Both the position numbers and the translations under genes were made by a program. Of a stretch of DNA of 64,000 bases, positions 1 through 64,000 are shown piece after piece (within the stretch, counting starts at the first letter, position 1; each line of letters starts with the position of its first letter). A model generated the notes under the pieces. That model made no database searches. It had not been told where the DNA came from and was given only the letters and a program-made list of their open reading frames with translations. Origin of the DNA: Mobula hypostoma (lineage: Eukaryota); the NCBI RefSeq assembly GCF_963921235.1, contig NC_086107.1:109494001-109558000 (forward strand). The letters are read 5' to 3'.

Positions 1-379
1 ATCTCTCTGAGCTTAGTGTCTGCCCCGTGTTCCCGGCATCAGACTTTGGAAAGTGACTCACCGTTCCAGATCGTTCAGACGGCACGTGCCAGCTCTGAGC
101 TCTCTCGCCGGCTTCGTACCCAGCTTGACCAAGTTTTACACAAACACTTTAACCGTTTCATCACTACAGGTGTGCATTCCTAACTCCACAGTAACTATGC
201 ACCGTGCTGAAATATTTCCACTCCAAAACGATGGAGAACTCGGAGGGGGAAGGAACCCATCTTCTTCCCCCTCCACCACCTGATTTCTGAATAAACCCAT
301 AGAGATTACCTCACCATTTTGCACTTAGTGCGCTATGTATTTCATTTTTATATATATTTATTATAAATTATAGAATAGC

Positions 380-815
380 ACCTGACTTATGAAGGAAGAT
401 TGAGTAAGTTAGGACTTCATTCCTTGGAATGTAGAAGATTGAGAGGAGATTTGGTAGAGGTATACAAAATTATGAGGGGTATAGACAGGGTTAATATAAA
501 CAGGCTTTTTCCACTGAGGTTGGGAGGGGCTCCAACCAGAGGCCATGGGTGAAGGGTGAAAGGTGAAAAGTTTAAGGGGAACATGAGGGGAAACTTCACT
601 CAGAGGGTGGTGAGAGTGTGGAACGAGCTGCCAGCACAAGTGGTGTATGCGAGCTCAATTTCAACATTTAAGAGAAGTTTGGATAGGTACATGGATGGTA
701 GGGGTATGTAGGGCTATGGTCCAGGTGCAGGTCGATGGGAGCAGGCGGTTGAAATAGTCCAGCACAGACTAGATGGGCTGAAGGGCCTGTTTCTGTGCTG
801 TATTTTTCTATGACT
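380..815 (+). mobile_element. CR1-type LINE 3' fragment
   Basis: Degenerate LGLHSLECRRLRGDLVEVYKIMRG...FTQRVV motif of the CR1 ORF2 C-terminus, followed by 3'UTR. Confidence 0.8.
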
Positions 816-2579
816 CTACAACCTTATGACCCATTCTGCGCTGTCGGGGCGTCAGGGGTTCAGAGTTCAATCTTGGAGCCCTCCGTAAGGAGTCTCTGTA
901 CGCGGAATGCGTAGGTTTCTTCCGGGTGCTCCAATTTCGTCCCACAGTCCGAAGATATACCGGTTAGGTTAATTGGTCGTTGTAAATTGACCCTTGATTA
1001 GGTTAGGGTTAGATCAGAGTCATTAGGGGTTGCCGGGCAGCATAGTTCAGAGGGACTAAATGGCCTGTTCCGTGCTGTATAACTAAACAACATGAAAATT
1101 ATTTGGTTATTCAGCTGCTGTAAATTGTCCCTACTGTCTGGTGAGTGGTGGAATCTTGGGGGGAGTTAATGGGAATGTGGGGAGAGGCAAATGGGATTAG
1201 TGTAAATGGCAGGTTGGTGGCCAGTAAATACTCGATGGGCAGAAAGGTCTGTTTCCTTGCTGTACCTCATGACTCATCAAATATAAAACATGCCCAATGG
1301 CGCCACACTGTGGCCACTAGTGGTGCAGCAGGTCAAGGATAGACTGAGGATGTGAAATCCCCGTGACCAAGTTGCCTTGTGAAATTTACCGATCCCTGTG
1401 CTCTTCAGGTGAATATCTTGAGCTATTTATGAGGCTGCAAAATGCGCAGTGGAAATAAAGGATTCTTTTTCATCAGCTTCACCTGCCCGCCTAAAATGGA
1501 GAGTAACTTGTCAACGGGTAGAGGCAGGAAAGTTTTGTTTTATTGGTAAGTGAGACTAGAGCTAGGGGACGTAGCCTCAAGATCCAGCGGAGTGGACTTA
1601 GGACAGAGTTAACAGTCATAGATCTGAGGAATTCTCGGCTCCAGGAAACAGTAGAGGCTACTTCATTATGACTCTATGTACATAGATGGTAGGGGTAATT
1701 GAGGGGTATGGTCCCAGTGCAGGTCAATGGGAGTCGGTAGTTTAAATGGTTCAGCACAGACTAGATGGGCTGAAGGGTCTGCTTCTGTGCTGTACTTTCT
1801 GACTATTAAATATCTTTAAAACACAGTCAGAGCGATTCTATAGCGGGGAAATTGAGGATTGGAATTCAATGGTGGAACAGTCTCGATGGGCTGAATGGCC
1901 AGCTCCTGCTCCTAGTTATTATATCCTGATTCCCGTTGCTTTTCTCCAGAACAGCCTCCCAATCTTAAACATGAGAGATTCTGCAGACACTGGAAATCTT
2001 GAGCAACACACACAAGGTTCTGGAGGAGCTCAGAGGGTCAGGAGGCATCCAGAGAGGAGAATAAGCAGTCGACGTTTTGAGCCAAGACCCTGTGTCAGGA
2101 CTCTTTTCACATTTGTACTCCTCCCCGTAGATGCTGCCTGACTCTGCTGACGGGTTCCTCCCAATCTCCCAGCCTTTCCTTTCGCCGCAACCCAACCGGG
2201 AAATCTCAAATTCCCCCAATTCTTTGTAACATTCGGACATGCTGTGGAGGCCGGAATTGTGGGAATGGAGGGAACTCTGAGGGTCGAAGGAGTCTGCAGG
2301 GATAGGGAGGGATGTAAGGCCCACAGGAATTCGCAGAGATGAGGAGGGATGTGAAGGTAGGGGTAGGTTTACAGAGGCGGGCTGCAAAATAAGAGCTGGG
2401 GGTGGTTACTGTAATCGGGATGTAGTAACCTCCATCATGGGAACTAGTCTCCCAGCATCCAGGTCCGTTCATATGTGCCAATTCATATGACGTGGGCAAT
2501 CATCGTCTTTCCATGACCATGACTGCACTTGGCAAACTTTTCTGCAGAAGTGGTTTGTCACTGGGGGCCACTGTGAGTA

Positions 2580-3600
2580 ACAGAGGGAGAGAGAGAGAGA
2601 GAGAGAGTGGGGGGAGAAAGAAATAAAGGGAGGAGAGAGGGAGAGGAAGGGGGAGAGACAGACAGAGGGGGGAGAGATGATAGAGAGAATGAGGGGAAGA
2701 GAAAGAAAAAAGCTGATGAGGGTTATGGAGATAAAGACAGAGGTAAGGCTCAAGAGGTCACAGACATCAGGAGGGCTATAGACCCAGAGGGGCGAACAGA
2801 GTTTAGGGACCAGAGGATGTTTCAGACATAGTTTAGGGGCTGAAGGAGGTTACGAGGTAAGGAGAGTTGTAGGGTGTGGAAGAGGTTATAGGGGTAGGGT
2901 TGGTGTGGGCATTGGAAGGGTTATGGGGATAGAGGGAGTGTGGAAACATGGGGGTTACAAGGAAAGAGAGGGTGTGGGAATGTGCAGGTTACAAGGGTAG
3001 GGAGGGTGTGGGAACATGGGGGTTTACAGGGATAGAGAGTATGTAGGAATGTGGGAGTTTACAGGGATAGAGAGGGTGTGGAAATGGTGGAGGTTACTTA
3101 GATAGGGAGGGTTGTGGGAACTGGAAGGTGTACAAGGATAAGGCAGTGTCTTGTAAAGAAGGCGGCACTTCCGTCGAAAAATTTGCCAAGAATAATCATG
3201 GCCAAAGACCACAATAACCCATATCATGCAACACAGCACATGGTGATGAAAATGACAGGGAGAGCGAGGGGTTTAGAGGAGAGGGAGGGGATTAAGAAGT
3301 GGGGGGGTTATATAGGTGTAGAGATTGATGGGTATTACAGAGATAGGGAGGGGAATAGAGGCCTGGAGGGATAGGATGGGTGTGGGAACTGGAGGGGTAT
3401 AGAGGCTGAGGAGGGAGTTACAGGGATAGGGGTTGGAGAGCGTCACAGGGACAGAGAGGAGTATAGAGCCTGGGGAGGGGTTATAGGGATCGAGAAAGCT
3501 GAGGAAATTGGAGGGGGTAATGGTGAGGTTGTTGGGGTGCTATGGGTGACAAAGGTGACCCAGGAGAGGGAGTGGAACATGGAGGACAGGTTGGGAGGGA
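2580..3600 (+). repeat. Purine-rich low-complexity/degenerate tandem region in the TMEM86 intron
   Basis: (GA)n tract followed by recurring GGTTACAGGGATAGGGAGGGTGTGGGAA-like units. Confidence 0.7.
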
Positions 3601-3649
3601 GTGACTCTCCAGGCTGTGACGGTGTCTCTCTCACCATCTTGCTTTGCAG

Positions 3650-4077
3650 GCGTGCTGGCGTTCGGCATCGGACACGTCTTCTACATCGCGGCGCTGGGCT
3701 TGCGGCCGCTGCGGCCTGGCATAGCCCTGCTGCTCCTGCTGCTGGGCGCCGGCCTGTATGGCGCCATCTACCCGTGCCTGGACACCGGCACCCTCTACGC
3801 CCTGGGCGGCTACAGCGTGGCGCTGGTGCTGATGAGCTGGCGCGCCCTCGCCCGGGCCCGCTGCTCGGGGTACCAGCGAAGCTGGGGCGCCCTGAGCGTG
3901 GCGGTCGGCGCCGTCATCTTCATCATCTCCGACTTCGTGCTGGCTGTAGACCGGTTCTGTGTCCCCCTGCCCCATTCCCGCTTCACCGTCATGTCCACGT
4001 ACTATCTGGCACAGATGCTCATCTCCTTCTCAGTACTTGACCACCCTGACCATGACAGCCTGTGGAAGAGACATTAG
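3650..4077 (+). CDS. TMEM86B: Terminal coding exon of TMEM86/YhhN-family lysoplasmalogenase (upstream exons not found in window)
   Basis: Acceptor catcttgctttgcag|G at 3649/3650, GC-rich codons, stop TAG 4075-4077. Translation GVLAFGIGHVFY...MSWRAL...GAVIFIISDFVLAVDRFCVPLPH...MSTYYLAQMLI has the TMEM86 SD and YYxAQ motifs. PLRPG, SDFVLA and PLPH look closer to TMEM86B than TMEM86A from memory, so the paralog call is less certain than the family call. Confidence 0.88.
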
Positions 4078-4810
4078 AGATGTTACTATGACTAGACTAC
4101 TGGCTGCCGATCAGAATGAGTAATATTAATTAAACCTTCATACATAGACCTCTCTCTCTCTTTCTTTGTGGGTCTTCGTACTATAGTACAACACCGAAAC
4201 AACTTTATAAAACCCTGGATGGACCACACTTGGAGTATCGTGTTCATTTCCGACCGCCTCATTATAGGAAGGATGTGGAAGCTTTAGAGAGGGTGCAGGG
4301 GAGATTTCCTCCAAGAGGGCCACAACCTCGTCGTAGGGTTTGGAGGCTTGTGTACCTCAATGACCTGGAGAGCGACGTTGGCTGGAGTCGGGGGCTCGTG
4401 GTAGGGTCACCCATAACAAATAGGTCAAAGGGTAGAGGCCAGACAAAGAGTGGTCCAGATTTGGAGGATCAGCTCAGGGCCAACAACCCTGACCAGTCAA
4501 ACAAGGCTGTTTCGGAAACAGCAATGAAGAGTCCTTCTACACCTGAGTGGCTGTGGATAGAGATGGAGGACCTTCATTGTTGCCCTAAGATCCGGCAGCA
4601 TAGCGAGCGGTGAGTAAGCAAGGAAGAGGTTTACCAGGAGGCTGGCCTGGACTAGAGAGCATGTCTTATGCGGATCGGCTGAGCGAGCTAGGCGTCTTCT
4701 CTTTGGAGCAAAGGAGGTGACCTGATAGAGGAGTACAAGACGTTAAAAGGGCAGAAAAAGGGGGCAAAATCTTAAGGTAATCAGAGGAAAATATAAGGAG
4801 TTGTGAAAGG

Positions 4811-5025
4811 TGAAGCACCTTCAATAACTCCAAAAGACTGAAGTAGGGTAAATACTGAAAGGCTTTTATTCACTGTACAATACGACCTCCATGCTGAGTG
4901 TCTGCCCCCTGACTGAGGGGGCGGAGCAGGGCGAAATCACCTTTATTCAGGGGTCTGTGGGAGGAGCCACAGGGGCATGTCCAGACAGGTAACCCAGTTA
5001 CAACATATATATATGGTTTACCACA
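4811..5025 (-). mobile_element. Probable solo LTR (~215 bp) inserted in a CR1 fragment
   Basis: TG...CA termini, TATA-like and AATAAA motifs on the minus strand, flanks AAAGG/AGAGG (near 5-bp TSD). CR1 sequence resumes on both sides. Confidence 0.5.
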
Positions 5026-6669
5026 AGAGGTAAGATTTTTTTTTACACAGAGCGCGGCGGGTGCAAGGAACTACCCGGGATAATAGTGGAGTCAGATACG
5101 TTAGGGGTATTTAAGAAACTTGCACATCGATGACGGAAAAATGGAGGGCTATGTGAGAAGGAAGTGTTAGAACCCAATCTTTTTTATGCCATGGACCAAT
5201 GCCATTGAGCAGGGGAGCTGTGAACCCCAGGTTGGGAACTCCTGTGTTTGGTAGATCTTAGAGTAGCTTACAAGATCTGTGTACTTTAGTCATCGCCTCC
5301 TAAACACTTCTCAATAAGATGGTGAATTTATAAGAACCCAACATGATCTTTATTAACTGAAAAATGGCCTACATAAGTCAAAGTATCGAGTGCAGCTGTT
5401 GGGATGTTCGCTTGTGTGAGACCTTGGTGAGGCCAAGTTTGGAGTAAGGTCTGAGGTTCTGGTCACCAACCTACAGCAAAGATTGAGAAAAATTACAAGC
5501 ATGTTGCCAGGACCTGAGGACTGAGTTATAGGGAAAGGTTGAACAGGTTAGGACTTTATTCTCTAGAGCGTAGGAGAATGAGGGAGATTAATAGAGGTGT
5601 ACAAAATGCTTCTCATAATCTTCTATATCTCCATCAACTCACTCCTCACCCTCCTTCCCTCCAGGAGAACCAAGCTCAGGTTGTATGATCTCTTCCTATA
5701 ATTAAATTCCTTCAGAGTCAGCTTCACTTCTTTATCGCATGCACATCGAAGCAGTCGTTTGCGTTAACAACCAACACAACCTGAGTGGGTGCCGGGGGCG
5801 GACTGTGAGGGTCGCCACACGTTCTGGCGCGCAGACGTTGCCTACCCACCGTGTGCACAGAACAACACACAAGCGACAGTGCCAGCAGGACAACAGTAAC
5901 AAAACAAACATCAAAGTTGCTGGTGAACGCAGCAGGCCAGGCAGCATCTCTAGGAGGAGGTACAGTCGACGTTTTAGGCCGAGACCCTTCTTCGCACTCT
6001 CTCTACGATACTCCTTAACCGGGGCTAGGTCTTAGAATGTATGTCCCAACCTATGAAGGCAAACATGCCATATGCTATCTTCACCACCCTATCAACCTGT
6101 GCCTACCCTGAAAATATTTAAATCTTCTCTTTGCCGGGGGTTCAATGAGACCATCTGTCACTGCACCCCATCTGTGATCTCTGCTGCCCTCCAATTCCTC
6201 GACCACGCGCTCACGCAATCTCCCCACCACAGCCACGTGTATCTATCACCTGCCAGCTCGTACTCCTTCCCCTCCTCTCCCCGTCTTCCTGTCCTGACTT
6301 CCTCCTCCTCCTTCTTTTCCAGTCCTGACGAAGCGCCTCGCCCTGAAACGTCGACTCTTTATTCCTTCTCCACAGGTGCTGCCTGACCTGCTGAGTCCTC
6401 CAGCATCTTGTGTGCATTTACCAGGATGGCGCTTGGATTAGCGAGCATGTCTTATGAGGGAAAGTTGAGCGAGCTAGGGATTTTCTCTTCGCAGTGAAGG
6501 AGGATGAAAGGAGTCTTGATAGAGATGTACAAGATGATAAGAGACAATGGCTACTATGGAAATGGCTAATACTAGGGGCATAACTTTAAGGTGATTGGAG
6601 GAAAATATAGGGGGGACGTCGTAAATATTTTTTACACACAGAGTGGTGGGCACTTCGGTCCATCTTTTT

Positions 6670-6980
6670 TAGGCATCTGTTAGTCTTGTGAGACCATGGA
6701 TCTGCGCCTGGAAAGTCTTCACTCTCCAGGGCGCAGGCCTGGGCAAGGTTGTATGGAAGACCAGCAGTTGCCCATGCTGCAAGTCTCCCCTCTCCACGAC
6801 ACCGATGTTGCCCAAGGGAAGGGCATGAGGACCCATACAGCTTGGCACCAGTGTCATCGCAGAGCACTGTGTGATTAAGTGCCTTGCTCAAGGACACAAC
6901 AGGTTCCCTCAGCTGGGGCTCGAACTCACAACCTTCAGGTCGCTAGTTGAATGCCTTAACCACTTGGCCACGTGCCCACA
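6670..6980 (-). mobile_element. tRNA-derived SINE, family A (~310 bp)
   Basis: Reverse complement of GTGGGCACGTGGCCAAGTGGTTAAGGC...GAGTTCGAGCCCC (A/B boxes); near-identical to copies at 11820, 20986 and 52322. Confidence 0.8.
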
Positions 6981-6989
6981 CGGTCCATC

Positions 6990-8070
6990 TACTCCATGCT
7001 GAACTAATAACCTGCCTACTCCCATTAACATCCACCCAGACTATAGCCCTCCAAATCCCTTCCATTCATGTACCTATCAAACTTCTCTTAAACGCTGAAA
7101 CCGAACTCACATCCACCATTTCCACTGGCAGTTCGTTCCTCACTCTCACCACTCTCTGAGCGAAGAAATTGCCCCTCATGTTTCCCCTTAAACATTTCAC
7201 CTTTCACACTTAACCCATGACCTCCAGTTCTAGTCTCACCCAAGCTCCGTGGGAAGAGCCTGCCTGCATTTGCCCAATCTATACCCCTCATAGTTATGTA
7301 TACTTCTATCAAATCTCTCAATATTGAACATTCTGAGGAATGAAGTCCGAACCTATTCAATCTTTCTTTATAGCTCAGATCCTCAAGTCCTGGCAACATC
7401 CTTGTAAATTTTCTCTGCTTTCTTTCAACCTTATTGACATTTTCCCTCTAGATAGGTGACCAAAACTGTACATAATACTCCAGAGTAGATCTTACCAATG
7501 TCTTATACAACCTCAACATAACATCTCAACTCCTGTACGCAGTACTTTGATTTGTGAAGGCCAATGTGCCAAAAGCTCTTTTTACGATCCTATCTAACTT
7601 TAATGCCACTTTCAAGGAATTATGGATCTGTATTCACAGGTCCCTTTGTTCTACTGCACTCCTCAGTGCCCTACCACTTACCATGTAAATCCTATCCCCG
7701 TTGGTCCTCCCAAGGAGCAACACCTCACAACTGTCTGCAGTAGATTCCATCTGCCATTTTCCCATCTAGTCCAGATTCCTCTGCAACCTCTGATAGTCTT
7801 CCCCGTCGTCCACTGCACCCCCAATCTTGGTGCTATCTGCAGATTTGCTGATCTAGTTAACCACATTATCATCCAGATTAGTGATTATAGATGACCAACA
7901 ACAACGGACCCAGCACCAATCCCTGTGGCACTCCACTAGTCACTGGCCTCCAGTCAGAGAGGTAATCAGCTACTACCACTCTCTGGCCTCTTCCACGAAG
8001 CCAATGTCTAATCCAATTTACCACCTCATCTTGAATGCCGAGCGACTGAACCTTCTTGGCCAGCCTCCCA
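6990..8070 (-). mobile_element. CR1-type LINE, degenerate RT-to-3' fragment
   Basis: Minus-strand translations VTSGVPQGLVLGPLL and YKERLNRFGLHS...RDLIEVY. Confidence 0.85.
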
Positions 8071-8336
8071 TACGGGACATTCCCCTCCTCCATTCCTCAG
8101 TTGGTAACATTCATTTTTCTCAAAGCTCACTCATTTTTCATTCTGGCTTCTTCCCCTTTGCTTCTCAGTCCTGAAGAAGGGTCTTGGCCCCAGACGTCGA
8201 CTGTTTACTCATTTCCGCAAATGCTGCCTGACCTGCTGAGATCTTCCTGCATTTTGTACGTGCTGCTTTGGCGTTCCAGCATCTGCAGAATCTCTTGTGT
8301 TTCTCACTTTTCCCCTTTTTAAATGTAATTGACCAT

Positions 8337-8352
8337 CCACCAGGGGGCAGTG
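8337..8352 (+). promoter_or_regulatory. CTCF consensus motif
   Basis: CCACCAGGGGGCAGTG matches the CTCF core CCASYAGRKGGCRS; motif only, binding untested. Confidence 0.5.
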
Positions 8353-8839
8353 TCTGAGTGGCACCACCCTTTCAGGACTGCAGGCTACCTCAATAAAGCA
8401 TGAGTTCCCAATCTTTTTTAGTCATAGTCATACTTTATTGATCCCGGGGGAGATTGGTTTTCGTTACAGTTGCACCCCAAGGACCATGGACTGTAATATA
8501 TGCCATGGACCCCCTCTCTAGGATATTCCCTCTCCTCATTGCTACCACTAGGGAGGGTATACAGGATCCTGTAGCTCAACAATCAGAAACAGTGTCTTCC
8601 TCCCTGCCATCAGATCTCTGAATGGTCCATGAACCCATAGACACTACCTCATTGCTCCTTTCTTTGCCCTAAGTATTCTTACAATAATTTTGTGTAATGG
8701 CTGCTGCAAAACTCCAGATTCACGTCACATGCACCAGATTCTAATTCTGCCCAACAAGAGGGAGAAGAAGACAGAATGACCAGGGTAGGAACGGTTCTGT
8801 TGGCGGGGAGAGGGGGGGGGGCAGCCATACAGAACCACT

Positions 8840-8854
8840 CCAGCAGGGGGCAGT
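8840..8854 (+). promoter_or_regulatory. CTCF consensus motif
   Basis: CCAGCAGGGGGCAGT, same orientation as the 8337 site; motif only. Confidence 0.5.
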
Positions 8855-9153
8855 ACTGCAGCTGCCTGCTGAATTTAGATGAACTTGTAAGTATCTGAGG
8901 TGAGGTGGTGTCACAGGCAAGTTGAAACCTCTGCATTTACTTTTAACCTATAGAGTGGTTCAGCACAGGCCTTTCGGCCTACTGACTCTGTACTAGCCAT
9001 TAACCGCTGATTTACACTACTCCTACAATAATCCCACTTTGTTCTCTTCAAATTCCAGAAGGGGATGAGAGTTCCTTTTTATTTGTCACTTGTACACTGC
9101 AATTTGCAGTGAAGAGCGTCGATTTGCATCAATGACCAACAGGGCCTGAGGGT

Positions 9154-10130
9154 TTACAATATACATTAATGATTTAGATGAAGGGATTAAAAGTAACATT
9201 AGCAAATTTGCAGATGACACAAAGCTGGGCGGCATTGTGAAATGTGCGGAGGATGTTATGAGAATGCAGGGTGACTTGGACAGGTTGGGTGAGTGGGCAG
9301 ATGCATGGCAGATGCAGTTTAATGTGGATAAATGTGAGGTTATCCACTTTGGTGGGAAGAACAGGAAGGCAGATTACTATCTGAATGGTGTCAAGTTAGG
9401 AAAAGGGGAAGTACTACGAGATCTAGGTGTCCTTGTTCATCAGCCATTGAAAGTAAGCATGCAGGTACAGCAGGCAGTGAAGAAAGCTAATGGCATGCTG
9501 GCCTTCATAACAAGGGGAGTTGAGTATAGGAGCAAAGAGGTCCTTCTGCAGCTGTACAGGGCCCTGGTGAGACCACATCCGGAGTATTGTGTACAGTTTT
9601 GGTCTCCAAATTTGAGGAAGGACATTCTTGCTATTGAGGGAGTGCAGCGTAGGTTCACAAGGTTAATTCCTGGGATGGCGGGACTGTCATATGTTGAAAG
9701 ATTGGAGCGACTGGGGTTGTATACACTGGAATTTAGAAGGATGAGAGGGGATCTGATTGAAACATATAAGATTATTAAGGGATTGGACACGCTAGAGGCA
9801 GGAAACATGTTCCAGATGTTGGGGGAGTCCAGAACCAGAGGCCACAGTTTAAGAATGAGGGGTAGACCATTTAGAACGGAGTTGAGGAAAAACTTTTTCA
9901 CACAGAGGGTTGTGGTTCTGTGGAATGCTCTGCCTCAGAAGGCAGTGGAGGTCAATTCTCTGGATTCTTTCAAGAAAGAGTTAGATAGAGCTCTTAAAGA
10001 TAACGGAGTGAAGGGATATGGGGAGAAGGCAGGAACAGGGTACTGATTGTGGATGATCAACCATGATCACAGTGAATGACGGTGCTGGCTCAAAGGGCTG
10101 AATGGCCTACTCCTGCACCTATTGTCTATT
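9154..10130 (+). mobile_element. Young 5'-truncated CR1 LINE (open RT C-terminus)
   Basis: FADDTK, LYRALVRPHPEYCVQFWSP, RRMRGDLIETYKI; uninterrupted frame to 10046; tail cctattgtctattg. Confidence 0.92.
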
Positions 10131-11819
10131 GACTGTGCTGGGGGGGAGGGGAGGCAGCCCGTAAGTGTCGCCACACTTCTGGCACCAACGTAGCATGCCT
10201 GCAACTCGCTGACCTTCACCACACTTCCTTTGGAATGTGGGAGGAAACCAGAGTACCCAGAGGAAACCCACCCAGCCACGGGGGAGAAAGTACAAACTCC
10301 TTACAGGCAGGGGTACGATTCAAATCCCGATTACTGGTGCTGTAAAGTGATTGTGCAAACCACTACACTACATCCATTCGGCCCATCGGATCAGCTTCGC
10401 CATTCAATCTTGGCAGATTTCTTTCAACTCCATTCTCCCCCTAAACCTTAACCCTCTTATCAATCAATAATCTATCAGTCACAGCCTTAAATATACCAAA
10501 TCACTCAGCCCCCTCAGCCGTCTGTAGCAGTGAATTTCACAGATTCATCACAATCTGGCTAAAGAAATTCCTCCTTATCTCTGTTCTAAAGGGAGATCCA
10601 TCTCTTCTGAAGTTGTGCCCACAAACACCCACCACTCTCAGTGTAAAATACTTCCCTTTAAATTTTCGCACTTTCAAAGTTTCAAAGTACATTTATTATC
10701 AAAGTGTGCATGCAGTATACAACCCTGAGATTCTTCTTCTCCAGACAGCCACGAAACAAAGAAAACCATGGAACCCGTTCAAAAAAAAATCAACCCCCCC
10801 CACGTGCAAAAAAAAAACAAATCACGCAAACTGCAACGAAAAGCAAGGAGCAAAAAACACAGAATATAAAATACAAAATCAAAAAAGTCCAGGTGTATTT
10901 AGTTCAACTCAATTCATTATCTGGATCAAAATCACTATCCACTAACAGCATTGAGGGAGAGAGAGAGACCAACACACCCAGGCACCCTCCTCTGGCAGCA
11001 ACGAGCAAGAGGCTGGGAGAGGGCTCTGAGCTTTCGCTCACCTTCTGCACCCGCCTGGATTATTTTAATCTTCCTCAGCAGTTTAATCGGTGAGAAATGG
11101 AATCGACCATGGGCTCGTGCTTCGTCTCCAGGCTTGGTGGCCTCAAGGCCAAAGATTTCGCTTGAAACCTGACGGAACCCTCTTGGAGAGGGCAGAGCAT
11201 CTGATCACTCAACCGGCCCAAAAACGCACCGCCAAAATGTAGATCACAGGCTCCAACAGTAGTCGAACCACACTTGAAAGAAAAAGAAGACGTGAAAGAA
11301 GTGAAAGAAGTAGTTTTATGAACCATCTGGAGGATGTCGCCCCTGGTCGCGTTGTTTGCTGGCGTCATCTTCTACCTTAAACCTTTGCTTTCTGGTGTTT
11401 TACATTTCCACCCCTTGTGGAAGAGATTCTGACAATCTATTCCTTTCCTAACGTGCACGGGGCTTGTTCAGATATGAAACAAAAACAGCTTCCATTTACT
11501 TAAAACAAGAGTTTCTGTAAATGCTGGAACTCCAGGGTAACACACACACACAGAATGCTGGAGAAACTCAGCAGATCAGGCAGCATCTACGTACAAGGAG
11601 CGTTGTCACACAAAAGCAGCATCCATCATCAAGGTCCCCCACCATCCAGGTCCTGCTCTCGTCTCACTGCTGCCATTGGGCAGGGGGTACTGGAGCCTCA
11701 GGACCCACCCCACCAGGTTCAGGAACAGTTATTACCCCTCAACCATCAGGCACCTAAACCAACGTAGATAACTTCACTCATCTCAACCCTGAACGGATTC
11801 CCCAATCTGTAGGCTTGCT

Positions 11820-12128
11820 GTGGGCACGTGGCCAAGTGGTTAAGGCTTTGGACTAGCAACCTGAAGGTCGTGAGTTCGAGCCCCAGCCGAGGCAACATGT
11901 TGTGTCCTTGAGCAAGGCACTTAATCACACATTGCTCTGCGACAACACCGGTGCCAAGCTGTATGGGTCCTAATGCCCTTCCCTTGGACAACATCGGTGT
12001 CGTGGAGAGGGGAGACTTGCAGCATGGGCAACTGCTGGTCTTCCATACAACCTTGCCCAGGCCTGCGCCCTGGAGAGTGAAGACTTTCCAGGCACAGATC
12101 CATGGTCTCGCATGACTAACGGATGTCT
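11820..12128 (+). mobile_element. tRNA-derived SINE, family A
   Basis: A-box TGGCCAAGTGG, B-box GTTCGAGCC; body shared with the other three copies. Confidence 0.8.
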
Positions 12129-13464
12129 TTAATAGGCTCGATTTCAAGGACTCTACAACTCATGTTCTCAATATTATTTATTTATTTTGTACTTAACACC
12201 GTTTGCCTTTGTTTGCTGGCTGGTTGTCAGTCTTTGCTTGTGTGCAGAAGTTAACTGATCCTATTATATTTCTTTATATCTACTATGAAAACCTGCAAGA
12301 AAATGAATTTCAGGGTAGTATATGGTGCCATATACACGGTGCTGTCCATCGTGTCTGACAATGACAGGAAACCTGTGCGGGAGAGTATTTAAACTGGAAA
12401 AGCTGTTCCACCCTCTTGACCTCAGAAGTCCGGGTCCAGTGGTACGAACAAGTGTCAGAAACTGGGGTCTTCCTTGATTGCAATGGATGACCATGATGTC
12501 TTCTGTGCCTTTGCTCTCTGTGGAGGGTTGCAGAACCGCAATGGATCTCACTGTAGATCTCATCTGCCCAGTTCGGGCAGAGATGACTTTGCATTCTAGG
12601 ACAGGCTTGTCCCTATCTCACCGGGGTACGAGGCTGCCAGCTGCCCTCACCTGGTTTAGCCCACCTGTTCAGGCAGTGTGCACACGTGAACTTTGATTAT
12701 AAGTTTTATTTTAAACTTTGAACTTTGAATAAACAGAGGACGCCGTGGGCCAATGCTACACAGCAACTTTACACAGTGAAGCAGCACAAGGTACTTCCCA
12801 GTTGAACAATTGAAGGAAGTTTTCGAGTCTCAATATAGATTGTGGGTTTCCTCTGCGCCCTCTCAGTGACCTTCACATCCTTCCTAAAGTGACCTGAACT
12901 GGTCAAAATACTCCGGTAGCTACTGAAGACTTTGCTCCGTACAAGTTGAATATAAACCTCCCACCCACATTCTGGGCAGGGCACTCCTTCTTCATAATGT
13001 AGGTGGGAGGGTCAGCAAGTTCGCGGGTGATACCAAAATTGGTGGAGCTGTGGATAGTGTAGAAAACTGGCAAAGGACACAGCAAGATATCAATCAGTCG
13101 CAGATGTGGGCAGAAAAATGGCAGATGGAGTTTAAGCCAAATAAATGTGAGGTGTTGCACCCTGGTAGGGCGAACGCAAGGAGACAGTACACTGTTAAGA
13201 GCAAGATCCTAAACAGTGTTGCTGAGCAAAGAGATCTTGGGATCCAAATTCATAGCCCCTGGAATTGGCTATACGGGTCGATGAGGCTTACGAAATGCTC
13301 GTTTTTATTAGTCAAGGCATTGAGTTCAAAACTCAGAAGGTTACGTTGCAACTTTATAAAACTCTGGTTAGGCCACACCTGGAGTATTGCTTACAGTTCT
13401 GGTCACCCCACTGTAGGAAGGACGTTGAGGCTTTGGAGAGGCTGCAGAAGAGGTTTACCAGGAT

Positions 13465-15215
13465 ACCAGGAAGGTCTCAAAGCTCTACGCTTCTTTTTGG
13501 ATTCCAGACCTAATCAGTTCCCCTCTACCACCACTCTGCTCCGTCTAGCAGAATTAGTCCTTACTCTTAATAATTTCTCCTTTTGCTCCTCCCATTTCCT
13601 CCAAACTAAAGGTGTAGCTATGGGCACCCGTATGGGTCCTAGCTATGCCTGCCTTTTTGTTGGGTTTGTGGAACAATCTATGTTCCGTGCCTATTCTGGT
13701 ATCTGTCCCCCACTTTTCCTTCGCTACATCGACGACTGCATTGGCGCTGCTTCCTGCACGCATGCAGAACTCGTTGACTTTATTAACTTTGCCTCCAACT
13801 TTCACCCTGCCCTCAAGTTTACCTGGTCCATTTCTGACACCTCCCTCCCCTTTCTAGATCTTTCTGTCTCTGTCTCTGGAGACAGCTTATCCACTGATGT
13901 CTACTATAAGCCTACTGACTCTCACAGCTAGCTGGACTATTCCTCTTCTCACCCTGTCTCTTGCAAAAACGCCATCCCCTTCTCGCAATTCCTCCGTCTC
14001 CGCCGCATCTGCTCTCAGGATGAGGCTTTTCATTCTAGGACGAGGGAGATGTCTTCATTTTTTAAAGAAAGGGGTTTCCCTTCCTCCACTATCAACTCTG
14101 CTCTTAAACGCATCTCCCCCATTTCACGTACATCTGCTCTCACTCCATCCTCCCACCACCCCACTAGGAATAGGGTTCCCCTGGTCCTCACCTACCACCC
14201 CACCAGCCTCCGGGTCCAACATATTATTCTCCGTAACTTCCGCCACCTCCAACGGGATCCCACCACTAAGCATATCTTTCCCTCCCCGCCTCTCTCTGCA
14301 TTCCGCAGGGATCGCTCCCTACACAACTCCCTTGTCCATTCGTCCCCCCCATCCCTCCCCACTGATCTCCCTCCTGGCACTTATCCGTGTAAGCGGAACA
14401 AGTGCTACACATGCCCTTACACTTCCTCCCTTACCACCATTCAGGGCCCCAAACAGTCCTTCCAGGTGAGGCATCACTTCACCTGTGAGTCGACTGGGGT
14501 GATATACTGCGTCCGGTGCTCCCGATGTGGCCTTTTATATATTGGTGAGACCCGACGCAGACTGGGAGACCGCTTTGCTGAACATCTACGCTCTGTCCGC
14601 CAGAGAAAGCAGGATCTCCCAGTGGCCACACATTTTAATTCCACATCCCATTCCCATTCTGACATGTCTATCCACGGCCTCCTCTACTGTAAAGATGAAG
14701 CCACACTCAGGTTGGAGGAACAACACCTTATATTCCGTCTGGGTAGCCTCCAACCTGATGGCATGAACATTGACTTCTCTAACTTCCGCTAATGCCCCAC
14801 CTCCCCCTCGTACCCCAGCTGTTACTCATTTTAATGCACACATTCTTTCTCTCACTCTCCTTTTTCTCCCTCTGTCCCTCTGAATATACCTCTTGCCCAT
14901 CCTCGGTCACCCCCCCCTTGTCTTTCTTCCCGGACCTCCTGTCCCATGATCCTCTCGTATCCCCTTTTGCCAATCACCTGTCCAGCTCTCGGCTCTATCC
15001 CTCCCCCTCCTGTCTTCTCCTATCATCTTGCATCTCCCCCTCCCCCTCCAGCTTTCAAATCCCTTACTCACTCTTCCTTCAGTTAGTCCTGACGAAGGGT
15101 CTCGGCCTGAAACGTCGACTGCGCCTCTTCCTACAGATGCTGCCTGGCCTGCTGCGTTCACCAGCAACTTTGATGTATGTTGCTTGAATTTCCAGCATCT
15201 GCAGAATTCCTGTTG
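13465..15215 (+). mobile_element. Penelope-like element, 5'-truncated (RT plus GIY-YIG endonuclease plus 3' pseudo-LTR with hammerhead motif)
   Basis: GVAMGTRMGPSYA, LRYIDD, LPFLD, YYKPT (RT); GVIYCVRCSRCGLLYIGETRRRLGDRFAEH (GIY-YIG). One in-frame stop at 13929-13931. TSD TTTACCAGGAT at 13454-13464 and 15216-15226. Confidence 0.92.
15085..15120 (+). ncRNA. Minimal type I hammerhead ribozyme motif in Penelope pseudo-LTR
   Basis: AGTC-CTGACGA-agggtctcggcct-GAAA-CGTC-GACT: helix I AGTC/GACT, CUGANGA and GAAA cores, GUC cleavage triplet, minimal palindromic helix III. Confidence 0.8.
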
Positions 15216-15460
15216 TTTACCAGGATGCTGCCTGGTTTAGAGGGCATGTGCTGTCACGAGAGGCTGGATAAACTTGGATTGTTTTCTTCGGAGTATCAGA
15301 GGCTGAGGGGAGATCTGATAGAGGTTTACAAGGTTATGAGAGGCATCGATAGAGTGGACAGAGAGTTTCCCAGAGTTGAAATGTCTAATACCAGAGGGCG
15401 TGCATTGAAAGTGAGGGGAGTATGTTTAAGGGGGATGCAAGGGGTAAGTTTTTTACTCAG

Positions 15461-16135
15461 AGACCCGACGCAGACTGGGAGACCGCTTTGCTGAACATCT
15501 ACACTCTGTCCGCCAGAGAAAGCAGGATCTCCCAGTGGCCACACATTTTAATTCCACATCCCATTCCCATTCTGACATGTCTATCCACGGCCTCCTCTAC
15601 TGTAAAGATGAAGCCACACTCAGGTTGGAGGAACAACACCTTATATTCCGTCTGGGTAGCCTCCAACCTGATGGCATGAACATTGACTTCTCTAACTTCC
15701 GCTAGGCCCCACCTCCCCCTCGTACCCCAGCTGTTACTCATTTTTATGCACACATTCTTTCTCTCACTCTCCTTTTTCTCCCTCTGTCCCTCTGAATATA
15801 CCTCTTGCCCATCCTCTGGGTCACCCCCCCCCCCGTCTTTCTTCCCGGACCTCCTGTCCCGTGATCCTCTCGTATCCCCTTCTGCCTATCACCTGTCCAG
15901 CTCTCGGCTCCATTCCTCCCCCTCCTGTCTTCTTCTATCATTTTGCATCTCCCCCTCCCCCTCCAGCTTTCAAATCCCTTACTCACTCTTCCTTCAGTTA
16001 GTCCTGACGAAGGGTCTCGGCCTGAAACGTCGACTGCGCCTCTTCCTATAGATGCTGCTTGGCCTGCTGCGTTCACCAGCAACTTTGATGTATGTTGCAT
16101 GAATTTCCAGCATCTGCAGAATTCCTGTTGTTTTT
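15461..16135 (+). mobile_element. Second, shorter Penelope-like copy (3' end)
   Basis: Near-identical to 14549-15215; flanked by duplicated GTTTTTTACTCAGAGA (15448-15463 and 16136-16151). Confidence 0.88.
16000..16035 (+). ncRNA. Minimal hammerhead ribozyme motif (second copy)
   Basis: Identical to 15085-15120. Confidence 0.8.
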
Positions 16136-17227
16136 GTTTTTTACTCAGAGAGTCGTGTTTGCCTAGAATGCACTGTTGGGTATGGTGGTAGAGGCTTTTA
16201 AGAGACGTTTGGATAGAAACATGGACGTGAGGAAGATGGAGGGATATGGACATTGGGTAGCTAGGAGGGATTGGTGTTTGGGTATTTTTGATTTACTGTT
16301 TAGCTGGTTCGGCACAACATTGCTGTACTCTTCTATGTTCGATGTTCTAATCCCAGCACCAGGTCGGGAAAGTGCTGCATTGTTAGAGCTGCCTTCTTTT
16401 ACAAAACTGGGACTTAAAAGATGCCAGAGTCTGCAACTTGAATAAGAACCGGGATTAGGACCAGGACCAGACTTGTTATTTCAGCCGTGTATGATGTGAA
16501 GTCTGTAGCTTTGTGGCAACAGTACAGTGCAAAGGCATAAAATTATTCTAAACTGCAAGAGAAATAAATAGTGAAAAACTGATTCAAAGATTCAAGTACG
16601 TTTATTATCACAGTACGTATGCAGTACACAACCCTGAGATTTGTCTTGTCACCGACAGCCATGAAACAAAGAAACACCATGGAACCCGTTCAAAGAAAAA
16701 CATCAAACCCCTCCCCACATACAAAAGAAAAACAAATCTCGCAAACGACAGTAAAAAAAACGAGTGAGAAACACAGAATATAGAATACAAAATTGAAAGA
16801 GTCCAGGCATAATCCGTACAGCTCAGTGTTCATTATCTGCAGGCTGCCCCGATCCGAAATCACCCAAATTAACAATAAAAAAAGGAGTGATCAGAAACCA
16901 GAAACACATCATAGAGTGACTTACAGAGTTCAATCTACAAACTGCATCGATTAAAACTTGCCCTAGATGCAGAACTCGGGCACTGTCCTTCAACAGCATT
17001 GAGAGAGAGACCATTCTAACAACGCAGGGACCTTCCTTTGGGAACAGAGAGTGAGAGTTCTTCCAGAATCCCTGAAGCAGAGGGCTGCCGTAGCATAGAC
17101 ATCCGTGCCAGTCCAGTAAAACAAAGCTGTCGTGTCGATTGCTTCTGTTCGGTATATTAATCACTGTCAGCTGGTCTGTGCGCAGCAAGATTCCATAAAA
17201 GTAAATGTAAAGTTGTGAGTATCTAAA

Positions 17228-17955
17228 TATGGTGCATTCTGGTTAATCGGAAATACTTAGAAAAGTATAAAAAAGACAAACTGAGTAACAAATTGTGTAT
17301 TTAAGTGAAATATAGAACAAATTAGAACACGACCAATAGTACCACAGTACTATAAAACTGTGTATTAGTTCCCAATAGTTTTCAACTGAGGAATTCATCC
17401 AGTGTACGCAATGAACAAAATCAATGCAGAAATCGAGTGTAGATAATGGACTGCCTTCATACGATGCTCTCGACGTTTGCATCGCCCAAATCTTCACTTT
17501 CATTGTAACATTCGAGATGATTGCCGATATCTTCAAGCTCTTCGTATTTCCCAACTTGATGAAGTAGAGAAATAGTTTCACTCCCAGCCATTTCTGGCAC
17601 CTCCAGTCCTGAATGCTTGAAACAGCAGTAAACAAAACTGTTCTGAATTGCCTTACTGCTTATTTCTCACTACCAGTGACAAAATATCACTGCATTTTGA
17701 ATACGAACACACACAACTGACGATATTTACAAATTGTTCGCTCCAAGCACGATGTACCATCTAACAGCTAAACAAGTTCACATGACTGACGCTAGTTAGA
17801 AACTGCTCGGCAACAGTCTCCTGTCCCAATTAAGCGGCATTGTGTCCCAAATAAACAAAGGGAATCCCAGCTATTCTCTTGATTACTTTTTGTTCTGCCC
17901 CAAATAAACGGCTGCCCTGATTAACCAATGGCCCAATTAACCAGAACTGACTATA
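17228..17955. mobile_element. Non-autonomous Tc1/mariner (Tigger/pogo-like) DNA transposon
   Basis: Terminal inverted repeats TTCTGGTTAATCGG / CCAATTAACCAGAA, TA-containing flanks, AT-rich interior. Confidence 0.45.
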
Positions 17956-18579
17956 ATCTGTTTTCTAGAGGTGAGCAATATCAGAAGGTGGAAATGTGAT
18001 TTGCAGCAAGGTTCGTAATAAAGAACAAAAAGGTATAGCTAGGTTGGCAGGTGTCTACAAAGTGCTAGCCGATACCATCAGGGAGGAGGTACAGGAGCTT
18101 GAAGACCCACACGCAACGTTTTAGGAAAAGCTTCTTCCCCCCGCCATCAGATCTCTGCATGTTCCATGAACCCATAAGCATTACCTCACTATTCCTCTTT
18201 TTCACTTCTTTTTGGTAACTTCAGTAATTTTATGTCTTGCTCTGCACTGCTGCCACAAAGCAACAAATTTCAAAGCATACACACATAAAATGTTGGAACT
18301 GGGTTTAGAAAGGTCGGCCGTTTGCTCCCCAAGCTGCCTGGCTTGCTGAGTTTTTAATTTTTATTTTATAGAAATACAGTAGAGAAAAGGCCCTTCCATC
18401 CCCTCGAACCGGGATGCCCCAGCAGGCCCCCAGATTAATTGGAGACAGCTTACAATGACCAATTAACCTATCAACCGGTGCGTCTTTGGACTGTGGGAGG
18501 AAACCGTAGAACCCGGGGGGGGGGAGGGGCAGGAAACCCACGCGGTCACAGGGGGAGGGAGGGCGGGAACGTCAACTCA

Positions 18580-18777
18580 GAGGCCTGCGTCGGGCATTTT
18601 CATGCCTTACAAGGCGCAGATTGGAAGTCTGTGTGGGGCGCCACTCCTCACCCAGACACTAGAGCAATGTGTGGTTAAGTGCCTTGCTCAAGGACACAAA
18701 CACGCTGCCACAGCTGAGGCTCGAACCAGCGACCTTCAGATCACTAGACGAACGCCTTAACCACTTGGCCACGTGTC
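18580..18777 (-). mobile_element. tRNA-derived SINE, family B
   Basis: tRNA head similar to family A with a different 3' body; a + strand copy lies at ~53846-54070. Confidence 0.7.
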
Positions 18778-19479
18778 CTCCTTGGTCACTGGGAGAACGT
18801 ACAAACTCCTTACAGACAGCAGCGGGAATTGAACCCGGGTTGCCTGTACTGTAAAGCGTTGTGCTAACCACTACACTACCGTGCCTCCAGCATCTGCAGA
18901 ATCTCTTATGAATCTGGTTCAATATGGATAGGTGCAGGGTGACTGGCGTGAAGAGGCTAGGCTGAAGGGCCTGTTTCTCCGATCTCTGATCCTGTAATTC
19001 TAATTCTTCTTCCACCATTCTTCCACACAGTGACTTCAAGATCCCAGCTGCTATCCGGACAAGACAGTATTTTGTAACATCTCGAAGCCACAATGCGAAT
19101 CAGAATGAAGTTTAGTTGCACCAGCATAGGTCATGAAATTTGTTGTTTTGCAACAGTGGTATGGTAGCGTAGTGGTTAGCACAATGCTTTAGATAAACCT
19201 CGAAAGTAGTAACCTGGAACTAAATTAATATCGTTCCTGTAACAGCATCTGTCCAAATCACTAATCTTCTATCCTGGAATTTGGACTAAGGAAGGCAGGG
19301 GGCATTGTCATCCCTGTGCTTGACAAGACTGAAGCAAGAGTTAAATCCAATTACAAAGAAACCCTAATTGGCTGGAAAGCGTGCCTCTTCACGTGCGTAA
19401 CTGCCACCTTCTTTCGGTTGCCCGCCTGTGAGAGCAGCCAGACTCCGTGGCAGCGACACCTTGCACCTAAAATGCATGT

Positions 19480-20900
19480 CCTCTAGTATTTGACATTTCC
19501 TATCCCATCATCCACTGCCTTGCCTTCGTCAACTTTCCTGGTAACTTCCTCAGAAAACTCTATAAGATTGGTTAGAGATTGCCTACCAAACATGAAGCCT
19601 TGCTGACCAACCTTAATCAGTCCATCCTATGCAAAAATTTATTTATCCAGTCCCTCTGGTCCATAATTTCTTGGTTTATTTTTAGAGCCTTTATTAAACA
19701 GTGGAGCAGCATTGGTTATCCTCCAGTCCTCTGGTACCTCACCTGTCTCTAAGGATGATTTAAATATCTCTGTCAGGGCCACACCGATGTTTGCACTTAC
19801 CTTCCGTAGGGTCCGAGGGAACACCTTGTCAGGCCCTGGGGACTTATCCACCATAATTTGCCATAGGACAGCATACACCTCCTCCTCTGTAATTTGTATG
19901 GGGTCTATTTGTCTCAATTCTATAGACTCTGTGTCCACCTCCTGAGATAATACAGATGCAAAAAACATTATTTAAGATCTCCCCCATCCGCTTTGACTCC
20001 ACACATGGATTGCCATTCTGATCTTCCAGAGGACCAGTTTTGTCCTTTGCAATTCTTATGCTCTTGACGTACAGTATCTGTAGAATCCCTTAGGGTTCTC
20101 CTTCACCCTGTCTGCTAGGGCAACCTCCCGTCTTTTTTTAGCCTTCCTGATTTCTTTCTTAAGTGTTCTTTTGCATTACTTATACTCCATAAGCACCTCA
20201 TTTGTTCCTACCTGCCTGTACCTGTTATACACCTTTTTTTCCCTTAACCAGGGCCTCAAAATCTCTTGAAAACTAAGGTTCCCTTCGCCTGTTATCTTTA
20301 CCTTTTATTTTGACGGGCACATACAAGCTTTGTACTCTCAAAGTTCACTTTTGAAGGCCTCCGATTTACCAAATACACTTTTGCCAAAAAACAGCCTGTC
20401 CCAATCCACACTTGCCAGATCATTTTTGATACCATCAAAATTGGCCTTTCTCCAATTTAGAATGTCAGCCTGCAGACCAGACCTATTTTTTTTTTCCATA
20501 TTTACTTTGAAACTAATGGCATTGTGATCACTGGATGCAAAGTGATCCCCTACACAAACTTCTGTCACCTGCCCTGTCTCATTCCCTAATAGCAGATCAA
20601 GTACCACACACTCTCTCATTCGGACTTCTACGCACTGATGAGGGAAACTTTCCTGAGCACCTTTGATAAACTCTATCCCATCTAGTCCTTTTATAGTATA
20701 GGAGTTCCAGTCAATATATGTAAAGTTAAAATCACCTACTATAATAACCTTATGTTTCTTGCAGTAGTCTGCAATCTCTCTGAAAATTGTTCCTCTAAAT
20801 CCCTCAGACTGTTGGGTGGTCCATAATTTAACCCCATTAATGTGATCATACCTTTCTTATTTCTCAGTTCCACCCGTAACACCTCGGTAGACAAGTTCTC
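19480..20900 (-). mobile_element. CR1 LINE internal fragment (endonuclease to RT region), degenerate
   Basis: LDLLLGNE...SDHNAISF, KSPGPD, GEVPEDWRITNAAPLFNKG motifs. Confidence 0.85.
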
Positions 20901-20985
20901 CAGTTGCCCTGGAAGTTTTGGAGAGGGTGCGGAGGAGGTTTACCAGGATGCTGCCTGGATTAAAGAGCATGTCTTATGAGGGTCA

Positions 20986-21293
20986 GTGGGCACGTGGTCA
21001 AGTGGTTAAGGCATTGGACTAGCAATCTGAAGGTCGTGAGTTCGAGCCCCAGCCGAGGCAGCGTGTTGTGTCCTTGAGCAAGGCACTTAACCACACATTG
21101 CTCTGTGACGACACTGGTGCCAAGCTGTATGGGTCCTAATGCCCTTCCCTTGGACCACATTGGTGGCGTGGAGAGGGGAGACTTCCAACATGGGCAACTG
21201 CTGGTCTTCCATACAACCTTGCCCAGGCCTGCGCCCTGGAGAGTAAAGACTTTCCAGGCGCAGATCCATGGTCTCGCAAGACTAACGGATGCC
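20986..21293 (+). mobile_element. tRNA-derived SINE, family A, inserted in a CR1 fragment (20905-21730)
   Basis: Flanking direct repeat CTTATGAGGGTCAGT at 20973-20987 and 21293-21307. Confidence 0.85.
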
Positions 21294-22336
21294 TTATGAG
21301 GGTCAGTTGAGCGAGCTAGGGCTTTTTTCTTTGGCGAGAAGGAGGATAGGAAATGACTTGATAGAGTTGTACTAGATGATAAGAGGCATAGATCATGTGG
21401 ACAACCAGAGACCTCTTTTTCCCCCAGGGAGGAAGTGGCTAACACAAGGGCGCATAACATGAAGGTGTTTGGAAGAAAGTGTGGGTGGGATGCCAGAGGT
21501 AGGGTTTTACAGAGAGAGTGGTGGGCACGAGGAAATCATTGCCAGGGGTGGTGGTAGAGGCAGTTACGTTAGGAACATTTAGGAATCTTATCGATAGGCA
21601 GTTGGCTGATAGAAAAATGAAGGGCTATGTAGAAGGGAAGGGTCAGGTTAATTTTGGAGTAGATTAAAGTGCTAGCATAGCATAGTGGGCCGAAGGGTCT
21701 GGACTGTGCCTACTGTTTTAAATTCTATGTTGTAATCTGTGCATCAGTCTATGAATATTAAGATACCATGTACTTTACTAATCGCTCTCTATCACTTTCA
21801 AAGATCTGTGCAAATGTTCCCTGAAGCCCCCTCTGCTGTTGAACTCTATTTTGAGCTGCGATGTTTGGTCAGCCTTGTCTCTTACTGTCCTTGGCAGAGA
21901 ACATCGCTTCGCACACCATCTGGCATTGTCTGCGTCTTCTACCAGACTAGAGGCATCCTCGCCTCGCTGTGTACCACGCTCCTGTTATGTCTCGACCGGC
22001 GTCAACCGAAGAACAGATTTTCGCACTGGCATTTGTGGGATCTTGCTGTGCGCCGACCAGCTGCCACCCCTGCACGCCCTCCCTCCAAACCCCCCGTGCA
22101 ACCTTGTTGAAAACAGTGGGCTTCACTGGCCATGAGACAGAGATGAGCGGTGCTCGGGAAACGTATGGGGTTTGTTTCAGTTGAAAACTTCGCTGTGTGT
22201 GGGAGGAAGCGGAGGAGAGGCAGGCTGGCTCCAGCACAAACAGCCCACCTTAGCAGGGTGTGGAGAATCAAATGCCAGATCGTCCCCGTCGCTGGAGAGA
22301 GGGAACAAAGAAACAGCCCGGCAGTCCTGCAAGGCG

Positions 22337-22400
22337 ATTGGCTGCATCCTACCTTACAGACACCTGCAGCCTCCCTTCCCCTGTCCCAGGTCTATAAAAG
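22337..22400 (+). promoter_or_regulatory. Core promoter of the CGRP-like gene: inverted CCAAT box (ATTGG 22337-22341) and TATA box (TATAAAAG 22393-22400)
   Basis: Canonical TATAAAAG in non-repetitive sequence, about 85 bp upstream of a strong splice donor (ACAG|gtaagg at 22483/22484). Confidence 0.75.
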
Positions 22401-22422
22401 AGCCTGGGCTACAGCTCAGGGA

Positions 22423-22483
22423 ACAGAGACTCCCAGCTCACTGAGAAATACAAGCCTTCGAGCCCCTAGAGGGACACTGACAG
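22423..22483 (+). other. Non-coding exon 1 (5'UTR) of the CGRP-like gene; start approximate
   Basis: Start inferred ~30 nt downstream of the TATA; contains no ATG; ends at consensus donor CAG|GTAAGG. CALCA and IAPP also have a non-coding first exon. Confidence 0.7.
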
Positions 22484-22529
22484 GTAAGGAGTGGCACTTC
22501 CTAACTCATACTTCCCATCCTGTCAATGG

Positions 22530-22565
22530 TGAGTGAGTGAGAGAGAGATGGTGAGATAGAATGTG

Positions 22566-22604
<39 letters not shown>

Positions 22605-22900
22605 TAGAGAGAGAGAGAGACTGAGAGAGAAAAGGGACACAGAGACACAGAAAGAGAGGCAGGCAGAATGTGAGAGAAAGAGACACACAGAGAAACAGAG
22701 AGACTGGGAGAGAAAAGAGACAGAAAGAGAGAGACAGAGGAAGAGAAAAAGACATAATTTGTGTGAGAAAGAGAGATAAAGAGATAGAGTGAGAGAGAGA
22801 GACACAAAGACAGAGAGACAGAGATAGAGAGAGAGAGAGAGAGAGGGACATGGAGGCACACGGGGAGAAAGGCAGACAAAGAGAGAGAGAAAGAGAAAAG
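22530..22900 (+). repeat. (GA)n-rich compound microsatellite at the start of intron 1
   Basis: Direct reading of GA/GACA repeats. Confidence 0.9.
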
Positions 22901-24364
22901 GTCCCTGACAAAGGGTCTCAGCCCAAAACTTTTGACTGTTTATTCATTTCCATGGATGCTGCCGGACCTGCTGAGTTCCCCTGGCATGTTATGTGCGCTG
23001 CTGAAGATTTCCAGCATCTGCAGAATCTCTTGCCTTTCCCTTATGCCCTGCCCCTCAGCTGCCGTAGACACAATGACTGCATTGTCTTCAGACTGTTCGC
23101 CTGCTGCTCCCCCTCCCCACCCCCACCCTCGTGGCGTTGCACAGGCCCTTCGCTCCAACTCACCAATGCCGACCGCGTTGTCTACCTCTACGTTAGTCCC
23201 ATTTGTCTGCGTTCAGCCCATGATCTCCTAAACCAGGGGTTCCCAACCTGGTGTCCATGGACCCCTTGCTTTAATGGCATTGGTCCATGGCTTCAAAAGT
23301 GGTTGGGAACCCCTGCTCTAAACCTCCCCGATCCACGAACCCATCTTAGCTTACTGTCTGCTACGCCGCTGGTGTTCAGGGCAGCAATAAAGGTCAGCTG
23401 AGTCTGGCAGTGTTCAGAGCTTCCTTCATTGTGTCAGAAGCTTCCTCTCGGTTTTCACTACAGTCAGTCATGCAGGGCCCGGGTCAGGAATACCGTCGCA
23501 CTCAGATGTAGAAGGATTCCTCATTGCTGTTTCCGTAACAGTTTTGTTTGACCAGTCAGGGCTGTTAGCCCCGAGCTGAGCCCCCGAACCTGGAGGACCC
23601 AGTGGACCACTCTTACTCTAGCCTTTACCCTTTGACCTATCTGACATGGGTGACCCTACCAAAAGCCAAAGCACAAAAGCCCACAACTCCAGCCAGCATA
23701 TCTCTCCGGGTCATAGAGGCATACAAGTCTCCAAACCCAACGACAAGGTTGTGGTCCTCTTGGAGGCACATATCCATCTGGATCTTATTTAAACATTGTA
23801 ATTCAAAGCTTCAAAGGTTCATTTTATTGTCAAAGTATGCATGTACAATACAACTCTGATATTTGTCTTCTCCAGATAGCCACGAAATACTGAAAGACCT
23901 TGGGAGTTGTTGAAAGAAAAGACATCAACCCCTTCCCAACATGAAAAAGAAAAGAAACAATACTCACAAACCCCAAACCCCCACCCCCTCCCCCACAGGA
24001 AAAATCAGCATCAAACTTTACCTGACCCTACTACTTCCTCCAGCAACTTGTTCCATCTATATTACCACCATCTCTGAAAACGTTGCCCCTCTATATCCCT
24101 TTTGAAATCTTCCCCCTTTCACCTTAAACCTATTTCCTCTTGCTTTAGACTTCGCTAACCTGGGAAAAAGACTGTGACCACCTGCCTAATCTACATCCCC
24201 TGAGGTTTTACAGACCTCTGTGAGGTATAGACATCACCCTTCGCTCCAGGGGAAAAAAAATCACAGCATATCAAGACTCCTCTTATAACTCAAGCCATCC
24301 ACTCCCAGTAACACCCTCATGAATCTTTCCAGCTCCACTCCTGGCTGAATTCCTTATCTGCACA

Positions 24365-25290
24365 GGGACCCCAGGGTGTTATGTTGAGGCTTTGGAGAGG
24401 GTGCAGAAGAGGTTTACCAGGATGCTGCCTGGTTTAGAGGGCACAGATGGATACTTTATTGATCCCAAAGGAAATTACAGTGTCACAGTAGCATTACAAA
24501 TATTAGAAGTGAAATAAGAAAGAATAAAAAATAAGTTACCTCAAACAGCCTAACAGGAGGGGGGGGGTCATCACTTCCCCGGCTATTTGTTGACTCATTA
24601 TAGAGCCTAATGTCTGAGGGTAAGAATGATCTCATATAGCGCTCTTTGGAACAGCGCAGTTGTCCTAGTCTATTGCTAAAAATGTCTCCTCTATTCAGCC
24701 AAGGTGGCATGCAGAGGGTGAGAAACATTGTCCAGAATTGCCGGGATTTTCCATAGGGTCCCTTGTCCTATCACAGCCTCCAGTGAGTCCAGTTTGACTC
24801 CTATAACAGAGCCAGCCTTTCTAATCATGTGCTATCACGAGAGGCTGGATAAACGAGGGTTGTTTTCTCTGGAGTGTCGGAGGCTGAGGGGAGATCTGAT
24901 AGAGGTTTACAAGATTATGAGTGACATAGATAGAGTAGACAGAGACTATCTGTTTCCCAGAGTTGAAATGTCTAATACCAGAGGGCATGCATTGAAGGTT
25001 AGAGGGATTAGGTTCAAAGGGTATGTGAGGGGGACGTCTTTTACTCAGAGAGTGGTGGATGCCGGGAACGTGCTGCCTGGTGTGGTGGTAGAGGCAAATA
25101 CGTCAGAAGTTTTCAAGAGATATTTAGATAGGTATATGTATGTGAAGAAGATGAAGGGATATGGACATTGTGTAGGTAAGGAGGGATTAGAGTTTGGGTG
25201 TTTTGGATTTGCTTTTTAGTTGGGTCAGCACAACATTGTGGGCCGAAGGGCCTGTTTCTGTGCTGTACTCTTCTATGCTCTATGTTATTG
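24365..25290 (+). mobile_element. CR1 3' fragment with a nested minus-strand non-LTR 3' end (24445-24827)
   Basis: CR1 motifs LECRRLRGDLIEVYKI; insert reads RYMRSFLPSDIRLYN on minus with a GGGATCAATAAAGTATC tail. Confidence 0.7.
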
Positions 25291-26369
25291 GCTGGCTGGC
25301 CTGAGATTTCCTAGGAACATGGGTCTTCTCCCTTACTACCATCAGGGAAGAGGCAAAAGAGCCTAAAGACCCACACTCAGCATTTCAGGAACAGCTTTAG
25401 GATCAATAGCTCGAGAGGAAGATCAAGCGGCTTTCTCCCAGGCTGGAAATGTCTGAGACAAGGGGGCATTCCCCTCGCTGTCTGTAAGGAGTTTGTACGT
25501 TCTCCCCAAGACCGCGTGGGTTTCCTCCTGGTGCTCTGGTTTCCTCCCACAGTCCAAAGACTGTGGTAGGTTAATTGGTCATTGTAAATTGTCCCTGATT
25601 AGGCTAGGGTTAGGCTGGGGGGTGCTGCTAGAAGAGCTGGAGGGGCCCATTCCGCACGGTATCTCAGTAAAAACAAATATAATTTAAGGTGATTGGAAGG
25701 AAATAATAAGGCGGGGAATGTCAGAGGTAGGTTTTGTTATGCAGAGAGTGGTGGGTACATGGAATGCACTGCCAGGGATGGTGGTGGAGCAGATACAACA
25801 TATGGACACTTAAGAACACAAGAGACCCTGCAGATGCTGGAAATCCAGACACAAAATGCTGGAGGAACTCAGCAGGTCAGGCAGCGTCTACGGAGAGGAA
25901 TAAACAGTCCTCGTTTTGGGACAAGACCCTTCATCAGGACTTGAAGGAAAGGGAGGAGAAGCCACAAAAAGAAGGTAGGCATTTAAGAGCCTCTTAGACT
26001 GGCACAGAGATGAAAGAAAAACGGAGAGAAGGTTTAGATTGATCTTGGAGTAGGTTAAAGGGCTGGCATAACATTGTGGGCTGAACAGCCTGTACTGTTT
26101 ATGTTCTAACAGATTCTACCTCTCTGCCATCAGATTTCTGAAAGGTCTATGACCACCTCCTTGCTATTCCTCTTTTGCACGAATTCTTTCTGTCTTGCAC
26201 CGTACTGCTGCCACAGAACAACAAATTTAATGGTGTACAATATGTCAGTGATAATAAACCTGATTGTAATTCTAATATTGACCAGGAGTCTCAAATTTCC
26301 ATTTTATTGGTTTGTTTGATTCGGGAGTCTTTGCCAAGGGGCAGGTCTCTCTGTTAGCTCCTGGGTAAA

Positions 26370-27000
26370 AGGCACAAGGTAGTGATGTGCTCTCTTTTAC
26401 GTCCTCCAATTTGTTTCGGGCCTCCTCTACACGGGTGAGACCCGAAGTTTATTGGGTGACCACTTTGTCGAGCACCTCCGCTCCAGCCACCAAAAGTGGT
26501 ATTTCCCAGTGGCCAAACGTTTTAATTCCTATCCCTGTTCCCGTTGTAACATGTCAGTTCCTGGCCTCCTCCTCTGCCTCGATGAAGCCACTCTGAGGGT
26601 GCAGGAGAAACCCCTCATATCCCATCTGGGTAGCCTCCAACCCGATGGCATGGACACTGATTTCTCCTTCCAGTAATTGTTTCCTTCTTCTTCTATTCCC
26701 CACTCCTCACCTCCTCACCTGCCTATCACCTCCCCTGGGTCCCCTCCTCCCTCCCTTTTCCTCCTGTCCTAGCAGATTCCTCCTTCTCCAACCCTTTACC
26801 TTTTCCATCCACCTAGCTTCACCTATCACCTCCTAGCCACCTCCTTCTTCACCCCCCCCACCCCCACACCTTTTCATTCCGGCATCTTCCCCCTTCCTTC
26901 TCAGTCCTGAAGAAGGGTCTCGGCCTGAAACAGCGACCGATCATTCATTTCCATGGCTGCTGCCCGACCTGCTGGGTTCCTCCAGCATTTTGTGTGTGAC
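26370..27000 (+). mobile_element. Degenerate Penelope-like 3' end directly upstream of the signal-peptide exon
   Basis: LGDHFVEH...LGSLQPDGM homology with 14550-14790; hammerhead-like CTGAAGA...GAAAC at 26907-26930. Confidence 0.75.
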
Positions 27001-27027
27001 GCTCTCTCTCTCTATTTTCAGCGAACG

Positions 27028-27110
27028 ATGCTGACGATGCAACTCCCCCTCTCGCTGATCCTGGCGTGCGCGATGGTGGCGGCGATGGATTCAGACCATT
27101 ACTCCCTCAG
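27028..27110 (+). CDS. CGRP-like precursor, first coding exon (signal peptide MLTMQLPLSLILACAMVAAMDSDHYSL-R)
   Basis: Acceptor ctctctctctctattttcag|cgaacg ATG (exon starts 27022), hydrophobic signal-like core, donor AG|gtgagt. 83 coding nt ending in phase 2 within an Arg codon, as in CALCA exon 2. Confidence 0.85.
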
Positions 27111-27339
27111 GTGAGTTATCCTCCGTCTCTGTGTTTCCCTTGCCCCCCCCCCCCCCCCCACGACCCCCTCAATTCCTGACCCTGATCGGTAGCTGGTGGC
27201 CAGTACAGGCTAGATGGGCTGAAGGGCTCATCTCCTTGTGTAAAGAATGATTGGCTATGACTGCAGGGCTGAGTGATCTCCAGGTAGCTGAAGTCTGAGG
27301 TGACTGTAAAAAGAGGCAAAGGACGTCGTTCTTCCTTGT

Positions 27340-27970
27340 GGGAACAAAACCTTTGTGAGACACACACAAAGTATTGGAGGAACTCAGCTGGTCAGGTGGC
27401 ATCTATGGAGGGAAAAAAACATTATTTTGGGCTGAGACCTTTCCTCGGCACTGGAAAGGAGAGGGGGAAGAAGGTGGGGAGTGGGGAAGGGAGTTCAAGC
27501 AGGCAGGAGATAGGTGAGAGACCAGATGAGGGGAAAGGTAGGGCTGGTGGTGATGAAGTAAGAAACTGGAAGGGGATAGGTGGAAGAAGTAAAGGGCTGA
27601 AGAAGAAGGAATCTGATAGGAGAAGACAGTGGACTTTGGGAGAAAGGGAAGGAGGAGGGGAAGCAGAGGAAGGTGATGGGCAGGTGAGGAGGAGGGAAGG
27701 GGTGACAGCGTCACTCGAATGGGGAAATTACGGAACGTTGGAGATATCGATGTTCATGCCATCAGGTTGGAGGCTACCCAGACGGAATACAAGATGTTGC
27801 TCCTCCACCCTGAGTTTGGCCTCATCGTGGCAGTAGAGGAAGCCTTCAACAAGACAGGTCAGAATGGGAGTGGGAAGTCAAAATGAAGCAGGTAGCCACC
27901 AGGAGACCCTGTCTTCTGTGGTGGACAGGGCAAAGGTTCTCTCCTCATTCTGCTTCAGGCCTCTCCAGTG
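27340..27970 (-). mobile_element. Degenerate Penelope-like 3' end
   Basis: Reverse complement of the EATLRVEEQHLVFRLGSLQPDGMNID segment plus purine-rich 3'UTR. Confidence 0.75.
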
Positions 27971-29102
27971 TAGGGTCAGAGGTTAGGAGGTGTTACGCTA
28001 AAGGATAGCAAATCACTTGGGTCTGCCGAGCTTCCGTTGAGCTCAGCCATGCTGACATTTAATTACCTGACAGTTGGCAGGGGCTATTGGACCACTACGT
28101 GCCTCTCAACCGAGTCTAGCCAATATTACCAGAGACACAGCAATCACAGACCAGGGTTCGATTCCCACCGCTGCCTGTAAGGAATCTCTACGCACTCCCC
28201 ATGACAGTGTGGATTTCCTCAGGGAGATCTGATCTCCTCCCACAGCCCAATGACGTACAGTTAGGGTTAGGGAGTTGTGAGTAAGCTTTGTTGGCACTGG
28301 AAGCATGGCGCCATTTACGGGCCGCGCCCAGCACCACCCTAGCTTTTTGATTTGATGCAAATGACGCATTTCTCTATACCTTTCAATGTGTTGATGTACA
28401 TGTGACAAATACAGCCGATCTTTTAGCGTCCTGCCGAAGGGTTTCAGCCCAAAATATCGACTGTGCTTTTTCTCCCTAGATGCTGCCTGTCCTGCTGAGT
28501 TCCTCCAGCTTTCTGTGTGTGTCTTTTAGTTTATCTTTTTATCCGTGTGGGGGGATAAACTCAGCATTTTAGGATGAGTCCTCCCATCAGGACTCAGCCC
28601 AGAACGTCGACTGCTTATTCCCCTCCTTAGATGCTGCCCGAGCAGCCGAGTTCCTCCACCATTTTACGCGTGTTTCTCGATATTTCCAGCACCTTTTGTG
28701 TTTACGGAGGTGAAAACCCAAAGATTCTTCCCTCTTCCCCCACCAATTCCTCTTTCTGCTCCACCTAAGCTGTGCAGAACAGAAATCTGAATCGTTTCAC
28801 TTGCCTAATAACGCCCCGGCTGATGTATATTGAGACATTGTTGGAGGGGAAGGTTGAATTTTGTTATGCTGGACAGTATTTAAGACACAGTTCACAATTT
28901 CGGGAAGTCCCAAAGAACTTCAGAGCGAATGAGGTAACTATGAAACTGGAGTGCTATTTTAACGTAGGAAGTGTGGTAACTGGGTCGCTCACACGCTATG
29001 TTCCCACAACTGATGTGATAATGACCAGATGATCCGGCTACTGATGCCAAAAAAAAAAGGCAGGAGTGGATCTGTGGGTCAAGCAGAATTTGGGGTGGAT
29101 GA

Positions 29103-29580
29103 TTTTTTTTAATTTCAAAATATACTTTATTCAAAAATATAATTATATTCAATAACTTCCCATCCTTTACATACGTTCCCATTATAGTCAGTACATATCC
29201 GTACTTATGGCCAGCCACGTGGCACTCTAGTTGTTCACCTTACCACATCGTTGTTGAGGGGTATACTCCCCGCCACCCGACCCCTCCCACTCCCGCGGGT
29301 GAAGAAACCTATACTGTGCTCCTTCCCCACCGGGCCCTTGCGGTGGCTGCACCGAGTTTCAGTGCGTCCCTCAGCACGTACTCCTGCAGCCGAGAATGTG
29401 CCAGTCGGCAGCATTCTCCCACGGACATCTCCATGTGCTGGTAGATCATCAAGTTTCGGGCCGACCAAAGAGCATCTTTCACCGAGTTGATGATCTGCCA
29501 GCAGCACCGGATGTTGGTCTCCGTGTGCGTCCTCGGGAACAGCCCGTAGATCAGAGAGTCCTCTGTTACGCAGCTGCTGC
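29103..29580 (-). mobile_element. L1/Tx1-like LINE 3' end
   Basis: Minus translation SCVTEDSLIYGLFP...CCWQIINSVKDALWSARN...LQEYVLRD typical of the Tx1/L1 ORF2 C-terminus; AATAAA and A-tail on minus near 29103-29132. Confidence 0.7.
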
Positions 29581-29843
29581 TGATGTTTCAGATTGAGACC
29601 CTGCGTCAGGACACGACCCAAAACATCAACCTCCCCGCATGCTACCTGACCCACTGAGTACCTCCACTGACTTGTTTGCCTTTCCTCCAGAGTACATACA
29701 TTTTCTTAGAAGCTTGCAAAGTTTCTGCATGTCACTTGAAACTTTGGCCAGCTTCTATAGGTGCACAGTGGAGTGTCTTCCAACTGACTGCACCACAGCC
29801 TGGTATGGAAACGCCAATGCCCAGGGATGGACATGTCTGCGGG

Positions 29844-30263
29844 TGTAATGAGCTCTTTGGGCCTGTGTGGGGCGCCGGAGAGGCACGGGCGCCAAGGCTT
29901 TTGGAGCTCCTGAATTGGTTAATTATTGTTTAATGAGAATCGTTTATTCATCTAAAGTTCCTTGAGTTTTTCTTGAGCGACCCGCACTTTGTTATTGGTC
30001 TCCTTGTGCTTTATGTTTAAGCTTGTTAAGTTCATATTTATAGGCTTAGGAATTCCGTGTTATTTGTATTATTTAAGCGGAAGTCCAAATTGCGCTGATC
30101 GCGGGGTCCTAGTTTTAAGAATGTTGCTTCTCGCGGTGTTGCTCGGCCGAGCTGCCGGTGTTATTTTGGAATTTTTTCAAATAAATTCTTGCCGCCGTCT
30201 CTTCATCGGAGTCTGTCCTTCCCCCGCGCTTGGGTCCAGATATTGCCAGCGGACGTCGTGATA
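29844..30263 (+). mobile_element. Possible solo LTR interrupting an L2/Rex-type LINE fragment (29690-30740)
   Basis: Begins TGTAATG, internal TATTTAAG and AATAAA, ends GTGATA (degenerate); LINE sequence continues on both sides; no clean TSD. Confidence 0.4.
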
Positions 30264-31789
30264 AGAGAGCGTGGACACAGCCCAGCCCATCACAGGCAAG
30301 GCCCCCGCTCCCCACCACCACCGAGCACATTTACAAGGAGCACTGCCACGAGAAAGCAGCCGCCATGATCACAGATCGTCACCGTCCGGGCCGTGCTCTC
30401 TTCTCGCTGCTGCCTTCGGGAAGGAGGTACAGGAGCCTTAGGTCCCACGCCACCAGGTTCAGGGTCAGTTATTACCCCTCAACCATCAGGCTCCTGAACC
30501 AGAGTGAATAACCTCACTCACCTCAACACTGAACTGATCCCACAACCTATAGACTCACTTTCAAGGACCTGACAACTCGTGTTCTCAGTATTATTTCCTT
30601 ATTTATTTTCATAATTTGTCTTATTTTGCACATTATTTGTCAGTCTTCTTTTGTGTATAGTTTTTCATAAATTCTATTGTATTTCTTTATTTTCCTGTAA
30701 ATGCCCACAAGAAAATGAATCTCAGGGTAGTATAGAGTGACATGCTCGGTGACCATTTAAGGTATCGCCTACACAAAATACTCTGCAGATGCTGGGGTCA
30801 AAGCAACACTCACAACACGCTGGAGGAAGTCAGCAGGTCGGGCAGCATCCGTGGAAACCATCAGTCAACGTTTTGGGCCGAGGCCCTTTGTCAGGACTGT
30901 AGAGGGAAGGGGCAGAGGCCCTATAAAGAAGGTGGGGGGAGGGTGGGAAGGAGAAGGCTGGTAGGTTCCAGGTGAAAAACCAGTAAGGGGAAAGATAAAG
31001 GGGTGGGGGAGGGGAAGCAGGGAGGGGATAGGCAGGAAATAGTAGTCATAGTATTCATAGTCATACTTTATTGATCCCAGGGGAAATTGGTTACGGGGGA
31101 AAGCACAATGGGTAGTAGAAGGAAGCGGAACGATGAGGGAGGTGATAGGCAGCTGGGGGAGGGGGCAGAGTGAAATAGGGATGGGGAAGGGAGGGGGAGG
31201 GAATTACTGGAAGTTGGAGAATTCTATGTTCATACCAAAATACCATATCACTGATCTAACACTTGTCTGCTTCTCTGTCTCTGCTCTGCCACCTCTCCAT
31301 TTCTCACCCTCTTGCGACGACGACAATTCATTTCCTCCCACAGACACTACTTGACCTGTTGGGTTCCTCCAGCAGAGAGCTTGCTACTTCCGGCATCTGC
31401 CCTCTCTGGTATCTCCAGCCCCGTTTCTTTCCCTCCTTGCAAGTCGGTCTCTGATCAATAATTAAGATTCAAGATTCAAGTTCAAAGTTCAAAGTAAATT
31501 TATTATCAAAGTGCATATACGTCACCCTGCGATTCATTTTCTTGAGGGCATTCTCAATAAATCTATAGAAATATAACTGAGAGAGAATCAATGAAAGACT
31601 GCACCAACTAGGGCGTTCAACCAGTGTGCAAAAGACAACAAACTGTGCAAATAGAAAAAGAAAGAAAGAATAATAATAATAAACTAAGCAATAAATATTG
31701 AGAACATGCGATAAAGATGATACTGCAGTATTAAAGCCAGGACCAACAGGCTATGGGACAGCTTCTTTCTACAAGCTTTCTACAATGTA

Positions 31790-33005
31790 ACTATGGAAAT
31801 GGACATGGGAAAGCCAGTGGATGTAGTGTACCTGGACTTTCAGAAAACCTTCGATAAGGTCCCACATTGGAGGTTAGTGTGCAAAATTAGAGCAAATGGT
31901 ATTGGGGGTAGGGTACTGACTTGGATAGAAAATTGGTTGGCAGACAGGAAACAAAGAGTAGGGATTAATGGGTCCTTTTCAGAATGGCAGGCGGTGACTA
32001 GTGGGGTACCGCAAGGCTCGGTGCTGGGACCGCAGCTATTTACAATATACATTAATGATTTAGATGAAGGGATTAAAAGTAACATTAGCAAATTTGCCGA
32101 TGACACAAAACTGGGTGGCAGTGTGAAATGTGAGGAGGATGTTATGAGAATGCAGGGTGACTTGGACAGGTTGGGTGAGTGGGCAAGTGCATGGCAGATG
32201 CAGTTTAATGTGGATAAATGTGAGGTTATCCACTTTGGTGGGAAGAACAGGAAGGCAGATTACTATCTGAATGGTGTCAAGTTAGGAAAAGAGTAAGTAC
32301 TACGAGATCTAGGTGTCCTTGTTCATCAGTCACTGAAAGTAAACATGTAGGTACAGCAGGCAGTGAAGAAAGCTAATGGCATGCTGGCCTTGATAACAAG
32401 AGGAGCTGAGTATAGGAGCAAAGAGGTCCTTCTGCAGTTGTAAAGGGCCCTGGTGAGACCACACCTGGAGTCTCCAAATTTGAGGAAGGACATTCTTGCT
32501 ATTGAGGGAGTGCAGCGTAGGTTCATGAAGTTAATTCCCGGGATGGCGGGAATGTCATATATTGAAAGATTGAAGCGACTGGGGTTGTATACACTGGAAT
32601 TTAGAAGGATGAGAGGGGATCTGATTGAAACATATAAGATTATTAAGGGATTGGACACGCTAGAGGCAGGAAACATGTTCCCGATGTTGGGGGAGTCCAG
32701 AATCAGAGGCCACAGTTTAAGAATAAGGGGTAGACAATTTAGAACGGAGTTGAGGAAAAACTTTCTCACACAGAGGGCTGTGGTTCTGTGGAATGCTCTG
32801 CCTCAGAAGGCAGTGGAGGCTAATTCTCTGGATTCTTTCAAGAAAGAGTTAAATAGAGCGCTTAAAGATAGTGGAATCAAAGGTTATGGGGATAAGGCAG
32901 GAACTGGGTACTGATTGTGGATGATCAGCCATGATCACAGTGAATGGCAGTGCTGGCTCGAAGGGCTGAATGGCCTACTCCTGCACCTATTGTCTGTTGT
33001 CCATT
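31790..33005 (+). mobile_element. Young CR1 LINE, same subfamily as 9154-10130, with stop codons
   Basis: YLDFQKTFDKVPH, SGVPQGSVLGP, FADDTK; nearly identical to 9154-10130 over the overlap. Confidence 0.92.
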
Positions 33006-34376
33006 GTCATTAGACTTTTAAATTCACATGTCTGTACGGGGTCATAACACAAAGGTTTTAACTTCCTCATGTTCTGGGATGGTTGTAAGATTTAAATAAA
33101 TTCTAATTTTTTTGAGTGAAGAATCCTAGAAAGTGAATGCATAGGTTGTGGGAACGTTTCAATGATGGGGGAAGTGAAGTTATTCCCGTTGGTCAGATGT
33201 ACATGGAAACATACAGTGAAATGTATTGTTTGTATTAACAACCAACACACCTGAGGGCGTGCAGAGGCAGCCCACAAGTGTTGCCACACAGTCTGGCACC
33301 ACCATACCCACAGTGCTCAGCAGAACGACACGGAGCACGAAAAGGAGCAAATAACAGTCGCGAAGGCAAGTCCCGTTCCTGCCGCCCGCCCACTCGTCCA
33401 CAGATACATACAGTCCTTTATCTCCAGGCTCCAGCCCCCCAGGCTCCAACTGTGGAAGTGTCCATAACACCACAGGACATTCGAGCAGAATCTGGCCACT
33501 TGGCCCATCAATTCTGTTCCACCAAGGCTGATATAGTCCCCTTCTCAACCCCATTCTCCTCCCTTCTCCCCGTAAGCTTTGACGCTGTGAGGTAATCAAG
33601 GACTAACAGCCATCACTTTAAATGACTTGTATGTATGAAACAAGATGTTGTTGAGGCTGGTAGAACATCCACATTTGAGAGACATTTGGATCAGTACGTA
33701 TTTCCTGACTATTCTGTCCACTGACAGTCTGTGTATCCATCCATCCATCTCCCTGCTCTTCTTAACTCTCTGTCCATCTCTCTCACTCTTTCTCTCTGTC
33801 TGTTCATCTCTCTCTCCCTGTCCATTTCTCCCTCGTGCATCTCTTTATCTGTTCATCTCTCCCTCTCCGTCTCTGTCTCTCTGGCTTCATCAATCCTCTC
33901 CCTGTGACTCTGTCACAATGTCTACCCCCTTGTCGAGACCTGCCCACCGTGTCTCTGTCAGTGCAGTGTTCCCTCAGGACGGAGGGATGGCATCAGAGAG
34001 GACCGGGGAGGGGTGTCGCTGTCGCACAGCGGTTAGCGTGACGACGGTGCAGCTCCCAGCGTCTCTGTACATCCCCCCTGTGAGATGCGTGGGTTTCCCC
34101 CCGGGAGCTCTGGATTCCTCCGAAGTTGTGCCGGGCAGATTAATTCGTCATTGTGAATTGTCCCGTGGTTAGGTTAGGGTTAATTGGGGTTGTGCGGTTA
34201 AATCAGGGTCATTGGGTTCGCTGGGCAGTGTGAAAGGCCAATTCCACTCTGTATCTCAATTAATAAAATAAAAACATACCAACAGCCTCTGACGTGGGCG
34301 AGACTTCTGCTGATGTGTTGAATGCTTTGATTTTTACACCACAGCAAGTGACAATCAACCCTTCAATGTGTTTCAG

Positions 34377-34514
34377 ATCCCCGGGCAGCCCAAACCTGGG
34401 GAAGGTTCTCATTCGCCATGTGGACGGACGTTATTTACCAGGACTGAGGCAGAGGCAGCTGCCCCAGCCTGTGGCAGGCTACGTGCAGGATCATCATAAC
34501 CAGAGACTGAGACG
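34377..34514 (+). CDS. CGRP-like precursor, second coding exon (propeptide R-SPGSPNLGKVLIRHVDGRYLPGLRQRQLPQPVAGYVQDHHNQRLR-R)
   Basis: Acceptor atgtgtttcag|A, donor CG|gtatct (weaker). 138 nt, phase 2/2, open frame; joins both flanking exons in frame. Size is close to CALCA exon 3 (~141 nt). Confidence 0.75.
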
Positions 34515-34644
34515 GTATCTCCCATCTATCAACATCTCCCTCTCCTTCTGTTTGTCTGCACTCCTGCCTGTTTGTCACCCCTCTCTTCCTTTGCTTATCC
34601 GTCTCCTTCAGTCACGTCGCCATTTTTCCATCTGCCTTGCTCTC

Positions 34645-35462
34645 TCCCTGACTGCTCACCTGTGTCCCCTCTCTCCCTAACTGCTCACCTGTGTCCCCTC
34701 TCTCCCTGACTGCTCACCTGTGTCCCCTCTCTCCCTAACTGCTCACCTGTGTCCCCTCTCTCCCTGACTGCTCACCTGTGTCCCCCCTCTCCCTGACTGC
34801 TCACCTGTGTCCCCTCTCCCCCGGCTGCTCACCTGTGTCCCCCCTCTCCCCGACTGCTCACCTGTGTCCCCTCTCCCCCTGGCTGCTCACCTGTGTCCCC
34901 CCTCCCCCGACTGCTCACCTGTGTCCCCCTTCCCCCGGCTGCACACCTGTGTCCCCCTTCCCCCGGCTGCACACCTGTGTCCCCCCTCTCCCCCGGCTGC
35001 ACACCTGTGTCCCCCCTCTCCCCCGGCTGCACACCTGTGTCCCCCCTCTCCCCCGGAAGCTCACCTGTGTCCCCCCTCTCCCCCGGCTGCTCACCTGTGT
35101 CCCCCCTCCCCCGACTGCTCACCTGTGTCCCCCCTCCCACGGCTGCACACCTGTGTCCCCCCTCCCACGGCTGCACACCTGTGTCCCCCTCCCCCGGCTG
35201 CACACCTGTGTCCCCCCTCTCCCCCGGCTGCACACCTGTGTCCCCCCTCTCCCCCGGCAGCTCACCTGTGTCCCCCCTCTCCCCCGGCTGCTCACCTGTG
35301 TCCCCCCTCTCCCCCGGCTGCTCACCTGTGTCCCCTCACTCCCCCGACTGCTCACCTGTGTCCCCCCTCTCCCGACTGCTCACCTGTGTCCCCCCTCTCC
35401 CGGCTGCTCACCTGTGTCCCCCCTCTCCCGACTGCTCACCTGTGTCCCCTCTCTCCCTGACT
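34645..35462 (+). repeat. C-rich minisatellite, ~28-30 bp unit CTGCTCACCTGTGTCCCCCCTCTCCCCGG, roughly 28 copies
   Basis: Direct reading; produces the spurious Pro/Cys-rich ORFs at 34778-35509. Confidence 0.95.
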
Positions 35463-35659
35463 CTGTTTTAGTGTCTGTTTTCTCTTTCTGCCTGCCTGGT
35501 TCTTCCTGACTTTCATCTCTGTGTTCTTTCTCCCTCTCTGTGTCTCTCTGCCCTAACGTTTCTCTGTCTGCAACGCTGACAATATTTCTCTGCCTATGTG
35601 TGTCTCTTTGCCATAGTGTTCGACCGCCGGTTCAACTATCTGCCTGCCTGTCACATCCC

Positions 35660-36010
35660 TGATCCTTCTCTCTCACTTTCACTCTCTCTCTCCCCTTTCT
35701 CTCTCTCCTCCTCTTTCTCTCCCTTTCTCACTCCCTTTTTCTCTCTCCCCTTCCTCTCCTCCCTTTCTCTCCCCTTCCTCTCCTCTCTCTCCCCTGCCTC
35801 TCTCTCTCTCTCTCTCTTGCCCTCTCCCTCTCTCCTTCTCCCCTGCTCTTTTTCTTCCTCTCCTCTCCCATGTTTTTCTTCTCCTTCTCCACCCCGCCTC
35901 CCTCTTTCGCTCTTGCTCTCTCTGTCGCTTCTGAGAACCCGTGCCACCAGTTTTGGTTATAATTTTTTTCTCACTTTGTGCTTCTGTGTGTGTGTGTGTG
36001 TGTGTGTGTC
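35660..36010 (+). repeat. (CT)-rich polypyrimidine tract and (TG)n microsatellite upstream of the CGRP exon
   Basis: Direct reading. Confidence 0.85.
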
Positions 36011-36139
36011 TTCTTTACAGTCCATCTATCAGGCTGCATCCTCTCTCCCTGTCCCGCCACTGCCCTGATCGTCTCAGCCCGCACCCCCCATTTCAGACCA
36101 TTTTAACCCCCGCGCTCCTCTCCCCGATATCTGCTGCAG

Positions 36140-36308
36140 GCTCCTCCCGCTCCACAAGCAGAAGCGTTCCTGTAACACGGCAACGTGCGTGACCATCCGC
36201 CTGGCCAACTTCCTCAGCCGCTCCGGGGCAATGGGCAGCAGGAGCTTCATTCCCACCGACATCGGGGCGAAAGCGTTTGGGAGGAAGCGTCGCGGCCTTC
36301 CAATGTAG
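36140..36308 (+). CDS. CGRP-like precursor, mature-peptide exon: LLPLHKQKR-SCNTATCVTIRLANFLSRSGAMGSRSFIPTDIGAKAF-GRKRR-GLPM*
   Basis: Acceptor ctgctgcag|G (phase 2). KR cleavage site, C2-C7 ring (CNTATC), 37-aa peptide at 36168-36278 ending in Phe, amidation Gly plus RKRR, stop TAG 36306-36308. Clear CGRP-family layout; orthology unresolved, so no symbol given. Confidence 0.95.
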
Positions 36309-36959
36309 GAGCTCCGCTGTCCTGCACAGGTAGAGCCGGCCGCTGAATATCCAGCGGCGGGACTGTAACGTCAGGATCACAGTTTGCAGGTTACTGACTT
36401 GCCTACCGCCGGTTACGCCACTGGCGTTTCGGGCAGCGGTGAATGTCCTCCATTTCTGGTGGTGTTCAGAGCTTCCTTCATCGTGTCCGTAGCTCGGTTT
36501 TCACTACTGTCAGTCATGCATGTCCGGGATAGAGACTCAGGAATACCATCACACTCAGATATAGAAGGATTCTTCGTGGTCGTGAAACAGTTTTGCTTTA
36601 CCAGTCAGGGTTGTTAGCCCTGAGCTGAACCCCCGAATCTGGACCTCTACTCTTTGACCTGTTTGGGATGGATGACCCTACCAAAGCATAGAGCCCTGAC
36701 TCCAACCAACATAGCTCTCCGGGTCATTGAGGAGCACAAGTCTCCAAGCCACAACAAGGTTGAGGCCCTCCTGGAGGTTTGCAGTTTACACACCTGGGTT
36801 AACATCTGCATTGCAAGATTGTCTCATATACAGGTCTTAAGATCTGGATGATGAGATCTGGATTGTGTCTTTCAAGTCTCATTGTTGGGGTTGTAACATC
36901 TGCTTAGTAGAATGTGAGGGTTAACTTGAAACATCTGGATCCCAATAGCTATATTGTAA

Positions 36960-37089
36960 ACAACAGGAATTCTGCAGATGCTGGAAATTCAAGCAACACA
37001 CATCAAAGTTGCTGGTGAACGCAGCAGGCCAGGCAGCATCTCTAGGAAGAGGTGCAGTCGACGTTTCAGGCCGAGACCCTTCGTCAGGA
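36960..37089 (-). mobile_element. Short Penelope 3'-end insertion carrying an intact hammerhead motif (37055-37091)
   Basis: Reverse complement of ~15087-15217; TSD CTATATTGTAA at 36949-36959 and 37090-37100. Confidence 0.85.
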
Positions 37090-40000
37090 CTATATTGTAA
37101 CTTCATTCATAGTCACCATCATCATCGTTATGTGCCCTGTCATATGACGTCATCATTATGTGCCCTGTCATATGATGTCATCGTTATCGTATGACGTGGG
37201 CGATCGTGGTCTTTTCATGACCATGATTGTCCTTGGCAAATTTTTTAACAGAAGTGGTTTGCCATTGTCTTCTCCTGGGCAGTATCTTTACAAGATGGGT
37301 GACCCCAGCCATTATCAATACTCTTCAGAGATTGTCTGCCTGGAGTCATAACCAGGACTTGTGATGTGCACCAATGACCATCCACCACCTGCTCCCATGA
37401 CTTCACGTGACCCTGATCATAGAGCTAAGCAGGGGTGACCTGCATCTCAACCCTTCCACCCCAATATGTTGGGATACCAGGATGGTCTTGAATTTGAGGA
37501 TAGAAGGAGAGTTTAGACAAACTTGGGTTGTTTTCTTTAGAGCGGCAGATGCTGATAGAAGTTTCTAATATTATGAGAGGCAGCGGGGGTAGGCAGTCAG
37601 AATCTTTACCCCAGGGTGAAAGGGGGAAAGTTTGAAGGAGATGTGCTGGGTGAAGATTCATTACACAGAGAGTGGTGAGTGCCTGGAACGTACTACAAGG
37701 CTGGTGCCCGAGACAGACGTGATGGTGGTGTTTAGATAGACACGTGGATGCTCAGGGATTGGAAGAGAGATATAGTTCTACTTCAGCAGAGATTTCATGG
37801 GCTGATAGGCCTGTTCCTGGTGTTCCACTGTTGTGTGTTCTGTGTTCTATCCCTTAGGAAAGTTGCAGGAAAAGATAAGATTGGGAGAATTTCCGGGGAA
37901 TCACAGGGAGGGTTACAGGGGATAATTGACAAACGAACAAATAGAAGAAATAGAACCAAAGGAAGTAAATTTCATAAAATAACATTCAGGGCTGTGATCC
38001 AAGGATTAATATTCAAGATTCAAGATTATTTAATGTCATTTCCTGTACACAAGGGTAAAGGAGAACGAAATAATTGTTACTCCAGATCCGAGGCAGCACA
38101 TCTGGATTGTAAGCTTTAAGATGTACCAACTTAATGTAAACATCTGCATTGTAGTATCTTTGTCATAACATCAAGAAGGTAGGGTTATCAGTTATTGTCA
38201 TCGTCACTTCTGGACTGCAAGTTATACTTTGCAACATCTGGGTTCCAACATCTGTATTGTGAATTTGAAATTGAAACATTCAGGTGGCTTCAGGGTTGTA
38301 ACATCTGTATCATAACTTCCTGGAGTTGTTATAGAGTCATAGAACACTACAGCACAGAAAATGGCCCACCTAGTTTGTGCCAAAGTGTTATTCTACCTTG
38401 TCCCATCAACCCGCAAATAGACCACAGCCCTCCCATACCTCTCCCATCCATATACCTATCCAAATCTCAGTTGAAATCAAACCCGCATCCACTACCTCCA
38501 CTGGCAGCTCATTCTAAACCCTCCTCGGGTTCCCCTTTCACCTTTCACCCTTAACCTATGACCTTTAGTTCTGGGCTCACCCTACCTCAGTGGGGAAAAA
38601 AGCCTGCTTGCATTTGCTCTGAGCGAAGAAGCTCGCCCTCAAGTTCCTCCTTAAATATTCTTGATGAAGGGCCTCGGCCCGTAACCCTAACTGTTTATTC
38701 CCCTCCATAGATGCTGCCTGACCTGTGATAGCGATACGCTAACCGCTTCATTACCGCGCCATCCCCATATTAGACCTGTGAAGGATGATAAGATGCATAG
38801 ATCACATGGACAGCCAAGGACTTTTCCCCAGGGTGGAAATGGCTAATACGGGGGGGGGGGGGCCATAATTTTAAGGTGATTGGAGGAAAGTATAGAGGGG
38901 ATGTCAGAGTTAGGTTTTTTACACAGAGGGTGGTGAGTGCGTGGAATACGTGGCCGGGGTGGTGGTAGAGGCAGATACTTTAGGGACATTTAAGAGAGTC
39001 CAGATGGGTGCGTGGATGGAATAAAAATGGAGGCCTAGCTGCGAGGGAACCCGAAGGACCAGAGACTCATCTTAAGGTTTGGAGGATTGTGTGCCTCAAT
39101 GGCTATGCTGGCTGAAGTTTGAGCTTTGTGCTTTGGCTCTTGGTAGGGTCACCCATGCCAAACAGGTCAAAGGGTAGAGGCCAGACTGAGAGCGGTCCAC
39201 TCAGGACCTCTGAGGTCAGCTCAGGACTAACAACCCTGACTGGTCAAACAAAATTGTGACAGAAAAAGCAATGAAGAATCCTTAAAGGACATTCATTGCT
39301 GCCCTAAATTACTGTGGCGTAATGGCCAGTAAGTATAAGGGGTTAAATTGATCTTGGGTTAGGTTAATGTTATGGGCCAAAGGGCCTGTACTGTGCTGCA
39401 CTGTTCCATCTTGTACTCTGTGCATCAATCTCTGAATATCATACGCTCTACCTCTGTGTTCGACAACACCGCCATCAGAGATCCAACAGCCCATTACCAT
39501 AGCAACAACACACATATTCAGGCAGTGAATAGGCCGAGACCTTCCGTCAGGACTGAGAAGGAAGGGGGGGGGGGAGATGTGGAGGGAGAGGAAAGAGGCT
39601 AGCTGGAAGGTGAAAGGTGAAGTCAGGTGGGTGGGAAAGGTAAGGGGCTGGAGAGAAAAAGAATCTGATAGGAGAGGAGAGTGGACCACAGGAGAAAGGC
39701 AAGGCCGAGGGGCTATGGGGGCAAATAATAAGCAGGTGAGAAGAGGTAATAGAGGTGGGGGGGGGGAATTTGTTTACCAGAAGGAGAAATTGATACTCAT
39801 GCCATCAGGTTGGAGGCTACCAGATGGAATATAAGTTGTTGCTCCTCCACCCTGAGGGTGGCCTCCTCCTGGTCCAAGAGGAGGCCATGGACTGAAGTCA
39901 GAACAGGAATGGGATTGGAATTAAGATGTTTGGCCCCGGAAAGTCCCACTTGTGAGGGATGGAACGGAGGTGCTTGACAAAGCAGTCCCAATAAAAACGT

Positions 40001-41284
40001 TTTTTTTTCTTGGCTATGGGATATGGGGTTGGGGAGGCGGTCACATTCAGTGTGTGTTTACCTAACACAGACCACAGGCACCCTACACTCCAGAGTAGAT
40101 ATGGAAAGGGCACTTCCTCTTTGTGATAATCTACAACTAAGCGTTTACTGTCTAAAAATAAGAAGGAGGGGGCAATTAAAGTGAGGTGGAAGTTATTTTA
40201 GCCTCCCAGGGCGTTGTGAGTTTTCGAATCAACTTCCGCAAAGGGTGGTGGAAATAGTGAATATATTTAAAGCAGATATTTTGGATGAGCAAGGGCAAAT
40301 GGTCGCAAGGGCAAAAATGGAGAACTGAACATAGAGTCAGATTTGCCAAGATCCAAATAATCAGAGTCAGAATCAGGTTTATTATAACTGACATATGTCA
40401 TGAAATTTGCTGTTTTATGGCAGCAGGTGCAATATGTAAAATATACTATAATATTAAAAAGTTATTAGAATACTATAATATAAAAAAAGACTTAAAGGAT
40501 TTATAGTACGTTTATTATCAAAGTCTGTACACATTCCTGAGATTTGTCTTCCCACAGACAGCCATGAAACAAACACCATGGAACCTGTTCAAAGAAAAAC
40601 ATCTACCAACCCCACCCCCCCCCCCACCCTGACCACGTGCAAAAAAAAGCAAACTGCGCAAACAGCAAGACCACCGAGTCAGAGAAACACAGAATCGAAA
40701 GAGTCCAGACATATTCTGTTCAGCGCAGTTCAATTCACTCTAGATCTCTGTCGTTCGTTATTTGCAGGCCACCCTGATCAAAATTGCCCAAAGAGCGGCA
40801 ACGCAGAAAAAAAAGGAGTGACCGGAAACCAGAAACACATCATAACGTGAACTACAGAGTCCAATCCACAATCTGCATCGATTAAACCTTGCCCAAGACT
40901 CAGGACTCCAGCACAATTCGCTGACAGCATTGAGGGAGAAAGAGAGAGACCATTCGAATGCAGGGACCTTCATCAAAAATACATTAGATACATTAAAAAT
41001 GCAATACATAAAATACTATAAATTACAATAATAAATAGATATATATTTAAATTCAGTTTTAAAATTAAATTAAGTAGAACAAAAAGAGAGAGGAAAAATA
41101 GTGAGATTGTGTTCATGGTTTCATTGAAATCTGATGGCAAAGGGGTAGAAGATGTTCCTAAAACATTGAGTGTGTGTCTTCAGGCTCCTGTACCTCCTCC
41201 CTGATGGGCCGAGTGGCCTACTCCAGCTCCTACCGCGGATGCTCGTATCCCTGATGATTTACACCTCGTCTCTCTTCTCCACAG

Positions 41285-44160
41285 ATAAGACCCACTGTTG
41301 AAACTTCCCAGGTGTGTGATGTCTGAATTCCACTCGTTTCTGGAGGAACTACAGCACTCCTGTAACATCGCCAGAGATTCAAAATCCCGGGAGAGATAAG
41401 GCATCGGAAGGAACCACGTCCCCCTACAACACAATTTCTCAGACCATTAGTGTAAAGGCTCCATTCCACCAAATCCTCTCTCACTCCCTGGTGTCAATAT
41501 CAAATTCCCAGTCATAATCAAGGCTTGAATTATTATAACCATTTGATTTTTCATGCGAGAGATCAATTATTTTAAAAAAAGATCTCAAGGGACTTTCAGT
41601 CTCCAAAACCAATTGAGTCAAAACATTACCCCTGAAATCCAGGGAAAGTTGAATAGGTTAGGACTTTATTCACTGAAGCACTGGAGAGTAAGGGGTGATC
41701 TTATAGAAGTATACAAAATTACGAGGGGTATAGATTGAGTGAACGCAAGCAAGCTTTTTCCCCTCAGTGTAGGTAGAACTAGAACTAGAGGTCATAGGTT
41801 AAGGGTGAAAGGTATTTAATGGGAACCTGAGGGGGAACTTCTTCACTCAGAATAAATGCAAGCAGGCTTTTTCCGCTGAGTTTGGGTGAGACTAGAACTA
41901 AAGGTCATGGGTTAAGGGTGAAAGGTGAAACATTTAAAGGGAAGCTGAGGGGGAACTTCTTCACTCAGAGAGTGATGGAAGTGCGGAACAAGCTGCCAGC
42001 GGAAGTGGTACAGGCGGGTTCAATTCAAGAGAAGCTTGGATAGGTACATGAGGGCTATGTCCAGGTGCAGGGAGATGGAAGTAGGCAGAAGACATGATTG
42101 GCATGCACTAGATGGGTCAAAGGATGACTCTATGCCTTTGGCAAAATCTTTCACTTTTGTCCACGTATTCGCAAACATCTCTTATTTTGGTCTCCAACTG
42201 CGCCGAATCTTTCCTCGTCCATCCACCGCCACCCTGTTAAGCCGCTGACCAGTGGCTCCCCACAGGCAAGTGCGACTGGTCATAAGAAAGAGGAGCAGGA
42301 CCAGGCCATTCGGCCCCTCACTCCTGCTGCACCAATTCAACAAGATTGTGGCTGATCACTTTCAGCACCGCGGTCTTCCTCTAGTTCCATCTCCATCGTT
42401 TTCTGTAAACGTAAAACAAAACTTAAATGCACTCGGTGATCAAGTCTCCGCAGTCCGTGTCTGTGGAGAATCACAAAGATTCAGCAGTCTCTATCATACA
42501 GTCCTACAGGGCAGAAACAGGCCCCTCAGACATGCCGACCAGCGTTCCCAGTTGTACCGGACACTAAAGATTCTGCAGGTGCCGGAAATCTTGAGCAGCA
42601 TGTGCAAAAGTCTGGAGGAACTCAGCAGGTCAGGCAGCATCTGTGGAGGGGAATAAACAGCCAACATTTCAGGCCAACACCTTTCGCCAGAACGGGAAGG
42701 GAAGGGGGAAGAAGGCAGAATGGGAAGGTGGGGAAGAGAGAGGTGTCCAAGCTTGAGGGTGAAAGGTGAAACCGGGTGAGGGTAAAGATGGGGGAGGGGG
42801 AGGGGGAGTGGTGATGTGCAAAGCTGGAAGGTGATAGGTGGAGGGGGTCCATAAACTTCTATACCCGGGCGGTTAAATGTTCGGCAAGATCAGGTGATTC
42901 CCAACCCGTTCTACGCCATGGAGGCTTACCGTTAACCGAGGGGACCGTGGACCCCAGGTTAGGATCCCCTGGTCTAGGTGTTTCTTGTTCAATGTTGGGA
43001 AAGTCTCTGCCGCCGCCTCCTCTCCCGATGGTGAGTTCTTGAGCCCAGTCACTCCCTGTGTGAACCATTTCCTCTCAGATCCTCTCCAAACCTCCTACCA
43101 CTCGAAGTCCTCCGAGACAACCCCACCACACGTAACTGTTCATACCATCTACCATTCATCGTTTCCCATACTTCTATCAGGTCACCCCCCACCCCCACCC
43201 CCAAGCCTCCTCCTCCCCAGTCTACCCACAGAGCGTACAGTAGGCAGGAGGCCTTCCGAAGGATGTGAAGATCTGAAGACGAGCTTTACCTGTCACATGT
43301 ACACCGAAGCCAAAAAATACAGTGAAACACGTGGCTTCATTCAACGGCCAACCCATTCTGAAGACGTGCTGGGAGCAGCCCACAAGTGTGACAGTGTTTC
43401 TGGCACCAGCGTAACGTGTTGACAACTTACTAGCCCTTTGGCCCATCAGGTCAACACTATCAACCACCCCTTTTACCCCCAATTCTACATTAATCCTACT
43501 TTTCAAAATTTAAAACCCTCTCCAGTAGGATCACGTCCCTCCTATAGTATGGTGACTGGAACTGCACACAACACCCTCTTTACCCTGCGACTGACCCTCT
43601 TCAGCTTGAGACTGCAGGCTCTGGCTCCAGACACCAATCCCCACACTTACTCTGGTCAGCTCCCCAGCCGAAGGCACACACACCACTCTTAAAGCAAAAT
43701 TAATGAAAATGCAAACTCTATTTATTGTTGGCAAGGAGTTTCATCAGTGGGGAAAGAGTGGGTTTACAGGAAGCACATCTCTCTGACAAAAATATTCATG
43801 CCGTGATTATAAGACACTCTCTCACACCTGGCTCTATGTATGAGACCCCTTATTGTTACAGCTGACTGATAAATCTGTAGTTGCCGTGATTTCCTACCTG
43901 CAGTGACACCTCCCTCCCTCAATGAGCAACTCAGAATCATTTTTCTAAGTCTGCAGTGCTCCCCTTGAGAGAAGGATTTAAACAGTAACCCATATAACAT
44001 GTCCAACTGCATGTGGATGTGTGACCGCGCGCGTGTGTATGTGTGTGTGTGTGTGTATATGTATGTGTGTGTGTCTATATGGTATCCCAATCTGCGCTTG
44101 TAAATCTCAATCACTGAATTATTAAAATAAACATGAATAAACATTTCCAACAATTGCACT
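41285..44160 (+). other. Putative non-coding terminal 3'UTR exon of the CGRP-like gene
   Basis: Candidate donor CAG|gtagag at 36329/36330, 21 nt after the stop. Strong acceptor cctcgtctctcttctccacag| at 41284. Tandem AATAAA at 44126 and 44136 followed by GT-rich sequence. CALCA CGRP mRNA also ends in a separate non-coding exon. Extent is inferred. Confidence 0.45.
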
Positions 44161-44220
44161 GATTTGTCTGGGTTCGTTATTGAGTCCTTCAGTGGGAGTG
44201 TGGAAAGAATAATCTGATGT

Positions 44221-45025
44221 TATATGCTCAGCAGTCTCTATGTTAGGTACAGGAGTGGAGCCTGGTGTAGTTTTCTGCTGCTGTAGCCCGTCCAGTTCAA
44301 GGTTTGATGTGTTGTGCATTCAGAGATGCTCTTCTACACATTACTGTTGTGACACAAGTTTATTCGAGTTACTGTCGCCTTCCTGTCGACTTGAACCAGT
44401 CTGGTCATTCTCCCCTGACCTCTCTCAGTAACAAGGTGTTTTCACCCTCAGAACTGATGCTCTCTGGATTTTTTTTTCTGTTTCTCACACCATTCTCTGT
44501 AAGCGCTAGAGACTGGCGTGCGTGCAAGTTCCCTGAGATCAGTAGGTTCTGAGGTTCTGCGGCACGGCAGCACAACGCTTTACAGCAAAGGTGGCCCGGG
44601 TTCAATTCCCGCCACTGCCTGTAAGGAGTTTGTACGTTCTCCCCATGTCTGTGTGGGTTTCCTCCAGGTGCTCTGGTTTCCTCCCACAGTCTAAAGACAT
44701 ACCGGTGGGTAGGTTAATTGGTCATTGTAAATTGTCCTGCGATTAGGCTAGGGTTAAGTCGGGGGATTGCTGGACAGTACGTCTCGAAGGGCCGGAAGGG
44801 CCTGTTCTGTGCTGTATCTCAATAAATAAATAAGTAAATACTCAGACCACCCTGTCTGGCACCAGTCCCCATTCTGATGTTTGGTCGGACAACAACTGAA
44901 CCTCTTGACCATGTCTGCGTGCTTTTATGCACTGAGTTGTTGTCACGCGATTGGCTGATGAGATCTTTGCATTAACAAGCAGGTGAACAGGTGTACCTGC
45001 CTAATGAAGTGGCCACTCAGTGTAC
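44221..45025. mobile_element. Tc1-like MITE with a nested SINE (~44555-44830)
   Basis: Right end GTACC...AAGTGGCCACTCAGTGTA with degenerate left counterpart (...TTAGGTAC); interior resumes after the SINE. Confidence 0.45.
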
Positions 45026-46619
45026 CCATTCTTTGATAAGAGATTTATTCCGAATGTGAATTTGACAGCATCTACAGTCTCTCACATCTCTATTTATTGG
45101 TGCTGTTCAAGGAATAACATTGGGGTGCAGGCACCAGGAGAAAATACCCTGAGGGGGCAAGTATGGGTCGGCTAATGTCTGTCTTCCTCTCTATGCACCT
45201 GCCTGCTTGAGACTGTACGTTCAAAAAGTAAACTTATTATCAAAGTACATATATGTCACCCTGCTCCGCACCCCCCCCATTCTTCTAAACCCCAGTGAGT
45301 ACAGGCCTAGAGCCATCAAATGCTCCTCATGCATTAACCATTTCATTCCCGGGATCATTCTCATAAACCCCCACTGGACTCTCTCCAATGCCAGTGTATT
45401 CTTTCATAGATATGGGACGCAAAACCTCCCAAAAAACTCCAACTGTGGTGTGCCCAATACCTTATAAAGCCTCAGCATCATATCCTTGCTCTTATATGCT
45501 AGTCCTCTCGAAATGAATGCAAAGATTCCCTATGCCTGATTTACTACTGACTCTGTCTTGCATCTACCCCTTCAGATGCTCAAGAGAGGGAATGCAGGCT
45601 CTTGTGATCCTTATAGACAAGGAACACAGAAATGTCCAGACTGCAAAAAACAACAGCGCTAAACTTGTTTAGGAATTATTGACAGCATAGTGTAATGGGA
45701 GCTCTAGCCTACCTGTTTGTTATGCTGCTGGTGTTTAGAAAGTCCTCCATCTCTGGTGGTGTTCAGGGCTTCCGTCATCGTGTCAGTAGCTTCCTCTCCG
45801 TTTCCACTACTGTCAGTCATGCAAGTCCCGGGTGGAGACTCAGGAATACCGTCAGCCCTCAGATGTAGAAGGATTCTTCATTGATGTCTCTGCAACAGTT
45901 TAGTTTGACCAGTCAGGGTTGTTAGCCCTGAGCTGAACTCCCAAACCTGAAGGTCTGGTGGATCACTCTAAGTCTGGCCTCTGCCCTTTGACCTGCTTGG
46001 TATGGGCGACCCTACCAACAGCCAAAGCATAAAGCCCTGACTCCAGCCAACACAGCTCATTGAGGCACGCGTCTCCAAACCACGACAAGGTTGTGTTCCT
46101 CTTGAAGGCGTGGGAGCTCTACTCTGTATATAATCTGTGGTGTCCCAATCGCGATGGGGCAGTATAAAGGGAGCATCATGCTGTCCACAACTCTTCCAGT
46201 TTCTGCCTTGGGAGAGTTCAACAGGACAGTGGATGTGGACGCATTATCCAGCACCATGCGTAGCCGTTAGCAGCGTCAGGATTTCAGAGTTCAATTCTGA
46301 TGTCCTCTGTAAGCAGTCTCTGTACGTCCTTCCCGTGGACTGTGTGGGTTTCCCCCGGGTGCTCCAGTTTCCTCCCAAAAGTCCGGGTAGGTTATTTGGT
46401 CATTGTAAGTTGTCCTGTGGTTAGGTTAGGGTTAAATCAAGGGTTGTCAAGGTTGCCGGGGCAACGCAGGTCAAAGGGCTGGAAGGGCCTACTCCACTCG
46501 GTATCACTAAATACATAATTAATTAGAAATAAATATGTCCTAGGACAGTGTAGCAGGTGACCTAACAGAAGCTTATAGATTCATGAGGGGCGTAGATCAG
46601 TTGAATGGGTGAATCAGTG

Positions 46620-47235
46620 GGTACAATTAATAGGAGTTGGGATGTAATGTTGGAATTGTTTAAGGCATTGGTAAGGCCAAATTTGGAGTATTGTGTACAG
46701 TTCTGGTCACCGAATTATAGGAAAGATGTCAATAAAGTTGAGAGAGTACAGGGGAGATTTACTAAAATGTTGCCTGGGTTTCATCTCCTAAGTTACAGAG
46801 AAAGGTTGAACAAGTTGGGTCTTTATTCTTTGGAGCGTAGAAGGATGAGGGGGGACTTGATAGAGGTATTTAAAATTATGAGGGGGATAGATAGAGTTGA
46901 CATGGATAGGCTTTTTCCATTGAGAGTGGGGGAGATTCAAACAAGAGGACATGAGTTGAGAGTTAAAGGGCAAAAGTTTAGGGGTATCATGAGGGGGAAC
47001 TTCTTTACTCAGAGAGTGGTAGCTGTGCGGAATGAGCTTCCAGCAGAAGTGATTGCGGCAGGTTCGATGTTGTCGTTTAAAGTCAAATTGGATAGCTATA
47101 TGGACAGGAAAGGAATGGAGGGTTATGGGCTGAGTGCAGGTCAGTGGGACTAGGTGAGAGTAAGAGTTCGGCACGGACTAGAAGGGCCAAGATGGCCTGT
47201 TTCCATGCTGTAATTGTTATATGGTTATATGGTTA
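46620..47235 (+). mobile_element. CR1 LINE 3' end
   Basis: LVRPNLEYCVQFWSP...RRMRGDLIEVFKI; (GTTATATG)n tail. Confidence 0.9.
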
Positions 47236-49077
47236 ATTTAAACAACAGTTGAACTGGCATATGGTTTAGGTTCTAATCTTTTGAAGAACCACCATGGACA
47301 CTTGGGAACCCCTGGTTTAGAAGAACCAGCATGGTTACTAACCTCCCCAGCATCAAGGTCATCTTCAAACAAGCAGCGCCTGAAGAAGGCAGCACCCTCA
47401 CCACCTGGGACAAGCCCTCTTCTCATTACTACCACCATGAAGGAGGTACAAGAGCCTGAAGACCCACACAACGCTTTAGAAACAGCTTCTTCCCTCCACA
47501 ATCAGGTTTCTGAACACTACCTCACAATTCCTCTATTGCAGAGTTTATTGATTTTATTTTTTATTGAGACTTCTTTTATGAATTGCGTTGCACTGCTGCC
47601 TGAAAAGAATACATTTCACGACATATGTATGTAATAATAAACCCGATTGTCATTTTCATTCTGATTTAAAAGACAACCAGGTCTTCCGTTGGTCAAAAAT
47701 CACACCAGCTTCCTGAGGAGATTGAGGTGAGTGAGAATAATTCCACCTCCCCCCCCACCACCCCCAATTTAACAAATTTTTGCAGGAACACCTTTCAGAG
47801 TGTCTTGACCAGCTACATCACCATCTGCTACAGGATTAGATTATTAGATTAGATTATGAGGACACTCAGTCCTCGCTTATTGTCATTTAGTAATGCATGC
47901 ATTAAGAAATGATGCAATGTTCCTCCAGAGTGATATCACAGAAAAAACAAGACAAACCAAAGACTAACACTGACAAGACCACATAATTATAACATATAGT
48001 TACAGCAGTGCAAAACAATACCATAATTTGATGAAGAGCAGACCATGGGAATGGTAAAAAAAGTCTCAAAGTTCCGATCGACTCCCGATAGTCCCTGATA
48101 GCAGGCGGCAGAAGGGAGAAACTCTCTCTGCCATAAACCTCCAGGCACCGGCAGCTGTCGATGCATTGGAAGCACCCGACTACAGCTAACTCTGAATTCG
48201 TCCGAAAACTTCGAGCCTCCGACCAGCCCTTCGACACTGAGCGCCGAGCACCATCTCGGCCGAGCACTTTGACCCTGTCCCGGCCACCGAGCAATAAGCA
48301 AAGCCGAGGACTCGGGGCCTTCTCCTCCGGAGATTCTGGATCACACAGTAACAGCGGCAGCGAAAAAGGCATTTCAGAAGTTTCTCCAGATGTTCCTCCG
48401 TTCGCTCAAGTCCGTCTCCATCAAATCAGAATTGTGCACGGCACCCTACCTGACAGATTACAGATATCATTCACCGGAGTGGCCGTGCAAGCTGTGTCGT
48501 GCCGCCATCTTCTCCTCCTCCTCTGGGATTTGCAAGACAACTGACCACAAGGCCTATAAAGAATGTGAGGACTGCTGAGAAGATCATCAGGGTCTCTCTT
48601 CCACCCACTGGAGATATTTATCAGGAGCAGGGCCCTTAGCTTTGTCAGTGATCACTCCCATCTGACCATCAATCCCTTTGACCTCCCCCCTACCATCAGG
48701 CAGGAGGTACCGTAGTATTAGGACAAGGACTGTAAGGATGAGAAACAGCTTCTTCCCACAGGCCACAAGACTACTGAACTCCCTGTCATCACCCAGGTCT
48801 CATCATGTATGAAACACCAGTAGCATTACCCTGTTTACTCTTTAACCTGTGTCATAAATGCACCTTACTATTCGTTAATTTATTTGTGGTAATATTACTT
48901 TGAGTTATGTGTTATGTGTGTGAGTTATGTGTATTGTGTTGTGCACCTTGGTCCAGAGGAACATTGTTTCGACTGGTGGTATACATGTCAGAATCAGAAT
49001 CAGAATCAGGTTTAATATCACCGGCATATGTCGCGAAATTTGTCTTTGCAGCAGCAGTACAATGCAATACATAATAA

Positions 49078-49590
49078 TAGAAACATAGAAACATAGAAAA
49101 TAGGTGCAGGAGTAGGCCATTCGGCCCTTCGAGCCTGCACAACCATTTATTATGATAATGGCTGATCATCCAACTCAGAAATCTGCCCCAGCCTTCCCTC
49201 CATACCCCCTGATCCCCGTAGCCACAAGGGCCATATCTAACTCCCTCTTAAATATAGCCAATGAACTGGCCTCAACTGTTTCCTGTGGCAGAGAATTCCA
49301 CAGATTCACCACTCTCTGTGTGAAGAAGTTTTTCCTAATCTCGGTCCTAAAAGGCTTCCACTTCATCCTCAAACTGTGACCCCTCGTTCTGGACTCCCCC
49401 AACATCGGGAACAATCTTCCTGCATCTAGCCTGTCCAATCCCCTTGGGATTTTATACGTTTCAATCAGATCCCCCCTCAATCTTCTAAATTCCAACGAGT
49501 AAAAGCCCAGTTCATCCAGTCTTTCTTCATATGAAAGTCCTGCCATCCCAGGAATCAATCTGGTGAACCTTCTTTGTACTCCCTCTATTC
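49078..49590 (-). mobile_element. CR1 LINE 3' end
   Basis: IPGMAGLSYEERL...RRLRGDLIETYKI; (TTTCTATG)n tail; near-identical to 57972-58590. Confidence 0.9.
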
Positions 49591-50618
49591 ACAAAAATGT
49601 GAATTACAGTAAGTATATATATTAAATAGTTAAAATAAATAAGTAGTGCAAAAATAGAAATAAAAAAGTAGTGAGGTAGTGTTCATGGGTTCAATGTCCA
49701 TTCAGGAATCTGATGGCAGAGGGGAAGAAGCTGTTCCTGAATCATTGAGTGTGTGCCTTCAGGCTCCTGTACCTCCTCCCTGATGGTAGCAATGAGAAGA
49801 GGGCATGTCCTGGGTGATGGGGGTCCTTAATGATGGACGCTGCCTTTTTGAGTCATTGCTCCTTGAAGATGTGCTGGATACTTTGGAGGCTAGTGGCCAC
49901 AATGGAGCTTGACTAACTTTACAACTCTCTGCAGCTTACTTCGATCCTGTGCAGTAGCCCCTCCATACCAGACGGGTGATGCAGCCAGTTAAGACTGCTG
50001 CTCGAACGCAAGCTCGTACGATTGAGTGACAATAAACTCGAACTTGATTCTGAATGTTGGCGAAGGAACCAAGCTCAGGTAGGCAACCCGGTCAGCAGGG
50101 ACAAGCTGGGCCAAAGGGCCTGTTACCATGTTGTATAACTCCCTGAGTCTGTTCCGTATCTGTGTTTGATGAGACCAAAATGGAAATGGATCTATCTTTG
50201 GCACTATAGCTCTTCACCTGTATGAGGGGAAGTTAGCGGAAAATAAAATTGACTGAGGTGAGCCCTAGCCTGGGGAGCTGTGTGGCTGCTATTCATCAGC
50301 GGAACATTCTGAAGCCATTTGACCAGTTGTTAATGAGCGGAACAGCTGTCAGCATGATTGTGTAAGGGGGCTTAAAATACATCTGCCAGTGGCCTTAAAT
50401 AGCAAACCTTTCTAAATCGGACACATCTGTCAAGCAAGCCTCGGTCACTGGAAAAGAACAACAAGGTCCAAACAATTAATTCAATTCAAAGATGCCTCGC
50501 TTTGTCAATGGTTTTTGATGCCCTTTAAATTACTCTTGATTTGAGATGACCGTCTAAAGGGATTACAGTCCTAAATTTTCAGTGCAGGTCGGAAATAACA
50601 TCTCCTCCTCGCTGATAA

Positions 50619-51410
50619 CACTGGACAGCAATTATTTTCAAAAGTTTTGCTCCTTCAGAAATTCTTAATTTAACTATAATAGTTCGCGTGAAGCTGAACA
50701 CAAATATAATTTTCAGACTACTCGTATCATGTAGGAATTTGGAGAAACAAGAAATTAAACTTTTATTGAATATAATGTGCTTTTTGCACAATGGTGATGA
50801 CGCTTTGCAATAGTTCAACTAAGCTAAAAATGTTTTGTTGATGATTTTCGTTTGTACTCAGTGTCTGAGACCTCTTGTTTAAGTGTCCAACAATAATCAG
50901 CCAGCAATGATGGATTCCAGTTGCCCTGATACCGTTTCTCCCTGACCGCAATGTCCTGGTGAAACCTTTCACCGTGCTCGTCACTGACAGCGCCAAGATT
51001 TGCAGGGAAGAAGTCTAAATGGGAATGCAGAAAACGAATCTTTAGTGACATGTTGCACTTCATGGTTTTGTGTGCTTGAAGCATGTTGTCAACCAGCTGC
51101 TCATAGTTTGGTGTTCTGTAGTTGCCAAGAAAATTTTCAACAACATTTTGAAAAATATCCATACGATTTTCAACAGTGGCAATAGAAGTTCTTCGAATTG
51201 ACGGTCACTGATGACGTGTTTGATTTGGGACCAACAAAAATACCTCCCTTAATCTTGGCATCAGAGTTATAAAATGAAATATCAAATATAGGTGATTTTA
51301 AAAAATAGTGTGTGATAGGGAAATTTCATGGCGATTTTCATGATCAGCTGCCCAAAATCCATAAGATACACCCAAGAGTATTCAGGAAGCAAAATCTTTG
51401 TCGTCCAGTG
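50619..51410 (-). mobile_element. Internally deleted DNA transposon, Chapaev3 (CMC)-like
   Basis: TIRs CACTGGACAGCAA / TTGTCGTCCAGTG; flanks TAA and TCA. Minus ORF 50824-51162 carries LHSHLDFFPANLGAVSDEHGERFHQDI...WNPSLLADYCW, a transposase C-terminus. Superfamily call is from recall. Confidence 0.65.
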
Positions 51411-52321
51411 TCATCAACACGGGAACATCTGAAGGACGTGTGGTTAACCCACTGCTGGGCTCCCTCGACCATCACAGCTGCGTGGCCAGGCACAGCTCAA
51501 ACGCCACGCACCACCGATCCGTTTGCCAAAGACGCCTGTGTTGTTGGCAGAATCTCGACGGTGACAAGGAGCAAGATAGATCGACTGGCTGAGCAGTGTC
51601 GTAATCAACAACCTCACACTCAAAACTCGGCAAGACCGAGGAACTGACTGCGGACTTCAGGAAGGGGGAGTTGGGGGAGCACACACCGGTCCTTACTGAG
51701 TAGCCAGCTGCGGAAAGGGCGACCAGCTTCAAGCTCTTGGGTGTCAGCATCCGAGGGACCTATTCCGGGCCCGACATATTGATGCGATCGCAAAGGTGGC
51801 AGGCTGACATCTAAGCTTCATCAGGAGTTTGAGGAGATTTGGTATGACTCTAGTGAATTTCTACAGATGTACCATGGAGAGCGTTCTAACTGGTTGCATC
51901 ACCGGCTGGTGTGGAGGCTCGCATACACAGGATCGGAGAGGGTTTCGGGCTCGGTAAGCTCCTCCTCCCCACCAACGAGGACACCTTCAAATGGTGGTGC
52001 CTCAGTAAAGCTGTATCCAACATTGAGGGCCCGCACCATCCAGGATATGCTTTCCTTTTATGACTGCCATCTGGAGCAGAGGTACAGGAGCCCGAGGATG
52101 CACACTCGACATTTTAGGAACAGCTTCTTCCCTTCCACCATCAGATTCCCAAACGGTCCACGAATCCATGAGCAACAAATCATCATTGCTCTTTGTCACT
52201 ATTATTTATTCATTTGTTTGTTTATTGTAACTTATACTAATTTATTTTACATCTTGTTCTGTACTGTTGCCACAAAACAACAATTTTCACAACATACATC
52301 ACTGTGCAAAAGTCTTCAAAA

Positions 52322-52620
52322 AAGGCATCCGTTAGTCTTGCGAGACCATGGATCTGCACCTGGAAAGTCTTCACTCTCCAGGGCACAGGCCTGGGCAAGG
52401 TTGTATGGAAGACCAGCTGAAATTCTCCCCTCTCCACGACACCGATGTTGTCCAAGGGAAGGGCATTAGGACCTGTACAGCTTGGTACCAGTGACGTCGC
52501 AGAGCAATGTGTGGTTAAGTGCCTTGCTAAAGGACACAACACGTTCCCTCGGCTGGGGCTCAAACTCACGACCTTCAGATCGCTAGTCCAATGCCTTAAC
52601 CACTTGGCACGTGCCCGCAC
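52322..52620 (-). mobile_element. tRNA-derived SINE, family A
   Basis: Same body as other copies; flanked by the repeat CAAAAGTCTT. Confidence 0.8.
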
Positions 52621-55544
52621 AAAAGTCTTAAAATACATAAAATTACTACAGTCCTGTACAAAAGTCTTAGACGCATATGCATATAGCTAGGGTGCCTAAG
52701 ACTTTTGCACAGGACTGTAGTAATTTTATGTATTGCACTGTACTGCTATCACAAATAAAACAAATTTTATGACATATGTGAGTGATGATAATCCTGATTC
52801 TGATATGGGTCTCTATTGTGGACTGAGGGTGAGAAGGGGGCAGGGAGAGGGAAATCATGGTTGGGAAAGAGGAAGGGAGAGGGGAGGGAGTGGGAAGCAC
52901 CAGAATTTCTAAACCGATTGTTTGGAATCAAATGACCTTGCCTGGCATCTCAGGGCTGGGTGTGTCTACACTCATGTCTAGTACGCCTTCTCTGCCACCT
53001 GTTGTACACCCCCACATGGCATCCCACCCTCGCCATTCCCAACATCCTTTGATGCTGCCAAATTTACAGACTGGCGCTCTGCTCCACATTGACAAATACA
53101 GTACCGTACAAAAAAGTTTTGGCCACCCTAGCTACATATATGTGCCAAAGTCTTCTGCATTTGCTGTGCTTACTTTGTTAATAAATTTATTTTGAACTTT
53201 GAGCTTTGATGAGGCAGAGTTGAGCAGCAAGATGATTCACTCCCACTCCTATTCAATCCACTGATGTTTGCTTCTTCATTTTTATAACACCAAAACATTT
53301 CCTTAAATAAATCATACCGGTTGTTTAAAGGTTCTCATATCATCTCCCTCCCACATCAATTGCTTCACTTACATGCTGGCCCTCAGTGACCCGTGTACAA
53401 ACGCATCATCACTAGATAATCTTGCACCATCTAACAAATACCCTGTTCTATCCACCAAAGCAGATGACATCACCCCCATTCCACTTCACGTTCCATCTGC
53501 CACACTCCCAGGAGGGTCAGACATCAGAATTCGATGCCAAGACAATTTTTGCTCACTGCGTTTGGATGTAGTTCAAAGTAAATTTTCCTATCAAAGTACA
53601 TATCTGTCACCATATACAACCCTCAGATACATTTTCTTGTGGGCACACTCAGCAAATCTATAGAATAGTAACTATAACAGGCTCAATGAAAGATCAACCA
53701 GAGTGCAGAAGACAACAAACTGTGCAAATATAAGTATAAATAAATAAGCAATAAATATCGAGAACGAGATGTAGAGTCCTTGAAATTGACTGGCATCTAT
53801 TGCCTGTCATCTTCAATTCTCCCTGAATTAGATTATGCGCCACGTGTTGGACACGTGGCCAAGTGGTTAAGGCGTTCGTCTGGTGATCTGAAAGGTCACT
53901 AGTTCGAGCCTCAGCTGTGGCAGCGTGTTTGTGCCCTTGAGCAAGGCACTTAACCACACATTGCTCTACTGTCTGTGCGAGGAGTGGTGCCCCACACAGA
54001 CTTCCAATCTGCACCTTGTACGGCATGAAAGTGCCCGACGCAGGCCTCTCATGGTCTGAGTCGACGTTCCCTTCCCGTTAGCATGATGCTGTTACGGCGC
54101 ATGGCGTTGGAACTTGGAGTTCAATCCCCAGTCTCCTCGGTAAGGACCTCCGTGAAGAATGTGTGGGTTTCCTCCGGGTGCTCTGGTTTCCTCCCACAGT
54201 CCAAGGACATACCGGGTAGGTTAATTGGTCGTTGTAAGTTGTCCCGTGAATAGGTTGCTGGGGGTTGCTGGGTGGTGTGGTTTGAAGGACAGGAAGAGCT
54301 TTTCCACCCTGTATCTCTAAATAAACTAGAAAGGCTGCTAAAGCTAACAACATCATTGGTGGGGTCTGAAGAGGCCAGACATGGTAAGGAAGACACATTC
54401 CTTTCCCTGAAGGTCATGAAGTGAACCAGATGAAACTTTTCAACTGGACTTCATTAGTTTCTTGGTTACTGTAACTTTCTATTTTCTATATTTATTTAAT
54501 TCCTTGTATTTAAATTCTCCAGCAAAACGCAAGACGCGACTGCGCGGTAACTGGAATGCTCCCACACACACACATAGCTTTTACTGCTATGGAATAAAGA
54601 CAGATGAGAGAAGGTTTACAAAACGTGAAAGATTTTCATTCACAGTCATCATCATTTTGTGCCGTGTGGTATGACGTAGGCGATCATAGTCTCATGACCA
54701 TGATTGTTGTTTGGCAAATTTTTCTACAGGATTGCTTTGTCATTGCCTTCTTCTGGGCGTTGTCTTTACAAGATGGGTGACCTCAGCCATTATCAATACT
54801 CCTCCGAGATTGTCTGCCCGGCGTCAGTGGTCACGTAACCAAGACTCGTGATGTGCACCAGCTGCTCGTACGACCATCCGCCACCTGTTCCCATGACTTC
54901 ACGTGACCCTGAAAGAAGGTACTACACCTTGCCCAAGGGTGACCAGCGGGCTAGCAGAGGGAAGGAGCATCATACACCTCCTTTGGCATAGACATATCTC
55001 CACTCGCCCCACAATGTATTTCATTATACCCTTCAATTAATAAATATACCAAAAGGATGTGATTTTTAAATGTTCATTCTAAATATTAAATGTTCACAGT
55101 ATGCAAATTACAAAAAAAACATTTAAAGTGTCGCACAGTTTTCAGGCCGTGTAAAATTTTCCTGCTCAGAGCAATGGATGTTCCATGCAGCTGCAAGAAA
55201 ATCAGAGGGAACGTTGAAGTCAGACAACATCAATGGAGGGGAATAAACAGTCGAGTTTCGGGCTGAGATCCTCCATCAGGACTGGAAAGGAAGGCGGCAG
55301 AAGCCAGGATATGAAGATATGAAGATATGAAAAGTGGGGTGCGATGGAGTACAAGCTGGCAGCTGATAGGTGATAGTTGAGGTCTGGCGAGGGGGGGAGG
55401 TGGGTGGGTGGGTGGGGCAGGCGGGATGACATGAGAAGCTGGGAGGAGGGAAACGTTCGTCATTTCCCCTCACAGATGCTGCCTGACCTGCTGAGTTGCT
55501 CCAGCATTTTGTGTTTCTCAAGGTTTCCGGCATCTGCAGAATCT

Positions 55545-55900
55545 GTTTGATGTTGCTGTGTTTGCCGAGCTTGGCGATTAGTTTGCAGACGTTTCATCAG
55601 CTGTCGAGGTGACATACTCAGTGCGGGGTTGTTGGTGTTTCTCTCTGGGTGCACTTGCCCCTGTTTGCTTGCCTCCATCCTGATTGGCTACCCCTTAAGG
55701 TGACCTTTGAACTTTATTGGCTCGCGTTTCTTTGGCTCTTAACGGCCTTGCGGATGCCGTCTATTTCGACATGTTTGTTTACGGAGTTATCAGAAGGGAA
55801 CCACGCTTCTAAAAATTCCCGTGCCTGCTTCGTGTTCACCTGCGCCAGAACCCAGTTAAAATAGCGTCCTCCTCGGTCTTCACGTACCGGATTACGTCTC
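55545..55900 (-). mobile_element. 3' end of a second Penelope-like family with a degenerate hammerhead (55584-55625)
   Basis: Minus translation FNW...AREFLEAW...SVNKHVEI (GIY-YIG C-terminus); GCA-CTGAGTA...GAAACGTC-TGC on minus. Confidence 0.6.
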
Positions 55901-56974
55901 TGTACCGCCAGTTTCTGTTCCCACAAACCAGTTGATAGTTTACGTCCTGTCCGGCCGACGAAGTTCTTGTTGCAGAGTCTCTCGTATCTGTAGTTGCTGT
56001 GGTGGGATTTGCACTCACACCTCTGGATTAGTGGTCCAGGACCCTGATTACTAACTTAGTAACCTAGGTTACACTGCTAGTCTTTATGCCACTCATGGTC
56101 ATAAAATAACAGACAAAACCAGGCCCTTGGGCCCAAATTGACTCTGTAGACTAAGATGCCCCCTAAGGGCAGGGCCGCCTCTGGACCTCCAGTCCTTGAT
56201 CTTGGTCTCTCTGGCAGACAAGAATTGCTCCATATCCCTCTATCCTATCCGCGTACCAGTCTGAGTACGTTTTAGGCGTAGCTGTTCCGCGACACTATTA
56301 CAGCTCCGGGGGGGGGGGGGGTTCCGAGTTCGGATTCCAATCCCGGAGCCTCTTTACATCCACGCCGTGGAATGCGTGGGTTTCCTCCGGGTGCTCCAGT
56401 TTCCTCCCACAGTCTAAAGACGTACCGGTGGGTAGGTTAATTGGTCATTGTAAATTGTCCCGAGATTTGAGTTAGGGTTAGAGTCATAGAGACATAGAAA
56501 AGTACAGCACAGAAATAGGCCCTTTGGCCTGTCTAGTCTGTGCCGAACCATTTAAACTGCCTAATCCTATTGATCTGCACTGGGACCACAGCCCTCCATA
56601 CCCCTCCCATCCGTATACCTATTCAAACTTCTCTTGGATGTTCAAATCGAGCTCCCTTCCACACTCTCATGACCCTCTAAGTGAAGACGTTTCCTCTCAT
56701 GTTCCACTTAAACTTTTCACCTTTCACCCTTAACCTATGACCTCTGGCTGTAGTCCCACTCGGCCTCGGTGGGAAAAGCCTGCTTGCATTAACCCTCTTT
56801 ATATCCCTTATAATTTTGTATTCCTCTATCAAATCTCCTCTCAAACTTCTACATTCCAAGGAATAAAGTCCTAACCTATTCAGTCTTTCCCTGTAACTCA
56901 GGTCATCCAAACCCAGCAACAACCTTGTTAATTTTCTCTGTACTCTTTCAACCTTATTTATATCTTTCCTGTAG

Positions 56975-57522
56975 GTCTATTTCCTGAAGAGACCGAGGTC
57001 CTTTGGAATATACAGGCCTCTCCTTCACATCTTCTACCAGTCTGTTGTCACCAGTACAGTTTTCTATGGGGTGGTGTGCTGGGGCAATGGCATCAACGCG
57101 AGTGATGCCAGCAGGCTCAATAAACTGATTGGAAAGGCTGGCTCCGTTATAGGAGTCAAACTGGACCCACTGGAGGCTGCGGTAGAACAAATGATCCTAC
57201 AGAAAATCCTGGCAATTCTGGACAATATTTCCCACCCTCTGCATGCCGCCTTGGCTGAACAAGAGGAACACTTTTAGTAATAGACTAAGACAACTGCACT
57301 GCTCCAAATAGCACTATGAGTTCATTCTTACCCTCAGCTATTAGGCTCTGTAATGAGTGAACCAATAGCTGGGGAAGTGATGACCTCCTCCCTGTTAGAC
57401 TTTTTGAGGTAACTTATTTTTTGTTCTTTCTTACTTCCATTCTAATATTTGTACTTCTGTGCATTTGTAATGCTATTGTGACACTGTAATTTCCTTTGGG
57501 ATCAATGAGTATCCATCTATCT
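56975..57522 (+). mobile_element. L2/Rex-type LINE 3' end nested in a minus-strand CR1 (56480-57860)
   Basis: VVCWGNGINASDASRLNKLIGKAGSV...HPLH; tail GGGATCAATGAGTATCCATCTATCT. Confidence 0.7.
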
Positions 57523-57971
57523 AGTAGGTGAGCAAAACTGCACACAATACTCTGAAAGGAACTCAGCAGGCCAGGCAGCATCTATGGAAAAAAGTACAGT
57601 TGATGCTTCGGGCCGAAACCCTTCGGCAGGACCCAAAACATCGACTGTACTTTTCTCCATAGATGCTGCCTGGCCTGCTGAGTTCCTCCAGCATTTTGTG
57701 TGTGTTGCTCGGGTTTCCAACACCTGCAGATTTTCTCTTGGTCACAAAACTCCAAATCTGGCCTCACCAACGTCTTATACAACTTCAACATAACATCCCA
57801 TCTCCTGTTCTTTGTACTCTGATTTATGAAGGCCAATATGCCAGGAGCTTTCTTTACAACCTGTTGGGGTCGTTGGAGCGGTATGGCTTGAAGAGCCTAC
57901 CCTGCACTGTGCCTCTAAACTAAATAAAGTAACTAATGTTGCTGTCACTTACTCAAAAAGGATGGTCTAAA

Positions 57972-58590
57972 AGAACATAGAAACATAGAAAATAGGTGCA
58001 GGAGTAGGCCATTCGGCCCTTCGAGCCTGCACCACCATTCAGTATGATCATGGCTGGTCATCCAACTCAGAACCCTGTACCAGCCTTCCCTCCATACCCC
58101 CTGATCCCTTTAGCCACAAGGGCCATATCTAACTCCCTTTTAAATATTGCCAATGAACTGGCCTCAACTGATTCCTGTGGTAGAGAATTCCACAGATTCA
58201 CCACTCTCTGTGTGAAGAAGTTTTTCCTCATCTCGGTCCTAAAAGGCTTCCCCTTTATCCTCAAACTGTGACCCCTCGTTCTGGACTTCCCCAACATCGG
58301 GAACGATCTTCCTGCATCTAGCCTGTCCAATCCCTTTAGAATTTTATACGTTTCAATCAGATCCCCCCTCAATCTTCTAAATTCCAGCAAGTATAAGCCT
58401 AGTCAATCCAGTCTTTCATCAATGAAAGTCCTGCCATCCCAGGAATCAATCTGGTGAACCTTCTTTGTACTCCCTTTATGGCAAGAATGTCTTTCCTCAG
58501 ATTAGAGGACCAAAACTGCACACAATACTCCAGATGTGGTCTCACCAAGGTCTTGTACAACTGCAGTAGTACCTCCCTGCTCCTGTACTT
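57972..58590 (-). mobile_element. CR1 LINE 3' end
   Basis: Same subfamily as 49078-49590. Confidence 0.88.
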
Positions 58591-60070
58591 TTTTAAGATC
58601 TTTTTAAGAAGCTGGAAGATTTTGAGAGGAAATTCCGGAAGATGGGATGTTGAGAGTTACCATTTGAGGAGGAATTAATTTTAAGATATAATTATCAGAT
58701 CATTTGGGGAACTCGGAGACTTGTAGGGTCAAGAGGTGTTTACAAAGGTAGGCAGAGGTGAGGCCAAAGTGGTGTTTAACCTGGTTCTAATCTGGTGACA
58801 CAGCCAGTGTAGAAGTGATTGGTAAGTGAAATTTAGGATGTGAGTGTTAGAGATCGGGACACTTGGTGCTTAGAACGGGAGAACATCAGGACCCTCTAGT
58901 GCAGAGGTGAGACTGCTGCCCTCTAGATCAACATTCTGCACCAACTTGCTGTGGTATTCATTGTCCGAATTAACGCTTCATGTAAGTAGAAGAGCTGGAG
59001 TTGGCCATTCAGCCCCTTCAGACTGTCCTGGCTTTGATCTGATTTTAGCCTCAATTCTGTTTTCTTGCCTGATCCCTGTGAACCACAACTCCCCTAAAGG
59101 ATCCCCAACCCCCAGGACGAGCCCTCTACTCATTGCTACCAGCAGAGAGAAGTACGGGAGCCTGAAGACACACGCTCAGCGATTCAGGGACAGCTTCTTC
59201 CCCTCTGCCCTCTGATTTCTGAATGAACCCGTGAACACTACCTCAGCATTTTTGCTTTCTTTTTGCAAAACTTATTTATTTTATATATATATATATTTAT
59301 TATAAATTATAGTATAGAACCTGAGTTATAAGGAAAGATTGAATAAGTTAGGACTCTGTTGCTTGGAACATGAAAGATTGAGAGGAGGTTTGACAGAGAT
59401 TTACAAAATTATGAGGGGTATAGATAGGGTAGATGCAAGCAGGCTTTTTCCACTGAGGTTGGGTGGGACTACAATCAGAGATCATGGGTTGAGGGTGAAA
59501 AGTGAAAAGTTTAAGGGGAACATGAGGGGAAACTTCTTCACTCAGAAGGTTGTGAGAGTGTGGAACGAGCTGCCAGCGCAAGTGGTGCTTGCGAGCTCTA
59601 CTTAAAGGTTTAAGAGAAGTTTGGTTAGGTACATGGACGGTAGGGGTATGGAGGGTTATGGTCCTGGTACAGGTCGATGAGAACAGGCAGCTAAATGGTT
59701 CCACACAAACTAGATAGGCTGAAGGACCTGCTTCCATGCTGTACTTTTCTGTGACCCTACAGTTTTTATGTATTGCACTGTACTGCTGCTGCAAAACAAC
59801 GTATTTCAGTGGGAATAAACCTGATTCTGTCTCTGACATGAGCCAAAAGGCAGGCAAATGGGACCAGCTGAGATGGGCATCTGGGTCAGCATGGACAAGT
59901 TGGGCCAAAGGGCCTATTCCCATGCTTCATTGATCTATGGCTGTGTAACAGCCGTCTCTACAAGTGTTGCATTGGGAAGGTCGGGTACAGGCCAAACTGA
60001 GGTGGTGGGGTCCAGGCACAGGAGCGTATCGAGGCGATTGAAGCCGATGTTTGGACATTGATTTAGGCAC

Positions 60071-60611
60071 TGGGCCTGATTGAGAACGTCAGGGTGTTGG
60101 GGCCCGATTGAGAATGTCAGGGTGTTGGGGCCTGATTGAGAACGTCAGGGTGTTGGGGCCTGATTGAGAATGTCAGGGTGTTGGGGCCCGATTGAGAACG
60201 TCAGGGTGTTGGGGCCCGATTGAGAACATCAGGGTGTTGGGGCCTGATTGAGAACGTCAGGGTGTTGGGGCCCGATTGAGAATGTCAGGGTGTTGGGGCC
60301 TGATTGAGAACGTCAGGGTGTTGGGGCCCGATTGAGAACGTCAGGGTGTTGGGGCCCGATTGAGAACGTCAGGGTGTTGGGGCCTGATTGAGAACGTCAG
60401 GGTGTTGGGGCCCGATTGAGAACGTCAGGGTGTTGGGGCCCGATTGAGAACGTCAGGGTGTTGGGGCCTGATTGAGAACATCAGGGTGTTGGGGCCCGAT
60501 TGAGAACGTCAGGGTGTTGGGGCCCGATTGAGAACGTCAGGGTGTTGGGGCCTGATTGAGAACGTCAGGGTGTTGGGGCCCGATTGAGAACGTCAGGGTG
60601 TTGGGGCCCGA
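60071..60611 (+). repeat. Homogeneous minisatellite, 28-bp unit GATTGAGAACGTCAGGGTGTTGGGGCC(C/T), ~19 copies
   Basis: Direct reading; unit starts at 60078, 60106 and onward. Confidence 0.95.
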
Positions 60612-61314
60612 GGCGAGGAACACCAGTTCAGTCCGCTGCTCCTCCACGTTGACCCAACTCTGTGCTGAACTATGGGTCTCGGACTCCCTTTGTGGACTTC
60701 AGCTCAGAACGCTATTTACTTGTCTTTATTATTCGGATGATCTGTTTTTATTTTGCTCTCTCTGCACGTTGGGTGTTCGACGGGCTTTTTTTCCCCGCGG
60801 GTTCTTTCCAGCTTCTTTGTTTTGTGGCAGCCTGTTGGGGGACGAACCTCAAGGTTGTATAATCTAAACACGGACCTTGATAACAAACGTGCTTCGAACT
60901 TTGAACTTCGAAATCACATCTCATTCTTTTTTTAAACACCATCGGGTATAAGCCCAGGAGTCAGTCCAATGCCTTTTGACAAGCTCTGGATAAAAATAAA
61001 CTGCTAGAAAACAGGAAATCCGGAATGATTTGAAGTAATTCTCTCTCGGTGACAGGCGCCACTGCCGCTGTATTTTTGGCCGTCTTTCTGTGGTATTTTT
61101 CTGGAGTGCTTGGACAGTAAGTGATGACTGATGTCTCTTCTCAGTTCCGAGCACTGGGTTAAACATTAAGCAATGCTGTTGTTTCCCTTGATCACCATCA
61201 ATCAACCATTGCTTCTCCTTCACTATAGACTGTTTCACCGCCATGGTTAAAATTAGCCAGATGCACTTGTTCTGTCAATATTTGGATTTTCACATCAGGG
61301 ATAAGTTTAAAGCT

Positions 61315-61348
<34 letters not shown>

Positions 61349-62217
61349 TTTTTGCTTATTAGGTCAGCGATTCTGTCTCTATGAGAATGGGGTCAAAGGT
61401 TCAAGGCCTGAGCCCTAAATTAATTTGGCATTCCCTGTGCGAGGCTGAGGGAGGGCTGTCTTGTCAAAAGGATTGCTCCATCATTAACATCGTAAGCCCT
61501 AAACACAAGAGATTCTGAAAATGCTGGAAACCTGGCGAACGTGGGGGCAAACAGCACAGTACAGGCCCTTTGGCCCACGATAATGTGCCTAGATGCTGGT
61601 GCAGAACCTACAATTTTGGGCATATTTTGCAAGAGCAGAACATTATCAAGGGCAATAAAACCTCACAGCTCAGGAGACCCACCGGAGATGCAAAACTCTG
61701 TGTGGAGTTTGCACGATTCTCCCTGGAACGTCGAACAATAGCACAGTGCAGGCTTTTCATCCCACAATGTTGTGCCAGCCTTTCAACCTTCTCTAAGATC
61801 AATCTAACCCTTCCCTCCTACATAATCCTCCGTTTTTCTATCATCCATGTGCCTATCTAAGAGTCTCTTAAATTCTCTGATGCTGTCTGCCTTAGCAACA
61901 CATTCCACACACTCACCACTCTCCATGTAAAAACTTACCTCTAACATCTCCCTTATCTTTTCCTGCAATCACCTTAAAATGATGCCCCCTGCTATTACCC
62001 GTTTCCACCCTCGGAAGAAGTCTCTGGCTGCTCCTTATCATCTTGTATATCAAGTCGTCGCTCATCCGCCTTCGCTCCAAAGAGGAAATCCCCCGCTCCT
62101 TCAAAGCAACACTCAAGCACACAAAGGAGGCTAGGGTGATGGGGTGGCGTAGTGAGCACAACACTCTACAGTACCAGCGGCCCGGGTTCAATTCCTGCTG
62201 CAGCCTTGTGAGGAGTT

Positions 62218-63105
62218 AGTCATAGTCATAGTCATAGTCATACTTTATTGATCCCGGGGGAAATTGGTTTTCGTTACAGTTGCACCATAAATAATTAAAT
62301 AGTAATAAAACCATAAATAATTAAATAGTAATATGTAAATTATGCTAGGAAATAAGTCCAGGACCAGCCTATTGGCTCAGGTTGTCTGACCCTCCAAGGG
62401 AGGAGTTGTAAAGTTTGATGGCCACAGGCAGGAATGACTTCCTATGACGCTCTGTGTTGCATCTCGGTGGAATGAGTCTCTGGCTGAATGTACTCCTGTG
62501 CCCACCCAGTACATTATGTAGTGGATGGGAGGCATTGACCAAGATGGCATGCAACTTGGACAGCATCCTCTTTTCAGACACCACCGTGAGAGAGACGAGT
62601 TCCATCCCCACAACATCACTGGCCTTACGAATGAGTTTGTTGATTCTGCTGGTGTCTGCTACCCTCAGCCTGCTGCCCCAGCACACAACAGCAAACATGA
62701 TAGCACTGGCCACCACAGACTCGGAGAACATCCTCAGCATCGTCTGGCAGATGTTAAAGGACCTCAGTCTCCTCAGGAAATAGAGACGGCTCTGACCCTT
62801 CTTGTAGACAGCCTCAGTGTTCTTTGACCAGTCCAGTTTATTGTCAATTCGTATCCCCGGGTATTTGTAATCCTCCACCATGTCCACACTGATTCCCTGG
62901 ATGGAAATAGGGGTCACCGGTACCTTAGCTCTGCTCAGGTCTACCACCAGCTCCTTAGTCTTTTTCACATTAAGCTGCAGATAATTCTGCTCACACCATG
63001 TGTCAAAGTTTACTACCGTAGCCCTGTACTCAGCCTCATCTCCCTTGCTGATGCATCCAACTATGGCAGAGTCATCCGAAAACTTCTGAAGATGACAAGA
63101 CTCTG
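62218..63105 (-). mobile_element. L2/Rex1-Babar-type LINE 3' end with open RT C-terminus, nested in a SINE
   Basis: LQKFSDDSAIVGCI, LQLNVKKTKELVVD, KGQSRLYFLRRLRSF, SFLPVAIKLYN; (GACTAT)n tail. SINE halves at ~62135-62217 and ~63102-63260. Confidence 0.85.
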
Positions 63106-64000
63106 TACGTTCTCCCTGTGGCTGGGTGGGTTTCCTCCGGGTGTTCCGGTTTCGCCCACAGCCCAAAGATGCACCGGTTAGTAGGTCAATTGGTCATTGT
63201 AAATTGTCCTGACATTAGGCTTGGGTTAAATTGGGGGTTGCTGAGCAACATGGATCAAAGGAGTGGAATGGCTTCAAAGGTTCAAAGGTGCAACTTAATG
63301 TCAGAGAAATGTATACAATATACATCCTGAAATGCGTTTTCTTCACAAACATCCACGGAAACAGAGAAGTGCCCCAGAGAATGAATGACAGTTAAACGTA
63401 AGAACCCCAAAGCACCCTCCCTCATCTCCCCTCCCTCCTGCGCGTAAGCGGCAGCAAGCAACAATCCCCCCTCCCCCCACCGGCAAAAAAAAGCATCAGC
63501 ACCCATCACATAGCACTCAAGCGTGAGCAAAGCAACAGTAAAGACACAGACTAGCAGTTACCCCAACGGTTTCACGTTTCACCTGGCATTCGACTGCTTA
63601 TTCTGCACTGTACCTCAATAAATAAACTCAGCATATCCCCGTCAACTCTTAACAAATTTTCATTGAAGGCGTTCTGTCGGCACACATAGCGGCCTGGTAC
63701 GGCGACTGCCCTGCACGCGACCGCGGGAAACTGCAGGCAGTCACGTTACGCGAGGGTAAATGGAAGCAGGTTTTTTCCCGCTGAGGTTGGGTGGGACTGC
63801 AACCAGAGGTCATGGGCTCAGGGTGAAAGGTCAAATGTTTAAGGGGAACACGAGGGGGGAGCTTCTTTGCTCAGAGCTTGGCAAGAGTGTGGAACGAGCC
63901 GCTGGCACAAGTGGTGCATGCAAGCTCGATTTCAACAGATCAGAGAAGTTTGGATAGGTGCATGGATGGGAGGGCTATGGTCCCGGTGCAGGTCAACGAG

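What the first reader, a model, noticed from the sequence alone, without database searches (positions are those of the whole stretch)
3650..36308. Linkage to a TMEM86B-like gene suggests a whole-genome-duplication ohnolog lost in mammals
Seen: the CGRP-like promoter lies ~18 kb downstream of the TMEM86 last exon, same strand, with no recognisable gene between. Established: human TMEM86A, CALCA/CALCB and ADM lie on 11p15, IAPP on 12p12, and TMEM86B and ADM5 on 19q13, where I know of no CALC/IAPP-type gene. Inference: if this is TMEM86B, the locus could be the 19q13-paralogon copy of the CALC/IAPP ancestor, retained in cartilaginous fish.
Basis: inference. Interest (0 to 1): 0.8.

Follow-up and report, generated by a model that had tools for sequence, protein, structure and literature searches.

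The report
Extra CGRP gene beside ray TMEM86B
This ray genome carries a second CGRP hormone gene, separate from its calcitonin/CGRP gene, set among genes whose human counterparts lie on chromosome 19q13, so it is probably an ancient duplicate that mammals have lost.

Summary
A TMEM86-family last exon (3650-4077, +) is followed 18.3 kb later, on the same strand, by a TATA-box promoter (22393). That promoter heads a calcitonin-less CGRP gene: exons 27022-27110, 34377-34514 and 36140-36329. Assembled contigs from four public runs join the last two exons.

The genome has a separate canonical calcitonin/CGRP gene 67 Mb away on the same contig, and three amylin-like genes on another contig. In 6 of 6 other cartilaginous fishes compared, CALCA and this "CGRP2" lie on different contigs. 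In 3 of 3, CGRP2 and the TMEM86 gene share a contig.

The TMEM86 gene groups with bony-vertebrate TMEM86B in every tree, but weakly (bootstrap 44-52%); it never grouped with TMEM86A. The same part of the contig (81-113 Mb) holds the only HSPBP1-like and DNAAF3-like hits, a PPP6R gene, a troponin gene, an adrenomedullin-like gene and the only AP-2 alpha hit. These match human 19q13.33-q13.42.

Only two R-Ras-type genes were found. One lies 42 kb from CGRP2, the other 557 kb from CALCA.

Timing before the split from bony vertebrates is inferred, not shown.

The parts
3650..4077 (+). Last coding exon, with stop codon, of a TMEM86-family (YhhN, lysoplasmalogenase-like) gene. It is the probable TMEM86B ortholog. 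The 5' exons lie upstream of the window at C45:109485268 and 109487436-109487708.
   Evidence: Pfam YhhN E 2.7e-28. 87% identical to an annotated stingray protein, P0001. 5' exons located. Trees.
22338..22400 (+). Putative core promoter of the CGRP2 gene: inverted CCAAT box (gattgg) and a TATAAAAG box.
   Evidence: Read directly from the sequence. No sequence similarity to the CALCA paralog's promoter. Function is inferred.
22420..22483 (+). Putative non-coding exon 1. The start is approximate; the exon ends at a gacag|gtaagg donor.
   Evidence: Sequence. Contig X3 record 19 has 163 nt upstream of exon 3, which is 74 nt more than exon 2 accounts for, but these were not placed. Inferred.
27022..27110 (+). 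Exon 2: 5' UTR end, ATG at 27028, signal peptide MLTMQLPLSLILACAMVAAMDSDHYSL.
   Evidence: tblastn of annotated precursor P0008, 28 of 28 residues identical. Splice sites read.
31793..31873 (+). Alternative first exon of annotated isoform X2 (P0009). It lies inside a reverse-transcriptase ORF and is probably an annotation artefact.
   Evidence: tblastn 27 of 27 identical. ORF 31721-32293 matches RVT_1 at E 1.6e-21.
34377..34514 (+). Exon 3: N-terminal propeptide, unrelated in sequence to the conserved CALCA propeptide.
   Evidence: tblastn. Sequence. Contigs of 3 runs join 34513 to 36139. Alignment A1.
34640..35457 (.). Minisatellite of 28-30 bp units, about 28 copies, in the intron where CALCA carries its calcitonin exon. 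It is followed by CT-rich simple sequence up to 35890.
   Evidence: Tandem Repeats Finder. Sequence. No calcitonin-type ring motif anywhere in the window.
36140..36329 (+). CGRP exon: KR cleavage site, 37-aa peptide with Cys2-Cys7, Gly amidation donor, RKRR, stop at 36306-36308, then a cag|gtagag donor at 36329/36330 leading to a 3' UTR exon that was not located.
   Evidence: Pfam 62.5 bits. Sequence. Contigs end this block at 36329 and continue for about 524 nt elsewhere.

Best explanation
The window holds the 3' end of the ray's TMEM86B ortholog, followed by a second, calcitonin-less CGRP gene that I call CGRP2.

The gene. CGRP2 has a TATA promoter, a non-coding exon 1, a signal-peptide exon, a propeptide exon, a CGRP exon and a 3' UTR exon. 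It encodes a 129-aa precursor. Cleavage at KR and RKRR, plus amidation from the Gly, would release a 37-aa, disulfide-ringed, Phe-amidated CGRP. Such a peptide should act on CLR/RAMP-type receptors; that last step is inferred.

Its origin. CGRP2 is not CALCA and not amylin. It lies in a chromosome block orthologous to human 19q13.33-q13.42. That block is paralogous to the block carrying CALCA, RRAS2 and TMEM86A, which matches human 11p15. The most likely origin is therefore the early vertebrate genome duplications, with the copy kept in elasmobranchs and lost from the mammalian 19q13 region.
For: Shown:
- Gene model: precursor P0008 maps at 100% identity to three exons.
- Splicing: contigs from 3 of 4 laid runs (X1, X2, X3; 2 studies) join 34513 to 36139, and the block ends at 36329 in X1, X3 and X5 (36327, at the record's end, in X2).
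- Family: Pfam Calc_CGRP_IAPP 62.5 bits.
- Other family members: a separate four-exon calcitonin/CGRP gene lies at C45:42.750-42.754 Mb, and three amylin-like exons lie on C66.
- Orthologs: CGRP2 orthologs were returned from 7 elasmobranch species, rays and sharks.
- Linkage: CGRP2 shares its contig with the TMEM86 ortholog in 3 of 3 comparable species. It lies on a different contig from CALCA in 6 of 6.
- CGRP tree: the CGRP2 clade has support 100/100. Chondrichthyan CALCA, including chimaera, forms a clade that excludes it at 95/87.
- Propeptide: the CALCA propeptide is conserved from chimaera to mammals, and the CGRP2 propeptide is unrelated.
- Age: third-codon identity between the paralog pairs is 34-36%, which is saturated.
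- TMEM86 trees: the window clade plus TMEM86B is the best topology in three trees. Support is FastTree 99, then 44/74, then 52/84. It joined TMEM86A, the C22 clade or any other pairing in 0 of 1000 bootstrap trees.
- Synteny on C45 at 81-113 Mb: the only Fes1 (HSPBP1) hit at 81.29; SAPS (PPP6R) at 81.42-81.50; ADM-like at 82.92; the only DUF4470 (DNAAF3) hit at 91.03, next to troponin at 91.10; TMEM86 at 109.49; CGRP2 at 109.52-109.53; R-Ras-type at 109.572; the only AP-2 alpha hit at 112.78.
- Paralogous set on C45 at 36-53 Mb: SAPS 36.7, ADM-like 37.95, R-Ras2-like 42.18-42.19, CALCA 42.75, troponins 48.5 and 48.9, TMEM86A 52.58.
- R-Ras: only two R-Ras-type genes were detected with two different exons as query.
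- Human reference: the human order TNNT1-TNNI3-DNAAF3-SYT5-PTPRH-TMEM86B-PPP6R1-HSPBP1 is quoted in PMC9339297 (passage read).

Other human map positions (RRAS, ADM5 and AP2A1 at 19q13.33; RRAS2 and CALCA at 11p15.2) are recalled, not taken from a call.
Against: - The TMEM86B grouping is weak (bootstrap 44-52%). AU tests reject neither window clade plus TMEM86A (p 0.33) nor TMEM86B plus the C22 clade (p 0.12).
- RPL28 is eight genes from HSPBP1 in human. Here it lies on C22, 1.1 Mb from another TMEM86 pair, and not on C45.
- The R-Ras-type neighbour is more like human R-Ras2 than R-Ras in all three exons: 63.5 vs 50.9, 57.8 vs 57.3 and 52.1 vs 30.0 bits.
- The 19q13-type markers are spread over 31 Mb. 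The CGRP2 contig in other species is only 13-43 Mb in several of them, so a shared ancestral chromosome for all markers is not shown.
- The CGRP tree has 56 columns and does not place CGRP2 relative to bony vertebrates. CGRP2 joins one anchovy sequence at 94/85.
- All 8 of 8 CGRP2-type hits are elasmobranch. None came from chimaera or bony fishes.
- ADM subtypes are unresolved.
- Only one AP-2 alpha gene and two PPP6R genes were found, so which human paralog each represents was not tested.
Confidence: 0.65

Rival explanations
1. An early segmental copy rather than a genome-duplication ohnolog. In the chondrichthyan stem lineage, a segment carrying RRAS2 and CALCA was copied into the 19q13-type chromosome. 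The calcitonin exon and the original RRAS were then lost.
For: The R-Ras-type neighbour scores higher against human R-Ras2 than R-Ras in 3 of 3 exons. CGRP2 was returned only from elasmobranchs, 8 of 8 hits. The mature peptides share the PTD-GA motif.
Against: This needs both the loss of the resident RRAS and an insertion into the very block where RRAS belongs. No third R-Ras-type gene was found. Synonymous sites are saturated in both gene pairs. Chimaera CALCA groups with elasmobranch CALCA and excludes CGRP2 at 95/87. The propeptide is wholly divergent. The PTD-GA motif also occurs in anchovy and some mammalian sequences.
Confidence: 0.17
2. It is an ohnolog, but of another paralogon. The window's TMEM86 gene would then be a third or fourth TMEM86 ohnolog, and the true TMEM86B ortholog would be the tandem pair on C22 next to RPL28. 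The CGRP2 block would not be the 19q13 counterpart.
For: RPL28 lies 1.1 Mb from the C22 TMEM86 pair. The AU test does not reject TMEM86B plus the C22 clade (p 0.12).
Against: TMEM86B plus the C22 clade appeared in 0 of 1000 bootstrap trees. The C22 clade joined TMEM86A in 884 of 1000. The human genes on both sides of TMEM86B have their only or nearest ray matches on C45 at 81-91 Mb, not on C22: TNNT1/TNNI3/DNAAF3 on one side and PPP6R1/HSPBP1 on the other.
Confidence: 0.1
3. A young, lineage-specific CGRP duplicate, analogous to mammalian CALCB, that happens to lie near TMEM86.
For: The peptide is CGRP-like: 64% identical to the CALCA-encoded CGRP exon. The gene lacks a calcitonin exon, as CALCB does functionally.
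Against: It is present in both sharks and rays. It lies on a different contig from CALCA in 6 of 6 species. Third-codon identity is 36%. The propeptide is unrelated, whereas mammalian CALCB keeps the CALCA propeptide. A paired R-Ras-type neighbour is present.
Confidence: 0.03

Closest known systems
CALCA (calcitonin/CGRP-alpha gene)
   Same: Same Pfam family. A 37-aa peptide with a Cys2-Cys7 ring and a C-terminal Phe-amide signal. The same exon plan: non-coding exon 1, signal exon, propeptide exon, CGRP exon with the stop codon, then a 3' UTR exon. A TATA promoter.
   Different: No calcitonin exon; a minisatellite occupies that intron. The propeptide is unrelated to the CALCA propeptide, which is conserved from chimaera to mammals. 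It lies on a different chromosome in 6 of 6 other species. The true CALCA of this genome is at C45:42.75 Mb.
Mammalian CALCB (CGRP-beta) and CRSP genes
   Same: Dedicated CGRP-type genes that make no calcitonin. Automated annotation names the shark and ray proteins 'CGRP 1-like', 'CGRP 2-like' or 'CRSP 2-like'.
   Different: CALCB and CRSP are tandem copies beside CALCA and keep its propeptide (PMC6283891 section 8, read). CGRP2 is unlinked to CALCA in other species and has its own propeptide.
IAPP (amylin), the recognised ohnolog of CALCA
   Same: A calcitonin-less family member on a paralogous chromosome that also carries a troponin cluster (C66).
   Different: Amylin ends in Tyr-amide and has a different mid-region. 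The ray has three amylin-like exons on C66. In the tree CGRP2 groups with CGRPs, not with these.
Takei/Ogoshi proto-chromosome model of the CGRP/adrenomedullin family
   Same: The model pairs AM1 with CGRP and AM2 with amylin on two proto-chromosomes. It leaves AM5 on an unidentified third one with no CGRP-type partner (PMC6283891 section 8, read). The ray block with an ADM-like gene plus CGRP2 would fill that slot.
   Different: The ADM-like gene at C45:82.92 Mb was not typed as AM5 here. The review states that no CGRP gene had been reported from cartilaginous fish as of 2018.

Membership tests
Calcitonin/CGRP/IAPP peptide family (Pfam PF00214) | Profile match above the curated cut-off | tested here: met
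   62.5 bits against a cut-off of 22.3; 59.5 bits in the genome scan.
Calcitonin/CGRP/IAPP peptide family (Pfam PF00214) | N-terminal Cys-x4-Cys ring after a dibasic site, and a C-terminal Gly plus basic amidation signal | tested here: met
   KR-SCNTATC...KAF-GRKRR read from the sequence. Processing itself was not tested.
CGRP subtype | 37 residues ending in Phe-amide, with Ala5, Thr6, Arg11 and Arg18 conserved | tested here: met
   Counted from the sequence. These columns are invariant or nearly so in alignment A1. The importance of Ala5 and Thr6 comes from the title of PMC3904261 (search listing only).
CALCA ortholog | Calcitonin exon between the propeptide exon and the CGRP exon | tested here: not met
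   No calcitonin-type motif in the window. The intron at 34515-36139 is minisatellite and CT-rich sequence. Spliced contigs skip it. The calcitonin exon sits at C45:42752389.
CALCA ortholog | Conserved N-terminal propeptide | tested here: not met
   Alignment A1: the propeptide is conserved in 11 of 11 CALCA/CALCB rows and absent in 7 of 7 CGRP2 rows.
TMEM86B ortholog | Groups with bony-vertebrate TMEM86B in a family tree | tested here: inconclusive
   This is the best topology in 3 of 3 trees, but bootstrap support is only 44-52%. AU tests do not reject the alternatives.
TMEM86B ortholog | Shared linkage with the human 19q13.42 neighbours | tested here: met
   HSPBP1-like, PPP6R, DNAAF3-like and troponin hits lie on the same contig 18-28 Mb away. 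They are not adjacent. RPL28 is on C22.
2R ohnolog of CALCA/IAPP | Lies in a multi-gene block paralogous to the CALCA block | tested here: met
   Six families have one member in each C45 block: SAPS, ADM-like, R-Ras-type, CALC, troponin and TMEM86.
2R ohnolog of CALCA/IAPP | The duplication predates the split of cartilaginous and bony vertebrates | tested here: inconclusive
   The tree puts it before the chimaera-elasmobranch split at 95/87, but leaves the bony-vertebrate node unresolved.
2R ohnolog of CALCA/IAPP | Ortholog, or its trace, at the matching locus of other vertebrate lineages | not testable with these tools
   No other vertebrate genome can be searched here. The protein search returned elasmobranchs only.

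The most novel reading that the evidence does not exclude
CGRP2 is the missing CGRP-type partner of the AM5 paralogon. On this reading the early vertebrate carried a linked R-Ras / CALC / ADM / TMEM86 / troponin / PPP6R block. The genome duplications gave at least three CALC-type lineages: CALCA, amylin and CGRP2. Elasmobranchs still express the third as a distinct hormone with its own propeptide, and possibly its own receptor preference, while bony vertebrates lost it.
Probability: 0.5. Interest if true: 0.7.

Novelty: new member of a known kind. Interest (0 to 1): 0.6.

Why it matters
CGRP, amylin and adrenomedullin are drug targets in migraine, diabetes and vascular disease. Their family history is reconstructed mainly from mammals and teleosts.

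A 2018 review (PMC6283891, sections 8 and 9 read) says that no CGRP gene had been reported from cartilaginous fish. It also says the chromosomal layout of the family there is unknown, and that AM5 sits on an unidentified proto-chromosome with no CGRP-type partner.

A third CALC-type lineage in the 19q13-type block would complete that model. It would add a natural CGRP variant for receptor pharmacology. It would also give a dated example of ohnolog loss on the fast-evolving human 19q13 region.

The gene is already auto-annotated under misleading names ("CGRP 1-like", "CRSP 2-like", next to "TMEM86A-like"). What is new is its evolutionary status, not its existence.

Tried and rejected
- RNA runs: no RNA holder listed. 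All 7 runs are "RNA?" by guess, with word shares of 0.07-0.15. I use only what their contigs bridge. Parts without cover are not interpreted.
- Exon finding by paralog comparison: tblastx of the CALCA paralog locus against the window found only the CGRP exon.
- Promoter comparison: only chance-level short matches to 13 kb around the CALCA start, so "CGRP-like" promoter similarity is not supported by sequence.
- ADM subtype: both protein-atlas calls gave only "Pro-adrenomedullin" or calcitonin-family labels at 0.90-0.92. AM1, AM2 and AM5 cannot be told apart this way.
Only 30 kb on each side was read. Upstream held nothing but the TMEM86 5' exons and retroelement or GDSL-like pieces.
- Earlier findings of this scan: nothing on record.
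- Literature: six searches (for the CGRP gene; for a TMEM86A/B tree) found no paper describing a second CGRP gene or a third CALC-type ohnolog in cartilaginous fish, and no published TMEM86A/B tree. Subscription-only papers are not covered, and I did not open any supplements.
- The PTD-GA motif shared by the two ray CGRPs: I considered it a mark of recent common origin. I dropped it because it also occurs in anchovy and some mammalian CALCB rows.

Full report
**What is in the window**

The window is C45:109494001-109558000 of a 3.48-Gb genome.

Positions 3650-4077 (+) are a terminal coding exon. It follows a cag acceptor and ends in a stop codon. Its 141 aa match Pfam YhhN at E 2.7e-28. The two 5' coding exons of the same gene lie 8.7 and 6.3 kb upstream of the window start.

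The only C-x-T-x-T-C motif in all six frames is at 36171-36188. The exon there reads KR-SCNTATCVTIRLANFLSRSGAMGSRSFIPTDIGAKAF-GRKRRGLPM-stop. It scores 62.5 bits against Pfam Calc_CGRP_IAPP (cut-off 22.3).

**Gene model of the CGRP gene ("CGRP2")**

A protein search with the exon returned 8 proteins, all elasmobranch. One is a 129-aa precursor that is 100% identical over the exon (P0008). P0008 maps to three exons:

- 27022-27110, with the ATG at 27028 and the signal peptide.
- 34377-34514, the propeptide.
- 36140 onward, the CGRP exon.

Contigs of four public runs were laid on 20001-40000. The runs come from 2 studies and their kind is only guessed to be RNA. Three contigs join 34513 directly to 36139. 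All end that block at 36327-36329, at a cag|gtagag donor, and continue into sequence that was not placed. One has about 524 nt 3' and 163 nt 5' of exon 3. The model is therefore a spliced transcript with a further 3' UTR exon.

The 1.6-kb intron where CALCA carries its calcitonin exon holds a 28-30-bp minisatellite (34640-35457) and CT-rich repeats. No calcitonin-type ring motif exists in the window.

At 22393-22400 there is a TATAAAAG box. An inverted CCAAT lies 55 nt upstream of it and a gacag|gtaagg donor lies at 22483/22484. This fits a short non-coding exon 1, 18.3 kb downstream of the TMEM86 stop codon. That assignment is inferred. The region has no sequence similarity to the CALCA paralog's promoter.

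I scanned 113 of the 158 window ORFs of 92 aa or more. Only retroelement fragments matched Pfam.

**It is not CALCA and not amylin**

A genome-wide scan with PF00214 gave 13 matches.

- C45:42.750-42.754 Mb holds a four-exon gene. It includes a calcitonin exon ([38 protein letters not shown]) and its own CGRP exon.
- Three amylin-like exons ending in Y/F-GKR lie on C66 at 10.83-11.0 Mb.
- Adrenomedullin-like exons lie at C45:37.95 and 82.92 Mb, with weaker copies at 87.2 Mb.

**Linkage across species**

The protein tables report contig lengths, which let me compare species.

- CGRP2 and the TMEM86 ortholog share a contig in 3 of 3 species where both were returned: 42,863,366, 94,862,116 and 20,256,265 bp.
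- CALCA lies on a different contig from CGRP2 or the TMEM86 ortholog in 6 of 6 comparable species.

In the window's genome both genes share one 117-Mb contig. I read this as a lineage-specific fusion.

**Age of CGRP2**

- The CALCA propeptide is conserved from chimaera to mammals, including mammalian CALCB. The CGRP2 propeptide cannot be aligned to it apart from the LRS junction.
- In a 24-row, 56-column tree, CGRP2 is a clade at 100/100. Chondrichthyan CALCA, including chimaera, is a clade at 95/87 that excludes CGRP2.
- The position relative to bony vertebrates is unresolved. CGRP2 joins one anchovy row at 94/85 in that tree, and one amylin-like row is misplaced on a very long branch.
- Third-codon identity between the two ray CGRP exons is 36%.

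**Which TMEM86 is it?**

The genome has last-exon paralogs at C45:52.58 Mb, C22:130.48 and 130.53 Mb, and C36:1.1 Mb.

I searched a library of representatives clustered at 50% identity and looked up names for 30 representatives. Results by tree:

| Tree | Rows | Window clade + TMEM86B | Notes |
|---|---|---|---|
| FastTree | 120 | SH-like 99 | Window clade is 8 elasmobranch rows |
| IQ-TREE | 44 | best topology, 44/74; 444 of 1000 bootstraps | Window clade + TMEM86A in 0 of 1000 |
| IQ-TREE | 35 | best topology, 52/84; 520 of 1000 bootstraps | Nine unnamed or long rows left out |

In all trees the C45:52.58 Mb copy groups with true TMEM86A. In the 35-row tree, window clade + TMEM86A, window clade + C22 clade, TMEM86B + C22 clade and TMEM86A + TMEM86B each appeared in 0 of 1000 bootstraps. 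TMEM86A + C22 clade appeared in 884.

AU tests do not reject window clade + TMEM86A (p 0.33) or TMEM86B + C22 clade (p 0.12). The tree therefore favours TMEM86B but does not prove it. The "TMEM86A-like" names in automated annotation reflect similarity only.

**Synteny within the genome**

| Marker | 36-53 Mb block | 81-113 Mb block |
|---|---|---|
| SAPS (PPP6R) | 36.67-36.69 | 81.42-81.50 |
| Fes1 (HSPBP1), single hit | none | 81.287 |
| ADM-like | 37.95 | 82.92 |
| R-Ras-type | 42.183-42.193 | 109.572-109.575 |
| CALC-type | CALCA 42.75 | CGRP2 109.52-109.53 |
| DUF4470 (DNAAF3), single hit | none | 91.034 |
| Troponin | 48.46, 48.88 | 91.10 |
| TMEM86 | TMEM86A 52.58 | window gene 109.49 |
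| AP-2 alpha C-domain, single hit | none | 112.78 |

Troponin exons also lie on C52 and on C66, the amylin contig.

The 30 kb downstream of the window holds three Ras-family exons on the minus strand, 42 kb beyond the CGRP stop codon. Their best solved relatives are R-Ras2 and then R-Ras. Genome searches with two of these exons found only one other R-Ras-type gene, at C45:42.183-42.193 Mb, 557 kb from CALCA. The next hits read as other Ras subfamilies (the M-Ras label is from recall).

The human order TNNT1-TNNI3-DNAAF3-SYT5-PTPRH-TMEM86B-PPP6R1-HSPBP1-...-RPL28 is quoted in PMC9339297 (passage read). Genes on both sides of human TMEM86B therefore have their ray matches on the 81-113 Mb part of C45. 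The 36-53 Mb part carries one paralog of each multi-member family together with CALCA and TMEM86A.

The human positions of RRAS, ADM5 and AP2A1 (19q13.33) and of RRAS2 and CALCA (11p15.2) are recalled. PMC8743587 only lists RRAS2, COPB1, PSMA1, PDE3B, CYP2R1 and INSC together in its abbreviation lists and a figure legend (passages read).

**Evidence that does not fit**

- RPL28's intron-containing gene is on C22, 1.1 Mb from the C22 TMEM86 pair.
- The R-Ras-type neighbour looks more like R-Ras2 than R-Ras.
- The 19q13-type markers span 31 Mb, and I could not show that they share the small CGRP2 chromosome of other species.
- ADM subtypes are unresolved.
- No CGRP2 was returned from chimaera or bony vertebrates.

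**Conclusion**

The best reading (0.65) is that CGRP2 is a third CALC-type lineage. It arose with the block duplications that also gave TMEM86A/B, RRAS2/RRAS and the troponin and PPP6R paralogs. It was kept in elasmobranchs and is absent from the human 19q13 region.

The main rival (0.17) is an early chondrichthyan segmental copy of the RRAS2-CALCA pair.

A 2018 review states that no CGRP gene had been reported from cartilaginous fish. It leaves AM5 without a CGRP-type partner (PMC6283891, sections 8 and 9 read). Five further full-text searches found no later description.

Noticed in passing
window 31721-32293 (+), exon 31793-31873: The alternative first exon of the annotated isoform X2 (P0009) is part of a reverse-transcriptase ORF (RVT_1, E 1.6e-21). 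That isoform is probably an annotation artefact.
   Followed up: partly
window 34640-35457 and 35667-35890: A minisatellite of 28-30 bp units, about 28 copies, plus CT-rich simple repeats fill the intron where CALCA has its calcitonin exon. The region is strongly C/T-skewed (GC skew -0.41, AT skew -0.47 for 34001-36000).
   Followed up: partly
window 22540-22900: A long GA-rich simple repeat starts about 60 nt after the putative exon-1 donor.
   Followed up: no
window 12927-14789 (+): Adjacent ORFs with weak RVT_1 and GIY-YIG matches, the domain pair typical of Penelope-like retroelements (that association is recalled). An Exo_endo_phos_2 fragment lies at 20341-20856 (-), and ALKBH8_N-type fragments lie at 62372-63193 (-) and in the flanks.
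   Followed up: no
G000:C22:130483838-130484224 and 130530929-130531306 (L020, L021): A tandem pair of TMEM86 genes forms a clade seen only in elasmobranchs among the rows sampled. It is sister to TMEM86A in 884 of 1000 bootstraps. This may be another ohnolog missing from bony vertebrates. RPL28 lies 1.1 Mb away.
   Followed up: partly
G000:C36:1105340-1105714 (L022): A fifth, divergent TMEM86-like exon groups with lamprey 'TMEM86B-like' and amphioxus proteins (93/87 and 93/93). This suggests an older lineage of the family.
   Followed up: partly
G000:C66:10833384-10996404 (L008, L014, L009): Three amylin-like exons lie within 165 kb. Two end in NSY-GKR. The third is divergent (ring CKISTC, ending DSF-GKR).
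   Followed up: no
G000:C45:87201663-87275348 (L038-L040): Three further adrenomedullin-like exon copies. One has an intact CALMGC ring and a Pro-Gly-Lys-Lys end. All three alignments include a TGA.
   Followed up: no
L048:8114-8476 (-), i.e. C45:109492114-109492476, inside the TMEM86 intron: An ORF with a GDSL-like lipase match (32.5 bits, just under the 32.9 cut-off), next to a 593-aa ORF with a weak reverse-transcriptase match. It may be a LINE with an esterase-type ORF.
   Followed up: no

Follow-up and report, generated by a model that had tools for sequence, protein, structure and literature searches.

Calcitonin gene-related peptide (CGRP) is a major vasodilator and a peptide of pain and migraine, and reconstructions of how vertebrate peptide-hormone systems diversified draw on its family history. 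According to the pertinent sections of a 2018 review (Sekiguchi 2018, PMC6283891), CALCB and CRSP are tandem copies beside the calcitonin/CGRP gene CALCA in tetrapods or mammals, those of mammals yielding a CGRP-like peptide alone, and section 8 sets out a model in which CGRP with AM1, and amylin with AM2, occupied paralogous proto-chromosomes. The same sections state that no CGRP gene was on record from cartilaginous fish and that the family members of these fish, and their chromosomal locations, still need comprehensive identification, while the passages of PMC11698069 that touch on the subject mention only Calca, in skate. Our search of the open literature found no report of a second elasmobranch CGRP gene; subscription papers (e.g. 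the comparative genomics of Ogoshi/Takei) and supplements lay outside its scope and may bear on this point.

Here we describe a CGRP-only gene, that is, one with a CGRP-type peptide exon and no calcitonin exon, in 64,000 nucleotides of Mobula hypostoma contig NC_086107.1 (positions 109,494,001 to 109,558,000 of the forward strand). This stretch is called the window and its coordinates are used for the gene; C45 denotes the contig that carries it and C66 another contig of the same genome. With high confidence we infer that it is a functional five-exon gene for a second CGRP-type neuropeptide and a paralog distinct from CALCA, most probably derived from an ancient block or whole-genome duplication and not from a local copy. 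Public annotation of rays and sharks already predicts the gene, which is apparently an old sister of calcitonin/CGRP that has gone unstudied.

Gene structure and transcripts

The gene consists of five exons on the forward strand, of which the first, non-coding, is presumed. A TATA-like box (TATAAA, 22393..22399) in the presumed promoter and an inverted CCAAT-like gattgg at 22337, where the initial annotation began, were both read from the sequence only; presumed exon 1 follows at 22420..22483, with an approximate 5′ end and the donor acag/gtaagg after 22483. Exon 2 (27022..27110, ATG at 27028) lies between the acceptor ttttcag and the donor gtgagt; its 83 coding nt specify the signal peptide and the first part of the propeptide, and the product is identical to the N-terminus of RefSeq XP_062919461.1. 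The 138 nt of exon 3 (34377..34514, acceptor tttcag, donor gtatct) continue the propeptide, and exon 4 (36140..36329, acceptor ctgcag, donor cacag/gtagag) holds its end, the 37-residue CGRP-type peptide (36168-36278), the stop codon (36306-36308) and 21 nt of 3′UTR. The coding segments 27028-27110, 34377-34514 and 36140-36308 have AG/GT edges and are joined across two phase-2 introns, and their 83+138+169 nt (390 nt) give 129 codons and a stop, with zero internal stops, exactly as the initial annotation had proposed. The peptide frame is absent from the list of open reading frames, as was also claimed; this absence is limited to a prokaryote-style track and arises because the gene is split by introns.

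The end of the gene had been set at 36308. The peptide exon runs on to 36329 and is spliced to a 3′UTR exon that had been missed, exon 5 (41285 to at least 41810, acceptor cacag, seen in contigs of runs X2 and X4), which brings the count to five exons and carries the gene about 5.5 kb past its former end coordinate. An AATAAA stands at 41851, and the tail of exon 5 enters a repeat.

Transcript evidence comes from assembled contigs of four of 14 sequencing runs (X1-X4, from two studies and under two organism codes), which we guess to be RNA. Contigs of all four cover exon 4. The bridge from exon 3 to exon 4, aligned at 34513/36139, is present in three of the four (X1, X2 and X4), bearing out the predicted junction 34514/36140, and the bridge from exon 4 to exon 5, aligned at 36324/41280, in two (X2 and X4); as cacag is found on both sides of the latter, the junction is placed at 36329/41285. 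Exons 3, 4 and 5 are spliced together. The 27110/34377 junction has indirect support from two contigs that stop exactly at the exon 3 acceptor (34377), with 25 and 163 extra unplaced letters upstream, and from the identical RefSeq model. No contig piece of these four runs falls on exon 1 or exon 2, and the 22483/27022 junction does not appear in them, which weighs neither for nor against these exons.

RefSeq also predicts an isoform X2, whose protein sequence places an alternative first coding exon at 31793..31872 on the same strand, within a LINE reverse-transcriptase ORF (31721-32293, RVT_1 match, E 1.6e-21). Intron 3, the place of the calcitonin exon in CALCA, is filled by a minisatellite of 28-30 bp units in about 28 copies (34640..35457; Tandem Repeats Finder, 92% matches) and contains TC repeats as well.

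The encoded precursor

The last coding exon matches Pfam PF00214 with 63.3 bits (E 4.2e-17, cut-off 22.3) and with 59.5 bits in the genome-wide scan. All 129 residues of the precursor are identical to XP_062919461.1, "calcitonin gene-related peptide 1-like isoform X1" of Mobula hypostoma, and orthologs have been predicted too, so the words "hidden" and "undescribed" of the initial annotation do not hold at database level. Since the gene model is public and the peptide an unexceptional member of a familiar family, we regard the finding as useful, not surprising. A Pfam scan of all window ORFs of 95 aa or more (146 in number) returned, besides the peptide gene, only a TMEM86 exon and transposon domains.

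Translation of 36141-36305 gives Lys-Arg, a 37-mer with Cys2 and Cys7, a Gly amide donor, Arg-Lys-Arg-Arg and a four-residue tail. The hallmarks of the superfamily are thus present, namely the Cys2...Cys7 ring, basic sites on both sides and the Gly donor, with a chemistry that is predicted, as are the features of the CGRP subtype: 37 residues, a terminal Phe and grouping with CGRPs, not amylins. Beyond the orthologs, the best database matches are CGRP precursors. The signal peptide would be removed from the 129-aa precursor, a prohormone convertase would cut after Lys-Arg and before Arg-Lys-Arg-Arg, and carboxypeptidase trimming would be followed by amidation from the Gly donor. The expected product has 37 residues, carries a Cys2-Cys7 ring and ends in Phe-amide. 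Judging from its conserved residues, this peptide is predicted to act as a CGRP-like agonist at a calcitonin-receptor-like receptor with a RAMP.

Orthologs in elasmobranchs

Annotated orthologs with an intact frame were found in nine more elasmobranch species, including Mobula birostris, Hemitrygon akajei, Hypanus sabinus, Pristis pectinata, Narcine bancroftii, Heptranchias perlo, Scyliorhinus torazame and Chiloscyllium punctatum; batoids and sharks of both superorders retain the gene. Among annotated proteins, as distinct from genomes, none was seen in Callorhinchus, skates or bony vertebrates. Compared with six aligned orthologs, the mature peptide (27/36 to 36/37 identical) is far more conserved than the signal and pro regions (31/68 to 64/83).

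Comparison with CALCA, CALCB and CRSP

The canonical calcitonin/CGRP gene of this genome, with its calcitonin exon, lies at C45:42,750,057-42,754,064. The CGRP-only gene resembles it in the PF00214 match and in the 37-residue Cys2-Cys7 peptide with Phe and the Gly amidation signal, and the two peptide exons are 64% identical. In both genes the peptide exon is preceded by 221 coding nt with two phase-2 introns, which agrees with the likeness of exon phases suggested earlier. In the CGRP-only gene it is followed by a separate 3′UTR exon, a feature presumably found in CALCA too.

In exon layout the gene is CALCA minus the calcitonin exon, which it lacks, and its signal and pro regions cannot be aligned with those of CALCA. 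A ring-motif scan of all six frames of the window found only the CGRP exon, as did tblastn of this genome's calcitonin exon against the window (E 0.13); a three-frame translation of intron 3 contained no calcitonin-like frame, and tblastn with canonical exons 2 and 3 gave nothing at the window's exons. The propeptide start (..DSDHYS..) weakly resembles the end of the canonical gene's calcitonin exon (..ESDHYA..), a match that at E 3.9 was judged to be chance. Against 18 canonical precursors, whose pro-regions have a mean column identity of 79% across gnathostomes, hhalign aligned columns 52-129 only, the similarity being limited to the peptide exon. When a profile of seven orthologs was searched against 1.84 billion representatives, one cluster among the 100 matches listed spanned positions 1-129 (255 bits), and the other 99 scored at most 100.6 bits and started at profile position 38 or later. 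The initial annotation had held the signal and pro regions to be unlike those of CALCA, and neither profile search, hhalign nor tblastn detected any similarity. Its view that the locus is a separate paralog is likewise upheld: this is not the sole CGRP locus of the genome, and it does not group with CALCA by synteny.

In yielding a CGRP-like peptide alone the gene is also like mammalian CALCB and CRSP (PMC6283891, in its sections on these genes), and automatic names, inconsistent among the orthologs (CGRP 1-like, CGRP 2-like, CRSP 2-like), include one RefSeq entry called "calcitonin receptor-stimulating peptide 2-like". CALCB and CRSP, however, keep a CALCA-like pro-region, whereas the CGRP-only gene has an unrelated one and is unlinked to CALCA in most species, so that the shared names carry no orthology meaning. 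A tandem duplicate would adjoin CALCA on the same chromosome; the CGRP-only gene lies 66.8 Mb from it on C45, and in all five non-Mobula species with both genes listed the two are on different contigs.

Genomic neighbourhood

A TMEM86-type gene of the TMEM86/YhhN family is found 18 kb upstream, its first coding exon at C45:109,487,358-109,487,816 (PF07947, E 2e-07) and its last in the window at 3559..4074 on the forward strand (PF07947, E 1.2e-29). Another stands at C45:52.58 Mb beside an SPT2 gene, 9.8 Mb from CALCA, and the two copies are 35% identical. Searches with them returned zero PDB relatives and, in the Atlas, generic "YhhN family" clusters only, with no separation of TMEM86A from TMEM86B.

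RRAS-type exons likewise accompany both CGRP genes, at C45:109,572,314-109,590,033, 36-54 kb beyond the CGRP-only gene, and at C45:42,193,329-42,200,639, 0.55 Mb from CALCA. The genome has at least two RRAS-type sites (150 of 6040 candidates scored with the second query), a lower bound since the search was swamped by a repeat within residues 1-60 of the query ORF. The RRAS-type neighbour of the CGRP-only gene matches human R-Ras2 better than human R-Ras (55.3 against 40.7 bits and 61.4 against 51.4 bits), so the name "RRAS-type" implies no orthology to RRAS. Of 354 non-repeated ORFs in the flanks, the 150 longest were scanned; the domains found in them were a GPCR, one TMEM86 and one Ras exon, and a CENP-B-like domain.

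Further pairs on C45 are PPP6R-type genes (36.67 and 81.4 Mb) and adrenomedullin-type exons (37.95 and 82.92 Mb). CPT1 gave one match (C45:82.67 Mb), 0.25 Mb from the adrenomedullin-type exon at 82.92 Mb, and as the human CPT1 genes presumably adjoin both ADM2 and ADM5, it has no power to tell adrenomedullin types apart. By human map positions, the block around the CGRP-only gene, with its RRAS-type and TMEM86-type neighbours, would resemble human 19q13, the site of ADM5.

Origin of the gene

The amylin and adrenomedullin genes have their superfamily and processing logic in common with the CGRP-only gene, and its ..CNTATC.. ring motif and ..RLANFL.. stretch are, we assume, amylin-like. That it is an amylin (IAPP) ortholog, or amylin-like, is nevertheless extremely improbable: its peptide ends in Phe before the Gly amide donor, it has three coding exons, and three amylin-type exons are found elsewhere, as a tandem cluster on C66, two of them ending in Tyr-Gly-Lys-Arg. 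In the tree a 94/100 branch separates these three amylin-type rows as their own clade from the CGRP group, in which the CGRP-only gene falls. The peptide-exon tree, with its 54 columns, gives no firm deep nodes and no date for the split from CALCA. The start of isoform X2 in a transposon ORF would suit a decaying or untranslated copy, annotated merely for its CGRP likeness, but the frame is intact here and in the nine other species, the mature peptide is much better conserved than the pro-region and contigs of three of the four runs are spliced, which leaves this explanation with hardly any probability.

The gene might instead be a lineage-specific copy of CALCA, made in the elasmobranch or chondrichthyan ancestor as CALCB was in mammals, with later loss of the calcitonin exon and divergence of the pro-region beyond recognition, an origin that we consider rather unlikely. 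In the AU tests a clade of the paralog and elasmobranch CALCA is not rejected (delta lnL 6.35, p 0.238), a grouping with all chondrichthyan CALCA has p 0.027, and a topology with the paralog outside every canonical gene is 0.36 lnL worse (p 0.167). Such a copy is also consistent with the equal 221 coding nt of the two genes, with the finding of orthologs in elasmobranchs alone among annotated proteins and with the closeness of the adjacent RRAS-type gene to R-Ras2. Pointing the same way, Asp31 (..PTDVGA..) is common to both elasmobranch CGRPs, Callorhinchus and 11 of 13 bony-vertebrate rows having Asn, but it recurs in an anchovy row and a rodent row. A copy of CALCA would have required the co-transfer of RRAS-type and TMEM86-type neighbours that lie 0.55 and 9.8 Mb from CALCA, the low identity of the TMEM86 copies and the separate contigs in all five species speak against it, and a pro-region so well kept in canonical precursors across gnathostomes would have had to become undetectable in this one gene.

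Both CGRP genes have an RRAS-type and a TMEM86-type neighbour of their own, and in five other species the two CGRP genes are on different chromosomes, which points to an old block duplication, possibly one of the early-vertebrate genome duplications (2R). More specifically, the chances are about even that the CGRP-only gene is a third CGRP/amylin-type 2R ohnolog, the missing peptide partner on the paralogon with RRAS-type, TMEM86-type, HSPBP1, PPP6R, CPT1 and adrenomedullin-type genes. If so, elasmobranchs retained the gene and bony vertebrates, perhaps with chimaeras and skates, lost it; the ancestral tandem pair of adrenomedullin and a CGRP-like gene would have survived on three paralogons, not two, and sharks and rays would own a CGRP signalling peptide that has no tetrapod counterpart. 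The gene would be a further CGRP/amylin-type member, absent from the model as given in section 8 of PMC6283891; should the block duplication be true, that model needs a third CGRP/amylin-type branch and the automatic names need replacing.

With this locus, elasmobranchs have two CGRP genes of different origin together with a tandem amylin cluster. The conserved 37-mer of the CGRP-only gene is probably bioactive, which is directly testable. Where all 18 of 18 canonical CGRPs have His10, the batoid copies of this peptide carry Ile, Phe or Leu.

Gene structure and transcripts

The window's CGRP-type gene, the second in this genome, was re-read from the sequence on the forward strand, where its first coding exon (the gene's exon 2) occupies 27022-27110, with the ATG at 27028, an acceptor ending in ttttcag and a donor beginning gtgagt, its second coding exon (exon 3) occupies 34377-34514 between tttcag and gtatct, and its third, the peptide exon, starts at 36140 (+) after ctgcag. 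When joined by coordinates, the coding parts of 83, 138 and 169 nt add up to 390 nt and give 129 residues with no internal stop, so that the coding exons, splice borders and stop-free precursor drawn in the initial annotation were all recovered as described. The peptide exon alone matches Pfam PF00214 (Calc_CGRP_IAPP; 63.3 bits, E 4.2e-17), and its translation reads Lys-Arg, a 37-residue peptide (Cys2, Cys7, terminal Phe), Gly-Arg-Lys-Arg-Arg and four further residues.

Words of the peptide exon are contained in 14 sequencing runs, none recorded as RNA, and four of these (X1-X3 from one study, X4 from another organism code and study) were aligned to 22000-41999. Position 34513 is joined to 36139 by contigs of three runs (X1 record 7, X2 record 13 and X4 record 25), and 36324 is joined to 41280 by two of the same contigs (X2 record 13 and X4 record 25). 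Since G stands at both 34514 and 36139, and cacag at both 36325-36329 and 41280-41284, the junctions can be placed at 34514/36140, the one anticipated between exon 3 and the peptide exon, and at 36329/41285; both have GT..AG borders, and the second leads to an additional 3′UTR exon that was absent from the initial model. The alignments of X1 record 7 and X4 record 25 start at 34373 with the tcag that precedes the acceptor; exon 2 ends in the same four letters, and the upstream letters left unplaced (25 and 163, respectively) fit a splice to that exon. X2 record 13 continues into intron 2, to 34310, and the contigs of X1-X4 displayed no piece on exons 1 and 2. A contig devoid of introns implies spliced RNA or else a processed copy, and the genome search reveals none of the latter. 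At 36261, the assembly carries A (Ile32 of the peptide) whereas the contigs of X1-X4 all carry G, giving Val32, which all the other orthologs share; the discrepancy reflects individual variation or a difference in the assembly.

Public annotation and literature

A word-indexed search of the protein collection retrieved RefSeq XP_062919461.1 ('calcitonin gene-related peptide 1-like isoform X1 [Mobula hypostoma]'), 129 aa long and 100% identical over the peptide exon; it equals the precursor in every residue and is encoded on a contig of the size of C45, the contig carrying the window (117,069,007 bases). Its 90% cluster also includes predictions from Mobula birostris and Hemitrygon akajei, and more predicted orthologs are found in Hypanus sabinus, Pristis pectinata, Narcine bancroftii, Heptranchias perlo, Scyliorhinus torazame and Chiloscyllium punctatum, under names as inconsistent as 'CGRP-like', 'CGRP 1-like', 'CGRP 2-like', 'calcitonin receptor-stimulating peptide 2-like' and 'hypothetical protein'. 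The gene had been called hidden and undescribed, which is right for the literature and wrong for the databases: as the precursor was already annotated, it was hidden only from an ORF track unable to join exons. Among the papers searched, we found none on a second elasmobranch CGRP gene. The excerpted text of a 2018 review states that no CGRP gene had been described from cartilaginous fish and calls for comprehensive identification and chromosomal mapping in that group (PMC6283891), and the excerpts of a 2024 C-cell paper name only Calca for skate (PMC11698069). The window gene joins a well-known peptide family as a new, uncharacterised member.

RefSeq also lists an isoform X2 (XP_062919463.1), in which the signal-peptide exon is replaced by an exon at 31793-31872 (+) and the start codon and 26 residues derive from a LINE reverse-transcriptase ORF (31721-32293). 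Since its product would be devoid of a signal peptide, this isoform is probably a transposon-exonisation artefact or a noise transcript.

A gene distinct from CALCA

In a six-frame scan of the window, the family ring motif was found in the peptide exon only, and a tblastn search of the window with this genome's calcitonin exon returned only the CGRP exon (E 0.13). Intron 3, where CALCA has its calcitonin exon, measures 1,625 bp and consists mostly of minisatellite and TC-rich repeats, including a CT-rich minisatellite at 34640-35457 (28-30 bp unit, about 28 copies, 92% matches), which is without contig depth in two of the four runs. The genome-wide search located the canonical gene, with signal, pro, calcitonin and CGRP exons, at C45:42,750,057-42,754,064, and three amylin-type exons on another contig, C66. 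With the canonical calcitonin/CGRP gene elsewhere on C45 and the calcitonin exon absent from the window, the proposal of a separate paralog is supported.

The CGRP exon of CALCA in this genome is 64% identical to that of the window gene. Ahead of it, CALCA has 86 + 135 coding nt whereas the window gene has 83 + 138, each totalling 221, and both introns are phase 2 in both genes, which supports common descent of the entire gene structure. The pro-region of 18 aligned canonical CGRP precursors is strongly conserved from chimaera to birds (79% mean column identity). Comparison by hhalign of this alignment with that of seven paralog orthologs covered columns 52-129 only, with real similarity limited to the peptide exon. 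An exhaustive HMMER search with the paralog profile against 1.84 billion representatives gave 100 hits, a single one of which, the cluster of the orthologs themselves (255 bits), spans the profile in full; the remaining 99 reach no more than 100.6 bits and start to match at about position 38-92, the ten earliest-starting being a lamprey protein and otherwise ordinary precursors of CALCA, CALCB or CRSP type. Between exons 2 and 3 of the window gene and their canonical counterparts, hhalign and HMMER thus detected no relationship.

Conservation and predicted activity

Against the six aligned orthologs, the window gene shows 27/36 to 36/37 identities in the mature peptide and 31/68 to 64/83 in the signal and pro region, a pattern to be expected were the 37-mer the product under selection. 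His10 is present in 18/18 canonical CGRPs and is retained in all three shark copies of the paralog, but it is replaced in the four batoid copies aligned (window 36195-36197; Ile in Mobula and Hypanus, Phe in Pristis, Leu in Narcine). Its loss in batoids could alter potency or selectivity.

By established family knowledge, the signal peptide would be cleaved from the precursor, convertases would cleave it following Lys-Arg and again at Arg-Lys-Arg-Arg, the Gly left exposed would be turned into a C-terminal amide, and Cys2 and Cys7 would close the ring. The ring and the Phe + Gly amide signal are kept in the window peptide, and its C-terminal stretch closely matches that of canonical CGRPs in the peptide-exon alignment; from these features, and by analogy with the family, CGRP-like agonism at a CLR/RAMP receptor would be expected.

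Age and origin

In a maximum-likelihood tree built from 54 columns of the peptide exon in 31 rows, with three amylin-type rows as outgroup (94/100), the paralogs fall in a single clade (99/96) and the chondrichthyan canonical CGRPs, including chimaera, in another (93/91), with deeper nodes unsettled. In AU tests, the paralog with elasmobranch CALCA gave a delta lnL of 6.35 (p 0.238), the paralog with all chondrichthyan CALCA 5.29 (p 0.027), and all canonical genes together with the paralog outside 0.36 (p 0.167). The tree therefore gives no date for the split between paralog and CALCA. All that it shows on age is that the gene is older than the batoid-shark divergence, since it is carried by Hexanchiformes, by two sharks of the galeomorph group and by batoids of four orders.

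Gene order says more about origin. Upstream of the window gene lies a TMEM86/YhhN gene on the forward strand (last exon 3559-4074, E 1.2e-29; first coding exon at 3358-3816 of locus L011), and downstream, tail to tail, an RRAS-type GTPase gene (C45:109,572,314-109,572,718 and 109,589,713-109,590,033). The RRAS-type exons each have one other close match among the matches listed (C45:42,200,523-42,200,639, 85%; 42,193,329-42,193,460, 82%), which places a second copy 0.55 Mb from canonical CALCA. Over the whole exon, that copy resembles human R-Ras2 and has its Thr (FVTDY); the window-side copy has Ser at this place (FVSDY), and it, too, is nearer to human R-Ras2 than to R-Ras. The best other match of the TMEM86 exon is at C45:52.58 Mb (35% identity), 77 kb from the sole SPT2-domain hit. 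C45 also has PPP6R-type genes at 36.67-36.69 and 81.42-81.50 Mb, the second 0.13 Mb from the sole Fes1 (HSPBP1-type) hit, and two adrenomedullin-type exons at 37.95 and 82.92 Mb, the second 0.25 Mb from the sole CPT1 N-terminal hit. Five families (PPP6R, adrenomedullin-type, RRAS-type, CGRP and TMEM86) thus each have one member at 36-53 Mb and one at 81-110 Mb of C45.

In all five non-Mobula species listing both CGRP genes, these are on contigs of different size (paralog and CALCA, respectively: Hypanus, 42.9 and 182.4 Mb; Hemitrygon, 41.4 and 188.7 Mb; Narcine, 94.9 and 494.5 Mb; Heptranchias, 20.3 and 76.1 Mb; Chiloscyllium punctatum, 102.2 and 93.7 Mb). Such separate chromosomes in other rays and sharks suggest, as the simplest reading, two paralogous chromosome blocks that were fused in the Mobula lineage. 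Human 11p15 carries RRAS2, CALCA, TMEM86A and SPTY2D1, and 19q13 carries RRAS, ADM5, CPT1C, TMEM86B, PPP6R1 and HSPBP1; if these maps hold, the place of the window gene may be on the counterpart of the 19q13 paralogon, with the resemblance of its RRAS-type neighbour to human R-Ras2 as a caveat. The gene is plausibly ancient, and we lean slightly towards an old, 2R-type origin. A later copy of the block or of the gene within chondrichthyans seems rather unlikely. The model in the excerpted 2018 review assigns AM1 with CGRP and AM2 with amylin to two proto-chromosomes, and AM5 to a third, without a CGRP-like partner (PMC6283891).

Upstream of the TMEM86 gene, at a distance of about 41 kb, one exon encodes a 360-aa GPCR of the rhodopsin family (C45:109445102-109446181, reverse strand; L032:1102-2181), for which the best relative of solved structure is G-protein coupled estrogen receptor 1 (86.9 bits).

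Other family loci

The amylin-type exons are in tandem within 165 kb on the reverse strand of C66, at 10833384-10833521 (L003/L021), 10930611-10930724 (L027) and 10996276-10996404 (L004/L022); one is of normal length and ends in ..SY + Gly-Lys-Arg, one is shorter, and one is divergent and ends in ..SF + Gly-Lys-Arg. According to the excerpted text of the 2018 review, no amylin paralog had been described from teleost fish (PMC6283891). A 'CGRP 2-like' precursor of the lamprey Petromyzon marinus (P0211, XP_032813992; 147 aa) combines a ring of CGRP type with a pro-region that differs from those of both elasmobranch genes, and it could help in rooting the family.
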